Part shown: piece by piece, positions 1 to 64,000 of the stretch
Numbering within the stretch: position 1 is the first letter of the stretch
Layout: each line of letters begins with the position of its first letter
Notes under the pieces: generated by a model
Told to the model about the DNA's origin: nothing
The model's database searches: none
The model's input: only the letters and a program-made list of their open reading frames with translations
IMG/VR virus record: IMGVR_UViG_3300045256_000094
Direction: 5' to 3' (one strand)
DNA from: a virus
Length of the DNA: 64,000 bases
Translations under genes and position numbers: made by a program

Positions 1-444
1 CCGGTCCTGCTCCTTGAAGTCCTGAATGAAGTTCCTTTCGGTAAGAAACTCAGGGTTGAAGCAAATCAGCAGGTGGCGGTAGGTGTTGTTTAACCTCTCG
101 ACCGTGCCGGGGATGACGGTGGACTTCAGGACGATGACCGGCCGGATGCCCAGGTACTCCGCACTCTCGTTCAGGTGCGTCATCACGTCGTCCACGCACA
201 CCACATCGCACTGCCCCTGGTTATTCATCGGCGTCGGAACGCAAACAAACACCGGGCCGTCCACGGACTTCAGGATGTGGGTATAGGGACTCACGGCCGG
301 GGGCGGAACAGGAACCTCCTTACCCCCGCAGACGGCAGCCCAACCCTTGATCTTGTCGTAGGACAAAATGTCGAAACAATGCTTCATCCCCTCGAACACG
401 GCCGAGCCGACGAAGCCCCGACCCACGATCCCGATAGTCTTCAT
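1..444 (-). CDS. UDP-glucose/GDP-mannose 6-dehydrogenase, N-terminal NAD-binding part (gene continues past window edge)
   Basis: Minus-strand translation starting at ATG 442-444 gives MKTIGIVGRGFVGSAV...VFVCVPTP...VVLKSTVIPGT...NPEFLTE. These are the Rossmann GxGxxG and UDPGDH-family motifs. The ORF runs off the 5' edge of the window. Confidence 0.7.
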   Translation of the reverse strand, partial: MKTIGIVGRGFVGSAVFEGMKHCFDILSYDKIKGWAAVCGGKEVPVPPPAVSPYTHILKSVDGPVFVCVPTPMNNQGQCDVVCVDDVMTHLNESAEYLGIRPVIVLKSTVIPGTVERLNNTYRHLLICFNPEFLTERNFIQDFKEQDR

Positions 445-450
445 ATTACC

Positions 451-1341
451 TCACAATTGGTTGCAACACGCCAAGAAGGTGTTCTTCATCAACATGGCAA
501 CCGTGACCGGACCCACCCCTCCGGGCACAGGGGTGTAAGCCTGAACGATCCCGTAGATGCCGGGATGGCAGTCCCCGACGACCTTGCCGTCTACTCGGTT
601 AATGCCCACGTCAATGACAACACTGTCCTTATGTACCATCTCCCTCTTCAAGAAATTCGGCTGCCCCACGGCGACCACGATGAAATCGGAAGAAAGACAG
701 CACTGCTCCAACAGTTCAGGCGGCGTCTTGTCGTGGCACATGCTCACCGTGGCGTTCCCGAACAGGTCGTCCCGGACCATCATCGAGAACAGAGGCTTGC
801 CCACCACGTCGCTGCGGTTGATGAGCGTGACCTTCTTCCCCTCCAGCTTGTAGCCGTAGTGGTGGAGGATCGCCTGTACCGCCGCCGGGGTGCAGGGCTG
901 GTAGCGGGGTCTGCCTTGCGTTAGTAAACCCACGTTGGTCGGGCTGAACACGTCCACGTCCTTGAGCGGGTTCAGGGCGTCGAACACGTTACTCTTGTAG
1001 ATGCCAGTCGGCAGCGGGAGTTGAACAAGGAGGCCGTGGATGGCCTTGTCCTTGTTCAACCAGTCGATCATGCCGAGCAGGTGGGACTCCGGGTCGGAGA
1101 ACTTCTCCACGCCGTTCTCGAACGGCTGGTACAGGACGCTGTTGATCCCGACCTTCTCGCACGCCTCTCGCTTCTTGTTGACGTAGATGCGACTGGCCGG
1201 GTCGTTGGTGGTCAGGATAACGGCAAGGGCGGGACGGATTAGGAACCCTTGTTGGTTCTTCATCCTGATCCCGTCCTTGACTTCCTTCAGAATCGCCTCT
1301 GCTACAACATCACCCTTGAGCAACACGTTTCTGACTCCCAT
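451..1341 (-). CDS. folD: bifunctional methylenetetrahydrofolate dehydrogenase/cyclohydrolase FolD
   Basis: 296 aa; LLVQLPLP, VTLINRSDVVGKP and PGGVGPVTVAMLMKNT motifs are typical of FolD. Confidence 0.88.
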   Translation of the reverse strand: MGVRNVLLKGDVVAEAILKEVKDGIRMKNQQGFLIRPALAVILTTNDPASRIYVNKKREACEKVGINSVLYQPFENGVEKFSDPESHLLGMIDWLNKDKAIHGLLVQLPLPTGIYKSNVFDALNPLKDVDVFSPTNVGLLTQGRPRYQPCTPAAVQAILHHYGYKLEGKKVTLINRSDVVGKPLFSMMVRDDLFGNATVSMCHDKTPPELLEQCCLSSDFIVVAVGQPNFLKREMVHKDSVVIDVGINRVDGKVVGDCHPGIYGIVQAYTPVPGGVGPVTVAMLMKNTFLACCNQL

Positions 1342-1846
1342 AGTTGAAGTCCACCACGAACCCGCTCTGGATGTCGCCCCAGGTCAGGTGGTGGATCGAG
1401 TTGAAGCCTTCCTCGAACGTCGGGTACTTCCACTGGCTGTTGTGGTGTTTCGCCACCATCAGCCAGTAATCATAGTCATGTCCACGGGCATCGGCACCGG
1501 CCCGACGTGCGGCGTGAACCTCCGGCCCTTCGTTGGTGAAGACGATGGCCTCGCACTGAACGTCGAAGCTCTTTGCCAGGGCGATCCACCGCTGGCGTCC
1601 CTGGACGCTACAGTTGAGGCCACGGTCCACCAACACCTTTCGACCCATAAGTAGGGCCGAGGCGATGACGTGGTTTTCGACGCTCTTGTACAGGGTCTTC
1701 AACCCGGTATCATAGAGGGTGTAGTCGTCGGCGTGCAGCATGTTGACGATGGCGTCGTCGTTCATGCAGATGATGCCCTTTTGGGCTGCGTTGCGGGCGT
1801 AGGTGGATTTACCCGATGCGATCATCCCTACTAAGACTGGGATCAT
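1310..1846 (-). CDS. P-loop kinase (polynucleotide-kinase-like kinase domain)
   Basis: Walker A motif GMIASGKST near the N-terminus; roughly 180-aa kinase-only protein. The 5' end overlaps the FolD start, so the real start is probably the internal Met (M10 or M17). Confidence 0.55.
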   Translation of the reverse strand: MIPVLVGMIASGKSTYARNAAQKGIICMNDDAIVNMLHADDYTLYDTGLKTLYKSVENHVIASALLMGRKVLVDRGLNCSVQGRQRWIALAKSFDVQCEAIVFTNEGPEVHAARRAGADARGHDYDYWLMVAKHHNSQWKYPTFEEGFNSIHHLTWGDIQSGFVVDFNYGSQKRVAQG

Positions 1847-1914
1847 ACAAGCCCTCCAATGGCTCGAAAGCACGGCTTCCCTGCCGTGTTGTTAATCTAT
1901 CCGAAAGCGGCTTC

Positions 1915-2214
1915 TTAGTCAATCTTGGGAACGTAAATCTTGGACACGCCCTGCTCGTTGACCAGCTTGTAGAAGTCCTCGTAGGTGAGTTCTTCGTCAA
2001 TCTGGGCCATCACGAACGCCGCCTCGTCCTCGGTGAAGTCGCCCACCAGTTGAGAGGGGTCAACGTAGTGACGCCGCTTGGCGAGCCAGAACGCACTGAG
2101 CAATCGGTGGAACGGGCTGGAGTCGAAGCAACGCTCGCAGTGTTGACAGGTGGTGATGCCGTCTTTGAGGGGGTGATTCAGTTTATGCCCGCAGTATGCG
2201 CACATGATTAACAT
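1915..2214 (-). CDS. small zinc-ribbon protein
   Basis: MLIMCAYCGHKLNHPLKDGITTCQHCERCF carries a CxxC...CxxC zinc-ribbon motif. The ORF-track extension upstream of 2214 is the antisense of the ParB gene and was trimmed. Confidence 0.45.
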   Translation of the reverse strand: MLIMCAYCGHKLNHPLKDGITTCQHCERCFDSSPFHRLLSAFWLAKRRHYVDPSQLVGDFTEDEAAFVMAQIDEELTYEDFYKLVNEQGVSKIYVPKID

Positions 2215-2282
2215 GAATCTATGTAAACAAAAAGGCCGGGGTTTTACAACCCCGGCCCAAAGACTCTGGATTAGTCCGTCCG

Positions 2283-3593
2283 TCAGTCCGCCAGTTCCTC
2301 GTCCCCGGCCTCCACGTCGGTCAGGGGTTCCAGCGGCTTTTCCTCGTAGCCGTCGGGCAGTTCCCACTCGAAGCGGGCGACCATGATCTGCCGGGCCACA
2401 CGGCAGGGGTCGTACACGCCGTTCAGGATGGCGACGGCGGTAGCCCGCATCACTTCCAGAACGTCGTTCGGGATCAGGTTCTTCGTCACGGGGTCTTGCT
2501 TGCCCTTCTCGATCCACCCCTTGACCAGTTCCTTGTAGAACTGCTCGATCTGCCCCTTTGTGAGACAGGTCGCCTTCTTCGGGCTGACGCCCCGCTTCAG
2601 CCCGCCCGCCGTCAGGTGGCCCTGCCGGATGGTTCCGGCCTCCTTCACCACCCGGTCCTTCTTGGCCTTCGCCTTCTTGGCCCGCCCCTCGGCCGTCTCC
2701 TTCTTCTTGGCGAGCCGCTTGGCCGCAGCCTCGTCGCCCTGCTCCTCGGCGATGTTCACCATCGTCGCCGTCATGTCGGCCTCGTCCGACGCCTGTGCGA
2801 TCTCGTCGTCGAGCCGTTCGACCGCCTCAGCCCGCTCGGCCTTCTCTTGCTCAACGGCCCCCTCGTAAGCCGCCTGCCGGTCCTCCTTCTTGTAGGACAA
2901 CAGCTTGACGGCGACGTGACGGGTGAGTTGCCCACTCACCAACTTGGCGAAGGCGTCGGGCGGGAGTTCTTCCCGGAAGTTCCCGGTCTGGGACACCCAG
3001 GTCACGTTGGTGGACAGGAGCTTGACGATCTCCTGCTGGGTCAGGCCACGGAGGGTCAGCCGTTCGACCAGTTCGATCTCTTCCTTGACGGTCAACGACT
3101 GGTGTTCGTTGTTCTCAAGGAAGTTGATCCTCACCGCCTCTTCGTCGGTGATGTTGTACAGGACGTTGCAGGTGACGAACTGGTAGAGTTCCCGTGCGGG
3201 AACCTCGATCTTCCGCTTGCGGTCGAAGCACAGCGGGTTGTTCTTGTACAGCAGGTCGATTGACCGGAATCGCCGCTCACCGGCGATCAGTTGAACCCTG
3301 GTGACGGGGGACTCGTCGTCCGACGGGTTCTCAGTGAAGGCCCGGACGACGATGGGTTGGATCAGACCTTCCAGGCGGATGCTCTCGTAGAGAGCGTGCA
3401 TCTTCTCCTGGGTGAAGCTGTCCATGCTCCGGCAGTTGAAGAACAGAACGTCCTTCTCTCGCCCCGGCTCCGGCCGTTCCACGATCTCGATGGCTTGGAG
3501 TGGCACAAGCCGGAACTGGCCGTCCCCCTCGATTCGGATGCCCCCGAGCGGGTCATCCTTCGTCTTGCCGTTCTTTTTGGTTGCCGTGGTCAT
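2283..3593 (-). CDS. ParB-like nuclease-domain protein
   Basis: The ParB/Srx N-terminal motif IVVRAF...RVQLIAGERRFRS is present. The C-terminal region is rich in Lys/Ala/Glu. Confidence 0.8.
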   Translation of the reverse strand: MTTATKKNGKTKDDPLGGIRIEGDGQFRLVPLQAIEIVERPEPGREKDVLFFNCRSMDSFTQEKMHALYESIRLEGLIQPIVVRAFTENPSDDESPVTRVQLIAGERRFRSIDLLYKNNPLCFDRKRKIEVPARELYQFVTCNVLYNITDEEAVRINFLENNEHQSLTVKEEIELVERLTLRGLTQQEIVKLLSTNVTWVSQTGNFREELPPDAFAKLVSGQLTRHVAVKLLSYKKEDRQAAYEGAVEQEKAERAEAVERLDDEIAQASDEADMTATMVNIAEEQGDEAAAKRLAKKKETAEGRAKKAKAKKDRVVKEAGTIRQGHLTAGGLKRGVSPKKATCLTKGQIEQFYKELVKGWIEKGKQDPVTKNLIPNDVLEVMRATAVAILNGVYDPCRVARQIMVARFEWELPDGYEEKPLEPLTDVEAGDEELAD

Positions 3594-3713
3594 AGATTTT
3601 CCCTTTCCTTGTGACCGGCGTGCCTACGGTGATCGGGTCTGTCGGGGCATAATGATCTGGACCGCACCAGTCCAGGCTTCATCTGCCAGTTTTGCTGGTC
3701 TTCTCCTTTCTTG

Positions 3714-4328
3714 TTACAGAGCGTAAGTCGGCCCCGGTTTACGACAACGCACTTGCCATCCGACTTCGTACTCCGTGCTGCCGTAGTTGTCAAGCACGGA
3801 ATCCTTGCGCCGTAGCATCAGTCCCTCGATTGCATCGAGCTTGATGAAATCGTTGAACCGAGCCACGAAATCCGAGTCCCACGTCTCAGCCATCCACACA
3901 TGGGGGCTGACGGTCAGAGCGATTGCCGGATCGCTCTTAGACGTGGGACTACCGCACAAGTCGTTCAAAAGTTTCAGACGTGTTTCCTGTTTTGCTCCGA
4001 AAAGGTACTTGCCCGTTTGGAGTACGTCGAATAGGACAACGGTGTGGGGAAAATGTTCGTGGACTAGCTCGCAGTCCAGCCAGTAAGCCTTGCCGTCCTC
4101 GAACTTTAGGGCGGAAAGTTCACGCCGAAGCTCGGCGGACATCTTGTACCGCTCGTAGGGCTTGCCGTAGCGGGAAAAGATGGACACCTGACCATCGGGT
4201 GAACGGAAGATCACCGAACGGTCGCCATTGAACTTCCGCTGCACCAGCCACTTCCCCGTTCGCTCCAGGCGGGGGAGTTCCGATGAGGGAACTTTCCCTT
4301 GCGGGCGAGGAGGGAAGATTGGCTTCAT
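3714..4328 (-). CDS. minimal ATP-dependent polynucleotide ligase (nucleotidyltransferase domain)
   Basis: Motif I is LVQRKFNGDR (K-x-[DN]-G-x-R). The downstream EGLMLRRKDS resembles motif IV/V. The likely start is the internal MKPIFPP; the ORF is open to 4415. Confidence 0.55.
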   Translation of the reverse strand: MKPIFPPRPQGKVPSSELPRLERTGKWLVQRKFNGDRSVIFRSPDGQVSIFSRYGKPYERYKMSAELRRELSALKFEDGKAYWLDCELVHEHFPHTVVLFDVLQTGKYLFGAKQETRLKLLNDLCGSPTSKSDPAIALTVSPHVWMAETWDSDFVARFNDFIKLDAIEGLMLRRKDSVLDNYGSTEYEVGWQVRCRKPGPTYAL

Positions 4329-4451
4329 GGGCGGATTGCTCCGTGGATGGAACCAACTTACCCCAGAAACGGGAAAAGTAAAGCGCAAAGTAGGAAAAAA
4401 AGAAAGACCCGGCAAAACCGGGTCTTTCCGTAGTTTTACTTCGACCTGAAT

Positions 4452-4709
4452 TTAGAAGAGACGCTGGTTGCAAACCGTAACAGCAGCTACATACGCCTCG
4501 GAACGAGCGTTGCACTGACGGTTGATCTTCGAGCAGGATACCCGGAACAGCCGCTTCGTGGTGCAAGTGTAAACCTTGTTGCCTTCCTCGTCAACACTCT
4601 TCACGCACTTGAACCGCACGTCCGGCGTGCCGTCCTTGTGGACGCCCTTGCAGTGATTTCCCGGCAGAGGCGGAATGTGCGAAAGTACGTCTTCGATAGT
4701 CTGTGCCAT
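4452..4709 (-). CDS. small Cys-rich hypothetical protein
   Basis: 85-aa ORF with a GGAGGT ribosome-binding site 8 nt upstream of the ATG. Confidence 0.45.
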   Translation of the reverse strand: MAQTIEDVLSHIPPLPGNHCKGVHKDGTPDVRFKCVKSVDEEGNKVYTCTTKRLFRVSCSKINRQCNARSEAYVAAVTVCNQRLF

Positions 4710-4769
4710 AAAAAATACCTCCGTAAACGGAATAAGGGCTATAGCACAGGTATCTAGCAGTATTAACGA

Positions 4770-5534
4770 TTATTTCATGAGTGCCCGGATGTCCTCCAGG
4801 GCTAACTCTCGGTTCTTCTCCACCACCTTCAGATTCTTCGGGTCACGGCGGCAAACCTCCGTGATCGTGCATTCGCCCTCGTGGTAAACAAAACTGTTCC
4901 CGGCGATGGCCTGCTTGAACCCGTGCTTCCGCATCCGGTAGGCGAACTCTTCGTCCTCGTACCCGCACAGTGGATAGGACTTGATCGGCCCGCCGACGTG
5001 TTTGAACAAGTCCCGGTGGCACATGAAGCAGTACATCGACAGGTGCGTGTCGTCCAAGATGATCGGGTCAACCTTCTCCGGCTCCAGCACACCCTTCTGC
5101 CGCTCGTCGCCGCCGAGGGGGTTGTTGGTCTTCGGTGCGACCATGCGCACGCCCTTGTCCTTCAGCGTCAGGAGCGGCTGGGCCATGCTGGTCAACCAGT
5201 TCAGGTCGTCCACAACGCAGTCGGACTGAATCACAACTACCCAGGGACTCTCCGTGTTCTCCAGTCCGGCCCGAACCGCCCCGCCGAACCCCTTCTGCTC
5301 GTTACACCGCAGGCACTTCATCGTCTTAAGCGAGTTCAGGTCGTTGATGAACTGCTCGTTCGGCGAGTGGTCGTCCACCAAGCAAATCTGGTGCGGGTTG
5401 CTGTAGGTGTTGCGGAAGATGCTCTCCAGCAGGCGGCGCACCTTGTCGTACTGCCCGTGGAACGGAATGATGATGTCCACGGCAGAGAAGAAGTCCCGCC
5501 GCTTGATCGGTCTGGCTTCGTGTACCTTCGGCAT
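4770..5534 (-). CDS. family 2 glycosyltransferase (GT-A fold)
   Basis: DIIIPFHGQYDKVRRLLESI...LVDDHSPN...QKGFGGAVRAGL fits the GT2 pattern. Starting at M11 gives an ATGA overlap with the upstream gene. Confidence 0.78.
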   Translation of the reverse strand: MPKVHEARPIKRRDFFSAVDIIIPFHGQYDKVRRLLESIFRNTYSNPHQICLVDDHSPNEQFINDLNSLKTMKCLRCNEQKGFGGAVRAGLENTESPWVVVIQSDCVVDDLNWLTSMAQPLLTLKDKGVRMVAPKTNNPLGGDERQKGVLEPEKVDPIILDDTHLSMYCFMCHRDLFKHVGGPIKSYPLCGYEDEEFAYRMRKHGFKQAIAGNSFVYHEGECTITEVCRRDPKNLKVVEKNRELALEDIRALMK

Positions 5535-6070
5535 TAAATCTCCTCGGACAACTGATCGAACCAATTCTTCAACGCCACGTCCACTTCCCCTGGGTGAGAG
5601 TGCAGATAGGCCAGGGACGGGGTTTGGGCGGCGTACTCAGTCAACTTGTCCTTGTCATACTTGTTACCCACGCCCACTACCAACACTTTGCACTCCAGGC
5701 TTTCCTTCTCGTTCAGCACAACCACCTTCTTCACGCTCAGTAGGTCCGAAGGCAGGAAGCTGTCGGTGACGAGAATCAGAACCTTGTCGGTGTAGTCGTC
5801 GCCCCGAGCGGCGACGTACAAGGTTTGCTTCAGTGCAAACCCCAGGTCGAACTTGAACCCGTCCGTCTCGAAGTTGCCCAGAGCGGCCGTCTTCTCGCCC
5901 TGCGAGTACACGGCGTCAAGAAGCTGTGGGTGGTACAGGTAAAACCCGTCTTCGCTCTCCGTCTTGCAGACGAACCGGACCAGGGACTTTCGTACCTCGT
6001 CCACCACTCGCCTGCCCTCATGTTCACGGGAGGATAGGTGAAGTACGAGGCCGATGTTTTTACTTTTCAT
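5534..6070 (-). CDS. hypothetical protein (possibly vWA-like)
   Basis: 178-aa ORF; VLILVTD and VLVVGVG stretches; no confident homology. Confidence 0.45.
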   Translation of the reverse strand: MKSKNIGLVLHLSSREHEGRRVVDEVRKSLVRFVCKTESEDGFYLYHPQLLDAVYSQGEKTAALGNFETDGFKFDLGFALKQTLYVAARGDDYTDKVLILVTDSFLPSDLLSVKKVVVLNEKESLECKVLVVGVGNKYDKDKLTEYAAQTPSLAYLHSHPGEVDVALKNWFDQLSEEI

Positions 6071-6848
6071 TGCGTTCCTTTCGCTTGTTGCGATGCTTGA
6101 CCCGGATCGGGTTGTTGAAGTCTTTCAGTGGGTGGAGGATCGAGGCGTTCGGGAAGTCCTCGGCCTCCGTCAGTTCCGGCCGGAAGCGGCAGGGGAAGTA
6201 TTCGTAGCTCCCGTGCCACCGGCCCGGCGTGTAGGTGGCGAACACGCCGATGTTGCCGCCCATCTCACGGGCGAGCGTTGGGTACATGTGTTCCGACACG
6301 TCGTACCCGTCGTACCCCGGCATGAACCCCTGGGAGAACGAGTTGGTCGCATTGAGGAAACGGTCTAGGAACTTGATCTCCTTCAGCCGGTCAATGAACT
6401 TGCGGTTGAAGAACAACATGCAGCCGAGCAGGTAGTAGCCCTTCGTGATCTTCTTCCCGATGATCGCTTCGACGATGGGTATCTTCACTTCGTTCACCGC
6501 CCCGTCGTTGCCCAACATCCAGATGTTCTGCTCGTCGGCCATCTTGAGGTTGTGCTTGAATCGGTCCGACGCCACCAGGGCGTCGTAGTCCATGTAGCAG
6601 TACCAGTCGGAGTCGTACATCTCGGTCAGGTGCTTCAAGCCCAGGGCCACGTTGCGGTACGGGGCACGGGGGAAGCCGTGTTTGAAACCTTTGATGTAAG
6701 GGGCTGGCAGTTTCACGTCAACGAAGGCGTTGCTGGCTCCGTCGATGACCAAGAGGATGTCGTTGGTCATGTGGGCCTGAATCGACTCCACCGTGTCCAT
6801 GACCAATTCGGGGTTGGCGTGGATATTTAGGAATGTTGCTACTCTCAT
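6060..6848 (-). CDS. hypothetical protein, putative glycosyltransferase-like
   Basis: ORF of roughly 262 aa after trimming to the MRVATFLNIH start; lies inside the glycan cluster; no strong motif. Confidence 0.4.
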   Translation of the reverse strand: MRVATFLNIHANPELVMDTVESIQAHMTNDILLVIDGASNAFVDVKLPAPYIKGFKHGFPRAPYRNVALGLKHLTEMYDSDWYCYMDYDALVASDRFKHNLKMADEQNIWMLGNDGAVNEVKIPIVEAIIGKKITKGYYLLGCMLFFNRKFIDRLKEIKFLDRFLNATNSFSQGFMPGYDGYDVSEHMYPTLAREMGGNIGVFATYTPGRWHGSYEYFPCRFRPELTEAEDFPNASILHPLKDFNNPIRVKHRNKRKERNEK

Positions 6849-6883
6849 AGTTACGCTCAGGAAGCAGAATAATATAGCAAGGA

Positions 6884-7807
6884 GTGAAAATGGCTGACAA
6901 CGCAAAAGTCAACTTGCTCATCGATAGGTTAGTTCAGGGCTTTCAAGAACTCAAAGCCGCACTGAACGATGAGCCTGCCCCGAAGGTGACGACCCTCTCT
7001 ACCCCGGCACCGCAGGTCGAGTTGAACAGCTTCGACCGTCTGAAGCAAGCTCTCGAATCCGACCGATGGCCCGAGTCCGTCAACAAAAACCTCGTCTGTG
7101 ACCCGAATTCGGAGATCGACAAGGTGGAGCGGGGCCGGGGCGTTGTCGAACTCCTCGTCGAAGACAACCTGAACGGCTTGAAGTTCCTCGACTACGGCTG
7201 CGGAGAAGGCTACGCCGCCTTCTACGCCTCGGAGAAGAACCCCGCCGTGTCCGTTGGCTACGACATCAAGGATCAGAACTGGCAGCACTTCCAGACCAAG
7301 CCAAACCTCCTCTTCACTACGAACAAGAAGGTCGTCGCCGACAACGGGCCGTATGACGTAATCCTGCTGTTCGACGTGATCGACCACCTGGACGGGGCTA
7401 CGCCGGTGGATGTCCTCAAGGAAGTCGCCAGCCTGCTGTCGCCGACCGGCAAGATTTACATGCGGACCCACCCGTTCACGGCGAAGCACGCCACCCACCT
7501 GTACCACGATCTCAACAAGGCGTTCCTGCATCTGGTCTTCACCGAAGACGAGTTGAAGCAGATCGTGCCGGACGCCAAGTACGCCGAGAAGAACCTGGGC
7601 GTGACCACCCCGCTCCTGTCCTACGGCAACTGGATTGAGGAAGCCAAGCTGGCCGTCGTCCACAAGCGGGAGATTAGGGACAAGGTGGAAAGCTTCTTCA
7701 AGATTCCGCAGGTCGCCGAACGGATCATGAAGAACACCAAGATGACCACGTTCCCGGAGTTCCAGATGTCCATCCAGTTCGTTGACTACGTTCTCAAGAA
7801 AGCGTAA
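6884..7807 (+). CDS. class I SAM-dependent methyltransferase (paralog 1 of 3)
   Basis: FLDYGCGEGY (motif I), DVIDHL and FVDYVLKK at the C-terminus. Paralogous to the genes at 11630 and 13419. Confidence 0.78.
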   Translation: MKMADNAKVNLLIDRLVQGFQELKAALNDEPAPKVTTLSTPAPQVELNSFDRLKQALESDRWPESVNKNLVCDPNSEIDKVERGRGVVELLVEDNLNGLKFLDYGCGEGYAAFYASEKNPAVSVGYDIKDQNWQHFQTKPNLLFTTNKKVVADNGPYDVILLFDVIDHLDGATPVDVLKEVASLLSPTGKIYMRTHPFTAKHATHLYHDLNKAFLHLVFTEDELKQIVPDAKYAEKNLGVTTPLLSYGNWIEEAKLAVVHKREIRDKVESFFKIPQVAERIMKNTKMTTFPEFQMSIQFVDYVLKKA

Positions 7808-8259
7808 AAGTCGCTGGCGGAACGCTCCTCGAAGTCGCCCGTGTTCTCGAAGTATCGGACCGGGCACCTGAGCCTGGGGTAATCCACCCCACGATACCAT
7901 TTGTCAAACATCGGCCGGTGCTGATCGGGGTCACTAACCTCGACTCGGTACTGGCCGATGATCTTTTCATACGGGGCGTACAGGACGTACACCGTCGTCT
8001 CGGCCGGGAAGTACAGCCCGGTCGGGTCGCTCAGGTGCCACCCATCCAGGGTGAAGTCGGCGTTGCAGAACCAACTGACATGGGCCATCGCTTCACTGAT
8101 GGAAAGCCCGAACGTCTCGATCTGGTGCCAGGGGAACAGGGCGTCGAAGCAGACGTAGCGGTTCGGCAACAGCTTGGCGAACGTGGTCTTGCCCACACAC
8201 GACATCCCGAACACTATGATACGCTCAGGATGATTACCATTGTAACTGTTAATTTTCAT
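7786..8259 (-). CDS. P-loop NTPase/kinase-like protein
   Basis: Walker A motif IIVFGMSCVGKTT. Confidence 0.5.
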   Translation of the reverse strand: MKINSYNGNHPERIIVFGMSCVGKTTFAKLLPNRYVCFDALFPWHQIETFGLSISEAMAHVSWFCNADFTLDGWHLSDPTGLYFPAETTVYVLYAPYEKIIGQYRVEVSDPDQHRPMFDKWYRGVDYPRLRCPVRYFENTGDFEERSASDFYAFLRT

Positions 8260-8865
8260 AGCGACGACTTCCTTGCCCTGCTCCGTGAGTCCATCGACAG
8301 GTTTAGTGTAACAAGTCCCAAGCTCCTTGTCATCGACAATACCCTAGAAAACAAGGGGCACGGCGAAGCCCTGAACCTCGGTGCGGCCCAGGTCACGACA
8401 GACTACACGATGTTTGTCGATGTCGATACCCACTTTACGCTCAACGCCTGGGACGACGTGCTGCTCGACGCCATTGAGGGATACGAGGCCATCTTCGGAC
8501 GGGGCGTGCCCGTCAAGCCGGTCCGCCCGGCCTGCATGTTTATGCGAACTTCGGTCGCAAAGCTGTACGACTGGAGCGCCAGCCCAAATTACAGAGGGCA
8601 CCGGGTCACGCCGGACGGGTTCGACGTTGGGGTAAAAGCGTACAAGAACATCGTGAACGACGGGAGGCGGCACACCTTCTTCGAGACGATCCCGAACCGC
8701 TACGGCACGGCCAACGGCGAGGAGTTCTGTTGGCATGGCGTGCCGTTCATTTACCACCACTGGCACGGAACACACTTGGCAGCCCGGCAGGCGGACTTTC
8801 CTTCGGTGGACTTGCTGGCGGACAAGCAGAAACTTTTCGACTCAATTCCCTGGCGGTATCTTTGA
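8230..8865 (+). CDS. family 2 glycosyltransferase
   Basis: MITIVTVNFHSDD...VIDN...DVD. The ORF-track N-terminal extension (7918-8229) is the antisense of the kinase gene and was trimmed. Confidence 0.68.
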   Translation: MITIVTVNFHSDDFLALLRESIDRFSVTSPKLLVIDNTLENKGHGEALNLGAAQVTTDYTMFVDVDTHFTLNAWDDVLLDAIEGYEAIFGRGVPVKPVRPACMFMRTSVAKLYDWSASPNYRGHRVTPDGFDVGVKAYKNIVNDGRRHTFFETIPNRYGTANGEEFCWHGVPFIYHHWHGTHLAARQADFPSVDLLADKQKLFDSIPWRYL

Positions 8866-9658
8866 CGAACTTCCGGTTGAGGCCGCTCTGGAGGGCGTAA
8901 TACTCGGCGTAGGTTAGCGGCAGCTTCCACTTCAACAGGTAGTAGATGAAGTTGTACAACGACAGCTTGATGAGTTCCTGGTCGGACAACGCCTTGCCGC
9001 CCTCCTGCTTCTCGTGGTGGTAGTGGAACTCGTTGACCTTCGTGTCCACGAAGGTACAGCCCCCGACCTTAGCCGTCATGTGGAAGTCGGTATCGGCGAA
9101 TGCGCCGTGCCCGCAGTACCAGGGATCGACGCCCTTGAGCCTGTAGAACGTGGACTTAGTGAAGGCGGTGTTGCCCGACATCACGTTCTTACCCGGCCCC
9201 GGCGGCGGATCGACGTACCGGGATTCATAACGGAAGGCTCCCAGGGACCGCTCGTCGAGCAGGAAGTCCTCACGGGGCAATAAATCCTGTAACACCTGCA
9301 AAGACATGTCTTTAAGTACGAAATAATGCCGAGACGAAAAAATAAATACGTCTTCGGAGATCAGGTCTTTGATTAAGGACAGGTACTCCGGCGGCAGCAG
9401 CCGGTCGGAGTCCAGATACCAGACGATCTCGTGCTTGGCGGTGGCGACTCCCGCCTCCCACATGTTTGCCCAGGAGAACTGGCCGTTAATACGGGGGACG
9501 ACGATGGGGGTGAAGTCACGGGGGATCGACCGAGGCTTTCCGTCACAAACTAGGACTTTCTGACATTCCTCGTAGCCACGCATGGCTTCCAGGCAGCGGA
9601 TCGTGTAATCTAGCTGAACTTCACGGTCCTGCGAGAACATAATAAAGATTGAAACCAT
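8747..9658 (-). CDS. glycosyltransferase (GT2-like)
   Basis: MVSIFIMFSQDREVQLDYTIRCLEAM...WYLDSDRLL...GHGAFADTDF. The start was trimmed to the Met at 9658 because the upstream part overlaps the 9668 gene. Confidence 0.6.
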   Translation of the reverse strand: MVSIFIMFSQDREVQLDYTIRCLEAMRGYEECQKVLVCDGKPRSIPRDFTPIVVPRINGQFSWANMWEAGVATAKHEIVWYLDSDRLLPPEYLSLIKDLISEDVFIFSSRHYFVLKDMSLQVLQDLLPREDFLLDERSLGAFRYESRYVDPPPGPGKNVMSGNTAFTKSTFYRLKGVDPWYCGHGAFADTDFHMTAKVGGCTFVDTKVNEFHYHHEKQEGGKALSDQELIKLSLYNFIYYLLKWKLPLTYAEYYALQSGLNRKFVKDTARELSRKVSACPPASPPKESPPAGLPSVFRASGGK

Positions 9659-9667
9659 AGATAAACC

Positions 9668-10417
9668 ATGCTCACGTTCAAAGAGTTCATGATGGCCGAA
9701 AGCGGTGGGTTCGGGGGAAGCACCCGATACGGCACCGGCACGGGCCGAACTTTCTCGCTGGGTAGGGGCATGTTGCACAACCGGCAGGCCGCTTCCAGAA
9801 TGTACTCGCCGAAGCCGCCCATCGGTGTTGACTTCGATGCGTGGTTCCACCACCACCTAAGTAACATAGCAAACGTCTTGGAGTTCTTGTACCACCGTTA
9901 CGAGGCCAACGACCTTGTGGTGGTCAACAAGAAGTTGTGTTTGGCCTCCTCGGAGATCGAACACTGGCACGAGCATACCGTGAAGAAGCTCATTCAGAAC
10001 GGCGTGCTGGTGCAGATGCCGTCCCAGAACGTGATGTGCCGCTGGCTGGAGCGTGACCTGTCGGACTCGGTGCCCAGCTTTGAACACCACCAGCCGGTTG
10101 CGGCGAAAGACGGCACGACCAAAGCTAAGAGCATGTTCTTCACCACCGAGGAGACGCTGAACCGCCTCGCCCAGAACCCGGAAATGGTGGCAGAACTGCG
10201 TGAATGGATCGCACACGGGCGTATGGCAAAAGAAGCCACGCCGCTGACGGGGATTGTGTTCTACGCTGTGGACACGCAGCGGATCGTACTCCTCATGCAG
10301 CGGCAACAGGACATCGCCGGGGCCATGAACGTCGCAGGTCAGGCAACGAACCTCGCCTTCCAGCCGGGTGCCTACCAAGCAAACCCAAACTCGAACGTAA
10401 GATTTTCAGGACACTAA
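9668..10417 (+). CDS. hypothetical protein with the MxTFKEF N-terminal motif
   Basis: Starts MLTFKEFMMAE. Its stop overlaps the next start (TAATG). Confidence 0.5.
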   Translation: MLTFKEFMMAESGGFGGSTRYGTGTGRTFSLGRGMLHNRQAASRMYSPKPPIGVDFDAWFHHHLSNIANVLEFLYHRYEANDLVVVNKKLCLASSEIEHWHEHTVKKLIQNGVLVQMPSQNVMCRWLERDLSDSVPSFEHHQPVAAKDGTTKAKSMFFTTEETLNRLAQNPEMVAELREWIAHGRMAKEATPLTGIVFYAVDTQRIVLLMQRQQDIAGAMNVAGQATNLAFQPGAYQANPNSNVRFSGH

Positions 10418-10836
10418 TGACTACCTTCAGAGAATTCATTAACGAGCAAGATGAAGACCCCTATCAGGAGTTCCTGAAGATGCGTCAGGGCTTGGGCTGG
10501 GGCGATCTGAAACAAGCCCCTCGTGGCACCGCTGCGGCCGTGGAAGAGACGCCGCCGCCGACTCGGGCCGGGACACGCAACCCGCTGGAAGTGAAACTCT
10601 CCAACGAAGTCCAGACCGGGCACAAGATGGGCGGCGTGGTATCACGAGCGGTCATCGCCCGTATGACGGCGAACAACCCGGAAGCCCTCCGCTCGTTCAT
10701 CGCCCCTGACCGCCTCAAGGCCGGTCAGGCTTACCCGTTCATCCAACAGCGTCAGGCCGGTCGGGATGTCGGCGGCATCGTGTACAACCAGATGTTCCCG
10801 CTGCACAGCCTGCTCCGGCTCCTCAACCTTCACTAA
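10417..10836 (+). CDS. hypothetical protein with the MTTFREF N-terminal motif
   Basis: Starts MTTFREFINEQ; the ATG at 10417 overlaps the upstream stop codon. Confidence 0.5.
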   Translation: MTTFREFINEQDEDPYQEFLKMRQGLGWGDLKQAPRGTAAAVEETPPPTRAGTRNPLEVKLSNEVQTGHKMGGVVSRAVIARMTANNPEALRSFIAPDRLKAGQAYPFIQQRQAGRDVGGIVYNQMFPLHSLLRLLNLH

Positions 10837-11633
10837 ATGATGGCCGCTAACTCCCTGGTGCCTTGCTGATACCATCTCAGGTATTCATCAATCGCCAGGG
10901 ATTTTTTTATGCGCATCGGCCGTCGCTCTAGGGTTTTGGATTTGTCTTCCGGCGGCGACGTGATGCCGTCAACCATACCAGCAATGCAATACAGATAGTC
11001 AGGATCATCGGTACTCAGGTACTTGTACAGGAAGTAGTCGAAGTGTGCCTTCGACTTCTCGTAGATGGTGCTGCCGCCCATGAACACGCCCTGGTCCCAC
11101 TCCGAGCCGTGCTTACGCAACGTCATGTACACGTCCCGGTACTTGTGGTAGCAGAAGAACTTCCCCCTGACGACGTGTTTGCCAATCGTCGGCTTGGTCA
11201 AGTAGTTCTGGATGCAGGTGTACCCGGCAGCCGTGAGCCGGTGGAAGTGTTCCACGTCGGGCGTCGGGCTGTCCACGAACGGGTAAACCCGCATGATCTC
11301 CGTGCGCAACACTTTCAGTGCGAGGATGCGTTTCTCAGTGAGCGTATCCCAGAGCGGGAACAGGATCGAGTGCCAGTTCGGATCATGGGAGTATTTGTCA
11401 ATCGCCCGGTTGATCCGCTCGAAGGCGTCGGGTTCAAGGATCATGTCGGCGTCCAGCGGCACGAGGTACGGGGTGCTGGCCGACAGCAGCATCAGGTTGA
11501 GGGCTTTGATCTGCGGTGTGACGTTCCTCACTTCCCGGAACTCGATCTGGTCCCGAAAGGGGGCGATGGCGGCAAGGCACTCTTTTTCCGTCTCCTCGCC
11601 GCACGTCATTAAACAGAAAGTCACTCGCTTCAT
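10833..11633 (-). CDS. putative glycosyltransferase (GT-A-like, DxD motif)
   Basis: 266 aa; LVPLDADMIL is a DxD-like motif. Confidence 0.45.
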   Translation of the reverse strand: MKRVTFCLMTCGEETEKECLAAIAPFRDQIEFREVRNVTPQIKALNLMLLSASTPYLVPLDADMILEPDAFERINRAIDKYSHDPNWHSILFPLWDTLTEKRILALKVLRTEIMRVYPFVDSPTPDVEHFHRLTAAGYTCIQNYLTKPTIGKHVVRGKFFCYHKYRDVYMTLRKHGSEWDQGVFMGGSTIYEKSKAHFDYFLYKYLSTDDPDYLYCIAGMVDGITSPPEDKSKTLERRPMRIKKSLAIDEYLRWYQQGTRELAAII

Positions 11634-12598
11634 GGCGTCAAAACGTAATCTACGAACTCGATCTCCATGTCCTTAATGAAACCCTCCTGCCGGTCCGACG
11701 GAATCTGTTGCTGATCCCAGACCAACTGCTTGAAGGCGGGCACGAGGAAGAAGTCGCTGAGCGGCGTCCTCTGGAACACTTCCTTAACGATCTTGAACTG
11801 GTGGAACCAGTAGTGGTAAGCCCGGATGGGGTCGATCTCCGGCCTCGTAAACATCTGCTCGTAACCCTTCTCGGCCAACTCCTCCCAGGACAGGAACAGG
11901 TGGATGAAGGCCCGGTTGAGTCCGGTCTTAAACAAATGACTGGCGTGTTTCGCACACCAGGGGTGGCAGCGGACGTAGACCACGCCCTTCGGCTTGAGCA
12001 GGCTCTTAACGTGGTTCATCACGTCAACTGGATCGTGGACGTGATCCAAAACGTCGTAGAGGAAGATGACATCGTAGTGTCCCTTCGTCAGCGACTTCCT
12101 GTCCGTAGTGAAGACCACGTTGCTCGGGTGCTTCTTCCAGGTCGGCGATTCCACGATGTCGTAGCCGGTCGTTGACACGACGCCCCGCTTCAGCACCCCG
12201 GCCGTGATCCACCCTTCGCCACAGCCGTAGTCCAAGAAGTGTAGTCCGTCCAGAGAGCCGGAAAGGGTCATGTCCAACACCGCCGTCGCCCGGTTGACCT
12301 GATCCTGGTCGTTCGGGGCACGCATCAGGTGGTTGGGCACAGCCAGCGGCCAACAGTCGATGGAGAACAGTTCCTCGGCGTGCTTCCGTCTGGCCTCTTT
12401 GTAAAGACGCTGTTCCTCTGCGACCTTCCTGTTGTGTTCTTCAAGTTGTTTGGCGTCCGCCTCGGCCTGTTGCTCGGGGGTCAACGCCTGGGCGACCACG
12501 GCCGGTTCTGGTGTAACCGGCTTGCCGAGTTGTTCTTCAATCTTGTCGCACGCCCGGCGGATGACTTCGAGGTACTTTCTTACTGCCTGCTCGTCCAT
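11630..12598 (-). CDS. class I SAM-dependent methyltransferase (paralog 2) with N-terminal coiled coil
   Basis: FLDYGCGEGW, DVLDHV and EFVDYVLTP. The start was trimmed to MDEQAV, which gives a TAATG overlap with the upstream gene. Confidence 0.72.
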   Translation of the reverse strand: MDEQAVRKYLEVIRRACDKIEEQLGKPVTPEPAVVAQALTPEQQAEADAKQLEEHNRKVAEEQRLYKEARRKHAEELFSIDCWPLAVPNHLMRAPNDQDQVNRATAVLDMTLSGSLDGLHFLDYGCGEGWITAGVLKRGVVSTTGYDIVESPTWKKHPSNVVFTTDRKSLTKGHYDVIFLYDVLDHVHDPVDVMNHVKSLLKPKGVVYVRCHPWCAKHASHLFKTGLNRAFIHLFLSWEELAEKGYEQMFTRPEIDPIRAYHYWFHQFKIVKEVFQRTPLSDFFLVPAFKQLVWDQQQIPSDRQEGFIKDMEIEFVDYVLTP

Positions 12599-13401
12599 TA
12601 GACCCCCACGTTGTTTGCCACCACCTGCTGATACAGTCCCCACGCCCGGTGGTTGGGCAGTCGGTTGGCCTGGGTGAAGTGGATGCCGCCCTCTTTCCCC
12701 GTCGGCTTCTGCTGGAAGTCACGGGCCAGGATTTCCACGATCAGCTTCTTGTCGATCCGCACGCTCGGGCTGCGGCTCAGGGCGTACATCAAAAGCCCCT
12801 GCTCGTCGGCCTGCGAGATGTTCGTAAACTTCCCGTGATGCTCCCAGGCGTTTCGGATCGCCCGGCCGAAGTCGTACCCAGGGTAGAAGCCCATCAGCCC
12901 GCTGTTCAGGAACGGCTCCTTCTCCGGGAACAGGTGGTCGTACCGGCCGTAGAACCGGATCGGTTCTTCGAGGATCAACACCTTGTCCTTCGCCGCCAGA
13001 AACTCCTGAATCGGCTTGAGGTTTTGTAACAGCACGATGTCGTTGTCCATGACGATCTCGTGCGTCTCCATACGCATCCGGGCCGGGCACGCCTTCCACA
13101 GCGTCCCGCCGCAGCGGTTGCCGTTCCACTCGAATGAGCCGTCGTCCCGTTGCGGGCTGCGACACTCTTCCTCAATCGGACAGGTCTGCCAGTCCTGCTT
13201 GAAGAAGTGGACCGGCTTGTCCTTCACTCCTTGTTTAAGGAGTTCCAGATTTTCCGGGGAGATGTTATTATAACAGATCATCCAGTCGAACGTGTCCACG
13301 CCGAATGCCTTCTGGGTCATTCGGACTGACTCGATCAGAATGTGGACCCCTTGCGGCAGCGTAGGTCCGATTGTCCAGCGGAACAGCGGTTTTGCGGTCA
13401 T
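12598..13401 (-). CDS. putative glycosyltransferase, FRWTxG / CYNN / xDNDxLL family (paralog A of 3)
   Basis: MTAKPLFRWTIGP...ICYNNISPENLELL...VMDNDIVLL. Paralogs at 21793 and 27509. Confidence 0.5.
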   Translation of the reverse strand: MTAKPLFRWTIGPTLPQGVHILIESVRMTQKAFGVDTFDWMICYNNISPENLELLKQGVKDKPVHFFKQDWQTCPIEEECRSPQRDDGSFEWNGNRCGGTLWKACPARMRMETHEIVMDNDIVLLQNLKPIQEFLAAKDKVLILEEPIRFYGRYDHLFPEKEPFLNSGLMGFYPGYDFGRAIRNAWEHHGKFTNISQADEQGLLMYALSRSPSVRIDKKLIVEILARDFQQKPTGKEGGIHFTQANRLPNHRAWGLYQQVVANNVGV

Positions 13402-13418
13402 ATTGTAATAGAGGAAGA

Positions 13419-14420
13419 ATGCACCAAGAACAGTGGAACGAGTTAGCAAAATACGGGCAGCAGCTTGATTTCAACCTGAAGCGGCTCAACGAAACCAAAG
13501 ACGAGATCGTCAGGGTTCAAGCTATTCTGCAATCCATCATCCAATTGCAGAACAACGACCTGCGGGTAGCTGTGAACCGGCTGGCCGACAGGTTCACCCT
13601 CATGGAACAGCAACTTGCCAACCACGGGCTGCCCAAGATCGACTACTACGACCACGAATTCACGTCGATCAGGAAGCTCGCTGAAAGCCCCGACTGGCCC
13701 CTCGCCGTCGAGGAGATGGTCCGAGACGAGAACTACGAGAAGGCGAAGGCGGCGAACATCCTCGACATGATCGTGATCGAGAACGTGGCCGGAAAGCGTG
13801 TCCTTGATTTCGGTTGTGGCGAAGGCTACCTCACGTCGGCCATCGCAACCAGGGGTGCGGCACTCGCCGTCGGGTACGACCCGGCAGGCAAAGACGAGCG
13901 GTTCCAGAACAAACTCTTGACTAAGGACAAGCTCGTCGCCGCCAACAACGCCCCGTATGACTTCATCGTAGTCTATGATGTGCTGGATCACTGCGAAGAC
14001 CCGGTGGCCGCACTGAAGTTCATTGAGGACTTGGCGTCCATGCAGACGAAGGTGATCGTCCGCAACCACCCGTTCAGTTCCCGCCACGGCAAGCACCTGT
14101 TCACGACCCTCAACCGGGCATTCTTACACATGGTTCTCGACGACATCGAGCTAGTGCGGCTGTGCGGGTCGGCTGGAATGCCGACCAGACCGATCCTGCG
14201 GCCCGTGGCCGAGTACCGTGGGTGGCTCGCCAACACCAAGTTCAACATCGAATTGGAGACGCCGGTGACGACCCCGGTCGAACCGTTCTTCTTGAACCCG
14301 GACAACTACCTCGTCCGGGACAAGCTGGTCGGGAAGTACCAGGGGGAAGACCCGACCCGTTACATGCAAATCGACTTCATGGATTACGTCCTAAAGAAGC
14401 GGACGCAGGTTGTTATATGA
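13419..14420 (+). CDS. class I SAM-dependent methyltransferase (paralog 3)
   Basis: VLDFGCGEGY, DVLDHC and DFMDYVLKK. A GAGGAAG ribosome-binding site lies upstream of the MHQEQW start. Confidence 0.72.
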   Translation: MHQEQWNELAKYGQQLDFNLKRLNETKDEIVRVQAILQSIIQLQNNDLRVAVNRLADRFTLMEQQLANHGLPKIDYYDHEFTSIRKLAESPDWPLAVEEMVRDENYEKAKAANILDMIVIENVAGKRVLDFGCGEGYLTSAIATRGAALAVGYDPAGKDERFQNKLLTKDKLVAANNAPYDFIVVYDVLDHCEDPVAALKFIEDLASMQTKVIVRNHPFSSRHGKHLFTTLNRAFLHMVLDDIELVRLCGSAGMPTRPILRPVAEYRGWLANTKFNIELETPVTTPVEPFFLNPDNYLVRDKLVGKYQGEDPTRYMQIDFMDYVLKKRTQVVI

Positions 14421-15201
14421 TGACCTTCCGGCCTCGCATCCCCTCAACGATGTCACGCAGCTTGGGGATGTTGGGCCAGAACTTGTCCCTGGACGGCAGG
14501 TTGTTGAATTGCTTAACATCGGCCGGGACGGTCTTGTGAACCCTGTACTCGGCCAACAGATTATACTTCTTACAAATCTGGTTGGCCTCCTCGATGGAGG
14601 ACTCGTAGGTGAGGTTGTTACGGTAGTAGTTGTCGCCGTGGAAGCACGCCCTGGTGTGGACGGCGGGCGTCTCGTCAATAATTCCGATCTTGTCCGTCGG
14701 GTTCCCCAATACCATGTTCCACATGAACTCGATGCCCCAATGGGAGTCGTTCTCAGTGAAGGTGTGCTTGAGAGCCTGGAGGCAGACCCGTGAGTAGATC
14801 GGGCACATGATCTCCACCCAATTCGTGAACCGGACTCGGGAGAACGGGACGGCGGCACTGATGGGGATCGAGATGAAGCCGATGATGCCGGGTTGGGCCA
14901 GCATCAGGTCGAACTCCTTGAACGTCCTGAACATCTGGCAGACGCCCTCTGCACTGAGGTAAATGTCGTCGTCCGGCACCCAGATGTTCTGGTAGTGATC
15001 GAGCAAGTCCGGGTTCGCTTCCAGGGCTTGTAACAGAATCTTGTACTTCGTACCCTTGTAGGTCGAGTAGAAGTTCCCTTCCTTCTCGTACCGCCCGGCG
15101 ATCTCGCCGTAGTAGTTGATGTAAACGTCGAAGTCCGGGCAGTGGAGCCAGTGCTGGTGGAGGGAGGAGTCACCAGCGGCGACGAACACGAGATTTTTCA
15201 T
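14413..15201 (-). CDS. putative glycosyltransferase (DUF707-like)
   Basis: 262 aa; IWVPDDDIYL acidic motif. Confidence 0.45.
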   Translation of the reverse strand: MKNLVFVAAGDSSLHQHWLHCPDFDVYINYYGEIAGRYEKEGNFYSTYKGTKYKILLQALEANPDLLDHYQNIWVPDDDIYLSAEGVCQMFRTFKEFDLMLAQPGIIGFISIPISAAVPFSRVRFTNWVEIMCPIYSRVCLQALKHTFTENDSHWGIEFMWNMVLGNPTDKIGIIDETPAVHTRACFHGDNYYRNNLTYESSIEEANQICKKYNLLAEYRVHKTVPADVKQFNNLPSRDKFWPNIPKLRDIVEGMRGRKVII

Positions 15202-15932
15202 AGGCTGTAACCCAATTCCTTTGCGTAAGTCTCAAGCTCGGAACGGACGAGCCGGGACGACAGGTCGTCAGGCGAGAACTTCTTGCAGTTCTTCTTGTAA
15301 AAAGTGTTCTCGTCCTGTTGGACGGCCGGGGCGGTGCGGCCAATGAACTCGCCAAGTTTAACAGATGCGTCTTCGATCTTCAAGAATAAGTGGTTGCGAT
15401 TCTTGAGCAGGTCTTGGATCATGCCGTTCCACCGGATGTAGTACATCGCACACCGCTCGACCGGACTGAGGGCAGAATTCATCAACTCCGGGACCACGGC
15501 GTAGATGACATTTTCGTACCGACGAGTGATCTCGTTCCACGGGCAGGGCATGTGGTAGCTGAAGTAGTCCAGGTAGTGACAAAAAGACTGGATAACGGCG
15601 ACCGGGTGGCGAACCACATGAACCATCTGCGTGTCCTTCAGGCAGTCGTGGTTGAGGTACGGGGCTGCCAGATAGCTCGACTCGGCCCGCAACTGACCGG
15701 AATCGACGTAAGCCTCAAGGCGGGTGATGGTTCCGTCCGGGTGGACACGCATCTGGGACGCATCGCTCAGTGAAACCGGCTCTAAGCCGCTGAGTCGTCC
15801 GAGGGCGGCACCCAGCCCCCGGTAGTCGAAGATGGCTTCGTGCCCGCAGGGGATTCCCGCCGCCGAGAGGTATTTTGCACAATAAACTGTTCCGCACCGG
15901 CCCGTGCCTGTGATAAGATAGTCGAGCTTCAT
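15198..15932 (-). CDS. sulfotransferase-like protein
   Basis: The N-terminal MKLDYLITGTGRCGTVY resembles a 5'-PSB/P-loop motif. Shares an ATGA overlap with the downstream gene. Confidence 0.45.
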   Translation of the reverse strand: MKLDYLITGTGRCGTVYCAKYLSAAGIPCGHEAIFDYRGLGAALGRLSGLEPVSLSDASQMRVHPDGTITRLEAYVDSGQLRAESSYLAAPYLNHDCLKDTQMVHVVRHPVAVIQSFCHYLDYFSYHMPCPWNEITRRYENVIYAVVPELMNSALSPVERCAMYYIRWNGMIQDLLKNRNHLFLKIEDASVKLGEFIGRTAPAVQQDENTFYKKNCKKFSPDDLSSRLVRSELETYAKELGYSL

Positions 15933-15955
15933 GACCTAAAAGAGAAGGGGACCGC

Positions 15956-16681
15956 ATGATTCTGGACGAGCTACACAAGAAGAAACTGATCGCACCGCCG
16001 CACTTCATCCTGGCGAACACTCAGTACCTCACGATCATGGGCAGCAACGCCTACGGCGTGGCGGACACGAACGTCAAGGACAAGGTGCCGGACTTCGATG
16101 TCTACGGCTTCTGCATCCCGCCGAAGGAGTACATCTTCCCGCACCTGCGTGGGGAGATTCCGGGGTTCGGGACGGCCGGGACGAAGTTCGACCAGTGGCA
16201 GCAGCCCCACATCCTCGACCCGGACGCCAACATGGGCCGGGGCAAGGAGTGGGACTTCCAAATCTTCAACATCGTGAAGATGTTCGAACTCTGCCGCCAG
16301 GGCAACCCGAACATGCTGGACTCCCTGTTCACCCCGGAGAACTGCATCGTTCACATCACCCAGGTCGGCCGGAAGGTCCGGGACAATCGGAAGCTGTTCG
16401 TTAGCAAACTGGTCTGGGACAAGTTCCGGGGCTACGCCTTCTCCCAGATGGCAAAGCTAGAAAGCAAACAAAGCCGTGGACTTAACGCAGTGAAGAAATT
16501 CGAAGAAGACCACGAGATCAGCAATAAGACCAAAATGCAAGATATTTTGGCGGAAATTCGCAGACGTGGCTTAAAGTTCGAGCCATCTAACGTAAATAAG
16601 CGTAGTCAGCGATTAAAGGAGATACATGGCTCGACCAAAAGGGATTCCGATGTCGGAGGAACAGAAACGTCAACAGAGTGA
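15956..16681 (+). CDS. PF10127-type nucleotidyltransferase, N-terminal half (RNA-repair-associated Pol-beta superfamily); probably interrupted
   Basis: IMGSNAYGVADTNVKDKVPDFDVYGF (GS...D.D NTase motif). The 3' part of the ORF runs into a low-GC insertion that carries a homing endonuclease. Confidence 0.5.
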   Translation: MILDELHKKKLIAPPHFILANTQYLTIMGSNAYGVADTNVKDKVPDFDVYGFCIPPKEYIFPHLRGEIPGFGTAGTKFDQWQQPHILDPDANMGRGKEWDFQIFNIVKMFELCRQGNPNMLDSLFTPENCIVHITQVGRKVRDNRKLFVSKLVWDKFRGYAFSQMAKLESKQSRGLNAVKKFEEDHEISNKTKMQDILAEIRRRGLKFEPSNVNKRSQRLKEIHGSTKRDSDVGGTETSTE

Positions 16682-17225
16682 GCGATTTCGTGGAGATGGA
16701 AATCCTTTCCACGGTCGTAAGCACTCTCAGGACAGCATCGCCAAGATGTCTGGAACAAGGGGGGAGATAGCGGGTCAAAACAACCCTCTGGTTCGTGCGA
16801 TACAGAACGATCCAGAAAAGGTTAAACAACTCAGCGACCTGCGTAAGAAGATTTGGGCAGATATGTTGCCTGAAAAGAAAAATGCTATCTTTGCTAAGAA
16901 ACGAACAGGCGTAGGAGAAATCAGCGGAGAGTTCTGGGCACGGGTAAAAAGTAATGCAAAGTCCCGTGGACACGCAGTCGAGATCACCGTACAGCAAGCG
17001 TGGGACTTATTCTGTACACAAGGCAAATCTTGTGCGTTATCGGGAGAGCCGCTGAGTTTTGATAAATCCAACTGCACAGCTTCGCTGGATAGGAAAGATT
17101 CTTCCAAGAACTACACCCTGGACAATGTTCAGTGGGTACACAAAACAGTAAACAAAATGAAAAACACACTCTCAGATACAGAGCTTCGAGAGTGGTGTTT
17201 GAAAATCACGAGGAGTATAACATGA
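16440..17225 (+). mobile_element. low-GC insertion carrying an HNH homing endonuclease gene (possible intron or free-standing HEG that splits a gene)
   Basis: GC falls to roughly 40-45%, compared with about 58% in the flanks. It sits between two halves of one nucleotidyltransferase. Confidence 0.5.
16626..17225 (+). CDS. HNH homing endonuclease with NUMOD3 repeats
   Basis: The N-terminal region has NUMOD3-like GIPMSEEQKRQQSE and GRKHSQDSIAKMS repeats. The C-terminal region has the HNH motif ASLDRKDSSKNYTLDNVQWVHKTVN. Confidence 0.75.
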   Translation: MARPKGIPMSEEQKRQQSERFRGDGNPFHGRKHSQDSIAKMSGTRGEIAGQNNPLVRAIQNDPEKVKQLSDLRKKIWADMLPEKKNAIFAKKRTGVGEISGEFWARVKSNAKSRGHAVEITVQQAWDLFCTQGKSCALSGEPLSFDKSNCTASLDRKDSSKNYTLDNVQWVHKTVNKMKNTLSDTELREWCLKITRSIT

Positions 17226-17680
17226 ATAACCTTGAATCGCTTACTGATAAAGAACTGTTTGAGTATGCCCAACTCTACGACAACATGCTAGGTGAGAGCG
17301 AGCGAGCAGAGTATGTGAAGTTTCATTCTTACGACGTAAAGTTCGGCTATCATTTGTTAAGACTACTGGACGAAGCTCAGCAGCTTCTCGAAACCGGCGA
17401 GATGGACTTGCAGCGGGCGAAGGAGCCGATGAAGGCCATCCGGCGGGGCGAGTGGAAGAAGGAGGACTTGGTTAAGTGGGCGCAGGACAAGGCCGCAGAA
17501 CTTGACGTGGCGTTCACGAACACCAAGCTCCCCCAGAAGCCGGACGAAGTGCAACTCAAGAAGCTCCTGATCGAGTGCCTTGAGATGCACTACGGCTCGC
17601 TCGACAAGGCGTTCCACCTGCCCGGCAAGGAGGAACACCTGCTCCAGCAGATCGCTGCTATGGTGAGGGAATACGCCTAA
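17222..17680 (+). CDS. PF10127-type nucleotidyltransferase, C-terminal helical half
   Basis: YDVKFGYHLLRLLDEAQQLLETGEMDLQR...IRRGEWKKEDLVKWA matches the C-terminal region of that family. Its ATG overlaps the HEG stop (ATGA). Confidence 0.5.
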   Translation: MNNLESLTDKELFEYAQLYDNMLGESERAEYVKFHSYDVKFGYHLLRLLDEAQQLLETGEMDLQRAKEPMKAIRRGEWKKEDLVKWAQDKAAELDVAFTNTKLPQKPDEVQLKKLLIECLEMHYGSLDKAFHLPGKEEHLLQQIAAMVREYA

Positions 17681-17683
17681 AGA

Positions 17684-17744
17684 AACACAATCCATCAGTG
17701 TATTTTTCGCTCTCGGAAGTGAAGATACACTGATGGATTGTGTT
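17684..17744 (+). promoter_or_regulatory. perfect 20-bp inverted repeat (21-nt loop) enclosing the start codon of the next gene
   Basis: aacacaatccatcagtgtat (17684-17703) pairs with atacactgatggattgtgtt (17725-17744). The ATG at 17733 lies in the right arm and the purine-rich SD-like stretch lies in the loop. Confidence 0.4.
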
Positions 17745-18554
17745 GTGCCACTGCTGCTGTCCGCCGACTTGGGGCGGTTCGACCTGCTCTGCGACTCCAT
17801 TGCGCACTTCTACCCAAGCATCACCAACCTCTTTGCCATCGTCCGTGGCGATCCACCGAAGGCCCGCCACCCGTTCATTAAGTGGATCAAAGAGGAAGAA
17901 CTGCTCTCCCGAGATTGGCTCGCCCCCACGGTCGAAGGCTGGTATCGGCAGCAGGCATTGAAGCTGATCGCCCACAAACTCGTCACCACCGACTTTTACT
18001 GGTGCCTCGACGCTGACTGTTTCTTCGTGCGGCCCTTCGAGCCGAGGTTCATTATTGAAGACAACCGGGTCGGCATCCACGTTTACCGGAAGGGAGACAT
18101 AGACTGGTGGACGACGGACGCCGGGCAAGCCCTGGACGTGCCCCTCAAGCGGATGATCCACCACTACTACGACGTGACCCCGAACGTGTTCTCACGCCGG
18201 GCGATGATCGTCACCGAACAGTTCTTCATGATGAAGTTCGGCAGTTGGCAACGGGCGTTGTTGGAACGGCTGCCGTGGACGGAATACCAGCTTCACTATG
18301 GGCTGATGGAATACCTACGGCTGTTCACAATGTTCTACTTCTACGATCAGTTCAGCTACGGCAACAACATCATCTGGTATCGTGACGACATCAAAGACGT
18401 TAAACAACATGTGCAACGGCAGATGTACAAGAGCCACACCGGCTACATTTCGTTGATTCAGTCCAACCAAGCCACCCCGGTCCACGTCTACGCCGAGGAG
18501 GTAAGCCAACTCTGGCTTGACCCGTCAAAGCAGTACGATATTCCGGTGCTTTAA
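17733..18554 (+). CDS. hypothetical protein (glycosyltransferase-like, DxD motif)
   Basis: 273 aa; WCLDADCFF. Confidence 0.4.
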   Translation: MDCVVPLLLSADLGRFDLLCDSIAHFYPSITNLFAIVRGDPPKARHPFIKWIKEEELLSRDWLAPTVEGWYRQQALKLIAHKLVTTDFYWCLDADCFFVRPFEPRFIIEDNRVGIHVYRKGDIDWWTTDAGQALDVPLKRMIHHYYDVTPNVFSRRAMIVTEQFFMMKFGSWQRALLERLPWTEYQLHYGLMEYLRLFTMFYFYDQFSYGNNIIWYRDDIKDVKQHVQRQMYKSHTGYISLIQSNQATPVHVYAEEVSQLWLDPSKQYDIPVL

Positions 18555-19256
18555 CGTCTTGTACAACTCAACGAACTGGTCGTAGTACGGCTTAGCCCAG
18601 GATATGACCTTTGGTAACGGCGGGATGCGCAGAGACGACATCACATAGTTGTTTCTGATCGCCGATGTTGACCCGGCGTGCCAGAGGTAGACGTTGAGCG
18701 GCACGTTCGAGCTAACGTGCCGCAGCCCGAGTTCGACCGTGTAGCGGCTGGCGTACTCGTGGTGAAACAGGATGCGGGCGAGCATCTTGGGCGGGAGTTG
18801 CCGCAGCACCCCCACTCGGACTGCGTAGTTGCTGCACCACATCTTCTTGTTGTTGTCCCGCCAGTAGTGAAAGTTGCAGTGATCGGCGGTCTGGAACACC
18901 ATCACGTTCCACTCGAACATGTCGCAGTTCGGAGGGGCGGTGATCCCCTCCGAGTACCAGTCGTCGTCGTCCAGCGGGAGGATGAAGTCGTCGTCGCTGA
19001 GATTGTTATCCTTGAAGGTGGCGTTCAGGGCGTACATCGAGTTGAACTCGACGTTCAATATGTCCTCGTAGCCAATCACAGGGTAGCTGGCGAGGCTTTG
19101 CTTGCTGATCTCGGCCAGCCGTTTACGATAACTTCGCCACGAACGGCCAGCGATGTACTCCCACTGGTGTATTTTGTACGAAGTTAAACCAAACAGGTAC
19201 TCGCCGGTCGGGTTCGACCAATTTTCAAACCTTCGCCGCATCGGAATAACTCTCAT
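18525..19256 (-). CDS. hypothetical protein
   Basis: 243-aa ORF with an ILPLDDDDW acidic motif. Confidence 0.4.
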   Translation of the reverse strand: MRVIPMRRRFENWSNPTGEYLFGLTSYKIHQWEYIAGRSWRSYRKRLAEISKQSLASYPVIGYEDILNVEFNSMYALNATFKDNNLSDDDFILPLDDDDWYSEGITAPPNCDMFEWNVMVFQTADHCNFHYWRDNNKKMWCSNYAVRVGVLRQLPPKMLARILFHHEYASRYTVELGLRHVSSNVPLNVYLWHAGSTSAIRNNYVMSSLRIPPLPKVISWAKPYYDQFVELYKTLKHRNIVLL

Positions 19257-19261
19257 AGGGT

Positions 19262-20014
19262 ATGGTATGCACCTTCATCATCCCTTTCCCCTCCGCACGG
19301 ATAGATAATGTCCTGCAAACGGTCCGCTTCCTGGGGCGGAACCACCCGGAGGTTTGCAAAGAATCTGAGATCATCTTCTCATGCCAGGACCGCTGCGGCA
19401 ACATCCCCAACCCGTTCAAAAAAGACCGTCTCATCAACCTGGAAACGGACTGCATGAGGAAATCCAAGATGATGAACGAGGCGGCGAAGGTGGCGTCGTC
19501 CGACTTGCTCGTGTTCCTCGACAGCGACCGGGTGCTACCGGCCGGGTATTTCGACAAGGTGGTGCGGAACTACCAGCCCGGCACGGCCGTCTCCACGAAG
19601 AACATGTGGCGGCTCACAGAACCGGCCTCCGACGAGGACATCATCGCCGGAAAGTTCAAGTACGAGTTAGAAAACAAAGACACGACCAACAAAGCGTGGA
19701 CTCGGACCATGTTCGCCGGGAACTGTACCGTCAGTAAAGCCGACTTCTGGCGGGTCGGCGGGTGTGACGAGTCGTACCACGGGTACGGGTTCGAGGATCA
19801 CGACATGACCCGTACCCTGGAAACCGGAGGCGTCAAGTTCGTCTGGCACGAGGACATTGAACTCCATCTCTGGCACCCGAGGCTAACTTACGGCAAAGGC
19901 GACCAGAAGAAGATGTTCATCATGAACGGGTTGCGTTACTGCAAGAAGTGGAGTCTGCCCATTCCGCCGGAGCTACAGGTGGAGATGGGCACTTATACGA
20001 AGGGGATGATCTAA
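19262..20014 (+). CDS. family 2 glycosyltransferase (galactosyltransferase-like C-terminal motif)
   Basis: LVFLDSDRVL...GGCDESYHGYGFEDHDM. Confidence 0.68.
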   Translation: MVCTFIIPFPSARIDNVLQTVRFLGRNHPEVCKESEIIFSCQDRCGNIPNPFKKDRLINLETDCMRKSKMMNEAAKVASSDLLVFLDSDRVLPAGYFDKVVRNYQPGTAVSTKNMWRLTEPASDEDIIAGKFKYELENKDTTNKAWTRTMFAGNCTVSKADFWRVGGCDESYHGYGFEDHDMTRTLETGGVKFVWHEDIELHLWHPRLTYGKGDQKKMFIMNGLRYCKKWSLPIPPELQVEMGTYTKGMI

Positions 20015-20943
20015 TGGAATGCGTTGTCTACCACTGGTGGGCAGAGGACTACGATGCCCAGCCCGCAGAGAACCTGCGCACCCCGCTCATCCACTCCATC
20101 GCCAGCCTGCGTGCGGTTGACAAGACCATCCCGGTTTACGTCCTAGACGGCAGCAAGAAGCCGCTCAACTGGCACTACTGGTCGAGCAGCCTGCGGTTCA
20201 AGCTGATCCCGATCACCTTCAGTTACGAAGAGAAGTACGCCGACAAGCCCGGCTACAAGAACTTGTCCCGGATCGAGGACATCTGGAAGTGCGAGCTTCC
20301 CGAGGAGAAGATCATCTACTCGGACGCCGACGTGTTCTGGATCAAGAGTCCCAGGCCGACGACGTTCGACGGCCAGCGGTTCACCTTCAACAAATACAAC
20401 AGCGGTTTCTTTTACTACGACAAGACATCGCCGCTGGTCAAGGACTTCCACGAACTGTGGCACGCCTACATCATCACGGCGTTGAACGACGAGAACTTCC
20501 GAATCCTGAGCCGTCAGTACACAGACTACCGGGAGTGGTACTTCGTGCTGGACGAGACGGTGCTAACGTACATGGCGTACAAGCTGCCACGGTTCTTCGA
20601 CATCGTGGACACGAACGAACACTGCACCCTGGGCATGGCGGCTCAGCAGATGCCGTCGCCCGACAAGATCAAAATGTTCCACACGCACGGCGTCCTGGTC
20701 AAAGACGTGTTCACACACAGCGAACATGCCCGTGGACTGACGCCCCTGTTGATTAAGGAATGCTGGGACTCGCTCCAGGGACTCGGCGAAGAGAAGGTGA
20801 AGCAGTTGTACCGGCCGCAATACCTGGAGAAGTACCTTCCGTACCAGCGGTCCCTGTTCGACCCCGAGTTCGAGAAGGTACTTCGAGAGAGTAAAAACGA
20901 AAAGGGCTTGTGCCGGTTGACACAAGCCCTGCGGGTTACTTGA
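20014..20943 (+). CDS. hypothetical protein, nucleotide-sugar-transferase-like
   Basis: Starts MECVVYHWW with a TAATG overlap on the upstream stop; contains IYSDADVFWI. Confidence 0.4.
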   Translation: MECVVYHWWAEDYDAQPAENLRTPLIHSIASLRAVDKTIPVYVLDGSKKPLNWHYWSSSLRFKLIPITFSYEEKYADKPGYKNLSRIEDIWKCELPEEKIIYSDADVFWIKSPRPTTFDGQRFTFNKYNSGFFYYDKTSPLVKDFHELWHAYIITALNDENFRILSRQYTDYREWYFVLDETVLTYMAYKLPRFFDIVDTNEHCTLGMAAQQMPSPDKIKMFHTHGVLVKDVFTHSEHARGLTPLLIKECWDSLQGLGEEKVKQLYRPQYLEKYLPYQRSLFDPEFEKVLRESKNEKGLCRLTQALRVT

Positions 20944-21693
20944 GAAGGTCTAACTCGCCCTTCATGATCGCCTTGATGTTCGTCACCTTCTTGTTGGTCC
21001 GGTGATCGGTAACTCGACTCTCCATGAAGTTGTAGGTTCTGATCTTCTGCCCACGGCTGCCGTCGCCGAGCGTCTTGCGACGGAACTCGGAGTATTCCTT
21101 GTCGGCGGCTGCCTTCCGTTTGTCCTGAACACGGGCCGTCATGATCCTGATGGCGTCCCGCTTGTTGGAGTGCTGGTCCCGGCCGTTAATGAACACCGTG
21201 ATGCCAGTCTCCTTGTGCTTCACCCGCACGGCACTCTCGGTCTTGTTCTGGTGCTGACCACCAGGACCGTGCCCGCACTGAGTCGTCACTTCGTACTCGT
21301 CTTCCTTGATCGGCTCCCACACGTCCTCCTTGATCGGCAGGACGCCGACGGAGATCATGGAAGTTTGTTTACGGCCTTTGGATTCCGTCTCCGGGACACG
21401 CTGGCAGCAGTGACCGCCGCTCTCGCTCTTGAAGGCATCCCAGACCCCGTTGCCGGTGATCTTGGCGATGCAGTGCCCTTCGGACGTGTGAATCAGTTCA
21501 GACTTGAAGCCCTTCGTGTTGGCGTACTTGATGTACGCTGCGAAGAGTTCATCGACGAATATCTTGGAGTCCGCACCGCCCTCCCCGAACCGTAGTTCGA
21601 GGATGATTTCTTTGGCCTGCTCAAAGACTCCTCCACTTGTCCCCCATCTTCTTCATGGGGTCAAAGCGACCCCCTATTGTTGTGCTTACTCAT
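20936..21693 (-). CDS. class I release factor lacking domain 1 (RF1-like PxT = PET; PrfH-like architecture), with programmed +1 frameshift(s) in its leader
   Basis: The body aligns to RF1 domains 2-4: LELRFGEGGADS...IAKITGNGVWDAFKSESGGHCCQRVPETESKGRKQTS...GPGGQHQNKTESAVRV...RTYNFMESRVTDHR. The RF frame has no ATG/GTG/TTG upstream of M(21358) back to a TGA. The leader holds ATG(21691-21693)...AGGGGG-TCG-CTT-TGA-C followed by ATG AAG AAG ATG...GGAGGAGT-CTT-TGA-G. Confidence 0.7.
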
Positions 21694-21792
21694 CGTCGTC
21701 TCCTGTGTTGGAATGAACAGGGCGTGCCCCTGTTTCTACAATCATATAGTGTTCGAGGCCGCAAATCAAGGCGGCTTTCACTCAAATAAAAC

Positions 21793-22512
21793 ATGGTAGT
21801 CTGGCGGTACACCGTCGGCCCGGTCAGCGACCGTGGCCTAGACATTTTGCACGAGAGCGTTCGGCGGCTGAAGAAGCTGTATCCCGACTTCCGAATCGTC
21901 GTTTGCTACAACCAAATCTCGCCGGACCGCCTCAGCCGCCTCGACGTGGAGTTGATCCCGTCCGACAGGTCCGCCCTGTCCCGAGAGCCACGCCCAGGCT
22001 ACAGCGAACACTGGAAGTTCTACCCGGCCCGGATCGCACCGAACGATTACGAAATCGTCTGCGACAACGACATCCTCCTGCACCGCCCGCTGCCCAAGAT
22101 CGAGTACGCCGTGTCCCGGAACTTCTTCATAGGGTACGAAGCCCTCGGTCGTAACTACGGGAACTTCGACCACGTTGCCCCGAAGTGTTCCATCCGAATC
22201 AACTCCGGCCTGTACGGACTGCCGCCCCGGTACGACTTCGGCAAAGAGTTGAACTCGGTGATCGACAAGGGGGCGAAGCCGGGATGGGCACACCGATTCG
22301 ACGACCAGGGAATGTTGGCGATGGTGCTATTGAATAACAAGTCACTTATGTGCGTGAGCCAATCCGACCTGCCGATCATCGAGCCGGACGAAGACCTGTC
22401 CGTGCAAAACAACAACGTGATGTGTTGCGGATATCACTTCGTATTCGCCAACAGGGAAGAAGAACACCACGGATGGAACAGTTTCTTGCAAAGAGGGTGT
22501 AAGTTATGTTAA
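21793..22512 (+). CDS. putative glycosyltransferase, WRYTVG / CYNQ / CDNDILL family (paralog B)
   Basis: MVVWRYTVGP...VVCYNQISPDRLSRL...VCDNDILLH. Confidence 0.5.
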   Translation: MVVWRYTVGPVSDRGLDILHESVRRLKKLYPDFRIVVCYNQISPDRLSRLDVELIPSDRSALSREPRPGYSEHWKFYPARIAPNDYEIVCDNDILLHRPLPKIEYAVSRNFFIGYEALGRNYGNFDHVAPKCSIRINSGLYGLPPRYDFGKELNSVIDKGAKPGWAHRFDDQGMLAMVLLNNKSLMCVSQSDLPIIEPDEDLSVQNNNVMCCGYHFVFANREEEHHGWNSFLQRGCKLC

Positions 22513-22623
22513 TGAGATTGTTTAGAAAGATCAAACGTGCTATAACTTCATGGTGGGCACTTAGGAAACACAGAAAGAATAGCAGCAAAGACGATTACGT
22601 TTACCCTGTAGATTAAGGACACT

Positions 22624-23424
22624 ATGTTTGCAAACTTTGTCAGTCGCTTCCTGAATGATATCCCCATTAACCAGGGCGGCACCGATACCGACAAACGGTC
22701 GTGTACTATGAACTGGTACATGGCCGACCGGGAACAATACCACCTGGAAGCCGTCAAGTTCAACGAGCCACTGATCTCCTACCGGCACAACGCCCACGGG
22801 TATCGGGGCGACGAGTTCACGGCGACGGCCAAACACCGCATCCTGGTCTGCGGTTGTTCTTACGCCTACGGGCTTGCCGTCAATGAAGAGGACACGTTCT
22901 ACGCCGAGATGAAGCGGCACCTGGGCGACGACTGCGTGGTCTGGAACTTCGGTTCGCCGGGCAAGAGCAACGAGTACATCAACCGGATGGTGAACTTGGC
23001 GATGAACGTCCTCAAGCCGACCGTGTGTTTAATCAACTTTACCTACACCGGCAGGCGAGAGTTGTTCAATCACGAGGGCAACTACGTTCACTACCTCCGA
23101 CAGTCTAAGGACTTGTCCCGGTACAGGGATATCATAGAGATACAAGATAAGCTGAGCAACGGGTTCGCCGACCTAGCTAACTTCTACACATGCTACAAGA
23201 GCATTAAGAACTGCATGCTGGCAAACAAGACCCCGTGGTTGTTCTCTTGGAATGAGAACTCGATCCTCGAAATCCCCGAAGTGCGTGACGACCCCGCCAG
23301 GGTAGAGTTCTTCAACAAGGTGGACATCGCCCGAGACAACATGCACCCTGGCCCGAAGAGTCACAAAAAGCTGGGCCAACTATACGTTAAGAAGTACCAC
23401 GACCTATATGGAAAATATCTATAG
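22624..23424 (+). CDS. SGNH/GDSL-type hydrolase (esterase/acyl-transferase-like)
   Basis: ILVCGCSYAYG is a GDS-block variant; the C-terminal DNMHPGPKSH resembles the DxxH catalytic block. Confidence 0.55.
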   Translation: MFANFVSRFLNDIPINQGGTDTDKRSCTMNWYMADREQYHLEAVKFNEPLISYRHNAHGYRGDEFTATAKHRILVCGCSYAYGLAVNEEDTFYAEMKRHLGDDCVVWNFGSPGKSNEYINRMVNLAMNVLKPTVCLINFTYTGRRELFNHEGNYVHYLRQSKDLSRYRDIIEIQDKLSNGFADLANFYTCYKSIKNCMLANKTPWLFSWNENSILEIPEVRDDPARVEFFNKVDIARDNMHPGPKSHKKLGQLYVKKYHDLYGKYL

Positions 23425-24469
23425 CTCTAAGCCGTCCGTAGGACCGCTCGAAGCCCAGGCTGTGTCAGATGCCGTCCTCAGCGGATGGGTGGCACAGGGT
23501 CCGGTCATCGGTCAGTTCGAGCAAGCCTTCGCCGACGCCCACCGCAACCGTCACGGGGTCAGTTGCTCCTCCGGCATGAGTGCCCTGGAGCTTGCCATCC
23601 TGTCCCTCCGCTTGCCGCCGTTCACTGAGATCATCGTCCCGAACTTGACCATGATCGCCGTCCTGAACGCCGTCGAGCGGTTAGACTATCGACCCAAGTT
23701 CGCCGAAGTGTCGGGCGTGGTCGGTAACGTGACTGTAGACTCGATCAAAGAGTGTATCACCGACAGGACATCGGCCGTGATCGTCGTACACAACTACGGC
23801 GAAGTCGTAGAAGACATGGCCGAAATCCGCAACCTCTGTCACCACCACGGCCTCAAGCTGATCGAAGACTGTGCGGAAGCCCACTACGCCGATGTCGCCC
23901 GGTACGGCGACGTGAACACCTTCAGTTTCTACGCCAATAAGATCATCACCACCGGCGAAGGCGGGATGGTCTTAACCAACTACGATGTTTACCAGAAGCG
24001 GATGCAACTGTTACGGAACCACTACTTCGGGCCGCAGCGGTTCATCCACGAAGAACCTGGGCTTAGCTGCCGTATGTCGAACTTGTCCGCCGCCCTCGGT
24101 CTTTGCCAACACAACCGGCGGGACGAGTTCATTCAACGCAGAAAGGCCATCAAGGCGATGTACCTGGAGGGGTTCGCCAACCTCCCCATCGAATATCCCA
24201 CATCGCCGAATTCGGCCAACTGGCTGATGCCAATCCAGGGCGGCAACATCGACGGATTGATTCACCACCTACACGAGAAGAAGATAGAAACCAGACGCTA
24301 CTTCTACCCATTCCACAAGCAGCCGTTGACTTGGGGGAGCTATTCCGGTTATGCCTACTCCGAGAAGTTGTACGAGAACGGGCTGTGCCTGCCGATCTAC
24401 CCGAGCCTGACCGATGATGAGGTAGGGCGGGTCGTTGACGCAGTGAAGGGCTTCTATGCTAACGTTTAA
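23408..24469 (+). CDS. DegT/DnrJ/EryC1/StrS-family PLP-dependent sugar aminotransferase
   Basis: 353 aa; SSGMSALELAI, HNYGEVVEDMAEI...LIEDCAEAH and SFYANKIITTGEGGMV. Confidence 0.85.
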   Translation: MENIYSSKPSVGPLEAQAVSDAVLSGWVAQGPVIGQFEQAFADAHRNRHGVSCSSGMSALELAILSLRLPPFTEIIVPNLTMIAVLNAVERLDYRPKFAEVSGVVGNVTVDSIKECITDRTSAVIVVHNYGEVVEDMAEIRNLCHHHGLKLIEDCAEAHYADVARYGDVNTFSFYANKIITTGEGGMVLTNYDVYQKRMQLLRNHYFGPQRFIHEEPGLSCRMSNLSAALGLCQHNRRDEFIQRRKAIKAMYLEGFANLPIEYPTSPNSANWLMPIQGGNIDGLIHHLHEKKIETRRYFYPFHKQPLTWGSYSGYAYSEKLYENGLCLPIYPSLTDDEVGRVVDAVKGFYANV

Positions 24470-25265
24470 CCGCTACTCCACCCACATCAACATCTACGGC
24501 ATCGCCCGGTCGGGCATCCACGCCATCGCCGACTGGTTGTATATCAACATGCTGGGTAATACGATCTACCTGGACAACCAGAACCAGGACGACGAGGGGT
24601 ACACAGCGAGTTGGGAACCCGGCTCCCCACTATCAGAGTGGCAGCCGGGGATGCGGGACGTGCGGTTGAAGTTCAATTACGAGTGGGGGCAGAAGTTCGA
24701 CAATGCCATCACCATCTTCGAGAACCACGACCTGACGAGACTGAAGCCCAACTTCCACCGTGAGTTCGGACTGCCGTCGAAGAAGTTCGACCTACTCGTA
24801 ATCCGCAGCCTGCGAAACCACTACGCCTCGTTCATCAGGATCAAAAAAGAACACCGGGATGCCGCCTGCCGACTGAGGCGGTTCGAGTCGCCCAACCACC
24901 AGAAAGCGGGCATCTATGACCTGGACTTGTGGAGAATGTACGTCAAGGAAGTCCTCAACCCCAAAGATAAGATCACAGTTCTGTATGATCTGTGGTGTAA
25001 GAACCTGGACTATCGGCTGGCCCTGCTGGACAAGCTGGGTTTGCCACACCTGAAGAGATCGCTGAATCACGTCCCCCACTATGGCGGGGGCAGTTCGTTC
25101 GACGGCACGGCCTTCAACGGCAATGCCGGTGAGATGCAGACGTTGGACCGCTGGCGATCCCTAACCCATGAAGAAAAACTATGTCTGCTTAATCTGATGA
25201 CAGAAGATGACGTTCGTCTTGACGCCGCCATAGATTCCAGTCTACATGCTGGGCGAATGGCGTGA
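24456..25265 (+). CDS. hypothetical protein (sulfotransferase-like?)
   Basis: IYGIARSGIHAIADWL and LLVIRSLRNHYASF; the assignment is weak. Confidence 0.35.
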   Translation: MLTFNRYSTHINIYGIARSGIHAIADWLYINMLGNTIYLDNQNQDDEGYTASWEPGSPLSEWQPGMRDVRLKFNYEWGQKFDNAITIFENHDLTRLKPNFHREFGLPSKKFDLLVIRSLRNHYASFIRIKKEHRDAACRLRRFESPNHQKAGIYDLDLWRMYVKEVLNPKDKITVLYDLWCKNLDYRLALLDKLGLPHLKRSLNHVPHYGGGSSFDGTAFNGNAGEMQTLDRWRSLTHEEKLCLLNLMTEDDVRLDAAIDSSLHAGRMA

Positions 25266-26085
25266 ACGGCATGACGGACGGGTCACAGAAGATGTCCAAC
25301 GATTTGCCCACGTCGAAGAAGAAGGCGTTGGGCAGTGTCTTGGAAAGCTTGTGAATGATCCAAGCCCCGACGTAGCCGCCCTGGTAGAGATACACGACCG
25401 GGTAGTGGGCGAACTGCTTGTGGTAGCGGGTCATGTCTTCGATGAACTCATCCTTGTAGGCCGAGAGCGGCATCCGCACCCGGTAGAACTGGTAGTCGGG
25501 GAACTGCCAGAACTCGTGGGCGTTGATCTCATTCAAATGGTTCATGCCGACCACGACGACGAAATACTTCCGCATCGCATTCAGCACCTTAATCATCGAC
25601 CCGTCCACACACCACTGCTTCCAGCACATGCCGTTGTAGATCGTCTTATCGGGCGGCAGCACGGCCTTCATTGCTAACAGCGACTCCCACTTCTTCTCGA
25701 CCGGCAGCGGAGAGTTCTTCGGGTAGCCGTCGTAGAACACGCCCCACATCACGTCCGTGTCCTCCCGCATCATGTCAATCAAGTCGAGGTAGTGCCACTC
25801 GATGTCCTTCTTGTCGAACCCGTTGAATAACTCCTTCGTGCCCTCTCGGGTCTGTGGAATTTTCTCCACGAACCCCTTGTAGAAGTCCGGGTTGTCCTCG
25901 CAGATCGCCCGGAGGCCGGACCTGATCCCGTCCAGGGTAATGTCCGGCTGGTCGGTGGCGAACTTGTAGAGGCGTTCCCAATACCCGTGCAGCAACTTAC
26001 AGAACGAGAAGTATTCCTTGTTCACGAGCTTGCGGGCCACGTCGTCGGCCGTGATGGGGGCGAAACGGAAGTCTGGAAAGAGCAT
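25189..26085 (-). CDS. hypothetical protein
   Basis: 298-aa ORF sharing an ATGA overlap with the carbamoyltransferase stop. Confidence 0.45.
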   Translation of the reverse strand: MLFPDFRFAPITADDVARKLVNKEYFSFCKLLHGYWERLYKFATDQPDITLDGIRSGLRAICEDNPDFYKGFVEKIPQTREGTKELFNGFDKKDIEWHYLDLIDMMREDTDVMWGVFYDGYPKNSPLPVEKKWESLLAMKAVLPPDKTIYNGMCWKQWCVDGSMIKVLNAMRKYFVVVVGMNHLNEINAHEFWQFPDYQFYRVRMPLSAYKDEFIEDMTRYHKQFAHYPVVYLYQGGYVGAWIIHKLSKTLPNAFFFDVGKSLDIFCDPSVMPFTPFAQHVDWNLWRRQDERHLLSSD

Positions 26086-27512
26086 CAGTAAATCTCCACG
26101 TCGTATAGCTCGGTGAACTTGCGGGCGTCATCCAGGTCGTTAAGGATCGGCTGTCCCCGGATGTTCAGGCTCGTGTTCAACACCATCGGGCAGCCGGTCA
26201 ATCGGTAGAACTCTTCGAGAACAGCGTTGAACCGTGGGTTGTTCTTCTCGTTCACCGTCTGCACCCTGGACGTATTGTCATAGTGACAGATGGCGGGAAA
26301 CTCTGCCGGGTAGCGGCACTTGCCCACATACTGCATGTACGGGCTGACGGGGACCGGCATCTCGAAGTAGTCGTGGACGAAACGTTCCAGAACGGCCGGG
26401 GCGAACGGGCGGAATTGGTGGCGACGTTTGACTTGGTTCACCATCACCTTGTTCTCGATCTTTCTCGGGTCTGCCAGCAGTGAGCGGTTCCCCAACGCCC
26501 GTGGCCCGAACTCCGCTGGTCCGTTCGCAATACCCACCGCTTTGCCCTGGGCCAGCGTCCTAGCCACGGCTTCCACGTCGAGTTCCCGGTCGATACTCTT
26601 GCCCAGGTAAGGACCGTCCCATTGGACGTGCCGGTCGAGCGCACACCCGACGGCCGACCCGGCGTCCCCTGGATTGGGGAATATCCACATGTTCTCAAAC
26701 AGCGGGGCGATCTTCGCATTCAGTACACAGTTCAAAGCCACGCCGCCGACGTACACGAGGTTCGACGAGTAGCGACTGGCCTGCCGCATGACCTTCAGTA
26801 CCACCCGTTCAGTAACGGCCTGGACGCTGGCGGCGATGTCCACCGGGTCGGCTTCCGGGAGGTAGTCGCCCACGCCCCGCCACACGTCCCGCTTCAACTC
26901 AAACAGCGGCGCACTGTCCACGAAGAAGTCGTCGTAGATTTGCTCGGCGTAGATCGGCTTCCCGAAGGCAGCCATCCCCATCATGATGTACTCTTCCTCG
27001 TTCGGCTTGAGGCCGCACCGCTTCGTGAACGCCGAATAGAACAGGCCGATGGACGACGGGTAGTTGATTTGCTGCACCCGATCAAGTCGCTCCAGATATC
27101 CGCAGTGGATACCGAACGTGGCCCACTCGCCGATGGCGTCGATGGTCACGACGACTGCGTGCTGGAACGGCGATGTGTAATAACCCGTCTTGGCGTGGGA
27201 GTCGTGGTGGTCGCCATACTCCACGCCTCTGATCCCGAACCGCTTCAGATAGGTGGATGGCAACTCTTTCATCAGTGCCTTCCACTGACCGAGCCGCAAC
27301 TGACGCCCCTTTTTCTTCCAGGGGTTCTCGTAGAACACCACCCGATCCGGTTTTCCGAACGCACGGGCGTCGTCCACCAGTTCTTGACACAGGTGCTTAT
27401 CTTGCTTGATCTTGGTATACCGCTCGGAGGACGAGGCGTATACCAACTTGTTGTCCTGAACCACCGCCAGCGAGGCGTCGTGGTTCATGGCGGTGATACC
27501 CCAGGTAATCAT
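26085..27512 (-). CDS. NodU/CmcH-family carbamoyltransferase
   Basis: MITWGITAMNHDASLAVV...; roughly 475 aa. Both ends overlap neighbouring genes by ATGA. Confidence 0.82.
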   Translation of the reverse strand: MITWGITAMNHDASLAVVQDNKLVYASSSERYTKIKQDKHLCQELVDDARAFGKPDRVVFYENPWKKKGRQLRLGQWKALMKELPSTYLKRFGIRGVEYGDHHDSHAKTGYYTSPFQHAVVVTIDAIGEWATFGIHCGYLERLDRVQQINYPSSIGLFYSAFTKRCGLKPNEEEYIMMGMAAFGKPIYAEQIYDDFFVDSAPLFELKRDVWRGVGDYLPEADPVDIAASVQAVTERVVLKVMRQASRYSSNLVYVGGVALNCVLNAKIAPLFENMWIFPNPGDAGSAVGCALDRHVQWDGPYLGKSIDRELDVEAVARTLAQGKAVGIANGPAEFGPRALGNRSLLADPRKIENKVMVNQVKRRHQFRPFAPAVLERFVHDYFEMPVPVSPYMQYVGKCRYPAEFPAICHYDNTSRVQTVNEKNNPRFNAVLEEFYRLTGCPMVLNTSLNIRGQPILNDLDDARKFTELYDVEIY

Positions 27513-28231
27513 ACGCTCCTCTGCTTGTAAGCTTCCCACCCGTAATGCCTGTCGGCACGATTAACACCGATGAAGTGGATGATATCGGTGAAGCCGTCCA
27601 GGTCGGTTTTCAACTCATACATGTCCCGGACTTCCAAGACGACGTGCCGTGGGTATTTCAAAAGAGCGGCGATGACCAACGCCTGCTCCTCTCCGTAGGT
27701 GAACTTCGCCACCGGGTTGTCGTAGATGATGTCCACGATCTCCTTCTGGAAGTCGAACCCCGGCGGCATCCCGATGAGGCCACTGTTATAAGCCCCTTCA
27801 CTAATGAGATGGGCGTAGGTGCCGTAATACCGTACCCCGGTTCGGGCGAACATCGTGCAGTCGCCGTCGAGGAAGGGTTTGATCTGGTCGATGCTGTGGA
27901 TCAACACGTCATTGTCGCAGACGATCTCGTGCTTGTCCGGGGCCAACCTCGGCGGGCAAATCTTCCACAAGCTCCCGCCCGTCTTGTGCCGGTTCCTCTG
28001 GTCCGTCCCGGCGTCGAGGTAGGGCCGGAGGAGATGGGTGGGTTCCTGTCGCACCAGGGGCACATCCAACTTCTGCAATTGTTCAACTTGTAACTCAGTT
28101 AGGTTGTTGTAGCAGACGGCGTACTCCACGGGATATCCATCGAACGCCTTCTTCGCCAACTTGACTGAGCGAGCCAGTGTCTCCAGTCCGGCCACGGTCG
28201 TATTGCCACAAGTCCAACGGAAGAGAACCAT
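27509..28231 (-). CDS. putative glycosyltransferase, FRWTCG / CYNN / CDNDVLIH family (paralog C)
   Basis: MVLFRWTCGN...AVCYNNLTELQVEQL...VCDNDVLIH. Confidence 0.5.
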   Translation of the reverse strand: MVLFRWTCGNTTVAGLETLARSVKLAKKAFDGYPVEYAVCYNNLTELQVEQLQKLDVPLVRQEPTHLLRPYLDAGTDQRNRHKTGGSLWKICPPRLAPDKHEIVCDNDVLIHSIDQIKPFLDGDCTMFARTGVRYYGTYAHLISEGAYNSGLIGMPPGFDFQKEIVDIIYDNPVAKFTYGEEQALVIAALLKYPRHVVLEVRDMYELKTDLDGFTDIIHFIGVNRADRHYGWEAYKQRSV

Positions 28232-29156
28232 GATTATCCCCAAATTCAACTGCCAACAAGTGCGTGCGATGCCGTTACACAACTCCCACGGGTGGTTGGA
28301 CGCAGTGAACGCAATCCAGGCCAAACTGAACAACCCTAACGGAGTGTTGTTCTACGACATGCTGGATTTTCATTTCATAGAAAAGCGGACGCCCATCCAA
28401 ACCCAATGGACGGGCTTCTTCCACAGCGTACCAAAATACCCGGAAAACGTCCACAACATTGCCCGGCTCCACGCCGGGAGGCTGTACATGCTGTCGGCCA
28501 TTCTGGAACAAGAGTGGGTCAGAGAGAGCCTGCCATACTGCGTCGGCCTCTTCACCCTGTCGCCCGCACTCAGCCGATTCATCGTGGAGAAGACGGGCAT
28601 CCCGGTCAGCACCATCCCGTATGCCGTCAGTGAATACGACTGCCAGTTCGACATCAAAGCCTACGACGAAAACCCACGAGTCCTACACGCCGGTCAGTAC
28701 CAGAGGAACTACCAGCCGTTCTTCGACCTGAAGGTGAAGCAAAAGAAGACGTTCATTAAGATAGACTTCGACAAGGAGGCCGGTTTCTACACCAACACGG
28801 AGGGAACGGAGTTCCTAGAACTCCAGTCGGCCGAACAATTCATCAAGATGCAAAGCTCGTCGGTGGTGTTCATGAACCACTACAACGAGTTCGCCTGCAC
28901 GGTCATGTTGCAGTGCATCAAGCTCAGGACGCCGGTCATGGTCAACCCCACCGAGACGAACCGATACTATCTCGGCGAGGACTACCCCTTGTTCTACTCG
29001 TCCGTCGAAGAGGCTAACGCCAAACTGGCCGACCACGATCTCATCGTGAAGGCCCACGAGTACCTGAAAGGTCTTTCTTATACTACCGACCGAATGGTGG
29101 ACGAGATCGCCAACTCAAAAGTGTACAAGAGCATTGGCACTCGCTTCGTCTTTTAA
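28230..29156 (+). CDS. putative GT-B glycosyltransferase
   Basis: The C-terminal region SVVFMNHYNEFACTVMLQCIKLRTPVMVNPTE resembles the GT4 C-terminal part. Its start overlaps the divergent gene's start in a CATG. Confidence 0.4.
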   Translation: MIIPKFNCQQVRAMPLHNSHGWLDAVNAIQAKLNNPNGVLFYDMLDFHFIEKRTPIQTQWTGFFHSVPKYPENVHNIARLHAGRLYMLSAILEQEWVRESLPYCVGLFTLSPALSRFIVEKTGIPVSTIPYAVSEYDCQFDIKAYDENPRVLHAGQYQRNYQPFFDLKVKQKKTFIKIDFDKEAGFYTNTEGTEFLELQSAEQFIKMQSSSVVFMNHYNEFACTVMLQCIKLRTPVMVNPTETNRYYLGEDYPLFYSSVEEANAKLADHDLIVKAHEYLKGLSYTTDRMVDEIANSKVYKSIGTRFVF

Positions 29157-30086
29157 CTCCCATGACCACCGGCTGCCGTTCGTTCTGAACCAGCCGACGG
29201 TGCGCATCAACCCGTCGTGAATATCGACGGTGGGTTGCCAGCCGGTACACTGCTTCAACTTGGCGTTATCACAAACGAGTCGGTCGATCTCACTGCGGCG
29301 GAACCGTGCGGGGTCGATCTGTAGGAACGGCTCCACGTCCATGATCTCGGCGATGGTCTTGTACAGGTACTCAATGCTGTAGCTTACGCCCGAGCCGATG
29401 TTGTACGCCTCACCGGGTTTGCCGTGTTCCATCAGTGCGATGATGGCACGGGCCGTGTCGTGGACGAAGGTGAAGTCACGCTCGGCGTGGATGTTCCCCA
29501 GCTTCAGGATCGGGCCGTCCCGCAACTGCTTGATGATCTCTGCGATGACGTAAGGGGCACTCTCCCGTGGGCCGTAGGCGTTGAACAACCTAGCCACGAC
29601 GACCGGCGTACCGTGTTCCCGGTACGCACTGATGCAAAGCCCGTCCCCAGCGATCTTTGTGGTGGCGTAGGTGTTGCAGAACGACAGAGGCGAAGTCTCG
29701 GACAAGCTGACGTTCGGGTTGTTACCGTATACCTCTGCGGTGGAGATGTGGACGATCCGCTTCACGTTACGACACGCCTTCAGGACGTTGTACGCCCCGA
29801 CCACGTTGTTGTTGATGAACCGTTTCGGGACGACGTAGGAGTTGGGGATGAACGTGTCCCCGGTAAAGTTGATGACCGAATCAGGATTAACCTCATCAAC
29901 ACACTTGAGTAAGTTCCATTCGTCCAGCACGTCGAACGGGTAGACGGTGACTTCTCCCGGAAGGTTAGACCTTCGGCCGTTGGACAGGTTGTCGTAAACG
30001 TAGACAGCGTGCCCTTCCCGAAGCAGTTCAATAGCGGTGGCGGACCCGATGAAACCGGCACCGCCGCAGATTAACACTTTAGCCAT
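29115..30086 (-). CDS. NAD-dependent epimerase/dehydratase (GalE/UXS-like)
   Basis: MAKVLICGGAGFIGSA... and the YxxxK block YATTKIAGD. Confidence 0.8.
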   Translation of the reverse strand: MAKVLICGGAGFIGSATAIELLREGHAVYVYDNLSNGRRSNLPGEVTVYPFDVLDEWNLLKCVDEVNPDSVINFTGDTFIPNSYVVPKRFINNNVVGAYNVLKACRNVKRIVHISTAEVYGNNPNVSLSETSPLSFCNTYATTKIAGDGLCISAYREHGTPVVVARLFNAYGPRESAPYVIAEIIKQLRDGPILKLGNIHAERDFTFVHDTARAIIALMEHGKPGEAYNIGSGVSYSIEYLYKTIAEIMDVEPFLQIDPARFRRSEIDRLVCDNAKLKQCTGWQPTVDIHDGLMRTVGWFRTNGSRWSWELKDEASANALVHF

Positions 30087-31185
30087 TCAATAGTCTCGCA
30101 GAGTGTATTAACGCCATTTGTATTACGTCGTCCATGTCGAGGTACTTGTAAGTTCCCAGCCTCCCTCCGAACGTAACATCAGTCGTCTCCCGCATCAGTT
30201 CTTGGTACTGACCGAACATCTTTTCATTGGTCTGGTCGTTGATCGGATAGAACGGTTCGTTCTTCCCGTCGAACTCCTGGGGGTATTCATATGTAACAAT
30301 CGTGTCCGGGATTCGGTGGCCTTCGTACTGAATGTGCTTGTGTTCAATGATGCGGGTGTACGGCACGTCCTTCGACGTGTAATTCACCTGGGCCGTCCCC
30401 TGGAAGTCGCAATTCTGGTGGGTGTGGGACTCGTGCCGCAGGGAGCGGTAATCCAGGCGACCGAATCGGTAGTCGAAGAAGGCGTCCACGCAGCCCGAGT
30501 AGATCAGGTGCTTAGCGTGGTGTCGCCACCAGCCCGCCTTGTGGGCGAAGAAGTCTGCGTTCAGTTCAACGTCGATACCGTCCAGCATAACCTCGAACAG
30601 TTCAGTGTACCCTTTGAGCGGCACCCCCTGAAATTGCGACGAGCCGTGGTAGGTATCGTCCATCGTCGTCCGAATGGGAATACGCTTGGCGATGCTGGCC
30701 GGTAGCTCCCTGGGGTGACGGCCCCATTGCTTGATCGTGTAGCCCTCGTAGAAAGTCTGGTACAGTTGGAACCCCACCTGCGAGATCACGAACTGCTCGA
30801 AATTGGCCGGGTTCGGAACGTCCTTCCGAAGTTTCTTAATCAACTCCTCGGCCTCGGCCGGGGTCTTCACCCCGTACATCTGGTGCAGCGTGAGCAGGTT
30901 GATGGGGAACGAGTACAATTTGCCTTCGTAGTTCACCTTTACCCGTGGCAGGCTGGTGTAGAAGTCCACGAAGTTGTTGACGTACCGCCACACGTTCATC
31001 TTGTTCGTGTTGAAGTAGTGCGGCCCGTAGCGGTGGACGTGGATGCCGCCCACGTTCTCAGTGTAGCAGTTGCCTCCGATGTGATCCCGGCGTTCCAGAA
31101 TCTTCACCTTCTTCCCACGGGCGGCAAGCTCGTAAGCCATGACCGTCCCGTAGAGGCCGCTCCCAACAATCAGATAATCTAGCAT
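30079..31185 (-). CDS. glf: UDP-galactopyranose mutase
   Basis: MLDYLIVGSGLYGTVMAYELAARGKKVKILERRDHIGGNCYTE; 368 aa. Confidence 0.88.
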   Translation of the reverse strand: MLDYLIVGSGLYGTVMAYELAARGKKVKILERRDHIGGNCYTENVGGIHVHRYGPHYFNTNKMNVWRYVNNFVDFYTSLPRVKVNYEGKLYSFPINLLTLHQMYGVKTPAEAEELIKKLRKDVPNPANFEQFVISQVGFQLYQTFYEGYTIKQWGRHPRELPASIAKRIPIRTTMDDTYHGSSQFQGVPLKGYTELFEVMLDGIDVELNADFFAHKAGWWRHHAKHLIYSGCVDAFFDYRFGRLDYRSLRHESHTHQNCDFQGTAQVNYTSKDVPYTRIIEHKHIQYEGHRIPDTIVTYEYPQEFDGKNEPFYPINDQTNEKMFGQYQELMRETTDVTFGGRLGTYKYLDMDDVIQMALIHSARLLNG

Positions 31186-32153
31186 TACGCCTTTTCTTCA
31201 CTGAGAATCCACGCCAGTGTTTCCTCAAGTGTGTATTGATGCCGCCAACCGGCGGCGGACAGCTTGCTGCCGTCCAACATGTACCGCCGGTCGTACCCTT
31301 TGCGGGCCGACTCCGACGGGATCAACTTGTAGTTCAACTCTCTGCCGAGCAGCTTGGCGATGGCCTGTGCCATTTGCAAGTTGTCAATCTCCGTCTTGCC
31401 GCACACGTTGAAGCGGTTCGGCCGGGGTGCCACCCCGTCGGCAGCCTGGACCGGCAGCCCGGAGACGAAGTGGATCGCACTCGCAACGTCTCGGGCGTCA
31501 ACGTAACATCTCGACCCGATCCGCCCGGCCTCGCCGTAGATGGGCATCTCCTTCCCGGACCGGACGTAGTTGATGATCTTCGGCACGAACTTCTCCGGGT
31601 CTTGCCTCGGCCCGATGATGTTCATGGCGTTCAGGATGACCAGCGGCATGCCGTAACTTCGCCAATAAGCGATAGCCATCGCCTCCTGGCACGCCTTGCT
31701 GGCGGCGTAAGGGTTGCTGGGCACGATGGACGACCACTCGGCGTGGCCGGACGTGGTGGCCTCCCCGTACACTTCGTCCGTGCTGAATTGTAAGAACAAC
31801 TTCGGCGGGTGCTTCCGGGCGAACTCCAGCATGTTGAGGCCGACTTCGAAGTTGTTCCTCAATGCGGCCACAGGGTCGGAGATGGACCGCTCCACCGCCG
31901 AGTCGGAGGCCAGATGGATGATGAAGTCGATCTCCCCGCCCTTTAATAACTTGTCCTGGGTCATCGGGCAGATCGGGACGGACAGGTCGTGGAAAACTAA
32001 GTCGATGTCCTGCCGGACACGGGCTAAACTGCCCCGGTGACGGAAGGAGTCGAGGCCAATAATTGACCAATCGGTCTTTTCCTTAAGATAATCGAGGACT
32101 AGACCGCCTAAGAAACCGCCCACGCCCGTCAGCAAAACCCTGTTCATTTTCAC
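31185..32153 (-). CDS. dTDP-glucose 4,6-dehydratase-like (RmlB family)
   Basis: MNRVLLTGVGGFLGG...YAASKACQEAMAIAYWRSYG. Shares a TAATG overlap with glf. Confidence 0.82.
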   Translation of the reverse strand: MKMNRVLLTGVGGFLGGLVLDYLKEKTDWSIIGLDSFRHRGSLARVRQDIDLVFHDLSVPICPMTQDKLLKGGEIDFIIHLASDSAVERSISDPVAALRNNFEVGLNMLEFARKHPPKLFLQFSTDEVYGEATTSGHAEWSSIVPSNPYAASKACQEAMAIAYWRSYGMPLVILNAMNIIGPRQDPEKFVPKIINYVRSGKEMPIYGEAGRIGSRCYVDARDVASAIHFVSGLPVQAADGVAPRPNRFNVCGKTEIDNLQMAQAIAKLLGRELNYKLIPSESARKGYDRRYMLDGSKLSAAGWRHQYTLEETLAWILSEEKA

Positions 32154-32200
32154 CGCCTGGAAAACTGCCTGAGCTATAATAGTATTTCCTGAGTTGTGCT
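32150..32200 (+). promoter_or_regulatory. candidate sigma70-like -10 element (TATAAT) upstream of the 32234 gene
   Basis: gagcTATAATagt at about 32175-32180, with GGAGA 8 nt before the ATG; the -35 is weak. Confidence 0.25.
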
Positions 32201-32233
32201 AAATACTGTGTACTTCGACTTGGAGATAGAATA

Positions 32234-33706
32234 ATGCAGTCATTCTTCGAAATGTCCGAATTGCTGGAGAACTTCGAGTATCTTCAGGAATCGGCAGCGG
32301 GCCTCGCCAGGATTATTGATCGGATTGCCGGGGATGCAGACGAGGCTATCAAGCCTTACATCGCACAGGTAATCCAAAAGGGTTACAAGGGTGGCGTTCA
32401 CAGCCTCGCCGACCTGGAGAAAGGGGCGGCGGACAAGAAGAAGCTGCACGCAGCCCTCCACTACCTCGCCGAGAAGGACATCGTTGACTTCGGTGAAAAC
32501 GGCACGTTCAAGGTGGCCGATATTAACGCACACGCTGGTACTGGCGGTAGTGCCCTGAAGGGTGCTAAGGCTGGCGTCCTGTCCCGGAAGATGCTGGGTC
32601 ACGGCGACGGCCAGAAGACGCACGGCGAGTACGGCTCCAAGTTGGATCAAGTCAAGGCGAAGTACCCGAAGCACGCCCGGACCTTTGACATGATCTTTGC
32701 CAGCCCGAACTGGAAGCAGATGATGGCCGGTAAGCCTTACCGGGCCGAGGACATCGCTCCTGGTGTTGATCCTGGTCAACTCATGGGTGCCCTGGACGTT
32801 CTGCGGCACGAAGAGATCGTCGGCTTCGCCGGTGAGCCGAAGCCGGATACCATTGTTAAGGCACGAAAGTACGCCGACGCCGTGGAGAATGACCTGGACC
32901 GGGCAGCCAAGCAGTTCCCTCAGTACGCTCAGGTGTTCCAGGCCATTATGAAGACCGGGGCATGGCGGCGTCTGCAAGGTGGCAGCCCGATCCTGGCGGC
33001 TAACCTGTTGGGCGTCGGGGCGAGCGGCGGCGATTTCAATGCCAACGTCGAGCTACAACTGAAGGCTCTGATGGCACTGAAACACATGGGCATTATCCAC
33101 TTCGAGGGAGACAAGCCGACCCTGAAGACGCCGGTCACGAAGGGTGCCGGTGAAGTGGACGCAGCCAACGCCTACAAGGGTCCGAACCGGGCTTCTGACG
33201 CAGCACAGGCGATGGCAGGTGCGGAATCCAAGCCGGGCACCCGGTTGGCGGACAAGCAGACGGTGGTTAGCGGACAGAACAAGATGCACGGCGGCTCCGC
33301 TCAAGAGAAGATGGCACCGGGCAAGGTTGCGGCAGCGGCGGGCATGTACCAAGACGACCCGACGCAGGCGATCTCTCGTGAGTGGTGGCACGGCTGGACG
33401 ACGGCAATGCAGGCCGTCGAACGTGACCCGACGCTTTGGAATAACGAGAAGTGGCTGGGTCAACTCCAACAGCACACCGTCACGACTTTGCAGAACATCG
33501 CCGGTCAGATCAAGCGAGCCATCGACGGCGGTGCCCCTCGGGAGCAGGTGAAACCGATGTTGACGAACTTCTTCATGATCGCTTCGCCGAACAACTCGGA
33601 ACACAAGCCAATCGAGATGTTCCCAGGCATTGCCGGAATGGCGAACAAGTTGAAAGCCCTGTACGACGGGGCGTACAAGCGGACGGCAACCGTCCCTGGG
33701 TACTAA
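32234..33706 (+). CDS. large hypothetical protein (Ala/Gly/Gln/Lys-rich; possible virion or internal protein) with N-terminal MQSFFEM
   Basis: 490-aa ORF followed by an intrinsic terminator. Confidence 0.5.
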   Translation: MQSFFEMSELLENFEYLQESAAGLARIIDRIAGDADEAIKPYIAQVIQKGYKGGVHSLADLEKGAADKKKLHAALHYLAEKDIVDFGENGTFKVADINAHAGTGGSALKGAKAGVLSRKMLGHGDGQKTHGEYGSKLDQVKAKYPKHARTFDMIFASPNWKQMMAGKPYRAEDIAPGVDPGQLMGALDVLRHEEIVGFAGEPKPDTIVKARKYADAVENDLDRAAKQFPQYAQVFQAIMKTGAWRRLQGGSPILAANLLGVGASGGDFNANVELQLKALMALKHMGIIHFEGDKPTLKTPVTKGAGEVDAANAYKGPNRASDAAQAMAGAESKPGTRLADKQTVVSGQNKMHGGSAQEKMAPGKVAAAAGMYQDDPTQAISREWWHGWTTAMQAVERDPTLWNNEKWLGQLQQHTVTTLQNIAGQIKRAIDGGAPREQVKPMLTNFFMIASPNNSEHKPIEMFPGIAGMANKLKALYDGAYKRTATVPGY

Positions 33707-33712
33707 AGAAAC

Positions 33713-33738
33713 AAGCCCGGCTTTCGCCGGGCTTTTTC
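33713..33738. terminator. bidirectional rho-independent terminator
   Basis: aagcccggc-tttc-gccgggctt followed by a T-run, sitting between convergent genes. Confidence 0.6.
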
Positions 33739-33739
33739 A

Positions 33740-34240
33740 TTACTTCTTTTTCTTCAGGTAGAAGCACTCCCCTGCGTAAACCCGCATGAAGTCGTCTATC
33801 TTCCAGGTCTGATCTTCGAGGGCTTTCGGCCCGCCGTTGTCGATCACCGTCATCGTCCCGGCCTTCCGGTCAACGCCGCTGACGACGAGGCAGTGGCGAG
33901 AACGTGGCCCGGTGATGATGCAGACAGCGACCGGCGAGCCTTCCTTAACGGCCGACTCGATTGACTCAAACACCGGCCCCTGTACAGCAACAAAGTCCAC
34001 CCCTCCCACACGGCACATCTCGTTGAGTGCGTCGTGGAGGAAGGCTGGACCCTTCTTCGTTTCAGTGACCTTGTAGAGTTGCGTGTAGCCGTGGTGGCGA
34101 GCAAGGGTTTCCATGCTCGACCACATGCACTGAACGCCGGTCTGGTTCTTGACCCTGTTCTCAGTTTTTACTTCAATGTTCTGCCCAAATGCCCAAACCG
34201 GAGCAACGGCCAGAAATAATACAGCGAGTAACTTACGCAT
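33740..34240 (-). CDS. secreted papain-like cysteine peptidase (C39-like) with signal peptide
   Basis: Signal peptide MRKLLAVLFLAVAPVWAFG, Cys block GVQCMWSSMETLARHHG and His block SRHCLVVSG. Confidence 0.5.
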   Translation of the reverse strand: MRKLLAVLFLAVAPVWAFGQNIEVKTENRVKNQTGVQCMWSSMETLARHHGYTQLYKVTETKKGPAFLHDALNEMCRVGGVDFVAVQGPVFESIESAVKEGSPVAVCIITGPRSRHCLVVSGVDRKAGTMTVIDNGGPKALEDQTWKIDDFMRVYAGECFYLKKKK

Positions 34241-34272
34241 AGGTTAATACCCTCCGCAGGGTATATTAACCT

Positions 34273-35151
34273 CTACATCAATTTCTCGCCAGTCCTCCAC
34301 ACACCCTTCGCCGCTTTGTACTTCCTGTCCAAAGACTCCAACTTCGCCATATCCATGTTGGCCTGATTGCTCTTAAGCTTCCCGCCGTTGAAAAACAACT
34401 CGATCATCCGCTCACGGGGCAGGTGGTTGGCACTCTTGTCGTCCACTTTCGGTGCCCAACCGAGCCGGGCGAGGAACTGCAACATGGCGTCGGGATCGTA
34501 CCCGGCGTTCTTATAGTGAAGCATCGACGTGCTGCCCTCACTCTTGCTGAGCAGCTTGCCGCCCTGGGAGATCAATCCGACGTGGGCGAACTTCGGGATG
34601 GGTGCCCCGAGCAGGTGGAACAGCACGACCTGCTTGCTGGTGTTGGTGATGTGGTCGGTGCCCCGGAGGATGTAGTTGATCCCCATATCCATGTCGTCCA
34701 CCACGGACGACCAGTTGTAGGTCGGGGTGCCGTCGCTCTTAATCAACACCATCTCGTGCATGCGGTTGAGATCGTCGTCGGTGATCTTCACGTCACCCAC
34801 AACCTCGTCGTGCCATGTCCTCGGGACTTCCTTGAAGTCCAGGTGGCTGACGTAAAGGGTCAACGCACCGTCCCGGTCGGAAACGTTGGGCAGCAGGTCG
34901 ATGGCCTCCCGGTGACGCTTGAACCGCTCGCTCTGGCGGAACGTCCGGTCGTGGTTGAGGCCGAGCCAGTCCATGATGTCGTGGATGACCTTCACTGAGT
35001 CTTCGTTGTTACGCTTCTGGTCCGTGTCGTCAATGCGGAGGGTGAAGGTGCCGCCGCTCGCTTTAGCGGCGAGCCAGTTGAAGTACGCCGTCCGGGCCGT
35101 GCCGATGTGAAGATCGCCGGTCGGGGACGGGGCAATTCGGGTGTGAAACAT
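34273..35151 (-). CDS. glutamyl-Q tRNA(Asp) synthetase-like protein (GluRS catalytic domain without anticodon-binding domain)
   Basis: RIAPSPTGDLHIGTAR (HIGH), DGTPTYNWSSVVDDMDMGINYILRGTDHITNT and KLLSKSEG (KMSKS-like); 292 aa. Confidence 0.72.
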   Translation of the reverse strand: MFHTRIAPSPTGDLHIGTARTAYFNWLAAKASGGTFTLRIDDTDQKRNNEDSVKVIHDIMDWLGLNHDRTFRQSERFKRHREAIDLLPNVSDRDGALTLYVSHLDFKEVPRTWHDEVVGDVKITDDDLNRMHEMVLIKSDGTPTYNWSSVVDDMDMGINYILRGTDHITNTSKQVVLFHLLGAPIPKFAHVGLISQGGKLLSKSEGSTSMLHYKNAGYDPDAMLQFLARLGWAPKVDDKSANHLPRERMIELFFNGGKLKSNQANMDMAKLESLDRKYKAAKGVWRTGEKLM

Positions 35152-35227
35152 GGGTTCCTTTCATGAAAAAAGCCCGGCGTACTGAGTGTACGCCGGGCTA
35201 CAGGTAGGAGGGTTACTCTACCTTCGT

Positions 35228-35860
35228 CTACTCTTCGTCGCTCATGTCGTTCTCAAGCTCGACGTTCCAGTAGGCCGTGCCGAGGAATTGCTCCCACGAC
35301 TTGATCGGCTTTACCATGTCGGCCTTGAAGACGTTCATCTTCGGCTTCTGCGGCTTCGTCAGCAGCTTCATGCCTGCCTGCTTCGGGGTCCGGTTGGCCT
35401 TCTTGGCGTTGCAGCTTACGCACGCCAGGGCACAGTTCTCCCACGACGTTACCCCGCCCTGGGCACGAGGCAGAACGTGGTCGATGGTCAGTTCCTCACT
35501 GCCGAACCGCTTGTAGCAGTATTGGCAGGTGTAGTTGTCTCGCTTGTACAGCGTCCGACGGCTGAAGTGAATCTTCGGCCGGGGCAGCTTCTCGTACTTC
35601 GAGAGCAGGATTACTTCGGGAATCCGAACCTCAAGGTTCGCCGTGCGGATGACTTCATCGTCGGCGGACGCCTTCAGCTTCGACCAGTCGGCCCAGGTCA
35701 TCTGCTGATAGCTCTCCGGCTCGATGATCTTTGCCTTCGGCGTGCCGTCAGCGTACTCGCTGAACAGCATGACGATGGCCCGCTGGAGACTGACCGTCCC
35801 CACGGCTGTCCAGTTCTTGTTTAGAACTAGAACTCGGTTCTGTGTGAGTGTCGCACTCAT
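35228..35860 (-). CDS. HNH endonuclease
   Basis: CQYCYKRFGSEELTIDHVLPRAQGGVTSWENCALACVSCNAKK. Confidence 0.8.
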   Translation of the reverse strand: MSATLTQNRVLVLNKNWTAVGTVSLQRAIVMLFSEYADGTPKAKIIEPESYQQMTWADWSKLKASADDEVIRTANLEVRIPEVILLSKYEKLPRPKIHFSRRTLYKRDNYTCQYCYKRFGSEELTIDHVLPRAQGGVTSWENCALACVSCNAKKANRTPKQAGMKLLTKPQKPKMNVFKADMVKPIKSWEQFLGTAYWNVELENDMSDEE

Positions 35861-35948
35861 GGATTCCCTCCTGTAATCTAAAGCATGTTTAACCCTCCGG
35901 CTGGCATTGCTGGGGGCGTTGTGGCCCTATCCATATCTATTATTCTAC

Positions 35949-36149
35949 TCAAAATCCCTCATTCTGCCAATCCACCTTTTCTCGTTTGGCCGGTTTCACC
36001 GGGGTGTACCAGCCGCCGATCAGGTAGATGTCCGGGAAGTAGGGCCGGGGCCGGACCGTCGCCTTCATCCGCTCCCGGTACACTGAGTCAAGGTACGTTG
36101 CGGCGACGAAGTAGAACGCCATGCTGCCGAGGATAGCCATTTCCAGCAT
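35949..36149 (-). CDS. small hydrophobic protein ending ...REKVDWQNEGF
   Basis: 66 aa; member of the C-terminal WxxEGF group. Confidence 0.5.
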   Translation of the reverse strand: MLEMAILGSMAFYFVAATYLDSVYRERMKATVRPRPYFPDIYLIGGWYTPVKPAKREKVDWQNEGF

Positions 36150-36196
36150 CTCTTCCCCTCATAGACCACCCACGGCAGCAGGTGGTTCACGCTTTT

Positions 36197-37000
36197 TTAC
36201 TCTTTCGTCTTGGCGTACAACCGGAGGATTTCCAGGTACAGCCACACCAGTCCGAGCATCAGACCGAACCCGGCGTACCATTCGTACCACTTCGGTGCCT
36301 TGTCCTCAGCCGCCAACCGGATGTCCTCGAAGTCCACGATCAGTGAGAGTGCTGCCACACCCACCACGAAGATCGAGAACACGACGCCCCAGGTGCCGCC
36401 CTCGTGAACCACCGGGACGTAGCTGCCGAAGCTGAGCATCACCAAGTCCACGGTATACAACACGATGATCCCGAGCATCGCCGCCAGCAGCCCGATCAGG
36501 AACTTCTGGGTCGGCCGCAGGATGCCCGTCCCGTACAGGAACAACATACCCGCCGCCACTCCGAAGGTTGAGGCCAACGCCTCCAACACGATCCCAGGGT
36601 ACTTCGCCTCGAACCCCGCCGAGATCGCACCCAGGGCTAACCCCTCCAGGGCGGCGTAGACCGGGCCGGTGAACGGTGCGGCTCGCTGCACGAAGATCGT
36701 GAACATTGCCACAGCGAAGGCACCGAGGCACCCCCAAATGGCGAGGCTGTAGACGTTGCCGGGAATGTCGATCTGGGTCTTCGCCGCCCCGTCCGTCACC
36801 GCCGAGAACGCATCCTTGTACCCGACCGTGGTGAGGTTCCAGGTGTAGAAGAACGTCGCCGCCATGATCGCCAGCATGATCCCCGTCTTGAGGGCCACGC
36901 CAGCCACACTGAACTTCGCTTCTTGGGGGCCGACTTCTGACTCGTCGAAGCTGCCCTGACGTACCGCCGGATTCTTTAACCAGTCCGCCATCTTACACAC
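36197..37000 (-). CDS. multi-pass membrane protein, BAX-inhibitor-1/YccA-like
   Basis: About 7 predicted TM segments. The C-terminus GLMLGLVWLYLEILRLY resembles the BI-1 family tail. Confidence 0.45.
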   Translation of the reverse strand: MCKMADWLKNPAVRQGSFDESEVGPQEAKFSVAGVALKTGIMLAIMAATFFYTWNLTTVGYKDAFSAVTDGAAKTQIDIPGNVYSLAIWGCLGAFAVAMFTIFVQRAAPFTGPVYAALEGLALGAISAGFEAKYPGIVLEALASTFGVAAGMLFLYGTGILRPTQKFLIGLLAAMLGIIVLYTVDLVMLSFGSYVPVVHEGGTWGVVFSIFVVGVAALSLIVDFEDIRLAAEDKAPKWYEWYAGFGLMLGLVWLYLEILRLYAKTKE

Positions 37001-37049
37001 TCCTTGTGTTAGAAACTGGTGTTAAGCTATCACATCGGCGAACCCGAGT

Positions 37050-37292
37050 CTAGTGCGTTAGCAAATTTCGGAGCAGGGTGTTTTCGGCGTCGATTCGCTC
37101 CAACTCTTTGCGATGGCGGGTTCGCCGCTTAGCCTTCTCGTTCTCTTCGAGAAGTTTCTTTAGAGTCGTCTCGCCGACTTGACCTTTGGGGGCGTTGGTG
37201 AGTTCGCCCAGAATGAACTGAAGTGACTGTCGTTTTTCAGAGCCGAATGGGGTAGCAGAGAGTTCCGACCTGACCTTCGCTAGAACGTCCAT
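37050..37292 (-). CDS. hypothetical protein
   Basis: 80-aa ORF starting 1 nt after the stop of the 37294 ORF. Confidence 0.4.
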   Translation of the reverse strand: MDVLAKVRSELSATPFGSEKRQSLQFILGELTNAPKGQVGETTLKKLLEENEKAKRRTRHRKELERIDAENTLLRNLLTH

Positions 37293-37293
37293 A

Positions 37294-37560
37294 TCAAAAT
37301 CCTTCCTGCGTCCATTCAGGATGTCCGCAGTCTAAACCATATTCCCATTCAAAATCAAGTGCAGCGTGCGCTCCGTCAAGCCACTTCGGACGGTCCGCTG
37401 GACTCGACGAACTGGAAGACGATGTTCTGGTCCGGGTTGAACTCGCCGCAGAGGATGTCTCTGCTTTGACCGCCGGTAAGGTCTTTCCGCAGAATGACCC
37501 GAAATACTTGTTCTGCATCGTCCACCGTAATCCCCTGATCCGAGAACAAATCCTTAACAT
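37294..37560 (-). CDS. questionable ORF ending ...PEWTQEGF (overlaps the 37376-37627 gene in another frame)
   Basis: The C-terminal 24 aa carry the WxxEGF motif. The N-terminal part is a low-complexity alternate frame. Confidence 0.3.
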   Translation of the reverse strand: MLRICSRIRGLRWTMQNKYFGSFCGKTLPAVKAETSSAASSTRTRTSSSSSSSPADRPKWLDGAHAALDFEWEYGLDCGHPEWTQEGF

Positions 37561-37627
37561 CCTGGTAGGTGAGGACGAGTTCTTTGGTCTGAAAGGTCAG
37601 TTGCGTCTCGCTGCCCGTGATAGTCAT
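37376..37627 (-). CDS. hypothetical protein
   Basis: MTITGSETQLTFQTKELVLTYQDVKDLF...; trimmed from the ORF-track extension. Confidence 0.4.
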   Translation of the reverse strand: MTITGSETQLTFQTKELVLTYQDVKDLFSDQGITVDDAEQVFRVILRKDLTGGQSRDILCGEFNPDQNIVFQFVESSGPSEVA

Positions 37628-37701
37628 ACCATATGTAAGTGTCAAAACAAAAAAATCCCCGGCCATCGGGCCGGGGACTTGGCGTTGAGCCTCTGGCGGT
37701 T

Positions 37702-38469
37702 CTAGCTGGACAGACGCTTGCGGACGAGGAACAGGCCGAACGCCGCCGGGATGCCCGAAGCCATCAGTGCGATGCTGCTCGGCTCGGGCGTGGTGATGGT
37801 CGGCGGGCCGTGCGGGTTCGGGTGATCGTTGCAATCCTTGTCATCATGACAGTGGCCCTTCGTGGGGCAGTGGATGGTGCAGATCGGCGGGCAAAAACGA
37901 TTGCACCAGTCGTGGTCTTCAGGGTAGGTGGTCGTCCAGTTGTTGATGATGGTCGGACCGTAGTTGATGAACGTGTCGCCGTTGATGATGGTCGGACCGT
38001 AGTTGATGATCGTCGAGGGCGGCGAGGCGAAGACGGTCGGCGGGCCGTACCGGAAGCCGCCCCCAAACCCCCAGCCTAAACCCCACCCGAGGCCACCGAA
38101 GAACGGGGACGGCGGCGTGTAGAAGAACCTGTTGATCGGCCCGCCCCCGGTCATCGGACCGAACCAGGAGTCGTGGCCGGTGGGCGGCAGACCCGAGTCG
38201 TAGTAGCCGTACAGCGGGACGCTGCCGCCGCTGTACTCTTCTTCACTAAGGACAACCTGCTTGTCGTCGGGGATGGGGATCGGACCGAGCGGGACGGTCG
38301 GGCAGAGGGGGATGGGCGGGCAGGGCAGGCACTCGAAGTAGAAGAACTGCGGCGGCGGGCAGTGGTAGAACCGGATGGGCGGCTCGCACCGGGGTCGGCC
38401 GAGCAGGAACCCGGCCTGGGTTTGGGCCACCATCAGCAGTGGCAGGACGGCGGACAGGAGCAGTCGCAT
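37702..38469 (-). CDS. secreted Cys/Pro/Gly-rich protein with PEP-CTERM sorting signal
   Basis: Signal peptide MRLLLSAVLPLLMVAQTQAG; internal repeats (I)INYGPTIIN; C-terminus TTPEPSSIALMASGIPAAFGLFLVRKRLSS. Confidence 0.62.
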   Translation of the reverse strand: MRLLLSAVLPLLMVAQTQAGFLLGRPRCEPPIRFYHCPPPQFFYFECLPCPPIPLCPTVPLGPIPIPDDKQVVLSEEEYSGGSVPLYGYYDSGLPPTGHDSWFGPMTGGGPINRFFYTPPSPFFGGLGWGLGWGFGGGFRYGPPTVFASPPSTIINYGPTIINGDTFINYGPTIINNWTTTYPEDHDWCNRFCPPICTIHCPTKGHCHDDKDCNDHPNPHGPPTITTPEPSSIALMASGIPAAFGLFLVRKRLSS

Positions 38470-38594
38470 GATGAACCTCCGACAACGAAGCGGGCGAAGA
38501 CCGAACCAGTATACCGTAAACTTTGGATGTGAAAAGGAGAGGGGCGGAATTTCTCCCGCCCCTCTCCCTGCTATAGCTCCCGTCGTTGGGAGTA

Positions 38595-39515
38595 TCACTT
38601 CAACCAGATGCCGTCGAAGTGTTTGTTGAGGAAATCCCTCATTTCTTTGGCGTCAGGTGAGTTCCTAAGTGCATCAAGATACTTCTCTTGCTTGTCATAC
38701 TTGAACTCCTTCAGGTCTTTGCCGGACATGAACACGTCGTAGCTCCGCTTCAGGTGCCAGTGAACAAATCTCTTGAACTGAACATTGGTCTTCCAGTATT
38801 CAGGGTCGTGCTTCTCGGCAGCCATCGCCACCGCAGTTCCGTAGACAGAGAACTCCAGCGGACCCGAAACAGCATCGGACCACTGCCCATTGTGTTTCCC
38901 GATCTTGGTGTCCTCGACGTTGACGCTGGCCCCGTTCACATAGGCAACCCACTCATCAAAGATGTACAGTGGGCGGTCGTCCCACGCCTGCTGTCCCGTG
39001 ACGTAGGTCGGATAGCGGAAGCCGTGGAGGGACTTCGGCACGAAGGGAATGATCGCACTCTTCTTAAACTTCGGCTCGTAGATCACGACGCCTTTGCCGT
39101 GCATGACGTAGAAGCCGTTGACCTTCGTGGAGTCCGGGTGGCCGTTGCGGATGTCGGCGTTGATGCCGTGGGTCGATTCGTGAGCGTTCGTGTCACGGTC
39201 GGCACGGGTGAACGGGCGGCGTGCCCGGTTCATGATGTCGGCGTACAGCGAATCTTCTCGATAGGCTTGCGTCACCGTCTTGACTTCAATGAACTCCGGC
39301 TCAGGAATCTTAGGGGCTGCCGGTGGCGTCCCCTCCTCTGGCCGGGCGTTGATCGGGCTGCTGAACTCTTCAAACGGCTCGACCGGCATTGTTGGCGGGG
39401 CGTTCTCCGTGAGCGACGGTGTACGACTCCCATACAGTTTGTAAATGGCGAGGTTGATGTTGACTGCAAAAGAGAGCAAGACAACCATCAACAGATTGCT
39501 CTTGATAGACATCAA
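38595..39515 (-). CDS. membrane-anchored/secreted hypothetical protein
   Basis: N-terminal hydrophobic segment MMSIKSNLLMVVLLSFAVNINLAIY; 306 aa. Confidence 0.5.
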   Translation of the reverse strand: MMSIKSNLLMVVLLSFAVNINLAIYKLYGSRTPSLTENAPPTMPVEPFEEFSSPINARPEEGTPPAAPKIPEPEFIEVKTVTQAYREDSLYADIMNRARRPFTRADRDTNAHESTHGINADIRNGHPDSTKVNGFYVMHGKGVVIYEPKFKKSAIIPFVPKSLHGFRYPTYVTGQQAWDDRPLYIFDEWVAYVNGASVNVEDTKIGKHNGQWSDAVSGPLEFSVYGTAVAMAAEKHDPEYWKTNVQFKRFVHWHLKRSYDVFMSGKDLKEFKYDKQEKYLDALRNSPDAKEMRDFLNKHFDGIWLK

Positions 39516-39701
39516 GAGTTATCTATAGTTTAACAACCACCATCTCGACCGAGTTCCAGGCAGTTTCTTCCAGGGTCACTCTGTAACCCATTTCGAGGAG
39601 CTTGGTGTGAAGTGCGCCGTCGTAAGGAATGCAGACCCGGATGTCCGGGCTAAGTCCTGCGTCCATAAGGGCTTTGATGAACAGGACAGTATCTTGAAAA
39701 G

Positions 39702-40295
39702 TCAAAATCCCTCTTCTTTCCAGTTCACCTTCTCTCTCGGCTCACTGACTTTCTTGAATGTGTTTACTTCGTCGTCCACGGCGATGCGGACGAATTGAGG
39801 CGGCATGACGACCGGGGCAGAGTTAACGAACCCGAACCGAGACAGGCGGCTGCGGCGGTTCTCGTACCGATCCATCTCCCGCTGGTACTCTCGCTCGTTA
39901 CTGGTGCGAACCGGCCTCTCGTTCATGACTTCCCGGAAGAAGGTATTAGAGTTATGCGCCCATTCGCCCATCATCTCTCGGCGGAACCGCTCGGACTGCT
40001 CCCGGAAATTCCGCTGGGATTCAGTCTCGTTGCTCCGAAGGTTCTGTAAGACGGCCTTGATCGAGGCCAACAGGCTCGCACCGCTTTCATCCTGCCGAGT
40101 CAGCGTGCGGTCCTGGTAGGCAACAATCCGGTCGGAGACGGCTTCCCTCAATCGGAAGTCCCGTCTCCCGCCGTACTCGTTAGATAGGATTGATAAGGCT
40201 TGGTTCTGGTCGCCGGACGTGCCGACTTCCCGCCACTCGCCGTTGAACATCACTTCCATGCGATACCTGTACCAAATGTCGTCGTTGTAGCTCAT
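39702..40295 (-). CDS. hypothetical protein (Arg/Glu-rich) ending ...REKVNWKEEGF
   Basis: 197 aa; member of the WxxEGF group. Confidence 0.5.
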   Translation of the reverse strand: MSYNDDIWYRYRMEVMFNGEWREVGTSGDQNQALSILSNEYGGRRDFRLREAVSDRIVAYQDRTLTRQDESGASLLASIKAVLQNLRSNETESQRNFREQSERFRREMMGEWAHNSNTFFREVMNERPVRTSNEREYQREMDRYENRRSRLSRFGFVNSAPVVMPPQFVRIAVDDEVNTFKKVSEPREKVNWKEEGF

Positions 40296-41086
40296 GCCAA
40301 GTAGGTATGCACCTGCTCCAATACCGACTCGACCCTGGCGATGTCGAACTTGTCGGCCTCGTCCCGGACCTTCGTCTCCATGTCAATCCAGAACGGCGTC
40401 TCGCCTACAACGTCGCCGATCTTCTTCAGAATCTCGACCACGTTGTCAGGCCCGATCCCGCCTGCGTACCCGCACTGCACGCCCTCTGCCGGAGGGTGCC
40501 ACGTCTTCGGCTGCTTACCCTTCCCGCCGCTCACGTCGTAGAGCATGTGGAACTGAAACAACTCCTCCGGCCCGGCCGGACCCGGCTTGTCGTCGTCGAA
40601 GCGGTAGTGCTTCAGGTACTCGTCCCGCAAGTTCTTGTTGATGAGGGCCAACCACTCATGCCGCTGGAAGGCACGCTTGGTCTGGAGGATGATCGAGGGG
40701 CAGAAGTCCAACTCGATGCCCTGACCGGCCCGGTAGGTGTCGAGCAACTTCTGGAAGTCCAACGCCATGAACGTGTCGTCAGTCATGTTGACCTGGAGAC
40801 GCCCGTAGCTGTCGAACTCCTCTTCACCGAAGGTGAACTTCCCCTTAACGAACTCGGTCGTCCACTGGCCGCAGATGTGCGCAGCCAGCGGCAGGTCGTC
40901 CCGCTCGTCCCAATAGGCTTGCAGGTTGCTCGTCCACTCAGGGCCGGGGTAGCGTCCGCTGCCCTGCTTGTTCTTGGAAAAGAGGATGGCCCACTCGACA
41001 AGCGGGTACTTGTCGGTGAGGGCACCGAGTTGTTCCGGGGTAACGGCCTCGTCAGCCCCGGTAATCGTAACACGCTTGAGCTTCAT
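40292..41086 (-). CDS. TIM-barrel protein, phosphoribosylanthranilate-isomerase-like
   Basis: VTITGADE...AHICG...MLYDVSGGKGKQPKTW...GYAGGIGPDNVVEILKKI resembles the TrpF fold motifs. Confidence 0.4.
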   Translation of the reverse strand: MKLKRVTITGADEAVTPEQLGALTDKYPLVEWAILFSKNKQGSGRYPGPEWTSNLQAYWDERDDLPLAAHICGQWTTEFVKGKFTFGEEEFDSYGRLQVNMTDDTFMALDFQKLLDTYRAGQGIELDFCPSIILQTKRAFQRHEWLALINKNLRDEYLKHYRFDDDKPGPAGPEELFQFHMLYDVSGGKGKQPKTWHPPAEGVQCGYAGGIGPDNVVEILKKIGDVVGETPFWIDMETKVRDEADKFDIARVESVLEQVHTYLA

Positions 41087-41113
41087 GTCGCATCCTCCAG
41101 ATGCCACAATCTA

Positions 41114-41389
41114 TCACAACAGGTTGGCGGTGTCCACAGTAACACGACGGCCGTGAACGATAGACGGCGACGGCAGGTCAATCGTTGCACGGTTGCCCTG
41201 GGAGCCGTACTCCTTGACCTTCAAGAACCCCTCGGCGGGGAGTTTCTTGTTACTGCTCTTGAAGACGACGTTATCAAACGGGGTTTTGATTTCGAAAGGA
41301 GTTCCGTCAACCAGGGTGGACTTCACCAAATAATGCTTCTCGGTTTCGGACTCGTGGATGGTGCAGCTTAGTCTGCGATCTTTAGTCAT
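41114..41389 (-). CDS. hypothetical protein
   Basis: 91-aa ORF. Confidence 0.4.
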   Translation of the reverse strand: MTKDRRLSCTIHESETEKHYLVKSTLVDGTPFEIKTPFDNVVFKSSNKKLPAEGFLKVKEYGSQGNRATIDLPSPSIVHGRRVTVDTANLL

Positions 41390-41556
41390 AAAAATACCTC
41401 ACTGCCCATAGAGTAGTGACCTAAAGAAGAAACCCAGGCTAGTGCCTGGGTTTCTGGGCCTGGGATACGATCCCAGGCGGGGTAGTGGAGACGGTCGGAC
41501 TCGCACCGACATTTCCGAGCGGCCCGTGGGCTTTGACTCGGCGGATTACTTTATGC

Positions 41557-41997
41557 CTACGTCCCCTCTGGTCTGCCCGCCTTCCCCTTGCTCCGGTTCT
41601 GGAGGTTCAAGTAGAAAGCAAAGGTCTGGCGGTTCGGAACCGACTTGTTGCCGTCGATGCCCCTGAACACCAGCTTTAGTTTAGTGTTGTCGTTCTCATA
41701 TGGCAAGATGTCTTTCAACCGGGAAAGCACGCTCGCAATGAACGGCCATGTGCCGGTGATCCGAATCCCGTCCTCACCATACGACGACTTGCTCGGCCCG
41801 CCTTCGTTGCCATCCTTCATCGGCTGGATGTAAACGGGCAGGTCCGGGCGTAGTTTCTTCCAGATGTCGAGAATTTCCGCCTTCTTGGCAGACCAACTCT
41901 GGTGCGAGACGCCTTGAACGCCCGCACCAGAGTCGAATGCCTGTTGAGCGAACTCGACGAACTCCTGTTGCTCGAAGAACTCCTTGAAACTACCCAT
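41557..41997 (-). CDS. hypothetical protein with N-terminal MGSFKEFFEQQEF
   Basis: 146 aa; member of the N-terminal FKEF group. Confidence 0.5.
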   Translation of the reverse strand: MGSFKEFFEQQEFVEFAQQAFDSGAGVQGVSHQSWSAKKAEILDIWKKLRPDLPVYIQPMKDGNEGGPSKSSYGEDGIRITGTWPFIASVLSRLKDILPYENDNTKLKLVFRGIDGNKSVPNRQTFAFYLNLQNRSKGKAGRPEGT

Positions 41998-42005
41998 GCC
42001 AGTAT

Positions 42006-42452
42006 TTAGCTGGCACGGATTTGTTTCACGGCTGCCCCGACGGTATTTCCGTCAACGGCGAGGTTCTTCCCCTTCAGGAGCTTCATCGCCACGCCCGTCG
42101 CCTGCCCGTCGGACTTCGCCGCCTTGATGTCGCCCTGGACGGAAGCGAGTTCCGCCAGGACTTGATCGAGGGACAGCATCACCGGCAGGTAGCCCGTCAG
42201 GATCACGTTCTCCTGCGTCAGCTTGGCGTGCCGGGGGTCGGTCGTCGGCAGGTGCCCCAGCGACTCCGTGTTGCCCTCGATGGCCTTACGGATGACGCCG
42301 AACACCATCTCGTCGGTCGCCGTCTTGCTCTGGCGGATCGCCAGTGACTCGGTTTCGGCGACCACGACCTTCAGCGTGTCCCGGCGCACCGTGTCGCCGA
42401 ACTTCATTGCGGCCGTGATCTCAGCCCGCATCTGCTCGATCAACTTGCTCAT
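42006..42452 (-). CDS. GatB/YqeY-domain protein
   Basis: MSKLIEQMRAEITAAMKFGDTVRRDTLKVVVAE. Shares an ATGA overlap with the upstream CCA-enzyme stop. Confidence 0.62.
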   Translation of the reverse strand: MSKLIEQMRAEITAAMKFGDTVRRDTLKVVVAETESLAIRQSKTATDEMVFGVIRKAIEGNTESLGHLPTTDPRHAKLTQENVILTGYLPVMLSLDQVLAELASVQGDIKAAKSDGQATGVAMKLLKGKNLAVDGNTVGAAVKQIRAS

Positions 42453-43696
42453 GTCATCAGCCTCCGATCTTCGAGGTAGTGGTTCACCTGGAGTTCCCTG
42501 ATCTTCTTCCCCATCTCCGGCCCAGGGGCAATCCCGTACTTCTCCTGCACTTCCGCCCCGGTGATCTCCGGGAGTTCGTACACGCACAGGTGTTCGAGCC
42601 GTTCCGGGCAGAACGGGACGATCTTCGAGAACTCCGTCAAGCTCTCCCGGAACCCCGGCCTGTTACGCAAGGCCAGGGACGCCTTCACCATGTCGTCCAT
42701 CTTCGGCTCGGACGCACGGCAGGCGTTGTTCGTTTCCACCAAGAAGGCCACCAGATCGAACACATCGGCGGGCCACTTGGCTTCGAGGAGCTTGGCCTTC
42801 ACCAAATTCCCCTTCGGCACGTCGCTCAGAATCACCCCTAACACGACGCTCGGGTTCTTACAGTTCCCGACCTGTGCAGCGTGTGCCCGGCTGTGGTTCA
42901 GTTCGGGCAGCACTTCGTCCATCAGGCCCAGCCCGTACAGGTTGAGCAAGTACGAACGAGTCCTGACCGACTGCTTCAGCCCGGCAAGGAACTCCTGCTG
43001 GATACGCTCCTTGCTGATCGGCTGGAGGGTGCGCTGCCCCAGGTGGTGCGGGCAGGGCTGGTTCAGACGCCGGTAGTAGTCCAGAGCCGAGTAGGTCTGG
43101 TCAGTCAACTGGCCGTCGCCCTCTTGCAGCACCGTGTCGTTGAACCGGGAGAAGAACCGAACCAACCGCAAGATGCGGAGCCGGTCTTCACCGAGTCGCC
43201 TCCACGGATCGCCGATGGTGCGGACGTGCTTGAACATCACGTCGTTGATCCCGCACGAGTAGTCGAGGACTTCCCCGCTCCCGATGTCGTAGAACAACCC
43301 GTTGATGGTCAGGTCACGCCGGTAGTGATCGGCCTCTAGGTCACGGGTGTAAGTCACCTTGTCCGGGTGACGCCCGTCCCCGTCGGCCCCGTCGCTCCGC
43401 ATGGTGGCGATCTCGAAGTCCTCGCCGTCCAGGTGCGCCACCATGACCCCGAACGCCTCGCCCTTCTCGAAGCAGCGGATGTTGGCTTTCTTCAGTACAT
43501 CCGCTACCTCGAACGGCACGGCGTCAGTCACCACGTCCACGTCCTTCGACTTGAAAGGAAGGCCGTGAAAGCGAGCCAGGAGGAAGTCCCGGACGTAGCC
43601 GCCGACAGCGTAGAACCCGAACCCGGCGTCCTTGAAGACCTTGTGGAGCTTCTGGACGGGCTTGGGGACCGGGATGTCGAACTTGTGTCGTTGCAT
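42449..43696 (-). CDS. tRNA nucleotidyltransferase (CCA-adding enzyme)/poly(A) polymerase family with HD domain
   Basis: FYAVGGYVRDFLL...DVDVVT...GRHPD...RRDLTINGLFYD. Confidence 0.85.
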   Translation of the reverse strand: MQRHKFDIPVPKPVQKLHKVFKDAGFGFYAVGGYVRDFLLARFHGLPFKSKDVDVVTDAVPFEVADVLKKANIRCFEKGEAFGVMVAHLDGEDFEIATMRSDGADGDGRHPDKVTYTRDLEADHYRRDLTINGLFYDIGSGEVLDYSCGINDVMFKHVRTIGDPWRRLGEDRLRILRLVRFFSRFNDTVLQEGDGQLTDQTYSALDYYRRLNQPCPHHLGQRTLQPISKERIQQEFLAGLKQSVRTRSYLLNLYGLGLMDEVLPELNHSRAHAAQVGNCKNPSVVLGVILSDVPKGNLVKAKLLEAKWPADVFDLVAFLVETNNACRASEPKMDDMVKASLALRNRPGFRESLTEFSKIVPFCPERLEHLCVYELPEITGAEVQEKYGIAPGPEMGKKIRELQVNHYLEDRRLMT

Positions 43697-43744
43697 GGCT
43701 ACCTCCTCGCATTACAGACATTGTAACAGATGCGGGGTTCGCTG

Positions 43745-43780
43745 TAAAAGAAGAACACCGCCCGGTTTCCCAGGCGGTGT
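43745..43780 (-). terminator. rho-independent terminator (minus strand)
   Basis: acaccgcc / ggcggtgt stem followed on the minus strand by TCTTCTTTT. Confidence 0.4.
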
Positions 43781-44051
43781 CACGGAGTTTGTTCCCGGAG
43801 GGCACAACTGAGTTGCCAGTGAGGCTTTCGCCTCAAAGTGCCAACAGTTTGAAAGAATAAGGTTTGAAGCTTACAGTTTGACCCTTGACCACTTTAACGG
43901 TGCGGTAGGCTGTTGACGTTCGGCCTTTGAAGTAAAGGACCGCATGACCGTTTGCCGCTGTCTTGGGGTTCGGGTGTTAGCCCACGATTATTGTAGCTCA
44001 AACCCGTCAGCCGCCCTCCGGGACTCCTAACGCCGGTCGCCCGGCGTGTTC

Positions 44052-44513
44052 TCACTCAACGTCGGTGACGTTGATCTTTGTGTTGGCGTTGTGGGCATCG
44101 ACCTTGCCCTGGAGTTCGTCGATCTGGGCCGTCAGGTCGGCCACCTGCTTGTCCCGGTCCGCCTTGCGGATTTCGGCGACGTACTTCACCACCTGCCCCG
44201 TCCCGTAGCGGTCGGTCACGTTCCCGTGGACGACGCTCAGCCGGTTGAGGAAGGCGATCTTGCCCTTCAACTCGCTCAGCCGCAGGATGGTCGGCATGAC
44301 CGGGAGCGTGGCCTTCTGGATCGCCAGCTTCAGTTCGATCAGGTGATCGACCAGCTTCTCACGCCGGGCGATGTTGTCGGCGATGCTGCCGACAAGCTCC
44401 CGCTCCGAACCCTCGACCACCGAGTTGTACGCAGCGATGTCGTTCTCGACCTTGCTGATCTTTTCCTTCACCCGCTTGATGTAGCGGAGGCCACGAGCCA
44501 GTGTCATTTCCAT
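44052..44513 (-). CDS. hypothetical protein
   Basis: 153-aa ORF. Confidence 0.45.
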   Translation of the reverse strand: MEMTLARGLRYIKRVKEKISKVENDIAAYNSVVEGSERELVGSIADNIARREKLVDHLIELKLAIQKATLPVMPTILRLSELKGKIAFLNRLSVVHGNVTDRYGTGQVVKYVAEIRKADRDKQVADLTAQIDELQGKVDAHNANTKINVTDVE

Positions 44514-44534
44514 TCTGTTCTCCTTGTGTTTCCC

Positions 44535-45011
44535 TTACCGATGTTTCGCTTCGAGGATATCAGCGGGGCTGCTGACATGCAACTCGAAATGATGACGGGT
44601 CGCCCCGTCCCGCTTGTGATACTGCTTGGCCCACATCGGGGCACCCTTCTCCACGTCGCAGATCACGATCTCGTCTGCGGTGGAGGTAGCGGTTAGCTGA
44701 TACCGCTGCATCTTCTTGTTGGCTTGGTCGTAGGTGTAGACGCTGTAGCTGTACGTCGTCTTCTCGATCCCTACGATGTTCTTGATCTCGATCTCGTCCG
44801 GCCGCTGGATGATCGAGACGTTCTCGACTTCCGCTTTGACCTTCGGAGTGGGGCTTCCACAGCCCGAGGCGCACACCGCTCCGATGAACATGCCACCGAT
44901 TCCTGCGATCAGTACAGCGGCACGCACCGAAATCTCCCGCATCAACATCGGATGCTCGTGGATAGTGTGCGACTTAGTGAAATTTCGGGAAGACCAGTTT
45001 CGGAGAGACAA
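44535..45011 (-). CDS. putative lipoprotein/secreted protein
   Basis: Hydrophobic signal AAVLIAGIGGMFIGAVCASGCGSP with a lipobox-like ASGC. Confidence 0.45.
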   Translation of the reverse strand: MSLRNWSSRNFTKSHTIHEHPMLMREISVRAAVLIAGIGGMFIGAVCASGCGSPTPKVKAEVENVSIIQRPDEIEIKNIVGIEKTTYSYSVYTYDQANKKMQRYQLTATSTADEIVICDVEKGAPMWAKQYHKRDGATRHHFELHVSSPADILEAKHR

Positions 45012-45285
45012 CCCAGCCTACACGGCCTCCACCTTACGGCTTCAGCCTCGGCCAGATGTGAGTTCCACGGTACGGTCCCAGGTATTGCTACCTGGGGTGC
45101 CGTCGTTCGGCACGCTTGTCGCACACCCTTGCGGGGTACAGTACCCTAGCTATTACGCTTTGGGATCAAGCTCGCTATCACCCTTACGGTGTTCGCAACC
45201 TTAGACTCGTCAAGATGTAATCCCTCTACCTGTACCTGATTCATCACCAAGTACAAGCATCCTTGCGGACAGCATTCTTCCCGAG

Positions 45286-45356
45286 TAGCCCCTACAGGAG
45301 TCGAACCTGTTCGACCTCTTTAGGAAAGAGGCACGCTTCCGTCACATCCAGGGGCC
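45286..45356 (-). tRNA. tRNA-Arg (anticodon CCU)
   Basis: Hand-folded 71-nt cloverleaf: acceptor GGCCCCU/AGGGGCU, anticodon arm CCUCU-UUCCUAA-AGAGG, T-arm ACAGG-UUCGACU-CCUGU. The D-stem has two G·U pairs. Confidence 0.55.
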
Positions 45357-45462
45357 ATGCACTAAACCCTGTTTTGCCTCCCTGGGGGATGTGCAGTGCC
45401 GTGATACGGCTCCCCCAGGGAGGCTCAAGGGGAAGGAAACCCTCCCTTGATCCTTAACAGAG

Positions 45463-45792
45463 TTAAGTCTTGACGCAGAATCCGGTTCTCGGCCCGGTCG
45501 GCGTCTCTACCACTCGCCTCGGACATCCATACTGGATGAGCGCCCGAACGGCGATGGCAGCAACCTTACGCAACTGATCGAGTGCCGGTTCGTCGCCCGC
45601 ACTCAGGGTCCAGGCGTCTTCCGCCTTGCGGACGTAAGTCGCCAGAGTCACCAGTTGCCCTTCGACGCCGTGGTCCCGTGCGTCGGCTCGGCCGCTGCCC
45701 TTGAGGGTTGACTGGTAAGCCAACTCCTCATTGATCGCTTCAATCACTTCCGGGGTCATCGTGACCAGCGGAAGTCCTGTCGTGTTTCCCAT
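45463..45792 (-). CDS. hypothetical protein
   Basis: ORF trimmed to the Met (MGNTTGLPL) at 45792. Confidence 0.4.
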   Translation of the reverse strand: MGNTTGLPLVTMTPEVIEAINEELAYQSTLKGSGRADARDHGVEGQLVTLATYVRKAEDAWTLSAGDEPALDQLRKVAAIAVRALIQYGCPRRVVETPTGPRTGFCVKT

Positions 45793-45814
45793 ACTACATC
45801 CTTGTAGCTCGTTT

Positions 45815-45900
45815 GTAAAGAGTCGCCGGGTGGAGTCGAACCACTTAGCAGTGGTTTTGCAGACCACCGGCCCACCCCGAGCCTTTCGCTTCCGACGACC
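45815..45900 (-). ncRNA. tRNA-like element (T-arm GUGG-UUCGACU-CCAC, anticodon-like arm GUGGU-CUGCAAA-ACCAC); does not fold as a canonical tRNA
   Basis: An intergenic GGAGTCGAACC signature lies on the plus strand; the D region is too long for a standard cloverleaf. Confidence 0.25.
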
Positions 45901-46106
45901 TACTCTGTTCTTGGCTTAACCACCAGTGCTACCAGCTTGTCGCCGCACCACGCCGGTGCCCGAAGCATAGTCCACTGGTCGTGCGGATAGTGAGTGTTCA
46001 GTTTCGAGTACAAATCCGGCTCACTATCCGCCACCACGAACTCGGTGTCAATCCGTCGGCCTAGTCCTTGCAACTCTTCCAGGGTGATCGGCTGCCAGGA
46101 CATCAC
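45900..46106 (-). CDS. hypothetical protein
   Basis: MSWQPITLEELQGLGRRIDTEF...; the Met at 46106 overlaps the stop of the DUF2934 gene by ATGA. Confidence 0.35.
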   Translation of the reverse strand: MMSWQPITLEELQGLGRRIDTEFVVADSEPDLYSKLNTHYPHDQWTMLRAPAWCGDKLVALVVKPRTE

Positions 46107-46327
46107 TTCGCCGCTACACGGACACAGCCGTTGCTCGTAGGTTCGCCGAATTCCTCCACGGCCTCGTCGAGCGTGGCGTCCAGGGCGTCGGAGAACTCCT
46201 CGTCGAACTCGGACTCGGCCTGAAGCCAGAAGTCCACCCCGTCGCCCGGCGGGCTGCCAGCCTCTTCCCAGAGTTGGTAGGCCCGGACCCGGATCACATC
46301 TTCCCGACTCGTAACGACCTGCGACAT
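46103..46327 (-). CDS. DUF2934-family small protein
   Basis: VIRVRAYQLWEEAGSPPGDGVDFWLQAESEF. Confidence 0.5.
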   Translation of the reverse strand: MSQVVTSREDVIRVRAYQLWEEAGSPPGDGVDFWLQAESEFDEEFSDALDATLDEAVEEFGEPTSNGCVRVAAK

Positions 46328-46523
46328 GATTTGTTCTCCAAGACCCGATGGTTTTCCCGACATCGGTGAGGAGTTTATACCCGAAATCCAAGTCTGCGGC
46401 AAGAGTATTTACCGACGAGTGCAACTTTTTCGTCCGAAACCCGCCCCTCCGAAAAAACGAGAAACAGGCATAAAAAAATTCCGGGCAGCTTTCCTAACTA
46501 ATAGCAGCATTAGTGAGGTAAAA

Positions 46524-47402
46524 AACATGTACAGTTCGTTCCAAGAGTTCGTTCAAATTCGTGAAGCCAGAACTTGCGAGTCTTACTTAAACGCAGCCGC
46601 CTGGGCCATTAAAGAACAAGCCGAGGAAGTGGGCTTTGAGCTTGTCTTCGACAGCTTCGCAGAGTCCGTCGCACTCGTTTCCCCGGAAACCACCGAGAAG
46701 CAACTTCTTCAAGAGTTCTTGAGCAACCTGCTCAAGAAGGCCGGGAACATGGTCGGCCTGGGTGGACGGCCTCAACAGCCTGCCGCTCCTGCTAAGCCAG
46801 CCGGTCCGCAACTGAACCAAGACCAGATCATGAAGTTCAAGGGTGCCGCTCAGACCGTGAGCCAAGCCATCCAGAACGCCATGATGGCCGTCAACCAGAA
46901 GATCGCTCAGAACAAGGACAAGTACAGCTACGCTGTCATGCACGCCGTCCAGAACTCGATCCAGAAACTACTCCAGAAAGTCCAAACCGATCCGCAGTCC
47001 CTCGTGAAGCAAGCCGGTCAGGACTTCACCAACGGTATGAACACCGCCTTCGCTGGTGCCAACCCGCAGGCACAGGCTTCGACGGGCGACCGTTACAACT
47101 CCCTCAGCGAGCCGATGAAGCAACGCTACGCTCAGATGATCGCAAAGCAGATCGGTGCCACCGGCCAGGAAGCCGCAGTCGCCAACCTGCTGAACGCTGG
47201 TTTCACCAAGCCGGAGCAGATCAAGCAGCAGTTGATGAACGCTGGCAAGTTGCAGAACCCGCTGGGTGCAAACGCCAACGGCGCAACACAAGACATGGAC
47301 CCGGCATACAAGGCCAAGCTCGCAAGCATGGCAGGTCAGCCGACCCCGGCACGACCCGTGGCACGCCCAGGAGCAACAGCCACCCCGACCGCAGCAGTCT
47401 AA
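46524..47402 (+). CDS. Gln/Ala-rich hypothetical protein with N-terminal MYSSFQEF (possible scaffold or internal virion protein)
   Basis: A GTGAGGT ribosome-binding site sits upstream of the MYSSFQEF Met; the ORF is open from 46326. Confidence 0.5.
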   Translation, partial: NMYSSFQEFVQIREARTCESYLNAAAWAIKEQAEEVGFELVFDSFAESVALVSPETTEKQLLQEFLSNLLKKAGNMVGLGGRPQQPAAPAKPAGPQLNQDQIMKFKGAAQTVSQAIQNAMMAVNQKIAQNKDKYSYAVMHAVQNSIQKLLQKVQTDPQSLVKQAGQDFTNGMNTAFAGANPQAQASTGDRYNSLSEPMKQRYAQMIAKQIGATGQEAAVANLLNAGFTKPEQIKQQLMNAGKLQNPLGANANGATQDMDPAYKAKLASMAGQPTPARPVARPGATATPTAAV

Positions 47403-47456
47403 GTAACATCCCCACACTAATGCAGAAGACCCAGGCAAACGCCTGGGTCTTTCTTT

Positions 47457-47984
47457 TTACGGCTCGTCGATACACTCGCAGTGAAGATGGGCGTTCGGGT
47501 CCGGCTCGTCCTGCCCCGTCTCGAAAAGTTCCCGTGCTGCCGTCAGCACTTGACCGAGCCAGTTCTTCCCTCGCCACGTCGCCCGGTCCTGGGCCTTCGG
47601 GTCGTCTTCCTTCAACCCGATCCCCCAAATCTTATCGTAGGGGCTGGCCTCCACCAGCGTAGTGCCCTTCGTCGCCAGCAGTTTTTCCAACAAGTCCGGG
47701 TTCTGTTTGAACTTGGCGAGGTTGCCCCGCAGCACCACGTCACGGGCCACGCCCTCCCACTTGCCCTGGTCGAACGGCGTGACCTGACGACCGAGTGCCT
47801 TCTGGGCCTTCGGGCTGGTCGTTTCCAGAATCTTCTTGGCGGTTTCCTTGTCACCGAAGAAGAGAGCCTTCTGGTGCATCATGTATTGCTCGGCGCAGTT
47901 GTACTCCACGCCATCGACCGTGAACTTGCAACGGTGCCACTGCGAAAACGGCCCGCTCCAAAAGAACGTGAACTTCTCAGACAT
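47457..47984 (-). CDS. NADAR-family protein (YbiA-like N-glycosidase / ADP-ribose processing)
   Basis: FFWSGPFSQWHRCKFTVDGVEYNCAEQYMMHQKALFFGD. Confidence 0.78.
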   Translation of the reverse strand: MSEKFTFFWSGPFSQWHRCKFTVDGVEYNCAEQYMMHQKALFFGDKETAKKILETTSPKAQKALGRQVTPFDQGKWEGVARDVVLRGNLAKFKQNPDLLEKLLATKGTTLVEASPYDKIWGIGLKEDDPKAQDRATWRGKNWLGQVLTAARELFETGQDEPDPNAHLHCECIDEP

Positions 47985-48840
47985 CGAGTCTCCCTCCTAT
48001 CATGTGTTTATCCATCTGCCGTGTGAACACGGCCCGGAACTCCGGCGTCTGACACTGTGCATACGAGAACGCTATCTGCGGCTCGAAGCCAGGGAACACG
48101 TCTCGCACGACGCCGTGGTTAATCTCTTCCATCATCAGAGCATACAGCACCCGATTCGCCCGAATGGGCTGGGGCATACACCCTTGCAGCAAGTGAAGGT
48201 TCGTCTGACCCCTTACATCCGAGTGAATCATACCGTTGTGAGAAAATGGTTCTAACGGAATGCCCAGGTCGCCCATGTGCAACAGGTAGCAGATCATCGA
48301 CTCGTCGTTGTAGTAGTCGAGAGTCGTCACCCGCTTGACCGTCTCTTCCATCCCAGGGCGGTCGGCCATGAGACAGGCGGCTGCAACCTGCGACAACATA
48401 CTGAACGAGCGGTAGCCGCCGTCGAAGGTGAAGCACCCGTTGTTCACGAAGCAGCCCGTTCGGGCCATCCGCAACACAGAGAAGTCCCAATCCTCGGGCA
48501 CGCAACCCATCCAGAACAAGTCCGTGTCCATGTGGACGTACTTGCCCGGATGCAAGGCGGCGGACCGGAACAGGGTGATGATCCGAGAGAACACCAGTCG
48601 AGTGAGAGGCGGCAGGCTGTGATGGAAGTTGTACATCACAGCCGGGACAACCTGGAAGTCCAGCATCTTCGGATAGGACTTCCAATCACACCCGTTGAAG
48701 TCGTACACCACTACCGGAGCGTCGGTGTAGTTCCTCAGTGAAGCGATGGTCAGGATCGGGTTGCAATACGGATCGCTGACCGGGCAGGAACCCGGCACCG
48801 GCGAATAGTAGCTCGTCAGGTAGGTTATTGTTGACGGCAT
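47977..48840 (-). CDS. hypothetical protein
   Basis: 287-aa ORF. Confidence 0.5.
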   Translation of the reverse strand: MPSTITYLTSYYSPVPGSCPVSDPYCNPILTIASLRNYTDAPVVVYDFNGCDWKSYPKMLDFQVVPAVMYNFHHSLPPLTRLVFSRIITLFRSAALHPGKYVHMDTDLFWMGCVPEDWDFSVLRMARTGCFVNNGCFTFDGGYRSFSMLSQVAAACLMADRPGMEETVKRVTTLDYYNDESMICYLLHMGDLGIPLEPFSHNGMIHSDVRGQTNLHLLQGCMPQPIRANRVLYALMMEEINHGVVRDVFPGFEPQIAFSYAQCQTPEFRAVFTRQMDKHMIGGRLDV

Positions 48841-49058
48841 GCTTCTTCGTACTGCGGGTCAAGCTCTGCGTGCAGGGCGGCGATCTCTTCCTTCGTGAAC
48901 GGCGGCTTCCCGGCCTTCACACGGAAGTGGTTCATCCACTGAATCTGAACCCACGGGACGACCGGCATTGGTTTGGTCATACCGAGTTCGCCGCAGGGGT
49001 TGAGGGTTTGTTGTTCCATAATTCGCCGGGGCAGGATTCGAACCTGCATTTGCTCCAT
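48825..49058 (-). CDS. hypothetical protein
   Basis: 77-aa ORF. Confidence 0.35.
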   Translation of the reverse strand: MEQMQVRILPRRIMEQQTLNPCGELGMTKPMPVVPWVQIQWMNHFRVKAGKPPFTKEEIAALHAELDPQYEEACRQQ

Positions 49059-49100
49059 GTCTAAGAGCGTGCTGCACCTTTACACCATGACGCTCCACGA
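49024..49100 (-). ncRNA. tRNA-like element with canonical T-arm (GCAGG-UUCGAAU-CCUGC); the full cloverleaf could not be resolved by hand
   Basis: GGATTCGAACC signature on the plus strand. A second T-arm-like and D-arm-like motif lies at 49130-49200. Confidence 0.3.
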
Positions 49101-49207
49101 AACAACCGGGCTGCTATCCGGTTATCCCGCTTGCGTTGCCAGAATCGAACCAGCGTCTTCTCTCGGGAGCCTAGTGCTACCGTTGCACAACCCGGCTCTT
49201 GGAGTAT

Positions 49208-49248
49208 AACAAAAAAGACAGGGGAGGCAATCGCCTCCCCTGTCTTTT
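49208..49248. terminator. strong rho-independent terminator (12-bp GC-rich stem, T-runs on both strands)
   Basis: gacaggggaggc-aatc-gcctcccctgtc flanked by a6 and t4. Confidence 0.6.
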
Positions 49249-49262
49249 CAGCCCTTTGGGGT

Positions 49263-50105
49263 TTAGTCCAAAAAGGCGACGTGTCGCATTGCTGCGGCTT
49301 GGTTCTCGGTGTTCATCAGCACCCGGCACCACGTCGGCAGGACGATGGTGGCGTGGTCGGCGTGGCTGATCCGGCCCTTAGCGTAGACGTTGGCGTCACG
49401 GACCATGACCCGCCAGCCCGGAGCCTTCCGCTCCTTCTCGGACAACTTGTGGTAAGCCTTCGCCGAGATGCCAGTGGGGTGCTGGCCGTTGACGTAGACC
49501 GTCTCGCCGCCCGCCCGGTAGCAGAACTCCATCGTGTGCGGCTTGCTGCCACGGCCACGGGTCAGGGGTTCGTTCTTGAGGATCAGGGCTTCGTCCGGCT
49601 TCAGGTCCGGGGCGGGGACGAAGAACCACTCGCCCTGGCGTTGGTAGACTTCGTTCTTCCGCTTCAGAGCCTTCTCGGGCTTGAGGCCGCTCTTGGCGAG
49701 GAGTTCCTGAACAGCCTTCGGCTGGAGGGCTTCCTTCGCCCGGCGAACGTCGCCGACGCCGGTAGCCTTCTCCGGGATGGCTGCGACGAACCAGTGGCGT
49801 TCGTCGTGCCCGCACAGGAACTTGCTCTTGTTGACCTGCCCCCGCTCGTCCTCGGTCTTCACCAAGAGAAGCAGGTGACGGTCGTCAGGCTTGATGTCTA
49901 CGACATCGACCTGAGCGGGTTCGGTGTTGGCTGGGAACTGGATGTCGAAGTATTCCCCGTTCTTGTCGCTGCGCACATCGAGGCGGGGGACGCCGAACTG
50001 CTGCGGTTGGGTCGTGGTGAAACGACGGAACCGTGGTGGCGGGGCGGTGGTGATCTTCACCCGTGCGCCCATTTCCTCGAAGCGCTTGATGAGTACGTTA
50101 CTCAT
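49263..50105 (-). CDS. hypothetical protein
   Basis: 280-aa ORF. Confidence 0.5.
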   Translation of the reverse strand: MSNVLIKRFEEMGARVKITTAPPPRFRRFTTTQPQQFGVPRLDVRSDKNGEYFDIQFPANTEPAQVDVVDIKPDDRHLLLLVKTEDERGQVNKSKFLCGHDERHWFVAAIPEKATGVGDVRRAKEALQPKAVQELLAKSGLKPEKALKRKNEVYQRQGEWFFVPAPDLKPDEALILKNEPLTRGRGSKPHTMEFCYRAGGETVYVNGQHPTGISAKAYHKLSEKERKAPGWRVMVRDANVYAKGRISHADHATIVLPTWCRVLMNTENQAAAMRHVAFLD

Positions 50106-50279
50106 GTGGCACTTCCTTAACTTTTGTTAGACACTCTCTTCCACGCTGGGGTCGCTACTCCCGTTGTGGATTATTATCTATACACCACTCCCCGAAGTTT
50201 ATCAAGAGGGAAAATAGAAAAGCCCGCCGATTTCTCGGCGGGCTTCCTCCGTTAGTGAATGTGGGGTTGGCCGATCAGG

Positions 50280-50801
50280 TTACTTGTAGATCGGCACCAG
50301 TTGCCCGTTGATGAGGGCGTACCCCTGGAAGGTGAGGGTCTGGCCCTGCTGTTGCTGTTGCGGCATCGGCTGGCCCTGCTGGATCGCCGGTGCCGCCCCG
50401 GTCGCCGGGATCGCCGACGACTGGCCGGGCGTCGTGCTGGACGACGGCGGCAGGGTGATGGTGGGCTGAGCGGCCGGGAACTGGATCGGCTGCTGCCAGT
50501 TCGGCTGCCAGCCAGCGATGGCGGGCTGCTGGAAGGACTGCGGGAACTGCTGGAAGGCGAACCCCGCCTGCTGGCACTCGGCACAGTTGCTCGCCGGGCT
50601 GGTGCTGATGAACCCGGTGGAGGCGTAGCCGCCACTGCACCCGCTGTTACACCCGGCGGAAGCGTAGCTCCCGCTGCACCCGGAGGAGGCGACGGCGTGC
50701 CCGCCACCGCACCCGCCCTTGCGACGACCCCCGAAGGCCGAAGCGTCCGCCGCCAGAACACCCGCCAGCCCCAGGGCCAGCATCAGTCGGAACTGCATCA
50801 C
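50280..50801 (-). CDS. secreted Gly/Cys/Ser- and Gln/Pro-rich protein
   Basis: Signal peptide MMQFRLMLALGLAGVLAADASA followed by low-complexity repeats. Confidence 0.5.
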   Translation of the reverse strand: MMQFRLMLALGLAGVLAADASAFGGRRKGGCGGGHAVASSGCSGSYASAGCNSGCSGGYASTGFISTSPASNCAECQQAGFAFQQFPQSFQQPAIAGWQPNWQQPIQFPAAQPTITLPPSSSTTPGQSSAIPATGAAPAIQQGQPMPQQQQQGQTLTFQGYALINGQLVPIYK

Positions 50802-50907
50802 GAACCCTCCTGAGATTCACGGCCAGCCGCCTGCTTGACGACCGGGACCACACTGAAGTGGACAGGGAGAGTAATACCGACGCCCTGGCGGGGTGTCAAC
50901 CTTTTTT

Positions 50908-51114
50908 TCAGATTGCGGGTGAATCGGGGATTAGCTCGGCGTACAGCGTCTCGAAGAACTCAGCGTCCATCGCCTTCGGCAGCGGAGGTTGGCTTTGTAG
51001 CTCCTGGGACATCTCCCGAAAACAATTGTCGCACATCCCGTGCGTCACCGCCGTGTTCTCAAGCGGTTCCTTCTGTCCCTGGTGGCTGTTGCACCACGCA
51101 CACATCACGATCAT
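50908..51114 (-). CDS. small zinc-ribbon protein
   Basis: MIVMCAWCNSH...THGMCDNCF; the ORF-track upstream part is a low-complexity alternate frame. Confidence 0.35.
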   Translation of the reverse strand: MIVMCAWCNSHQGQKEPLENTAVTHGMCDNCFREMSQELQSQPPLPKAMDAEFFETLYAELIPDSPAI

Positions 51115-51424
51115 TGGGCGTACCCTCCTGCCGATGCACCCAATAGTGGGCGCACCGTGCTGCGAATGCCTCGAAGTAAGCTTGGGGATCAGTCCCGAAC
51201 TCGGGGAAGCGGCCTGCCTCCAAACAACTTCTAGCATACAATCCGCAGTTGTGGAAAAATTCCACGGAATTCGGGAGGGCTTTCTTCGACTGGTCGCCTT
51301 CCGGCAGCGTCGAGTACAACTCGTGGTCATCGACCCAGCAGCGGCCGTGGCCCTCTTCGAGCATGTGTAAACGAATCCGACCCCGGAGGCGTCTGGCCTC
51401 ATCAGCCAGTTGCTCCGGGGTCAT
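51059..51424 (-). CDS. hypothetical protein
   Basis: MTPEQLADEARRLRGRIRLHMLEEGHGRCW... Confidence 0.4.
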   Translation of the reverse strand: MTPEQLADEARRLRGRIRLHMLEEGHGRCWVDDHELYSTLPEGDQSKKALPNSVEFFHNCGLYARSCLEAGRFPEFGTDPQAYFEAFAARCAHYWVHRQEGTPNDRDVCVVQQPPGTEGTA

Positions 51425-51447
51425 CGTGTCCAGATCGGTGTCCTGGT

Positions 51448-51957
51448 TCACTTTTTGTCCTTCTCTTCTTCGGATGTGAACGAGCGTTTGAGGCCACGCC
51501 ACAAGCCCTGGCCGAGATCGCCCCCGGCCTCGCCGATGCCTTCACCCGCCTTCTTCCAGTCGAGCTTGACGTGGCGGGTTGCGGTGATGTCGTCCTTCGT
51601 GTTGGGCTTGCCGTCCGGCCCACACGAGATGATGGTCATCGACTTCATGAAGCCGTCGTTGTACTTGACCATCAGGTCGTTGCCCCACGGGTCGGCCCGG
51701 TGGAGGGCTTCCGCCAGCCCCTCCTCGGGACAACTCCTGCACTCCTCGACCATCTCCTTCGCCTGCTTGACCTTCTCCTTCTCCAGCCTGATCTGTTCCT
51801 GCCGCTCGTTGTACTCCCGGTTCAGGGCACAGCCACCGTAACCGATCAGACCGGCGACAACCAACATGATGACGAAGATCACAAAAGGCCCGGCGGGGTC
51901 GTTACGTCGCATGTCATCCTCCTTATCGGTCACGGTCGTCGTAGTCGTATCGCTCAT
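51448..51957 (-). CDS. membrane-anchored hypothetical protein
   Basis: TM segment PFVIFVIMLVVAGLIGYGG. Confidence 0.45.
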   Translation of the reverse strand: MSDTTTTTVTDKEDDMRRNDPAGPFVIFVIMLVVAGLIGYGGCALNREYNERQEQIRLEKEKVKQAKEMVEECRSCPEEGLAEALHRADPWGNDLMVKYNDGFMKSMTIISCGPDGKPNTKDDITATRHVKLDWKKAGEGIGEAGGDLGQGLWRGLKRSFTSEEEKDKK

Positions 51958-52123
51958 TGTACCCGTCGTCGTCGCCGGTGTAATGTCGGCTCGGGACGTA
52001 GTTGGGGCGGTAGGTCTGTAGGTCAGTTACCTGACGGCGAAGCGACGTGTTCTCGCTACGCAGCTTCGTGTTTTCGGCACGGAGTTCAGCGTTTTCCTTC
52101 TGCAATTGTTCCAGTTCGGTCAT
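51923..52123 (-). CDS. small coiled-coil protein
   Basis: MTELEQLQKENAELRAENTKLRSENTSLRRQVTDLQ. Confidence 0.4.
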   Translation of the reverse strand: MTELEQLQKENAELRAENTKLRSENTSLRRQVTDLQTYRPNYVPSRHYTGDDDGYNERYDYDDRDR

Positions 52124-52189
52124 GTTATCCCCTTAATGCGGATAGATAAGACATCTATGATCTAAATCAATACTCCCAGGAGGCCCGCT

Positions 52190-52612
52190 ATGGTGAAGAG
52201 ACTTCTCCGGTTCTGTGAATCGTTCGCCAAGAAAACAACTCATTGGGCCGGGAGTAGTCTAGCGTTCCTGCTGGCGATTCTGGTCATCTTACTCTGGATC
52301 GTCACTGGCCCACTCTTCGGATTCTCAGACACATGGCAACTGGTGATTAACACCGGCACCACCATCGTGACCTTCCTGATGGTATTCCTTATTCAACGCA
52401 CGCAGAACAAAGACTCCATCGCCCTCCAGCTAAAGCTTAACGAATTGCTGGCCGCTCATCAAGGGGCGAGCAACCGATTGCTGAACATCGAAGAGTTGTC
52501 GGAAGAGGAGATTATGGCGTTGCAGAAGAAGTATCACAAGCTGGCAGACAAGATCAAGGCCGATGACAATCCGCACCGGGCCTTCACTGTTGACGAAGTG
52601 GACGACGACTGA
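52190..52612 (+). CDS. low-affinity iron permease (Fet4-like) family membrane protein
   Basis: FSDTWQLVINTGTTIVTFLMVFLIQRTQNKDS. Confidence 0.58.
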   Translation: MVKRLLRFCESFAKKTTHWAGSSLAFLLAILVILLWIVTGPLFGFSDTWQLVINTGTTIVTFLMVFLIQRTQNKDSIALQLKLNELLAAHQGASNRLLNIEELSEEEIMALQKKYHKLADKIKADDNPHRAFTVDEVDDD

Positions 52613-52747
52613 ACCGCTTCTTCCACAACCGATCCAGTAGTTTGATCCAGAGGCGGGCACACCGCTGGCTACAGAGAGGTTTCAACGTCCCGTCTGTGTC
52701 GTAAAACCCCCAGACGGGACGGTTTCGTTTACACCAACTGCATCTCA

Positions 52748-53119
52748 TCATAGGAGCTTCAAGCTCCCCGTGATCTTGTCGATCTTCCCCGCCGGAGCCG
52801 GACCGATGGCGAGGCAGGTCTTGGTGGGCACTCCGTTGAACTCAGTACGCCCGCTGTCCGTAATCATGTGGACGGTGAGCATGGCGTCCTTCGCCTTCTG
52901 GAAGATGTCGAGCAGTTCTTCCTCGGAGTCGCAGCGGACGCAAATCTTGGCGTAGCCCGATTCGGTCCACTCGACTTCTTCCTTCGTGAGCTTCTGCCCG
53001 TTGAGGAGTTTCTGCATCAAAAACGCACCGGAGGCGTGCGAACCCTGGGCGACCATCTTGCCCTTGCGCATGTTCAGGTCGTTACGCATCACGATGACTT
53101 GCTTCACGTCGTCCATCAC
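52748..53119 (-). CDS. peptidyl-tRNA hydrolase, PTH2 family
   Basis: KMVAQGSHASGAF...KICVRCDSEEELL...DSGRTEF...TCLAIGPAPAGKIDKITGSLKLL. Confidence 0.8.
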   Translation of the reverse strand: MMDDVKQVIVMRNDLNMRKGKMVAQGSHASGAFLMQKLLNGQKLTKEEVEWTESGYAKICVRCDSEEELLDIFQKAKDAMLTVHMITDSGRTEFNGVPTKTCLAIGPAPAGKIDKITGSLKLL

Positions 53120-53412
53120 TTCTCCACTTTCGTGACTTTACCGAAGATAGTCTTCGTCCAGCCGTTGACGTGCCCCTTGTTGTTGCTGATCTGCCACCGC
53201 TGGCCGTCTTTGGCGGTAATCAGATGGAGGTAGTAGGTGCCGTGGACTTTGCACAGCACCACGTCGCCTACCTCTAGCGTCTCGGGAGCGACGGGCTGGA
53301 CAGTTACCAGATCACCGTCGTCCACTTTCCCTGTCATCGAGTTGCCTCTAGGCCGAAACTGGACGGTTTCGCCTTTCTGCAACTTCTCAACATGCGGCTT
53401 TGCCCAACTCAC
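53116..53412 (-). CDS. S24-like peptidase-domain protein (LexA/UmuD-type fold)
   Basis: FRPRGNSMTGKVDDGDLVTV. Confidence 0.45.
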   Translation of the reverse strand: MSWAKPHVEKLQKGETVQFRPRGNSMTGKVDDGDLVTVQPVAPETLEVGDVVLCKVHGTYYLHLITAKDGQRWQISNNKGHVNGWTKTIFGKVTKVEK

Positions 53413-53617
53413 ACTTCACCGCCATGAACGGGTTAACGATCTGCATGCCCTCGGCCTGCTTCTCTGCCTTCTCTTCGCCCGCCCGCTCGATCTCCCTCCG
53501 GGAGTGGAACGGACAGCAGTGCAACGACCAGTCGAGGCAGACGCCGTAGAACACGCCTTCCCCTGATACTACCTTGACGGCTTTGCAATTACAACCGGGA
53601 ATTTCGCAGCTTGGCAT
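53387..53617 (-). CDS. Cys-rich small protein
   Basis: 76-aa ORF. Confidence 0.4.
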   Translation of the reverse strand: MPSCEIPGCNCKAVKVVSGEGVFYGVCLDWSLHCCPFHSRREIERAGEEKAEKQAEGMQIVNPFMAVKCELGKAAC

Positions 53618-53985
53618 TAGAAACCCTCCTGTCTCCAGTTAACGCCCGTTTCCCCACGAATCAGGCGACAAGAGTATGTACGTTGATGCTGTGCGTCTTC
53701 GAGGAAAGGATAGAGCTTCCGGCAGTGAATCCACAACATGACGGGAGTGCCGAACAGGTAGAGGACAGGAATTGCAATACCGGCCAGGATCGTCTCGAAG
53801 ATATCCCCGGCGTCGGCCTTCCTCATGCAGAAATCAAAGGTGCGAACGAAGACGTGTTTCCTGATCGCCAGGACGCACTTGTCGATGAAGTTGGGTTTCA
53901 TGGTTGTCCCCCACGCCGGGCGGGTCGGGCAACCCCTGTCCGACCCCATAAGGACAATGCCTGCAACCATTGCGGCAGCAGGCAT
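53617..53985 (-). CDS. hypothetical protein ending ...ETGVNWRQEGF
   Basis: Member of the WxxEGF group; the likely start is the internal MKPNFIDK. Confidence 0.45.
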   Translation of the reverse strand: MPAAAMVAGIVLMGSDRGCPTRPAWGTTMKPNFIDKCVLAIRKHVFVRTFDFCMRKADAGDIFETILAGIAIPVLYLFGTPVMLWIHCRKLYPFLEDAQHQRTYSCRLIRGETGVNWRQEGF

Positions 53986-54064
53986 TGCGGTTTCTCAAGA
54001 ACAACGTGGTTAGGACGAACCGGCCGTTCTCTTGGTAATAATCTCGTCCCTCTTGTAACATGAG

Positions 54065-54155
54065 TCGGGGTGTCGGGATTCGAACCCGATCCGGTGGGTT
54101 AATCGGACCCTATACCGATTATAAGTCGGCCCGTTCTGCCAGTAACTCCACCCCG
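54065..54155 (-). tRNA. class II-like tRNA (91 nt, long variable region); anticodon loop CUUAUAA, so the anticodon is possibly UAU and the identity is uncertain
   Basis: Acceptor CGGGGUG/CACCCCG (7/7 pairs), 3-bp D-stem GUU/AAC, T-arm UCGGG-UUCGAAU-CCCGA. Confidence 0.5.
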
Positions 54156-54354
54156 CCTTTCACCAACGGCAAGCGACGACCCACTTGCCGCCCTGTACCG
54201 CTATCGGGTCTTCCACCCACTTGAACAAGATGTACCGCTCGTTTGGCGGCTGCGTGACTGCGGACACATACTTGTCGTTGTAGTTGAGCAGGTGGTATCC
54301 CGCAGCAACGATCTCGTCAACTCGGTGGTACATGAGCTATCTATGCTGCTCGTT

Positions 54355-54534
54355 TTATTCCCACGGCCAGTTGAACTTCACCGGGGAGTCCTTCGGAGGC
54401 CAGCCACGCAGCCAGACGGTCGCATAGAACACCGTCTGCTGGAACAACACGAACAGCCCGGCCAGGACGATGAGGAAGAAAAGTCCCTGACCGAAGTGGT
54501 CCCACTTTGCTGCGATGCTCCAGAACTCTTGCAT
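54355..54534 (-). CDS. small membrane protein (not in the ORF track; 59 aa)
   Basis: GGAGG ribosome-binding site 6 nt before the ATG; MQEFWSIAAKWDHFGQGLFFLIVLAGLFVLF. Confidence 0.4.
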   Translation of the reverse strand: MQEFWSIAAKWDHFGQGLFFLIVLAGLFVLFQQTVFYATVWLRGWPPKDSPVKFNWPWE

Positions 54535-54557
54535 GATTGGCCTCCGAGGGTTGTGTT

Positions 54558-54691
54558 ACTTCTTCTTGGCCGGGGCTGCCTTCTTGGCCGGAGCCTTCTT
54601 TGCAGGAGCAGCCTTCTTGGCCGGGGTTGCCTTTTTGGGAGCGGCCTTCTTAGCCGGTGCGGCCTTAGCCGGAGCTTTCTTAGTTGCCATG
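54558..54691 (-). CDS. small basic Lys/Ala/Pro-repeat protein (histone H1-like or AlgP-like KKAAPA repeats; 44 aa, not in the ORF track)
   Basis: MATKKAPAKAAPAKKAAPKKATPAKKAAPAKKAPAKKAAPAKKK, with an AAGGA ribosome-binding site upstream. Confidence 0.45.
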
Positions 54692-54759
54692 ATACAAATC
54701 CTTTCTTTTAGAAACAAGCACCATACTTGTTGATAAAGAAAAGATAGTAACTCCTGTGG

Positions 54760-55134
54760 TCATTTTCTACTAACTGTCAGTTTTCCTTCACGAATATCGA
54801 GCAACATCTGCGCTTCCTGCTCGGTGATTCGGTATTCGAGCAGGTAGTGGTTGAAGTCGAGAACCTTCTTCGCCCCACGCTTGATGTCGCTCAACAGCTT
54901 CTCGTCCTCTGCCGAGATCACCGTGCCGCCCTGCGTCACCGTGGGCGGCTTCGGCTGCTCCTCGTAGAAGGAGATGTCATCCTCTCGGATGTAGCTGTGG
55001 TTGAGGACTCGTGCCCCGCTGATGAGACTGTGGACGGCTTCCTGGCGGGACTTCTCCCTCCACCGCTCCGTGCCGTCTTGGATACGGCACTCGACGAGCC
55101 ATTCGCCGTTCTGCAACTTGGTGATGCTGTACAT
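54760..55134 (-). CDS. hypothetical protein
   Basis: 124-aa ORF. Confidence 0.45.
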   Translation of the reverse strand: MYSITKLQNGEWLVECRIQDGTERWREKSRQEAVHSLISGARVLNHSYIREDDISFYEEQPKPPTVTQGGTVISAEDEKLLSDIKRGAKKVLDFNHYLLEYRITEQEAQMLLDIREGKLTVSRK

Positions 55135-55152
55135 TCCTGTCCTCCTTGACAG

Positions 55153-55467
55153 TCATGCTGTGTACTTGAGGCCGACAACTCCGCTGAGGATCATGGTCAG
55201 GAACAACACCCGGCCCACGGTGAACGGCTCGGCGAACAAGATGATGCCGAGCAGTGCGGTCCCGACGGCCCCGATCCCCGTCCACACGACGTACCCCGTT
55301 CCAACGGGGATCGTCTTGATTGCCATCGCCAGGAAGGTGAAGCTGATGCCCATCCCGACGAGCGTGGCGATGCTCCACTTGAGTTTAGTGAAGCCGTCCG
55401 AGTGCTTCAGACAGATCGCCCAGATGATTTCAAATGCGGCTGCGATAAACAAATAGACCCAGGCCAT
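55153..55467 (-). CDS. SMR-family transporter (SugE/Gdx-like)
   Basis: Four TM segments; GYVVWTGIGAVGTALLGIILFAEP. Confidence 0.75.
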   Translation of the reverse strand: MAWVYLFIAAAFEIIWAICLKHSDGFTKLKWSIATLVGMGISFTFLAMAIKTIPVGTGYVVWTGIGAVGTALLGIILFAEPFTVGRVLFLTMILSGVVGLKYTA

Positions 55468-55543
55468 TTCGCCCTCCGGTGTACCTATTACCGGGTCGTC
55501 CCGGTTAGAGATATACCGACGGGTCGTCCCAGCCGGTTATTCG

Positions 55544-56095
55544 TCAGACTTGCACGACAACGTATGTGTCGGCGACTTCCAAGCCCATCCTCTCGTCGAA
55601 CCCGTCAACGCTCTCCACGTCGGCAATGAGTTCAAGTTCTTGTAGTATTTCTAATGCCAGTTCGGCGTCGGTCCCAGGCTTGGGATTGTATTTACCCAAG
55701 CCGCTCGAAGTTACACTTTCAAAAGACACAGGAATGAACTGGAATTTGTTTTTTCCTGCGGCCACAGCGTCTTCGAGCAGCTTGGGCAACTTGCTGAACC
55801 ACTCGTCCAGCATCTTCTTCCGTCGTTCCGATTTCAGAGCCGCCGCCTTTTCCTGGTTGCGACGGATCGTTTCTTGCTGCCGCTCGTGGCCCTTGTCACG
55901 AGCTTCATCCAAGCTCCGCAGCATGGATGCCTTCCACGCCGAATCCTTCAGATCGTGTCCGATGCCCATGTCGTCCTCCTTGACCTTCTTTTTACGCTTG
56001 CCGTAGTTGGTGGCCTTCGCAGCCGACTGGTCGAAGGGTCCACCGATGTAGCCAGCGTGGGTCATGTACCGAAAGTATTGGTCGTCCTGACTCAT
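55544..56095 (-). CDS. hypothetical protein
   Basis: 183-aa ORF. Confidence 0.45.
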   Translation of the reverse strand: MSQDDQYFRYMTHAGYIGGPFDQSAAKATNYGKRKKKVKEDDMGIGHDLKDSAWKASMLRSLDEARDKGHERQQETIRRNQEKAAALKSERRKKMLDEWFSKLPKLLEDAVAAGKNKFQFIPVSFESVTSSGLGKYNPKPGTDAELALEILQELELIADVESVDGFDERMGLEVADTYVVVQV

Positions 56096-56097
56096 AC

Positions 56098-56604
56098 TTA
56101 GTTTTTACCGACTTTCGTCTCCAAACGCAAGATGCGTTCCTTCAGGTCGGAGTTTTCTTTCTTCAGGTCGTTGATCTCCTTCTCCAACTTCTCGATGGTC
56201 GCCTTCGTCGTCTTGGTGTTCTCCTCGCTGTAGGTCTGCCGCTCCTTCAGGCCGACTTCCAGCAGGGCGATCTTCTCCTTGTGGAGCTTCAGGAGTTCGT
56301 CGTTGGCCTTGACCAGCTTGTCCAGGTCGTTGTACCGCTCCTTGCCGGAGTCACGGGCCTGGGTCATCATGGCGAGCCGTTCACGAATCTGAACGTTCTC
56401 TTCCTTCATCTGGGTCAACGTGGTCGTGATCTCAGCACGAAACGTGGAGATGTTGTTTGTTAAGCTGTTAAGGATGACGGCCAGCAAAAGTGTGGTGAGG
56501 CCGATCAACGCACCGCCGAACAGCTTCCAGAACCACGGAGAGCCTTCGATGTGTTGCTGCGTTACTACTTGTTGTGCTTTGACTTCTTCTTCTTTGTCAG
56601 ACAT
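56098..56604 (-). CDS. N-terminal TM plus long coiled-coil protein (i-spanin-like topology)
   Basis: TM segment WFWKLFGGALIGLTTLLLAVIL followed by a heptad-rich C-terminal region. Confidence 0.4.
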   Translation of the reverse strand: MSDKEEEVKAQQVVTQQHIEGSPWFWKLFGGALIGLTTLLLAVILNSLTNNISTFRAEITTTLTQMKEENVQIRERLAMMTQARDSGKERYNDLDKLVKANDELLKLHKEKIALLEVGLKERQTYSEENTKTTKATIEKLEKEINDLKKENSDLKERILRLETKVGKN

Positions 56605-56655
56605 GTTTACCCCCTCTAGCGGTATGTATCGCTAGTAGGGGGAAACATCATGATT

Positions 56656-56898
56656 TTAGTCGTTCTTGACGGGGTGCAGCTTCGGGTGCCTCGACGGGAA
56701 CTTCAGAATGCTCCCGACCGGCTCCGGCTCGCCGCCGTCTTCAGGCATCGGCCGAGGCGGGGTGAGCTTGGCTCCCTGGCCCGTTTCATCGTCGTCCAAC
56801 CCGTCCATCACCTTCACGATCAGCTTCTTGATGTCCTGCCGGTACTTCGGGTACTCCTCGGCAAGCCTCGATAAGTCGGAAATCAACTGAAAAGACAT
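56656..56898 (-). CDS. hypothetical protein
   Basis: Trimmed to the internal Met (MSFQLISDL). Confidence 0.4.
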   Translation of the reverse strand: MSFQLISDLSRLAEEYPKYRQDIKKLIVKVMDGLDDDETGQGAKLTPPRPMPEDGGEPEPVGSILKFPSRHPKLHPVKND

Positions 56899-56924
56899 AT
56901 AACCCTCCCTGGTTGTTAATATAG

Positions 56925-57140
56925 TTACCCGTCGAGCCACTTGACGACATCTCGGTGGCTCTCCAGCACCAGGGACTCCTCCTCTGGGGCGATCACCACG
57001 TCGTCGGGAATGGGCTGGACCCACGGCCCCAGAAAGCTGTCTCGGAAGATGGTGCGTTTGGGCACGTTGACTTTCAACGTGGCCCAGACTTCACTCTCGT
57101 CGATCCGGGTGGCGTCCAGAACCCATTCCTTCAGTGTCAT
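56925..57140 (-). CDS. hypothetical protein
   Basis: 71-aa ORF. Confidence 0.4.
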   Translation of the reverse strand: MTLKEWVLDATRIDESEVWATLKVNVPKRTIFRDSFLGPWVQPIPDDVVIAPEEESLVLESHRDVVKWLDG

Positions 57141-57149
57141 GATGACCCT

Positions 57150-57647
57150 TTACTTCTTGAGTTTCGCCTGGAGATGGGCGGACAGTCCTTTCTGTCCCTT
57201 CGCCAACTCCCGCTTGACTTCGTTCGCCGTCACGCCACGTTCACTGATGGTGGCCTTCGTGTTGATCGTCACCCGGCTGCCGAAGCGGTCGGCCACGACG
57301 ACGATCTTGTTCTCGGCGTCCACCATGCCGCCCTTGTTAGCCTCGGTCATAGCTGCCTTGAACTCGCTCTTGTCCTTGTCCTCGCTCTCCTTCAGGGTGA
57401 ACTCCCAGGAGTGCCGGAGGTTGCTGATCCGCACCTTCACGCCGTCCTTGTTCCGCTCGACGACCTTCATCCCCATCGCACCCAGAACGGCGTCCGGGTT
57501 CATGCGGAGATAGTCTTCCACGACCTGCGGTGCGACCGGCAAAAGTACGACGGTTTCCGACTCTGCGGTAACAGTGGTCGGAGGAGCAGCAGCAAACGAA
57601 GCTGCCCCGAAAGCGATGGCAAGCATCGCCAACATAGCCCTAAGCAT
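57150..57647 (-). CDS. secreted hypothetical protein
   Basis: Signal peptide MLRAMLAMLAIAFGAASFAAA. Confidence 0.5.
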   Translation of the reverse strand: MLRAMLAMLAIAFGAASFAAAPPTTVTAESETVVLLPVAPQVVEDYLRMNPDAVLGAMGMKVVERNKDGVKVRISNLRHSWEFTLKESEDKDKSEFKAAMTEANKGGMVDAENKIVVVADRFGSRVTINTKATISERGVTANEVKRELAKGQKGLSAHLQAKLKK

Positions 57648-57685
57648 TAGTATACCTCACATATGGGGTGTGCGGTATTTATGCT

Positions 57686-57907
57686 TTAGAACCCGTCTTT
57701 CAACCAGTCGAACGGCGGCTCGGGGCCGAGGAAGCAGTCGGCACAACGGTCACAAAGGGCTTCGGCGTAGTGCCTGCCCTTGACGAGTAAGTGCCCACAC
57801 TTCGCTTCGTTTCCGCACCAGCAGCAGCAGGTGAAGTAGGTGTAGTCGTTTTTCTGAACGAACTCGGCCGACGGAATCGGCGAGCTTTGGTTAACACAGG
57901 CAATCAT
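57686..57907 (-). CDS. Cys-rich small protein ending ...PPFDWLKDGF
   Basis: Member of the WxxEGF group (DGF variant). Confidence 0.45.
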   Translation of the reverse strand: MIACVNQSSPIPSAEFVQKNDYTYFTCCCWCGNEAKCGHLLVKGRHYAEALCDRCADCFLGPEPPFDWLKDGF

Positions 57908-57936
57908 CGAACACTATCGGCTAAGAACCTAAACCC

Positions 57937-58125
57937 TTACTCAAACAAACTGTCGTAGACAAGCCGAATCGCATTCGACGTAATCCCGAAACCAATCGCT
58001 ACGAGCAAGCAACAGAAGGCGAGCTTCCACCCCGTACCGTTCATCAGTGAAACTGCTCCCTTGAAGCAGATCAGCGATACGGTGAAAGAGCTAGAGACTA
58101 TAACTACCCGCCTCAGTGTCTCCAT
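57937..58125 (-). CDS. small two-TM membrane protein
   Basis: 62 aa, hydrophobic. Confidence 0.4.
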   Translation of the reverse strand: METLRRVVIVSSSFTVSLICFKGAVSLMNGTGWKLAFCCLLVAIGFGITSNAIRLVYDSLFE

Positions 58126-58469
58126 TATACATCATTGCGGCGGACGGTTTCGTCGGCCACACGTTCCTTCCACTTCAGGAGCTTCTTCAGGCCGTACTCG
58201 GCCAACTCCTCGTCGGTCCCGCCACGGGCGTAGAACAACGACAGGGCGCAGATCACCACGTCAACCGCCTCGTGCTTCGAGGACTCGGTGATCTCCTTCT
58301 TCTTCAACCCCTGCTCGACCGTCAGGGCTTTGGCGAACTCGCCAATCTCCTCAACGGTGTTCTTGAACAGAAGGTTGATGTCGTGGTTCTTGTTAAGGTC
58401 GGCCAGGGTGGTTTCCCGGACTTCCTCCAAGAACATCCTCATCAGTCCGCTCATTACCACATGTCCCAT
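58125..58469 (-). CDS. MazG-like nucleotide pyrophosphohydrolase
   Basis: EEIGEFAKA...E...HEAVDVVICALSL. Confidence 0.68.
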   Translation of the reverse strand: MGHVVMSGLMRMFLEEVRETTLADLNKNHDINLLFKNTVEEIGEFAKALTVEQGLKKKEITESSKHEAVDVVICALSLFYARGGTDEELAEYGLKKLLKWKERVADETVRRNDV

Positions 58470-58681
58470 TCGGTTAGGTCTAGCTCGTCGCCAGACAGGT
58501 TGTTTTTCACCTTCACGACCATCCCGAGGGTCGTCGGGGTGAAGGTGTAGCTGAAAGCGCCGCCCGAGGCACCGTAGACGCTGAGCCGACCGCTCGCTTT
58601 GGCCTTCTCAGCGTCTTTCTTGTGCTGCTCGTCGGCCCAGGCACCCAGCTTCTCTTTCTGTTCTTCCGTCAGTGCAAACAC
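58454..58681 (-). CDS. hypothetical protein
   Basis: 75-aa ORF. Confidence 0.4.
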   Translation of the reverse strand: MFALTEEQKEKLGAWADEQHKKDAEKAKASGRLSVYGASGGAFSYTFTPTTLGMVVKVKNNLSGDELDLTEWDMW

Positions 58682-58740
58682 GGAACTACTCCTTTACGAC
58701 ATAAATAGCTTAGCAAATACGGCGGGAAAAGGGAATAGCC

Positions 58741-60255
58741 ATGATCCAAAGACCAGAAAGAATTACAGACACGGGCGGCACCTTCACCGGCGGTGCGACG
58801 ACCACCTTCACACTGGCCGTGCCCGCCAAGCGTGGCGTCATTCGCCGTGTCGCCTTTGGCATCTACGGGCTAGTGGCAGCAGACACGTCAACCCTCCGCA
58901 TTCTGGTGGAAGCCCCCAACGGGGATGCCGTTCTCCTGCTTTCCAACGTTGGATTTGGTACAGACGGGGGCACTACCGCCGTTAGCGGCTTTAACCTGAT
59001 CTTCGACCCGTTCGCCTACTACGACCGAAGCTTGAACTCCGTCTCGGGCCGTGTTTACAAAACTGCAACGGCCGACGGGGATGAGGGGCTTCAAGTCCCG
59101 GACGCCACGCCCGTACCGCCTTACACGCCCGACTTGAACTTCATCTTCGACACCGACACCCCCGAGGGGACTTGGAAGCTCTACATTTACGACAGCGGCA
59201 GTGGCGGGTCTTTCGACTATTGGGGTATTGACTTTGAGTACGACTCCGGCGAGCCTTACGATACACCGATGTCGGACTTCTACGCCACCAACTTCACGAA
59301 GGTAAACGTAAACTACGGTTTCACAGCGGATGTCTACCCGTTGGAAATCGAGGCTTCTGGTATGAACGGGCGTGTTGACTACATGGACGTGAGCTTCACG
59401 TTACAACACTCAGACCCGAGCGCCCTCACCTTCATCCTCGAAGCTCCGAACGGAGCGGCGTCCATGTTCGTCTCCGGTACGAGCCTTCAAAATCCCGGAT
59501 TGGTCGTCGTCAACTTCGTTGATAAAACTTTCGCCCCGTCTCCGTTTATGAGCATTGGCGACGGCGATTACATTCAAAACACCAACTACAACCCGACCGA
59601 GGGGAATTTCATCACTACGGCCGGGTTCGGTATCGCTCCCCAGCCGGGACCAGACGGATACTACGAACACCGCCTATACCCTACTCTCTTCGGTGATCCG
59701 AACGGAACCTGGAAGCTCTGGGTAGAAGATCACGGAGGCGGCAGTGGTTCGTTCTTGAACTTCCAGATGCACTTCTACGCCGAGGACATCAACCGCACGG
59801 GCAGTGGGGGTGTACTTGCCGCCGGGAAAAGCCCGAGTAGCAAACGTGGCATTGAGATGTTCTACGACTTGACGGGCACCCCCTACGACGGCAGCGTGGG
59901 TCCGTTCGGCAACGATATGTCCGAAGTTGTGGACAACACCGTCGAGAAGTCCGATTGGGTAGACTTGAAGTTCACCATCGACGCAACCGGCGGCGACGGC
60001 AGTGGGCCGCTCTACATCTTCCTCCTCCGCTCGCTCGACGGGGTTACGTTCGACACGGCAGATATGGACGCCTGCCTGCTCCGCAAGGTAAACCTCACCG
60101 GGTCTGGGGCGTTTACGATCTCAGTGAACCTCCGAGAGTCGTTCGGCAAGGTGTCCCGCTACTGGAGGCTGTACTTCGTCAACCAGTCGCCGCACAACGC
60201 CAACATCACCGCCTCCTTTGGCAACCAGTACATCTTCGTACAGAACAGAGGCTAA
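58741..60255 (+). CDS. tail-fibre/receptor-binding-like protein with proprotein-convertase P-domain-like repeats
   Basis: Repeated PEGTWKLYIYDSGSGGSFDYWGIDF and PNGTWKLWVEDHGGGSGSFLNFQMHF modules; 504 aa, beta-rich. Confidence 0.5.
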   Translation: MIQRPERITDTGGTFTGGATTTFTLAVPAKRGVIRRVAFGIYGLVAADTSTLRILVEAPNGDAVLLLSNVGFGTDGGTTAVSGFNLIFDPFAYYDRSLNSVSGRVYKTATADGDEGLQVPDATPVPPYTPDLNFIFDTDTPEGTWKLYIYDSGSGGSFDYWGIDFEYDSGEPYDTPMSDFYATNFTKVNVNYGFTADVYPLEIEASGMNGRVDYMDVSFTLQHSDPSALTFILEAPNGAASMFVSGTSLQNPGLVVVNFVDKTFAPSPFMSIGDGDYIQNTNYNPTEGNFITTAGFGIAPQPGPDGYYEHRLYPTLFGDPNGTWKLWVEDHGGGSGSFLNFQMHFYAEDINRTGSGGVLAAGKSPSSKRGIEMFYDLTGTPYDGSVGPFGNDMSEVVDNTVEKSDWVDLKFTIDATGGDGSGPLYIFLLRSLDGVTFDTADMDACLLRKVNLTGSGAFTISVNLRESFGKVSRYWRLYFVNQSPHNANITASFGNQYIFVQNRG

Positions 60256-60605
60256 CGGGATCGTGTGACCTTGATGTGGAGGCGGTGGAATGGTTCGGGC
60301 TTCCACTCGCTGACCGGCGTGCCGTCCTCGAACGTGAGTTTGCAGTCCCATTGTTTCTCGAACAACAGGAACAAGTCCTTGAACGTCTGGGCCGTCGCCG
60401 TGTCCTCCTCCAGCCACTCCTTGCCCATGACACCATTGCTGTACAGGGTCGTCAGCCCATGTTTGTTAACATGGGCTTCTTTGGCGGGGCTGCGTGATTG
60501 GAGGAGGTAGAAGTAGATTTCAGCTACATCGCCGCCGTAGCTGTTCTTGTCGTAGTACGCTTCGCAGAGCAGGTTCCAAACCTTGAGAATCATGTGGGGC
60601 AGCAC
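60252..60605 (-). CDS. hypothetical protein
   Basis: 117-aa ORF. Confidence 0.4.
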   Translation of the reverse strand: MLPHMILKVWNLLCEAYYDKNSYGGDVAEIYFYLLQSRSPAKEAHVNKHGLTTLYSNGVMGKEWLEEDTATAQTFKDLFLLFEKQWDCKLTFEDGTPVSEWKPEPFHRLHIKVTRSR

Positions 60606-60606
60606 G

Positions 60607-60996
60607 TCAGTCTCCCTGGAAGGTGATCCCGATCTCGTCGGTGATGTCCTGGCCTGCCACCCAGGCCGGGTTCCACGATTCGCCCTGCGAGCCGTAGAAG
60701 AGGGCGGCGGACCTTACGCCGTCCATCTCCCTCGCCTTGACCCTGTTCCCCTTCTTGCCGCCGAGCCGACCTTTACCAAGTTCATCGTTCCACAACCACA
60801 TCTCCCGCAGCAGCTTCTCCGGGACGATGCCGCCCTCTGGGACGACGAAGCCGAGTTGCCCCTGGTAGTAGTGGTCGCCGGTGACGATCTGGTAGCCGCA
60901 GCACATCCCGACCTTCAGCTTGGGGTTGGTCGGATGGTCTTGGAAGCTGATCGGCCCTACCAGAACTCTGCTCATAATCTGTCTCTCCAGTGTCAA
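60607..60996 (-). CDS. hypothetical protein
   Basis: 129-aa ORF. Confidence 0.4.
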   Translation of the reverse strand: MTLERQIMSRVLVGPISFQDHPTNPKLKVGMCCGYQIVTGDHYYQGQLGFVVPEGGIVPEKLLREMWLWNDELGKGRLGGKKGNRVKAREMDGVRSAALFYGSQGESWNPAWVAGQDITDEIGITFQGD

Positions 60997-61167
60997 GTCT
61001 CGCCCGAAGGCACTTTCTCGGTCCTAGTCAGCTACTTGCTCTACCCAGCTTTCGCAGTCTGCCGAACCCTGGACTTTCAGGGAAGTCTTCACCAACTCAC
61101 GAGGAACACACACAGGCCGACGAACATGACGATGAGGCTGACCTTCAGCAGCCAGTTGCCCCGACTC

Positions 61168-61554
61168 TTAACCCAGAAGTCGAGGAAGGCTGTTATCCAA
61201 CTCAGCACCACGATTGTCAGGGTGATGATCGCCTGCGGGGGCAGCTTCTCCATCGTTTACCTCCGGTAATGCGTTGACCAACTCGACCAGCACATCGCCG
61301 TGGCAACGTTTCGGCTTGCAGAAACAGCCGAGTGTCTTCCCTCTGAGTTCGGGCAACTTCGCCATCAACTCCGGCTGGGTGACGATCCACTCACGGTACT
61401 TCTGAATCGCTTCACTGCGGCTCGCCACCCGGAACTCGGCCAGGGTGTCGGGCTTGTGACTGTACGGGTTTCCCCAGATCGAGGGCCGAGCGATGTAAAC
61501 GTCAGCCCCCTCCTTGTTCACGTTTACGACTCTCGTCGTGCTTGCGGAGGACAT
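61168..61554 (-). CDS. DUF4326-family protein
   Basis: VNVNKEGADVYIARPSIWGNPY...LGCFCKPKRCHGDVL. Confidence 0.62.
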   Translation of the reverse strand: MSSASTTRVVNVNKEGADVYIARPSIWGNPYSHKPDTLAEFRVASRSEAIQKYREWIVTQPELMAKLPELRGKTLGCFCKPKRCHGDVLVELVNALPEVNDGEAAPAGDHHPDNRGAELDNSLPRLLG

Positions 61555-61975
61555 CCTTTTCCTCGGGGGTTAGTTCTCGAACACGTTCCATCTTGCCGTC
61601 TGCCCCTCGCTTGTAAATCCAAGACGAGATCGGGCCTTCTGCCTTCGGCCCGACGAAGCCGGTGCCGATAGTGTAAGGACCGTCGGCGTACCGGCCCAGG
61701 TTCTTCTGCCGCCACTCCTCGTCCATGTAGAAGCACGAGAAGTTCGACGTGCGGTTGATTCTCGCCCGAACCTCCGGGTTGATCTTACCGCACCCATAGC
61801 AGAACACCACCGTGCCGTTCTTCTCGCACTTGTTGGCGGTCAGGCACTCATTGCAGAACTTGACGTTGCAATGAGGACAGGCGTCGGGGTAGTTGCTGGA
61901 TGGGGCGATGATGATCCCCATGCAGAAGCCACACCCGTACTCGTCTACACGTTCCGTCTCGCCTGCCGTTTCCAT
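61502..61975 (-). CDS. Cys-rich hypothetical protein (multiple CxxC)
   Basis: 157-aa ORF. Confidence 0.4.
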   Translation of the reverse strand: METAGETERVDEYGCGFCMGIIIAPSSNYPDACPHCNVKFCNECLTANKCEKNGTVVFCYGCGKINPEVRARINRTSNFSCFYMDEEWRQKNLGRYADGPYTIGTGFVGPKAEGPISSWIYKRGADGKMERVRELTPEEKDVLRKHDESRKREQGGG

Positions 61976-62463
61976 GCGTCGAACACCTTCTTGGGATCGT
62001 CCATGTTAGCCATCAGGATAGTACCATCTATCATATCCCACGTCAACACGGTGACGACGATGGGTCGCCCGTCCGGCTCACGGCGGATGGCGAAGACGAT
62101 GGTGTTCGGCCCCTGCCGGTCGATGTAGTGTTCGGTCGGCTCGACCCGCTCCTCGGCGAACCACCGCTTGATGGCGTCGAGAAACAACGGGTCCGTGACC
62201 CGTTCGTTGTTTCGGATGGCAGCGAGTGCCCGGCCGGAGATGCTGCGATCCAGGCTGGCTCGGACGTTCCGCATGATGTCACGGAGTTCGTGAATCAATT
62301 GGATGCAAATGCCGCAGTTCCCGCCGTCGCCACAGCGGCGCAGGTGGATGTACTTTTTTGGGTCTACAACTCGTTCGAGCCACCGCTGGCGTGCGTGATG
62401 AGTGATGAGAATCGGATACCGCTTAACCGGCTCGGGTTGCGACTGTTCTGGTGGTCCGTCCAC
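61945..62463 (-). CDS. hypothetical protein
   Basis: 172-aa ORF. Confidence 0.4.
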   Translation of the reverse strand: MDGPPEQSQPEPVKRYPILITHHARQRWLERVVDPKKYIHLRRCGDGGNCGICIQLIHELRDIMRNVRASLDRSISGRALAAIRNNERVTDPLFLDAIKRWFAEERVEPTEHYIDRQGPNTIVFAIRREPDGRPIVVTVLTWDMIDGTILMANMDDPKKVFDAWKRQARRNV

Positions 62464-62519
62464 GGCTTCACCCCCTTTCGTTGCCTCATTCTACAAGGGG
62501 GTTCGCCGGTTGTAAGCCG

Positions 62520-62999
62520 TTATTTCATCAGGAAAATTAGGTAGAACGTCCCAATGAGGGCCGCTCCGTGGAGGAACTGGTCAAAGCCGATGGCGGTGAA
62601 GAAGGCTTTCTCGTCGCCCACTTCCTTGTAACGGCGGGTGAACTGGCTCGTGATGGCGTCGGTGAACAGGTGGAGTCCAGCGTTCGACCCGACGTAAGTC
62701 GCCCACACATCCCAGGTCACTTTGGACAGGAGCAGGGCCGTGCCAGCGGCGAGGATGAAGGTGTAGGCTAGGATGTGGACAATCAGGGCGATGATCTTCT
62801 TCCCCTTGTTGTTCGCCATCCACCGAGTCTGGAACACGAAGTCCCCGACGAAGTGTAAGAACAGCAAGTAGATGACGATCAAAACCAGATATTGCTCCAC
62901 GTTATCCTCGGTGAGAGAGTAGCAAGGGCAGGAATCGAACCTACCTCCGTCCGGCTCATGATACCGGCCGGTGTCCACTCTTGCTATATCTATCCGCAA
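62520..62999 (-). CDS. DUF3307-family membrane protein
   Basis: EQYLVLIVIYLLFLHFVGDFVFQTRWMANNK. Confidence 0.52.
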   Translation of the reverse strand: MRIDIARVDTGRYHEPDGGRFDSCPCYSLTEDNVEQYLVLIVIYLLFLHFVGDFVFQTRWMANNKGKKIIALIVHILAYTFILAAGTALLLSKVTWDVWATYVGSNAGLHLFTDAITSQFTRRYKEVGDEKAFFTAIGFDQFLHGAALIGTFYLIFLMK

Positions 63000-63199
63000 A
63001 AGTAGATGTTTGTGTCGTAGTCATCCCTCGGCGGCTCGGGCGGTCTGTTTCGCATCCACTCCCGGAACTCAGCCTCGTGTTGCTCGCAGTGTTGTACTTC
63101 GAGCGGGGTGTAAGTTCCCTGGTAGTATTTGCAGCCGCAGGGCCGCACATCCCACTTCTTCTCGAACAGCTTCCAGAGCCAGTTAAACACTCCACTCAC
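62990..63199 (-). CDS. hypothetical protein
   Basis: 69-aa ORF. Confidence 0.35.
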   Translation of the reverse strand: MSGVFNWLWKLFEKKWDVRPCGCKYYQGTYTPLEVQHCEQHEAEFREWMRNRPPEPPRDDYDTNIYFCG

Positions 63200-63515
63200 C
63201 CCGCCAGTAGACGGTCTTCCCCGTCACCACCTGCACTACCTCGAAATGCTCGCCGCACTCGAAGTAGGGTTGGTGCGTCTCGACGTACCGCTTGGCCTCG
63301 TCGAGCGTGCCCCAGAGCAGCACGTCCCGGTCGGAGCAGTCGCCCATGAACCACAACTGCTTTACTGCGTACAGGTCGGGACTCAGGGCTTTGCTGCCGT
63401 CGAGCTTGACGCAGTGGCGGCAGTACAACCCCGTGTGCGGCCCGTCGCAGTAAGTGGCTTCCTCGGGATGTCCGAACGGTTTGACCAGAGGCGAGCCAGC
63501 AGGTTCTTTGGTCAT
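63183..63515 (-). CDS. hypothetical protein
   Basis: Trimmed to MTKEPAGSPL. Confidence 0.42.
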   Translation of the reverse strand: MTKEPAGSPLVKPFGHPEEATYCDGPHTGLYCRHCVKLDGSKALSPDLYAVKQLWFMGDCSDRDVLLWGTLDEAKRYVETHQPYFECGEHFEVVQVVTGKTVYWRGEWSV

Positions 63516-63712
63516 TTCTTCACCGCATCCTTGACGGTTAGGTTCCGGGCCAGGATCGCCGAACCCCAGAGCAGGAAAAACACGCCCAGGCCCAGGTGCC
63601 ACGTCGGGTCCAGCGGGTTCGTCCAGACCTTCAGGTTCGGGTTGGCGAGGATGGCGATCCCCGAACCGAACATCGTGAAGCCGATCCACAGGGCGGTCCG
63701 CATGACACTCAT
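63512..63712 (-). CDS. small membrane protein
   Basis: MSVMRTALWIGFTMFGSGIAILANP... Confidence 0.4.
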   Translation of the reverse strand: MSVMRTALWIGFTMFGSGIAILANPNLKVWTNPLDPTWHLGLGVFFLLWGSAILARNLTVKDAVKK

Positions 63713-63768
63713 GTTACACCTTCTGGTAAGAAAACTGAACACGTTCTTTATACCAGAAGATCATGTCG

Positions 63769-63966
63769 TCAGTCAAGCAGCCCCAAAAGGAAGACTGCGA
63801 AGCAGGCGATGGCTAAGCCGCCATAGACCTGCCGACGCTCATACCGCTCCTGCCGCCTCATCCGGGCGATCCGTACATCCTTGCACCACATCCTTGTCTT
63901 CCTCCGTTTGGCGTTCATGTGCCGGAATCCACAGGGCGGTGTCGTCCGGGTCGTCGTCCTCGTCAT
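63769..63966 (-). CDS. hypothetical protein
   Basis: 65-aa ORF. Confidence 0.3.
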   Translation of the reverse strand: MTRTTTRTTPPCGFRHMNAKRRKTRMWCKDVRIARMRRQERYERRQVYGGLAIACFAVFLLGLLD

Positions 63967-64000
63967 CCCCGCCGAGATCGACCGTTTCGGCCTCGTCCTT

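What the first reader, a model, noticed from the sequence alone, without database searches (positions are those of the whole stretch)
1..32153. About 32-kb autonomous glycan biosynthesis, decoration and transfer cluster with triplicated gene families
This cluster combines nucleotide-sugar enzymes, namely UDP-Glc dehydrogenase, two RmlB-like 4,6-dehydratases, a GalE-like epimerase and UDP-galactopyranose mutase (galactofuranose). It adds tailoring enzymes: a DegT aminotransferase, a NodU/CmcH carbamoyltransferase, an SGNH hydrolase or acyltransferase, two sulfotransferase-like proteins, and three paralogous SAM methyltransferases that share the FLDYGCGEG…DVLDH…FVDYVL motifs. FolD could supply a formyl donor. 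There are at least ten glycosyltransferase-like genes, including a triplicated FRWTxG–CYNN–CDNDxLL family. Many genes are coupled by overlapping ATGA/TAATG stop–start codons. Such self-contained glycosylation machinery is well known in giant eukaryotic viruses and is unusual in phages. It could glycosylate virion proteins or remodel the host surface.
Basis: partly seen in the sequence, partly recalled or inferred. Interest (0 to 1): 0.7.

Follow-up and report, generated by a model that had tools for sequence, protein, structure and literature searches.

The report
Huge-phage sugar-coat gene island
A fragment of an uncultured giant bacteriophage carries an unusually large island of sugar-making, sugar-decorating and sugar-transferring genes; islands of this kind are already known in jumbo phages and giant viruses, and whether this one coats the virus particle or remodels the infected cell remains untested.

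Summary
The gene content is largely as described. Tools support about 20 of 39 ORFs in 1-32153 as glycan-related: UGM, an RmlB-like 4,6-dehydratase, a second SDR, a DegT aminotransferase, a carbamoyltransferase, three paralogous methyltransferases, a probable sulfotransferase, an NDP-sugar dehydrogenase fragment, and 8 supported plus 2 probable glycosyltransferases.

Corrections:
- There are two SDR genes, not three.
- The SGNH protein and the second sulfotransferase are unverified.
- The region is not one autonomous cluster. FolD, a kinase, ParB, a ligase and RlaP are backbone genes, syntenic with the 595-kb phage LR756511.1, whose glycan island is only about 5 kb.
- There is no sugar-1-P nucleotidyltransferase, flippase, polymerase or priming transferase, and no membrane protein.

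It is phage DNA, not a host O-antigen locus. Relatives lie on 235-693 kb contigs, and several ORFs start with a T4-type capsid-targeting sequence.

An 11-kb core (4770-15932) keeps its gene order in seven examined relatives. The adjoining arm varies between them. Two core GT families (modelled GT8-like and GT31-like folds) have no Pfam or PHROG model and are near-absent from cellular genomes.

Best guess (0.45): cytoplasmic glycosylation of a phage protein. Main rival (0.3): host-envelope remodelling. I rate it a new variant of a known kind.

The parts
1..450 (-). N-terminal fragment of a nucleotide-sugar (UDP-Glc/GDP-Man type) dehydrogenase. The gene runs off the left edge of the window.
   Evidence: PF03721, E=4.5e-15. 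TIGR03026 subfamily hit below cut-off because the sequence is a fragment. No homologue at this position in LR756511.1.
451..4415 (-). Backbone block, not part of the glycan machinery: FolD (451-1341), AAA_33 P-loop kinase (1310-1873), Zn-ribbon protein (about 1915-2250), ParB_N protein (2283-3593), short ATP-dependent ligase (3714-4328/4415).
   Evidence: Pfam. The same order is found in LR756511.1 at 29-64% amino-acid identity. ParB and the Zn-ribbon protein also flank the core in L006/L007, and ParB in L008.
4770..5564 (-). Core gene 1: GT2 glycosyltransferase.
   Evidence: PF00535, 58 bits. Syntenic homologues at 48-94% identity in L005-L011.
5534..6070 (-). Core gene 2: conserved 178-aa protein of unknown function.
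   Evidence: Conserved in every relative at 36-85% identity. No Pfam or PHROG hit. Only weak vWA-like hits in PDB sequences, E about 0.04.
6060..6905 (-). Core gene 3: GT-A glycosyltransferase with a GT31/Fringe-like (inverting-type) fold and a DYD motif. New sequence family.
6884..7807 (+). Core gene 4: SAM methyltransferase paralogue 1 (FLDYGCGEG ... DVIDH ... FVDYVL).
   Evidence: PF13489, 52 bits. Paralogy shown. LR756511.1 homologue at 36%, also ending in FVDYVLM.
7786..8259 (-). Core gene 5: small P-loop (Walker A) protein with unknown substrate.
   Evidence: Conserved in all relatives. Only sub-threshold AAA hits.
8747..9856 (-). Core gene 6: GT2-like GT-A, paralogue of 19262-20014. The likely start is at 9658.
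   Evidence: Weak PF00535 hit. blastp 27% identity to 19262-20014, and hhalign probability 98.5%.
9668..10836 (+). Two tandem ORFs (9668-10417 and 10417-10836) with T4-type capsid-targeting-sequence-like N-termini (MLTFKEFMMAE, MTTFREFINE). They are embedded in the glycan core. Their link to the glycan is unknown.
   Evidence: ORFs at the same position in L005-L011 share only this N-terminus.
10833..11633 (-). Core gene 7: GT2-like protein (marginal) with a DAD motif.
   Evidence: PF00535, 22.5 bits against a cut-off of 23.3. Homologues at 59-89% identity in all relatives.
11630..12643 (-). Core gene 8: SAM methyltransferase paralogue 2.
   Evidence: PF13489, 59 bits. Paralogy shown.
12598..13449 (-). 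Core gene 9: 'FRWT' family member 1. GT-A glycosyltransferase with a GT8-like (retaining-type) fold and a DND motif. New sequence family.
13371..14420 (+). Core gene 10: SAM methyltransferase paralogue 3.
   Evidence: PF13489, 53 bits. Paralogy shown.
14413..15201 (-). Core gene 11: DUF707 protein with a DDD motif. Probable GT-A-type transferase.
   Evidence: PF05212, 33 bits against a cut-off of 24. Conserved in L005, L008, L010 and L011. That DUF707 belongs to the GT-A clan is from memory and was not tested.
15198..15932 (-). Core gene 12: probable sulfotransferase.
   Evidence: Sulfotransfer_4, E=0.004, below cut-off. The family profile's best PDB hits are sulfotransferases: 4gox E=0.0024, then CurM ST and SULT1C3. 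A GTGRCGT loop is visible. Bona fide sulfotransferases sit in the homologous island of LR756511.1.
15947..17680 (+). Backbone gene RlaP (RNA-repair nucleotidyltransferase). It is split by an insertion of about 813 nt that carries a NUMOD3 homing endonuclease (16626-17225). It separates the core from the variable arm and is not glycan-related.
17733..18554 (+). Arm: DUF6492 protein with a DAD motif. Probable transferase.
   Evidence: PF20102, 101 bits. Absent from the close relative L005 and from the phage records.
18525..19256 (-). Arm: unknown protein with a DDDD motif. GT-like by eye only.
   Evidence: No Pfam or PHROG hit.
19262..20014 (+). Arm: GT2/GT7-type glycosyltransferase.
   Evidence: PF02709, 33 bits against a cut-off of 23.
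19948..20943 (+). Arm: unknown protein with a DAD motif. The likely start is at 20011. GT-like by eye only.
   Evidence: No Pfam or PHROG hit. Homologue at 86% in L005.
20936..21358 (-). RF-1 (GGQ) domain-only protein. Not glycan-related.
   Evidence: PF00472, 90 bits. Matches prfA model positions 204-341.
21793..22512 (+). Arm: 'FRWT' GT8-like family member 2.
   Evidence: blastp and hhalign against members 1 and 3. Shares the invariant motifs.
22624..23424 (+). Unverified.
   Evidence: No hit in Pfam, NCBIfam, PHROGs or PDB sequences. Only 3 homologues in 5.8 billion proteins.
23408..24469 (+). Arm: DegT-type PLP sugar aminotransferase. Closest solved relatives are C4 aminotransferases (perosamine synthase).
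   Evidence: PF01041, 296 bits. PDB 3bn1, E=7e-47. Below every NCBIfam equivalog cut-off.
24456..25265 (+). Arm: member of a widespread uncharacterised family. Sulfotransferase-like motifs by eye only.
   Evidence: 1562 clusters at 50% identity. No Pfam hit in any of 40 members. No PDB hit.
25189..26085 (-). Arm: unknown 298-aa protein.
   Evidence: No hit.
26085..27539 (-). Arm: NodU/CmcH-type O-carbamoyltransferase.
   Evidence: PF16861 with 177 bits and PF02543 with 141 bits. 45% identity to a protein of the jumbo Ralstonia phage RsoM2USA, and 28-32% to cyanophage proteins.
27509..28333 (-). Arm: 'FRWT' GT8-like family member 3.
28161..29156 (+). Arm: unknown protein. GT-B-like C-terminal motif by eye only.
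   Evidence: No hit.
29115..30086 (-). Arm: extended SDR (STAEVYG motif). Could be a 4-ketoreductase, a 4-epimerase or a decarboxylase; not resolved.
   Evidence: PF16363/PF01370. Below all NCBIfam cut-offs. Closest PDB sequences are the Rmd reductase 2pk3, RmlB, GalE, Pal and UXS.
30079..31185 (-). Arm: UDP-galactopyranose mutase, which makes UDP-galactofuranose.
   Evidence: TIGR00031, 354 bits against a cut-off of 304. PF03275, 240 bits.
31185..32153 (-). Arm: RmlB-like NDP-glucose 4,6-dehydratase (TDEVYG, YxxxK).
   Evidence: TIGR01181 is the best hit at 187 bits, below its cut-off. PF01370/PF16363.

Best explanation
What it is.
- The window is part of a huge tailed phage with T4-type head assembly, infecting a bacterium.
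- At a conserved genomic locus, between the backbone genes ligase and RlaP and continuing beyond RlaP, the phage carries a greatly expanded glycan island.
- The island has two parts. An 11-kb core (4770-15932) keeps its gene order in seven examined relatives. A 14.5-kb arm (17733-32153) differs between relatives.

How it most likely works (inferred).
- Host UDP/dTDP-hexose pools are converted by phage enzymes into unusual donors.
- UGM makes UDP-galactofuranose.
- The RmlB-like dehydratase makes an NDP-4-keto-6-deoxyhexose. DegT then aminates it to a 4-amino-4,6-dideoxyhexose, or the second SDR reduces or epimerises it.
- The dehydrogenase makes a uronic acid.
- About 10-13 soluble GT-A glycosyltransferases (GT2-like, GT31-like, GT8-like) then assemble a heteroglycan in the cytoplasm, without any lipid carrier or export step.
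- The acceptor is a phage-encoded protein, most plausibly a virion surface protein.
- Three O-methyltransferases, a carbamoyltransferase and one or two sulfotransferases cap the glycan.
- The conserved core would build the invariant inner glycan on a conserved phage acceptor. The variable arm would add serotype-like outer decorations.

Shown versus inferred. The enzyme families, folds, synteny, phage origin and lack of membrane or export components are shown. The sugar identities, the acceptor and the biological role are inferred.
For: Phage, not host:
- Relatives lie on IMG/VR viral contigs of 177 and 459 kb and on metagenome contigs of 235-693 kb.
- The backbone is syntenic with GenBank 'uncultured phage' LR756511.1 of 595 kb.
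- Four ORFs start with a T4 IPI/IPIII-like capsid-targeting sequence.
- Shine-Dalgarno-like motifs precede 45 of 80 starts, against a 22% background.
- The window also holds tRNAs, truncated translation genes and homing endonucleases.

Cytoplasmic and carrier-free:
- None of the 39 ORFs in 1-32153 is a predicted membrane protein.
- No Pfam hit to a priming transferase, flippase, polymerase or ABC transporter was found.

A phage-specific, conserved acceptor is the simplest reading:
- Twelve core genes keep their order at 35-65% identity in distant relatives.
- The two modelled core GT families have no Pfam or PHROG model. One was found once in 185,579 cellular species genomes, on a 5.7-kb MAG contig.
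- The arm next to the core is swapped between relatives. It holds DegT/Sulfotransfer_4/Hexapep/WbqC in L011, carbamoyltransferase/sulfatase in L010, and Polysacc_deac/PhyH/TOD1/radical SAM in L008.

Hints of a link to the virion:
- Genes for capsid-targeted proteins sit inside the core in every relative.
- The small homologous island of LR756511.1 encodes a protein with two discoidin (F5/8 type C) domains among its GT, methyltransferase and sulfotransferase genes.

Precedent:
- Phage-encoded glycosylation of mycobacteriophage capsid and tail proteins is cited in PMC12619734.
- Chlorovirus and mimivirus virion glycans are made by soluble viral GTs and methyltransferases (established knowledge, from memory).
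Against: - No acceptor has been identified, and no structural gene (capsid, tail, fibre) lies in the window.
- GT-A enzymes without membrane spans routinely act on undecaprenyl-linked intermediates at the membrane face, so the absence of membrane proteins does not exclude a lipid-linked host acceptor.
- The published reading of comparable jumbo-phage clusters is host-surface modification.
- The expression timing is unknown. No T4 late-promoter motif was found.
- The sugar identities rest on sub-threshold family matches.
- Three putative GTs, the SGNH protein and the second sulfotransferase are unverified.
- The genome-collection scan used only two peptide patterns, so the family's absence from cellular genomes is not exhaustive.
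Confidence: 0.45

Rival explanations
1. Host-envelope remodelling. The phage enzymes feed modified NDP-sugars and extra glycosyltransferase, methyl, carbamoyl and sulfo steps into the host's own lipid-linked LPS, capsule or EPS pathway during a long infection. The cell surface changes as a result. This would block superinfection by rival phages and stop progeny from adsorbing to infected cells or debris. Export would rely on host Wzx/Wzy or ABC machinery.
For: - This is the published interpretation of sugar clusters in jumbo phages. It rests on the same polymorphism between related phages seen here (PMC7824862).
- The enzyme types (UGM, RmlB-like, DegT, carbamoyl-, methyl- and sulfotransferases) are typical of O-antigen and capsule loci.
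- The same window encodes exported or envelope proteins, including a PEP-CTERM-like protein, a BaxI_1 protein and an SMR transporter. The phage therefore does act on the envelope.
- Soluble GT-A enzymes commonly work on undecaprenyl-linked acceptors.
Against: - No priming transferase, flippase, polymerase, ligase or transporter is present, and no protein in the island has a membrane span.
- The core is strictly conserved across relatives at 35-65% identity and across very different GC contents (57% here, 42% in LR756511.1). Host surface glycans are the most variable structures of bacteria, so a conserved core argues against a host-specific acceptor.
- Core GT families are essentially absent from cellular genomes, so they were not recently borrowed from host loci.
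Confidence: 0.3
2. DNA hypermodification. The glycosyltransferases build glycans on hydroxymethylated bases of the phage genome, as in T-even phages and the systems of Pyle et al. 2024, to evade restriction. The neighbouring capsid-targeted proteins would be injected anti-restriction factors, like T4 IPI*.
For: - The phage has T4-type capsid-targeting sequences. In T4 such internal proteins protect glucosylated DNA (PMC3012670).
- Phage GTs that add diverse glycans to DNA are documented (cited).
- FolD, ParB, a ligase and a kinase are neighbours.
Against: - No dCMP/dUMP hydroxymethylase or other base-modification gene was found in the window.
- FolD, ParB, the ligase and the kinase are backbone genes that stay put whatever the island's size.
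- Ten or more GTs, plus UGM, an aminotransferase and methyl-, carbamoyl- and sulfotransferases, far exceed any known DNA glycan (from memory).
- The DNA was assembled many times from ordinary shotgun data.
Confidence: 0.07
3. Ordinary host chromosomal LPS/O-antigen DNA, or a bacterial contig misread as phage.
For: - The sugar enzymes have bacterial-type sequences, and the genes have SD-like ribosome-binding sites.
- One relative of the FRWT family sits in a contig binned to a Neisseriaceae MAG.
Against: - No host core genes are present, and no Wzx/Wzy/Wzz/PGT genes.
- There are 16 strand switches in 34 kb, with convergent genes overlapping and divergent starts 1-41 nt apart. O-antigen operons are co-directional.
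- IMG/VR relatives and synteny with LR756511.1 point to a phage.
- T4-type capsid-targeting sequences are present.
- Homing endonucleases, tRNAs and truncated translation factors are present.
- The MAG hit is a 5.7-kb contig carrying only two FRWT genes and a methyltransferase.
Confidence: 0.03
4. Biosynthesis of a free, decorated oligosaccharide or glycosylated small molecule, such as a Nod-factor-like signal or an aminoglycoside-like secondary metabolite, rather than a glycoconjugate on protein or envelope.
For: - The decoration set (NodU-type carbamoyltransferase, N/O-methyltransferases, sulfotransferase, and a NodB-like deacetylase in L008) resembles Nod-factor tailoring.
- Iyer et al. propose a sugar-derived secondary metabolite for a second cyanophage cluster that contains carbamoyltransferases.
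Against: - No chitin-synthase-type backbone enzyme, aglycone pathway, acyl-carrier or exporter was found.
- Ten or more GTs imply a large glycan rather than a tailored small molecule.
Confidence: 0.05

Closest known systems
Sugar-production/modification ('capsular polysaccharide modification') clusters of jumbo phages, with the 15-gene cluster of T4-like cyanophage P-SSM2 as prototype (Iyer et al. 2021, PMC7824862)
   Same: - It sits in a jumbo or huge T4-related phage.
- It has paralogous NAD-dependent epimerase/dehydratases.
- It has several paralogous GTs from different families.
- It includes carbamoyltransferases related to the cyanophage ones at 28-32% identity.
- Gene content is polymorphic between related phages.
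   Different: - It is roughly twice as large: about 20 supported plus 8 unknown genes over about 26 kb.
- It lacks the sugar kinases and nucleotidyltransferases of the 'complete' cyanophage clusters.
- It contains a strictly syntenic 12-gene core.
- Most of its GT families (FRWT, the 6060 family, DUF6492, DUF707) have no or almost no match in 50,697 phage records.
- It adds three methyltransferases and sulfotransferase(s).
Virion glycosylation systems of giant eukaryotic viruses (chlorovirus PBCV-1 capsid glycans; Mimivirus/Megavirinae fibril glycans)
   Same: - It uses virus-encoded NDP-sugar enzymes, including a 4,6-dehydratase and a C4 aminotransferase.
- It has many soluble GT-A enzymes and sugar methyltransferases, and no lipid-carrier machinery.
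- Its gene sets are clade-specific.
   Different: - The host is bacterial (SD motifs, T4-type capsid-targeting sequences).
- There is no detectable sequence homology of the GTs, only a shared fold (about 10-15% identity).
- Attachment of the glycan to the virion is unproven here.
Mycobacteriophage capsid/tail-tube glycosylation (Freeman et al. 2023, as cited in PMC12619734)
   Same: Phage-encoded soluble GTs modify phage structural proteins in the bacterial cytoplasm. This is the only experimentally shown precedent for the mechanism proposed here.
   Different: - Those systems comprise a few genes, while this one has dozens.
- No NDP-sugar pathway, carbamoyl or sulfate chemistry is known there (from memory).
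- There is no homology evidence, and the paper itself could not be read.
Homologous mini-island of the published huge phage LR756511.1 (595 kb)
   Same: - It occupies the same locus between the ligase and RlaP.
- It has an orthologous GT31-like GT (42% identity) and an FVDYVL-type methyltransferase (36%).
- It carries sulfotransferases.
   Different: - It spans only about 5.5 kb and six genes.
- It carries an RGP (GT75) protein and a protein with two discoidin domains.
- It lacks the FRWT family, GT2, UGM, DegT and carbamoyltransferase genes.
Bacterial Wzx/Wzy- or ABC-dependent O-antigen/capsule loci
   Same: It combines NDP-sugar modifying enzymes (UGM, RmlB-like, DegT) with GTs and tailoring transferases.
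   Different: - It has no priming transferase, flippase, polymerase, chain-length regulator or transporter.
- Its genes lie on both strands with extreme overlap.
- It sits in a phage genome.

Membership tests
Bacterial O-antigen/capsule biosynthesis locus | Initiating phosphoglycosyltransferase (WbaP/WecA type, polytopic membrane protein) | tested here: not met
   No Pfam hit of this kind and no multi-span protein in 1-32153.
Bacterial O-antigen/capsule biosynthesis locus | Export/polymerisation machinery (Wzx+Wzy+Wzz or an ABC transporter) | tested here: not met
   None found; all proteins are predicted soluble.
Bacterial O-antigen/capsule biosynthesis locus | Chromosomal location among host core genes, with co-directional operon organisation | tested here: not met
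   Phage context. There are 16 strand switches in 34 kb.
Jumbo-phage sugar production/modification cluster (Iyer et al. 2021) | Located in a jumbo (>200 kb) phage genome | tested here: met
   Relatives lie on 235-693 kb contigs and on IMG/VR contigs. The backbone is syntenic with the 595-kb LR756511.1. The window's own source contig is 169 kb and incomplete.
Jumbo-phage sugar production/modification cluster (Iyer et al. 2021) | 1-4 paralogous NAD-dependent epimerase/dehydratases plus several GTs of distinct families | tested here: met
   Two SDRs are present. GTs are of GT2-like, GT7C-like, GT31-like-fold and GT8-like-fold types.
Jumbo-phage sugar production/modification cluster (Iyer et al. 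2021) | 'Complete' clusters also carry sugar kinases and sugar-1-P nucleotidyltransferases | tested here: not met
   No PfkB or NTP_transferase hit in any ORF scanned. The left edge of the cluster is cut by the window.
Jumbo-phage sugar production/modification cluster (Iyer et al. 2021) | Gene content polymorphic between related phages | tested here: met
   The arm differs among the window, L005, L008, L010 and L011.
Viral virion-glycosylation system (chlorovirus/mimivirus/mycobacteriophage type) | Soluble virus-encoded GTs acting without a lipid carrier | tested here: inconclusive
   All GTs are predicted soluble and no carrier machinery is present. Solubility alone does not exclude lipid-linked acceptors.
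Viral virion-glycosylation system (chlorovirus/mimivirus/mycobacteriophage type) | Glycan covalently attached to virion structural proteins | not testable with these tools
   Needs virions and glycoproteomics.
CAZy GT8 / retaining GT-A (for the FRWT family) | GT-A Rossmann-like fold with a DxD motif, closest to GT8-type structures | tested here: met
CAZy GT8 / retaining GT-A (for the FRWT family) | Sequence membership (Pfam Glyco_transf_8 or a related model) | tested here: not met
   No Pfam, PHROG or PDB-sequence hit. Identity to the structural neighbours is 9-12%.
GT31/Fringe-like inverting GT-A (for 6060-6905) | Fold closest to GT31/GT14 structures, with a DxD motif | tested here: met
GT31/Fringe-like inverting GT-A (for 6060-6905) | Sequence membership (Pfam Galactosyl_T/Fringe) | tested here: not met
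   No Pfam or PHROG hit. None of the 120 listed homologues has a Pfam domain.
UDP-galactopyranose mutase | Score above the NCBIfam equivalog cut-off, with FAD-binding N-terminus and GLF domain | tested here: met
   TIGR00031 scores 354 against a cut-off of 303.75. PF03275 and PF13450 also hit.
T4-type capsid-targeting-sequence (CTS) internal proteins | N-terminal decapeptide like MKTYQEFIAE/MKTFKEF, with aromatic residues at positions 4 and 7, a hydrophobic residue at 8 and Glu at 10 | tested here: met
   10417 starts MTTFREFINE, and 9668 starts MLTFKEFMMAE. 41997(-) starts MGSFKEFFEQQE, and 46527 starts MYSSFQEFVQIRE. T4 sequences were read. Residue roles are from PMC9026906.
T4-type capsid-targeting-sequence (CTS) internal proteins | Packaging into the prohead and cleavage by a gp21-type prohead protease | not testable with these tools
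   No protease or capsid gene lies in the window. Needs the full genome and virion proteomics.
Phage DNA-glycosylation system | Pyrimidine hydroxymethylase (thymidylate-synthase family) supplying the base to be glycosylated | tested here: not met
   None among the ORFs scanned in the window. The rest of the genome is unseen.

The most novel reading that the evidence does not exclude
A widespread, so far undescribed clade of huge phages builds a complex heteroglycan entirely in the bacterial cytoplasm and without lipid carriers. Contigs of the clade reach about 700 kb.

The glycan would be methylated, carbamoylated and sulfated, and would contain galactofuranose and amino-deoxy sugars. It would be attached to the phage's own virion proteins.

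A conserved 12-gene core would build the inner glycan and a swappable arm would add outer decorations. This would be a bacteriophage counterpart of the Mimivirus fibril or chlorovirus capsid glycans, with serotype-like diversification. It would use GT families found almost nowhere else. The capsid-targeted proteins encoded inside the core may be functionally tied to it.
Probability: 0.35. Interest if true: 0.8.

Novelty: new variant of a known kind. Interest (0 to 1): 0.55.

Why it matters
If the glycan decorates the virion, complex virus-encoded glycan coats would extend from giant eukaryotic viruses and a few mycobacteriophages to environmental huge phages. That would bear on adsorption, on protection from grazers, defences and decoys, and on particle stability.

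The conserved-core-plus-variable-arm layout gives a natural system for studying diversifying selection on a viral glycan.

In practical terms:
- The island contains at least two GT-A sequence families with confident structural models but no Pfam, PHROG or CAZy-type sequence assignment. It also contains a methyltransferase family with a conserved C-terminal FVDYVL motif. These are candidates for new glycosyltransferase and sugar-methyltransferase specificities.
- The T4-type capsid-targeting motif gives a simple sequence handle. It can place these huge phages in the T4-like assembly lineage and list their packaged (ejected) proteins.

If the island instead remodels the host envelope, it is the largest such auxiliary gene set seen in a phage, though still of a known kind.

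Tried and rejected
- **Nucleotide search.** Megablast of 1-25000 against 50,697 phage records found nothing.
- **PHROGs.** Twenty proteins gave almost nothing.
- **Profile-profile comparison.** Local hhalign among all unknown cluster proteins recovered only the paralogies already seen by BLAST. The profiles were too shallow to link the unknowns to GT families.
- **afdb50 fold search.** This library was unavailable.
- **Leftward extension.** An exact look-up of FolD found nothing on record. The FolD scan of IMG/VR also found nothing. What lies left of the truncated dehydrogenase is therefore unknown. The long source contig was never returned by look-ups.
- **Flanking 490-aa protein.** It has no relatives in IMG/VR.
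- **Group I intron in the split RlaP gene.** Rfam gave no credible hit.
- **T4 late promoter.** TATAAATA is absent, so expression timing could not be inferred.
- **RsoM2USA as a relative.** Rejected. Only the carbamoyltransferase and PTH2 match, with no synteny.
- **Arn-like UDP-Ara4N/formyl pathway (Ugd + SDR + DegT + FolD).** Considered but not adopted. There is no formyltransferase, and FolD is a backbone gene.
- **Freeman et al. 2023.** The paper could not be read.

Full report
**1. What is in the sequence.**

The window is 57% GC throughout, and coding frames are clear from GC3. I called 39 ORFs in 1-32153 and scanned them with Pfam, NCBIfam and PHROGs.

Firmly assigned:
- A nucleotide-sugar dehydrogenase fragment at 1-450(-), cut by the window edge.
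- FolD at 451-1341.
- A GT2 at 4770-5564.
- Three Methyltransf_23 proteins at 6884-7807, 11630-12643 and 13371-14420.
- DUF707 at 14413-15201.
- DUF6492 at 17733-18554.
- A GT2/Glyco_transf_7C protein at 19262-20014.
- DegT at 23408-24469.
- A carbamoyltransferase at 26085-27539.
- Two extended SDRs at 29115-30086 and 31185-32153.
- UGM at 30079-31185, the only enzyme that passes an NCBIfam equivalog cut-off (354 against 304 bits).

The right-hand SDR carries the TDEVYG signature, and its best match is dTDP-glucose 4,6-dehydratase. The other SDR (STAEVYG) is ambiguous. Its closest solved sequences are a GDP-4-keto-6-deoxymannose reductase, RmlB, GalE, Pal and UXS. DegT is closest to perosamine synthase, a C4 aminotransferase.

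All-against-all BLAST confirms the paralogous sets:
- Methyltransferases ×3, at 31-37% identity.
- The 'FRWT' family ×3, at 28-33%.
- 8747-9658 and 19262-20014, at 27% (hhalign probability 98.5%).
- The two SDRs, at 25%.

R8/T10/G12, C43/N45 and D119-N120-D121 are invariant in 20 FRWT sequences.

Gene junctions show many 1-nt and 4-nt overlaps. They also show 16 strand switches, convergent genes overlapping by 8-77 nt, and divergent starts only 1-41 nt apart.

**2. Corrections to the observation.**

- There are two SDR genes, not three.
- The 'SGNH' protein (22624-23424) has no supporting hit anywhere and only three homologues in 5.8 billion proteins.
- 15198-15932 is a probable sulfotransferase. 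The evidence is a weak Sulfotransfer_4 hit, and a family profile whose best PDB matches are sulfotransferases.
- 24456-25265 belongs to a widespread family without a Pfam model (1562 clusters). It is sulfotransferase-like only by motifs read by eye.
- Eleven ORFs inside the claimed cluster are unrelated to glycans. They are FolD, an AAA_33 kinase, a Zn-ribbon protein, a ParB_N protein, a short ATP-dependent ligase, two ORFs with capsid-targeting N-termini, a split RlaP nucleotidyltransferase with a NUMOD3 homing endonuclease, and an RF-1 (GGQ) domain protein.
- No sugar-1-P nucleotidyltransferase, sugar kinase or formyltransferase was found.
- No priming transferase, flippase, polymerase or transporter was found.
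- A hydropathy scan finds no membrane protein among the 39 ORFs, while several occur in 32-64 kb.

**3. The unknown GT families.**

This gives eight GTs with tool support: 4770, 6060, 8747, 10833 (marginal), 19262 and FRWT ×3. DUF707 and DUF6492 add two probable ones. Three more (18525, 20011, 28233) rest only on motifs.

**4. What kind of genome this is.**

Five lines of evidence say it is a huge tailed phage of a bacterium:
- **Relatives.** The FRWT protein retrieves three IMG/VR viral contigs of 27, 177 and 459 kb. The FRWT and 6060 families each have more than 220 metagenomic homologues, all unnamed, on contigs up to 652-693 kb.
- **Synteny with a published phage.** GenBank 'uncultured phage' LR756511.1 (595 kb, 42% GC) has the same backbone order. 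That order is FolD (51%), kinase (64%), Zn-ribbon protein, ParB (29%), ligase (43%), a glycan mini-island, then an intact RlaP. Further along lie HNH (47%), PTH2 (60%) and NADAR.
- **Capsid-targeting sequences.** Four window ORFs begin with a sequence like the T4 capsid-targeting sequence.
  - I read T4 IPIII/IPII (MKTYQEFIAE) and IPI (MKTFKEF...) from NC_000866.
  - In the window, 10417 starts MTTFREFINE and 9668 starts MLTFKEFMMAE.
  - 41997(-) starts MGSFKEFFEQQE, and 46527 starts MYSSFQEFVQIRE.
  - The match includes positions 4 and 7 (targeting) and 8 and 10 (processing), as defined experimentally (PMC9026906).
- **Translation signals.** SD-like motifs precede 45 of 80 starts, against a 22% background.
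- **Other genes.** The rest of the window holds typical huge-phage cargo:
  - two tRNAs and a GluRS catalytic-domain-only protein;
  - YqeY, a CCA-adding-type enzyme and PTH2;
  - NADAR and DUF4326;
  - HNH and NUMOD3 endonucleases.

A pattern scan of 185,579 bacterial and archaeal species genomes with the FRWT alignment found one hit. It is a 5.7-kb contig of a MAG that carries two FRWT genes and the methyltransferase, most likely a mis-binned phage fragment.

**5. Anatomy across relatives.**

In L005 to L011 the segment corresponding to 4770-15932 keeps its gene order. The amino-acid identity is 35-65%, or 80-94% in the close relative L005. This segment contains GT2, the 178-aa protein, the GT31-like GT, a methyltransferase, the P-loop protein and a GT2-like GT. 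It continues with a variable ORF, another GT2-like GT, a methyltransferase, FRWT, a methyltransferase, DUF707 and the sulfotransferase.

The neighbouring arm is different in each genome:
- The window has DUF6492, GTs, FRWT ×2, DegT, carbamoyltransferase, SDR, UGM and RmlB.
- L008 has Gly_transf_sug, Polysacc_deac_1, PhyH, Methyltransf_24, TOD1_MUCI70 and radical SAM.
- L010 has carbamoyltransferase and sulfatase.
- L011 has DegT, Sulfotransfer_4, Hexapep, a methyltransferase and WbqC.

L005 lacks the whole block 15956-19256.

LR756511.1 has only about 5.5 kb at this locus. It holds the GT31-like GT, the FVDYVL methyltransferase, two bona fide sulfotransferases, an RGP (GT75) protein and a 456-aa protein with two discoidin domains.

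So FolD, the kinase, ParB, the ligase and RlaP are backbone genes. The glycan genes form an island that has expanded at a fixed locus, with a conserved core and a swappable arm.

In every relative, the ORF between the two GT2-like core genes, on the opposite strand, is not alignable in sequence. It nevertheless starts with the same capsid-targeting-like motif.

**6. Mechanism.**

Shown:
- the enzyme inventory;
- the folds of two new GT families;
- the lack of membrane or export components;
- the phage origin;
- the conserved-core and variable-arm architecture.

Inferred:
- Host NDP-hexoses are converted to UDP-Galf, an NDP-4-keto-6-deoxyhexose and its aminated and/or reduced derivatives, and a uronic acid.
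- Ten to thirteen soluble GTs assemble a heteroglycan.
- This glycan is O-methylated, carbamoylated and probably sulfated.

I favour a phage-encoded protein acceptor, i.e. virion glycosylation, at 0.45. The reasons:
- A strictly conserved core made of clade-specific GT families fits a conserved phage acceptor better than it fits hypervariable host glycans.
- Nothing for lipid-linked assembly or export is present.
- Genes for virion-associated proteins sit within the island. These are the CTS-tagged proteins here and the discoidin-domain protein in LR756511.1.

The main rival, at 0.3, is the published reading of jumbo-phage sugar clusters: remodelling of host surface polysaccharide to exclude rival phages (PMC7824862). 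It is not excluded, because soluble GT-A enzymes can act on undecaprenyl-linked intermediates and the host could provide export.

DNA glycosylation (0.07), a free glycoside (0.05) and host DNA (0.03) are minor rivals.

**7. Comparison with what is known, and novelty.**

Large sugar clusters are documented in jumbo phages:
- P-SSM2 has 15 genes, with 1-4 epimerase/dehydratase paralogues and GTs of at least 8 families, and the clusters are polymorphic between relatives.
- GT and UDP-GlcA-decarboxylase folds are among the ten commonest structure clusters in huge phages.
- UGM is in 90 phage records, and carbamoyltransferases are in 142.

The kind is therefore known.

New here:
- The scale, at about 26 kb and at least 20 supported genes.
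- The 12-gene syntenic core, whose two searched families each have more than 220 homologues in an undescribed huge-phage clade.
- GT families absent from Pfam, PHROGs and almost all cellular and phage records.
- The triple methyltransferase plus sulfotransferase chemistry.

No paper describing this island was found.

Verdict: a new variant of a known kind, with interest 0.55.

Noticed in passing
window 9668-10417(+), 10417-10836(+), 41557-41997(-), 46527-47402(+); weaker at 32234-33706(+); L005 13443(-), L006 13320(-), L007 13314(-), L008 12660-13337(-), L010/L011 13465-14067(-): These ORFs begin with M-x-x-F-[KRQ]-[EQK]-F-..-E, closely matching the T4 internal-protein capsid-targeting sequence (IPIII/IPII MKTYQEFIAE, IPI MKTFKEF). 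The rest of each protein is unrelated and partly low-complexity. One such gene sits at a fixed position inside the conserved glycan core in every relative examined. This suggests a T4-like prohead core and protease, and a set of fast-evolving packaged or ejected proteins.
   Followed up: partly
window 15947-17680(+): The RlaP-like RNA-repair nucleotidyltransferase gene is split. Residues 2-184 map to 15947-16468 and residues 200-312 to 17327-17665, in the same frame. Between them lies an insertion of about 813 nt carrying a NUMOD3 homing endonuclease (16626-17225) in another frame, with GC3 of 0.47 against about 0.77 elsewhere. The gene is intact (317 aa) in LR756511.1. Rfam finds no group I intron. 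Related endonuclease genes occur at L010/L011 20491-20797.
   Followed up: partly
window 20936-21358(-); L005 3576-5616: A 140-aa protein consists only of the GGQ/RF-1 domain of a class-I release factor. In the close relative L005 the homologue aligns only from residue 62, and it lies next to a group II intron reverse transcriptase/maturase ORF (RVT_1, GIIM, HNH). The gene may be intron-interrupted there.
   Followed up: no
window 37702-38598(-): A secreted Pro/Gly/Cys-rich protein ends in a PEP-CTERM-like sorting motif (PF07589, 18.8 bits, just under the 20.7 cut-off). This hints that the host has an exosortase system and that the phage plants a protein in the host envelope.
   Followed up: partly
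window 33740-64000: This half holds translation and RNA-repair genes:
- a GluRS catalytic-core-only/GluQRS-like protein (34273-35151);
- YqeY (42006-42452);
- a CCA-adding/poly(A)-polymerase-type enzyme (42449-43696);
- PTH2 (52748-53119);
- tRNA-Arg(CCT) at 45285-45356;
- a 92-nt tRNA-Ile(TAT) at 54064-54155.

It also holds other cargo:
- NADAR (47457-47984);
- DUF4326 (61168-61554);
- BaxI_1 (36197-37000);
- an SMR transporter (55153-55467);
- an S24-like peptidase (53116-53415);
- HNH (35228-35860);
- a C39-like peptidase (33740-34240).

Neither tRNA reached the Rfam gathering score.
   Followed up: partly
window 1-34300: Gene packing is extreme and bidirectional. Divergent start codons lie 1-41 nt apart (for example 28231/28233, 19256/19262, 9658/9668). 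Convergent ORFs overlap by 8-77 nt. Promoters and terminators must therefore lie inside coding sequence.
   Followed up: no
window 9657, 19301, 39519, 50174, 52142: The octamer ATAGATAA occurs 5 times against 0.27 expected. Four of the five sites lie 3-70 nt upstream of a same-strand start codon, including the CTS-tagged gene at 9668. It may be a -10-like promoter element.
   Followed up: partly
window 47977-48840(-): A further 287-aa protein with a DTD motif has a weak profile link to 20011-20943 (hhalign probability 19%). It could be another glycosyltransferase-like gene, 16 kb outside the island.
   Followed up: no
L019 (LR756511.1 185000-234000) 20350-24117: The published 595-kb phage carries a mini-island at the homologous locus. 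It holds two bona fide sulfotransferases, an RGP (GT75) protein and a 456-aa Ser/Thr/Gly-rich protein with two F5/8 type C (discoidin) domains. That protein is a candidate glycan-binding or glycan-bearing virion protein.
   Followed up: partly

Follow-up and report, generated by a model that had tools for sequence, protein, structure and literature searches.

A T4-type capsid targeting sequence probably heads five otherwise dissimilar proteins of an uncultivated phage lineage

Why do five phage proteins without detectable similarity in their bodies begin with nearly the same seven residues? The question is posed by the 64,000 nucleotides of IMG/VR record IMGVR_UViG_3300045256_000094 (hereafter the window), part of a 169,027-bp contig, which derive from an uncultivated phage lineage of high GC content (57%), distant from the T-even phages. 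A search of known phages for near-identical DNA, run with 20 kb of the window, gave no match. Five genes start with M-x(1-2)-[ST]-F-[KRQF]-E-[FM] (Table 1); their first residues are MLTFKEF, MTTFREF, MQSFFEM, MGSFKEF and MYSSFQEF. All five N-termini described in the initial annotation are present, with one start to be corrected: position 46524 is the codon AAC, and the ATG of E291 follows GTGAGG one codon later, at 46527. Position 4 is Phe in all five leaders, one residue later in E291, which has an extra residue (M-Y-S-S-F-Q-E-F). Position 7 is Phe in four leaders and Met in C490.

Table 1. Leader genes, upstream elements and further motif matches in the window.
Feature	Position	Strand	Product	Leader or sequence	Candidate cleavage site or remark
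A249	9668..10417	+	249 aa, pI 7.9	MLTFKEFMMAE (9668-9700)	after MAE11
B139	10417..10836	+	139 aa, pI 9.5	MTTFREFINE (10417-10446)	INE10
C490	32234..33706	+	490 aa, pI 8.9	MQSFFEMSELLE (32234-32269)	LLE12
D146	41557..41997	-	146 aa, pI 9.1	MGSFKEFFEQQEFVE (41953-41997)	FFE9, FVE15
E291	46527..47402	+	291 aa, pI 9.2, Ala/Gln-rich	MYSSFQEFVQIRE (46527-46565)	IRE13
Element before D146	42002..42009	-		CTAAATAC	5-12 nt upstream of ATG; resembles T4 late promoter TATAAATA
Element before C490	32199..32206	+		CTAAATAC	28-35 nt upstream of ATG
Internal chance match	14899..14934	-	DUF707-like protein (14413-15201)	MFRTFKEFDLML	residue 90, MFRTFKEF
Weak possible sixth member	56925..57140	-	71 aa	MTLKEWVLDATRIDE	relaxed patterns only; left out of the count

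The recurrence was weighed against chance and against an artefact of start-codon picking. With the 104 gene calls of the window as denominator, the strict motif occurs at five N-termini against 9.5e-4 expected (Poisson 6e-18), for a pattern defined post hoc. An a-priori pattern taken from T4 mutagenesis, with Ser or Thr at position 3, an aromatic residue at 4 and an aromatic residue or Met at 7, finds exactly the same five N-termini against 0.3-0.4 expected; at internal Met positions of the window it matches 4 of 419. A six-frame scan with [ST]F[KRQF]E[FM] yields six matches, five of which are the gene starts, at a chance expectation of about 0.4-0.5 (hand-estimated from composition). The remaining match was rejected as a member of the group, being internal to its protein and in line with this expectation. 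In the 71-aa candidate, residue 2 is missing and the first of the aromatics is replaced by Leu. The post hoc definition and the one internal match are what a chance origin has in its favour. Independent gene callers picked the same starts in homologues, the leader recurs in other genomes, and five starts exceed the expectation of about 0.001 (strict) or 0.3-0.4 (a priori), so that chance has a negligible probability. The same numbers dispose of the concern, raised beforehand, that the motif is not enriched over background N-termini.

Downstream of the leader, the proteins diverge as annotated. Pairwise blastp comparisons of the five all gave E > 0.1, whether or not the first 16 residues were included, and the lowest E-value after trimming of the leader was 0.13. 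Similarity is confined to the leader and does not extend over the full length, as simple paralogues would have it. A milder version, in which the five are diverged paralogues with the N-terminus as their best-conserved part, could draw on the tandem position of A249 and B139, where the ATG of B139 overlaps the stop codon of A249 (TAATG). It is extremely unlikely in view of the missing similarity beyond the leader, lengths from 139 to 490 aa, distinct homologue families and differing predicted architectures. Pfam and PHROG scans assigned none of the five to a significant family. All are hydrophilic, with pI values of 7.9-9.5 and whole-protein GRAVY values of -0.34 to -0.62. Of the two large proteins annotated as Ala/Gln-rich, E291 deserves the description (16.5% Ala, 11.7% Gln; whole proteome 7.3% and 3.9%), and C490 does so in part (14.3% Ala, 5.5% Gln).

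Homologues retain the leader. It is kept in orthologues of three window proteins, down to 25-37% identity. D146 has 106 homologues, several on contigs of 150-690 kb, and most have an N-terminus that closely resembles M-x-[ST]-F-[KR]-x-[FWY]. Behind this leader, which in many of them runs on as ..FV[ED]F, come a variable linker and then a KPWSAKK domain that is conserved. Phe4 is conserved to at least 90% in an alignment of 69 sequences of this family, and the aromatic positions 4 and 7 are the best-conserved ones of the leader both in the window and across the 106 homologues. The three homologues of C490 (about 60% identity) all retain M[QK]SF[FL]EM..L[LV]E; the homologue search in IMG/VR found none. 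E291 homologues with 72%, 31% and 25% identity start with MYRSFQEYVGIRE, MYKNFKEYYEGR and MYKSFKNYRQDRE, respectively, and tblastn detected no homologue in phages. In the relative L142, the slot of E291 is occupied by a different 202-aa protein rich in Gln, Ala and Gly that starts with MKTFTEY. No relatives of A249 were found in metagenome contigs. C490 and E291 are each a single plus-strand gene amid minus-strand genes. Structure prediction was of limited help: the AlphaFold2 model of C490 has low confidence (pLDDT 61, pTM 0.29) and matches multi-winged-helix proteins marginally (E = 3e-4, TM about 0.16), a winged-helix-array resemblance that gives a hint of nucleic-acid binding. The D146 model (pLDDT 62) has no significant match in the PDB, Alba-like matches having E-values above 0.2.

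The conservation could also lie in the nucleic acid, the leader being an initiation element of near-leaderless late transcripts or a recombination sequence translated by coincidence. Two of the five leader genes, D146 and C490, are preceded by a TAAATA element. The one before D146 is conserved before its orthologues in L002, L142, L143 and LR756511.1, and its sequence marks it as a putative promoter. As the D146 orthologues keep it 5-12 nt before the ATG, some transcripts may be near-leaderless. CTAAATA is also found upstream of the C490 orthologue in L002, where the rest of the spacer has diverged. The window has two copies of CTAAATAC where 0.47 are expected; 14 of 100 shuffles reach this count, which is not significant. 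TAAATA occurs nine times against 4.7 expected, which is not significant alone. In the related genome LR756511.1, TAAATA lies within 20 nt of the ATG in 7 of 17 leader genes against 34 of 1026 others (p = 1e-6). A phmmer search of LR756511.1 for a gp55 late sigma factor found none. The elements of LR756511.1 and of the D146 orthologues favour an explanation at the nucleotide level. The leaders themselves contradict it: the Ser/Thr codons are ACG, ACC, TCA, AGT and TCG, that is, Ser is drawn from both AGY and TCN and Thr from ACN, and the codons for Lys/Arg/Gln and Glu vary too. Shared residues encoded by different codons indicate selection at the protein level. Across homologues the DNA varies and the aromatic residues 4 and 7 stay. 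Conservation at the nucleotide or mRNA level is therefore very improbable.

A peptide of this kind is known from phage T4. The T4 capsid targeting sequence (CTS), MKTYQEFIAE, suffices to package foreign proteins, and the internal proteins of T-even phages share nothing but the CTS. IPII and IPIII start with MKTYQEFIAE and IPI with MKTFKEF. Applied to 64 kb of T4, the regular expression used on the window retrieves ipI, ipII, ipIII and nothing else. Mutagenesis of the T4 CTS assigned residues 4 and 7 to targeting (amber-suppressor work) and residues 8 and 10 to processing. As in T4, the window leaders are located at Met1, have the residues of M-x-T-[FY]-[KQ]-E-F with aromatics at 4 and 7, and precede a candidate hydrophobic-x-Glu site, which closes a leader of 10-19 residues in the T4 type. 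The carriers also resemble T4 internal proteins in being mutually unrelated, basic and non-conserved, with some in tandem; the A249-B139 pair parallels ipII-ipIII and tandem pairs in IMG/VR. There are differences. Lys2, part of the T4 CTS, is absent from all five window leaders, Ser often replaces Thr, Met is possible at position 7, and P3 of the putative site may be Met or Phe. Unlike T4 internal proteins, to which they have no similarity, the window proteins reach 490 aa and are known from sequence alone. We consider it probable, on the analogy with T4, that the shared peptide is a T4-type CTS that marks packaged cargo.

The candidate cleavage sites fit this assignment to different degrees. 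A hydrophobic-x-Glu site follows the leader in all five proteins, 9-15 residues from the start. The T4 gp21 protease cuts at L/I-x-E. INE10 of B139 is an exact T4-style I-x-E site, and LLE12 and IRE13 also fit the strict form; MAE11 and FFE9/FVE15 match the looser hydrophobic-x-E, with Met or Phe in place of Leu or Ile at P3 in two of the five proteins. These two deviations can be cited for another reading, in which the leader docks to some other common partner (for instance a chaperone, the portal, a membrane complex or a host protein), stays uncleaved and is no signal for loading into the capsid. The use of another terminal tag, at the C-terminus, by the same lineage points in the same direction. 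Docking to another partner is nevertheless unlikely, given a Glu-terminated site after the leader in 5/5, near-identity to a T4 signal proven by fusion and mutagenesis, and genomes that carry both the leader and T4-type head modules.

Those modules are found in relatives of the window phage, which encode gp20-, gp21- and gp23-type head genes. The best characterised is LR756511.1, a related 595-kb phage genome that shares 28 of the 104 window genes, with a collinear block among them. It carries 15-17 leaders against about 0.4 expected (hand-estimated from composition). D146 is the sole one of the five proteins with a homologue there, starting with MLSFREW. The head module of LR756511.1 is ordered gp20-21-(310 aa)-23 and has a T4-type portal, a gp21 with 35% identity to T4 (ORF 525956-526621; Pfam S77, Peptidase_S77, 96 bits) and a Gp23 capsid protein (291 bits). 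Its capsid protein family has 7832 members, and none of the best 120 lies on the contig of the window; across the best 80 MCP loci, 23 leader-type gene starts were counted. A closer relative in IMG/VR, of 238,888 bp, is not among these best 80 capsid loci. IMG/VR contig 3300020172_006270 carries a leader gene (MMTFKEFM) together with a Gp23-type MCP of the same clade. The lineage also has a separate C-terminal tag, W-x-x-E-G-F-stop.

In IMG/VR, at least 120 stretches encode MKTFKEF[IM]. Lys2 is present in 78/99 and Glu10 in 75/99 of this set, two residues that the search pattern left free. Clustering of the sequences behind the leader gave 77 groups, that is, at least 77 different proteins. 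One sampled leader locus is similar in DNA to T4-like cyanophages. The tag that the initial annotation proposed to seek in related genomes is thus found in LR756511.1 and in IMG/VR contigs. In the literature searched, whose coverage was incomplete, no description of a CTS outside T-even phages or of the MKTFKEF string was found. Within the window, PHROG scans covering about three quarters of the predicted proteome revealed no head genes or protease; searches with T4 reference proteins gave nothing by tblastn and one spurious weak match by phmmer. For this reason, we infer the protease and scaffold of the source phage from its relatives, the head-gene-bearing ones having 27-64% protein identity to the window phage.

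Other known systems were compared. The idea of a capsid-targeting or propeptide signal as in T4, put forward in the initial annotation, is supported by the analogy of MLTFKEF in A249 to MKTFKEF in IPI, by the aromatics at 4 and 7, the hydrophobic-x-Glu sites and the head genes of the relatives. Its comparison with phiKZ fits less well. Head and ejection proteins of phiKZ, 201phi2-1 and SPN3US have propeptides that are cut after Glu by gp175 or gp245, proteases of the gp21 family. These propeptides are mostly longer than 100 residues and presumably direct proteins to the prohead interior. They are N-terminal like the window leaders, without a shared M-x-T-F-x-E-F start; the paralogues gp53 and gp54 alone share a 15-residue N-terminus, MANFVKSKLARESVE. 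A phiKZ-type propeptide was rejected for the window proteins, whose conserved part spans 7-15 residues and whose P3 is Ile, Leu, Met or Phe and not Ser, Ala or Gly, the phiKZ sites being S/A-x-E.

The suggestion that the large proteins are scaffolds is not favoured. T4 Alt, gp22, gp67 and gp68 enter via the scaffolding core and are cut by gp21 after L/I-x-E, and their N-termini (MELITELFDE, MLKEQLIAE, MEGLIEAIK and MLLIPETHE) lack the T-[FY]-x-E-F motif. As Alt and the core proteins do without it, the window proteins resemble cargo of the internal protein class and not scaffold. A Sec/Tat signal peptide, with its basic n-region and hydrophobic h-region of at least 10 residues, was rejected, since the leaders, read by eye, are acidic and aromatic (e.g., MGSFKEFFEQQEFVEF) and have no hydrophobic stretch. 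Encapsulins also use a short terminal peptide to send unrelated cargo into an HK97-fold shell. Their cargo-loading peptides mostly sit at the C-terminus, attach directly to the shell protein, remain uncleaved and are unrelated in sequence.

Most likely, a known mechanism operates here in a new phage lineage. By analogy with T4, the first seven or so residues would dock the new protein onto the scaffolding core during prohead assembly. The aromatics at positions 4 and 7 would make the contact with the core, probably lined up along the same side of a short helix. Once the shell has closed, a prohead protease of the gp21 family (Peptidase_S77) would cut after the Glu of hydrophobic-x-E. The leader would be lost at this point. 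What remains, a mildly basic mature protein, would be kept in the head with the DNA and probably be ejected into the host. The five genes would thus encode the 'internal protein' cargo of this phage. Packaging, cleavage and ejection, and likewise a protease encoded by the source phage's own genome, are what we infer from the T4 system and from the relatives.

Phage proteins that are carried in the head and delivered with the DNA are the first to confront host defences; T4 IPI*, for example, blocks the GmrSD restriction enzyme. In uncultivated phages, packaged proteins usually go unseen, since they evolve fast and count as 'hypothetical proteins'. If the leader works as in T4, five cargo proteins can be named here from sequence alone, and likewise about 17 in the 595-kb relative and at least 77 in IMG/VR. 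The leader list provides candidates for anti-defence or DNA-condensing functions. The conservation suggests that, from T4 to huge phages, leaders have kept the same way of docking onto the scaffolding core. There is an even chance that the T4 CTS is an ancient, portable loading signal across a very large group of phages with heads of the Gp23 type, some with genomes of 200-690 kb, and that it marks a large, fast-changing set of capsid-delivered proteins, part of which is perhaps made from near-leaderless TAAATA transcripts. If so, a 595-kb genome would encode about 17 capsid-delivered proteins and the 64-kb window five. Scanning metagenomes with a simple N-terminal profile could then yield thousands of proteins that are packaged and probably injected, with anti-defence effectors and DNA-binding proteins among the candidates.

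The pattern [ST]F[KRQF]E[FM] had six matches in a six-frame scan of the 64-kb window, five of them at the starts of long open reading frames (Table). Translation confirmed four of the N-termini of the initial annotation exactly; the fifth protein starts at ATG 46527, preceded by GTGAGG, and not at 46524. The remaining match, residue 90 of a DUF707-like protein, is taken as chance, since roughly 0.4-0.5 window matches are expected by a hand estimate from composition. The motif is enriched over background N-termini: its strict form starts five proteins versus 9.5e-4 expected among 104 own gene calls. A pattern fixed in advance on the basis of T4 mutagenesis, ^M.{0,2}[ST][FYW]..[FYWM], selects the identical five (0.3-0.4 expected) and matches at 4 of 419 internal Met positions. 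Relaxed patterns add one weak candidate, starting MTLKEWV.

Paralogy of the five proteins was rejected. Every pairwise blastp comparison had E > 0.1 (best 0.13 with the leader trimmed), in agreement with the divergence downstream of the motif described initially. A DNA element as the cause of the shared start was also rejected, because the common residues are encoded by differing codons: ACG, ACC, TCA, AGT and TCG for Ser/Thr, AAA, AGA, AAG and CAA for the basic residue or Gln, and GAG and GAA for Glu. It is thus the peptide that is under selection. The five proteins are all hydrophilic (pI 7.9-9.5), and scans against Pfam and PHROG gave no family for any of them.

In T4, the capsid targeting sequence MKTYQEFIAE is cut off once by the prohead protease gp21, which cleaves after L/I-x-E. 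It is sufficient for loading foreign proteins into the T4 head and is the sole common part of the otherwise diverse T-even internal proteins. Amber-suppressor work linked residues 4 and 7 to targeting and residues 8 and 10 to processing. Translated T4 genes have this start in IPII and IPIII; IPI starts with MKTFKEFTSTTTPVSTITE and matches window protein A249 (MLTFKEF) at residues 3-7. Applied to 64 kb of T4, the window pattern found ipI, ipII, ipIII and nothing else. A hydrophobic-x-Glu site follows every window leader (5/5). T4 scaffold and core proteins and Alt lack a leader-type start, unlike the window proteins, which therefore resemble the internal-protein class of cargo. The near-T4 leader, the Glu sites and the T4-type head genes of relatives support the capsid-targeting reading proposed initially; the window leader is probably a T4-style capsid targeting sequence. 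By analogy with T4, the five proteins would be packaged, cleaved and ejected.

Orthologues carry similar starts. A search of 5.8 billion proteins gave only three C490 homologues (~60% identity), all starting M[QK]SF[FL]EM..L[LV]E. Of the 106 D146 homologues, several lie on 150-690 kb contigs. Their starts are mostly close variants of M-x-[ST]-F-[KR]-x-[FWY], with F4 at least 90% conserved; in many, ..FV[ED]F follows, and then a linker that varies in length and a conserved KPWSAKK domain. E291 homologues start MYRSFQEY (72% identity), MYKNFKEY (31%) and MYKSFKNY (25%); in the same genomic slot, a closer relative (L142) encodes a different 202-aa Q/A/G-rich protein starting MKTFTEY. No relatives of A249 and B139 were detected among metagenome contigs. 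In the D146 model (pLDDT 62), residues 4-22 form a helix; a disordered linker leads to a small alpha/beta domain, which had no significant fold match. The AF2 model of C490 (pLDDT 61) has marginal matches to RPC62 and SelB. It suggests repeated winged-helix-like modules, which might, with low confidence, fit a DNA-associated head protein. C490 has three apparent helix-helix-strand-strand repeats (..HYLAEKDIVDFGENGTFKV.., ..LRHEEIVGFAGEPKPDT.., ..LKHMGIIHFEGDKPTLKT..), drawn as winged-helix-like domains in this low-confidence model.

The same tag was found in related genomes, as the initial annotation had proposed to check. At least 120 IMG/VR stretches contain M-x-T-F-K-E-F-[IM], nearly all at ORF starts. 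Among the matches listed, 99 N-termini are unique; Lys2 (78/99) and Glu10 (75/99) prevail, although the scan pattern requires neither. Their downstream sequences form at least 77 clusters, some genes are tandem, and one locus has DNA similarity to T4-like cyanomyoviruses. In the uncultured 595-kb phage LR756511.1, the D146 orthologue starts MLSFREW, and 15-16 of 17 six-frame motif matches lie at ORF starts; among 1043 own gene calls, 17 carry the leader, versus about 0.4 expected by hand estimate from composition. Head genes of this phage follow the T4 order 20...21-(310 aa)-23: the portal is T4-like (E = 3e-32), the gp21 protease shows 35% identity and scores 96 bits for Pfam Peptidase_S77 (cut-off 27), and the capsid protein scores 291 bits for Pfam Gp23. 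Counterparts exist for 28 of 104 window genes (27-64% identity), with a collinear block at window 451-7807 and LR756511.1 198.9-205.3 kb. A leader gene (MMTFKEFM) and the capsid gene of this clade occur together on the 223-kb IMG/VR contig 3300020172_006270. Across the best 80 capsid-gene loci, 23 genes start with a leader-type sequence, some of them at loci of 53-54% GC. The LR756511.1 portal gene (531014-533587, -; 857 aa) has an apparent inserted intein-like segment. A second, diverged Peptidase_S77 paralogue (242243-243133, -; 33.8 bits) is also encoded; such a paralogue is reported for SPN3US-type giant phages.

A T4-late-promoter-like [CA]TAAATA lies just 5' of several start codons, often by 5-12 nt, a spacing that would imply near-leaderless transcripts. 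The window element CTAAATAC resembles the T4 late promoter TATAAATA. It is conserved in front of the D146 orthologues of five genomes and of the C490 orthologue. Its excess in the window is non-significant. Among LR756511.1 genes, 7/17 with the leader versus 34/1026 of the others have TAAATA at most 20 nt from the ATG (Fisher p = 1e-6); phmmer did not find gp55 in this genome.

A C-terminal tag, W-x-x-[ED]-G-F, has five window matches in six frames, each directly followed by a stop codon. The carriers are unrelated small proteins (e.g., ..EKVDWQNEGF, ..EKVNWKEEGF, ..FDWLKDGF), and none of the five has the N-terminal leader. The tag is kept in orthologues of the relatives L002 and L142 and occurs on other proteins in L143 and L144; it is also present in L003. 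It was found in 15 IMG/VR stretches (L145-L159; at most three genes per locus), including a 238,888-bp relative, and not at C-termini in LR756511.1 or the best 80 capsid-gene loci. A 255-aa Pro/Gly/Cys-rich protein has a signal-like N-terminal segment and a C-terminus resembling a PEP-CTERM sorting signal (..TPEPSSIALMASGIPAAFGLFLVRKRLSS), an unusual feature for a gene of a phage and a possible clue to the host. The window also holds a set of translation-related genes and two tRNAs. Three paralogous methyltransferase-like genes lie in a 30-kb block (about 5-32 kb) rich in glycosyltransferase and sugar-modification genes; all three products end ..F[VM]DYVL[KT] and have their match in a single LR756511.1 gene (204.5-205.3 kb). 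In the close relatives L002 (6369-7256) and L142 (16592-17470), a LAGLIDADG homing-endonuclease gene separates the HNH endonuclease and GluRS-like genes; it is absent from the corresponding window site (~35.1-35.2 kb) and thus a mobile-element presence/absence polymorphism.

Table. Window features discussed in the text
Feature	Position	Strand	Remark
A249, 249 aa	9668-10417	+	candidate site MAE11
B139, 139 aa	10417-10836	+	candidate site INE10
C490, 490 aa	32234-33706	+	candidate site LLE12
D146, 146 aa	41557-41997	-	candidate sites FFE9/FVE15
E291, 291 aa	46527-47402	+	candidate site IRE13
DUF707-like protein	14413-15201	-	internal motif match
Weak leader candidate	56925-57140	-	
CTAAATAC	42002-42009	-	5-12 nt upstream of D146 ATG
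CTAAATAC	32199-32206	+	28-35 nt upstream of C490 ATG
[CA]TAAATA-type element	58701-58707	+	precedes 504-aa P-domain protein (58741-60255)
[CA]TAAATA-type element	57676-57681	-	precedes ATG-57647 reading of ORF 57150-57647
C-terminal tag genes	35949-36149, 37294-37560, 39702-40295, 53617-53901, 57686-57907	-	
Pro/Gly/Cys-rich protein	37702-38469	-	PEP-CTERM-like end
RF-1-domain protein	20936-21358	-	GGQ
Class I Glu/Gln tRNA-synthetase-like protein	34273-35151	-	truncated, 292 aa
YqeY/GatB-like protein	42006-42452	-	
CCA-adding enzyme	42449-43696	-	
Pth2-like hydrolase	52748-53116	-	
tRNA-Arg(CCT)	45285-45356	-	
tRNA-Ile(TAT)	54064-54155	-	unusually long, 92 nt
Methyltransferase-like gene	6890-7807	+	paralogue
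Methyltransferase-like gene	11630-12598	-	paralogue
Methyltransferase-like gene	13419-14420	+	paralogue

No recognisable head genes were found within the window, which belongs to a 169,027-bp contig, by PHROG scans of about three quarters of the predicted proteome or with T4 reference proteins (tblastn, phmmer), and we therefore infer a matching protease and scaffold in this phage from its relatives. The capsid-targeting mechanism itself is already known and textbook for T4. Within the searchable literature, its use with new cargo proteins in a distant, uncultivated lineage that is related to huge phages seems not to have been described. In practice, the leader can be used to search for packaged proteins.
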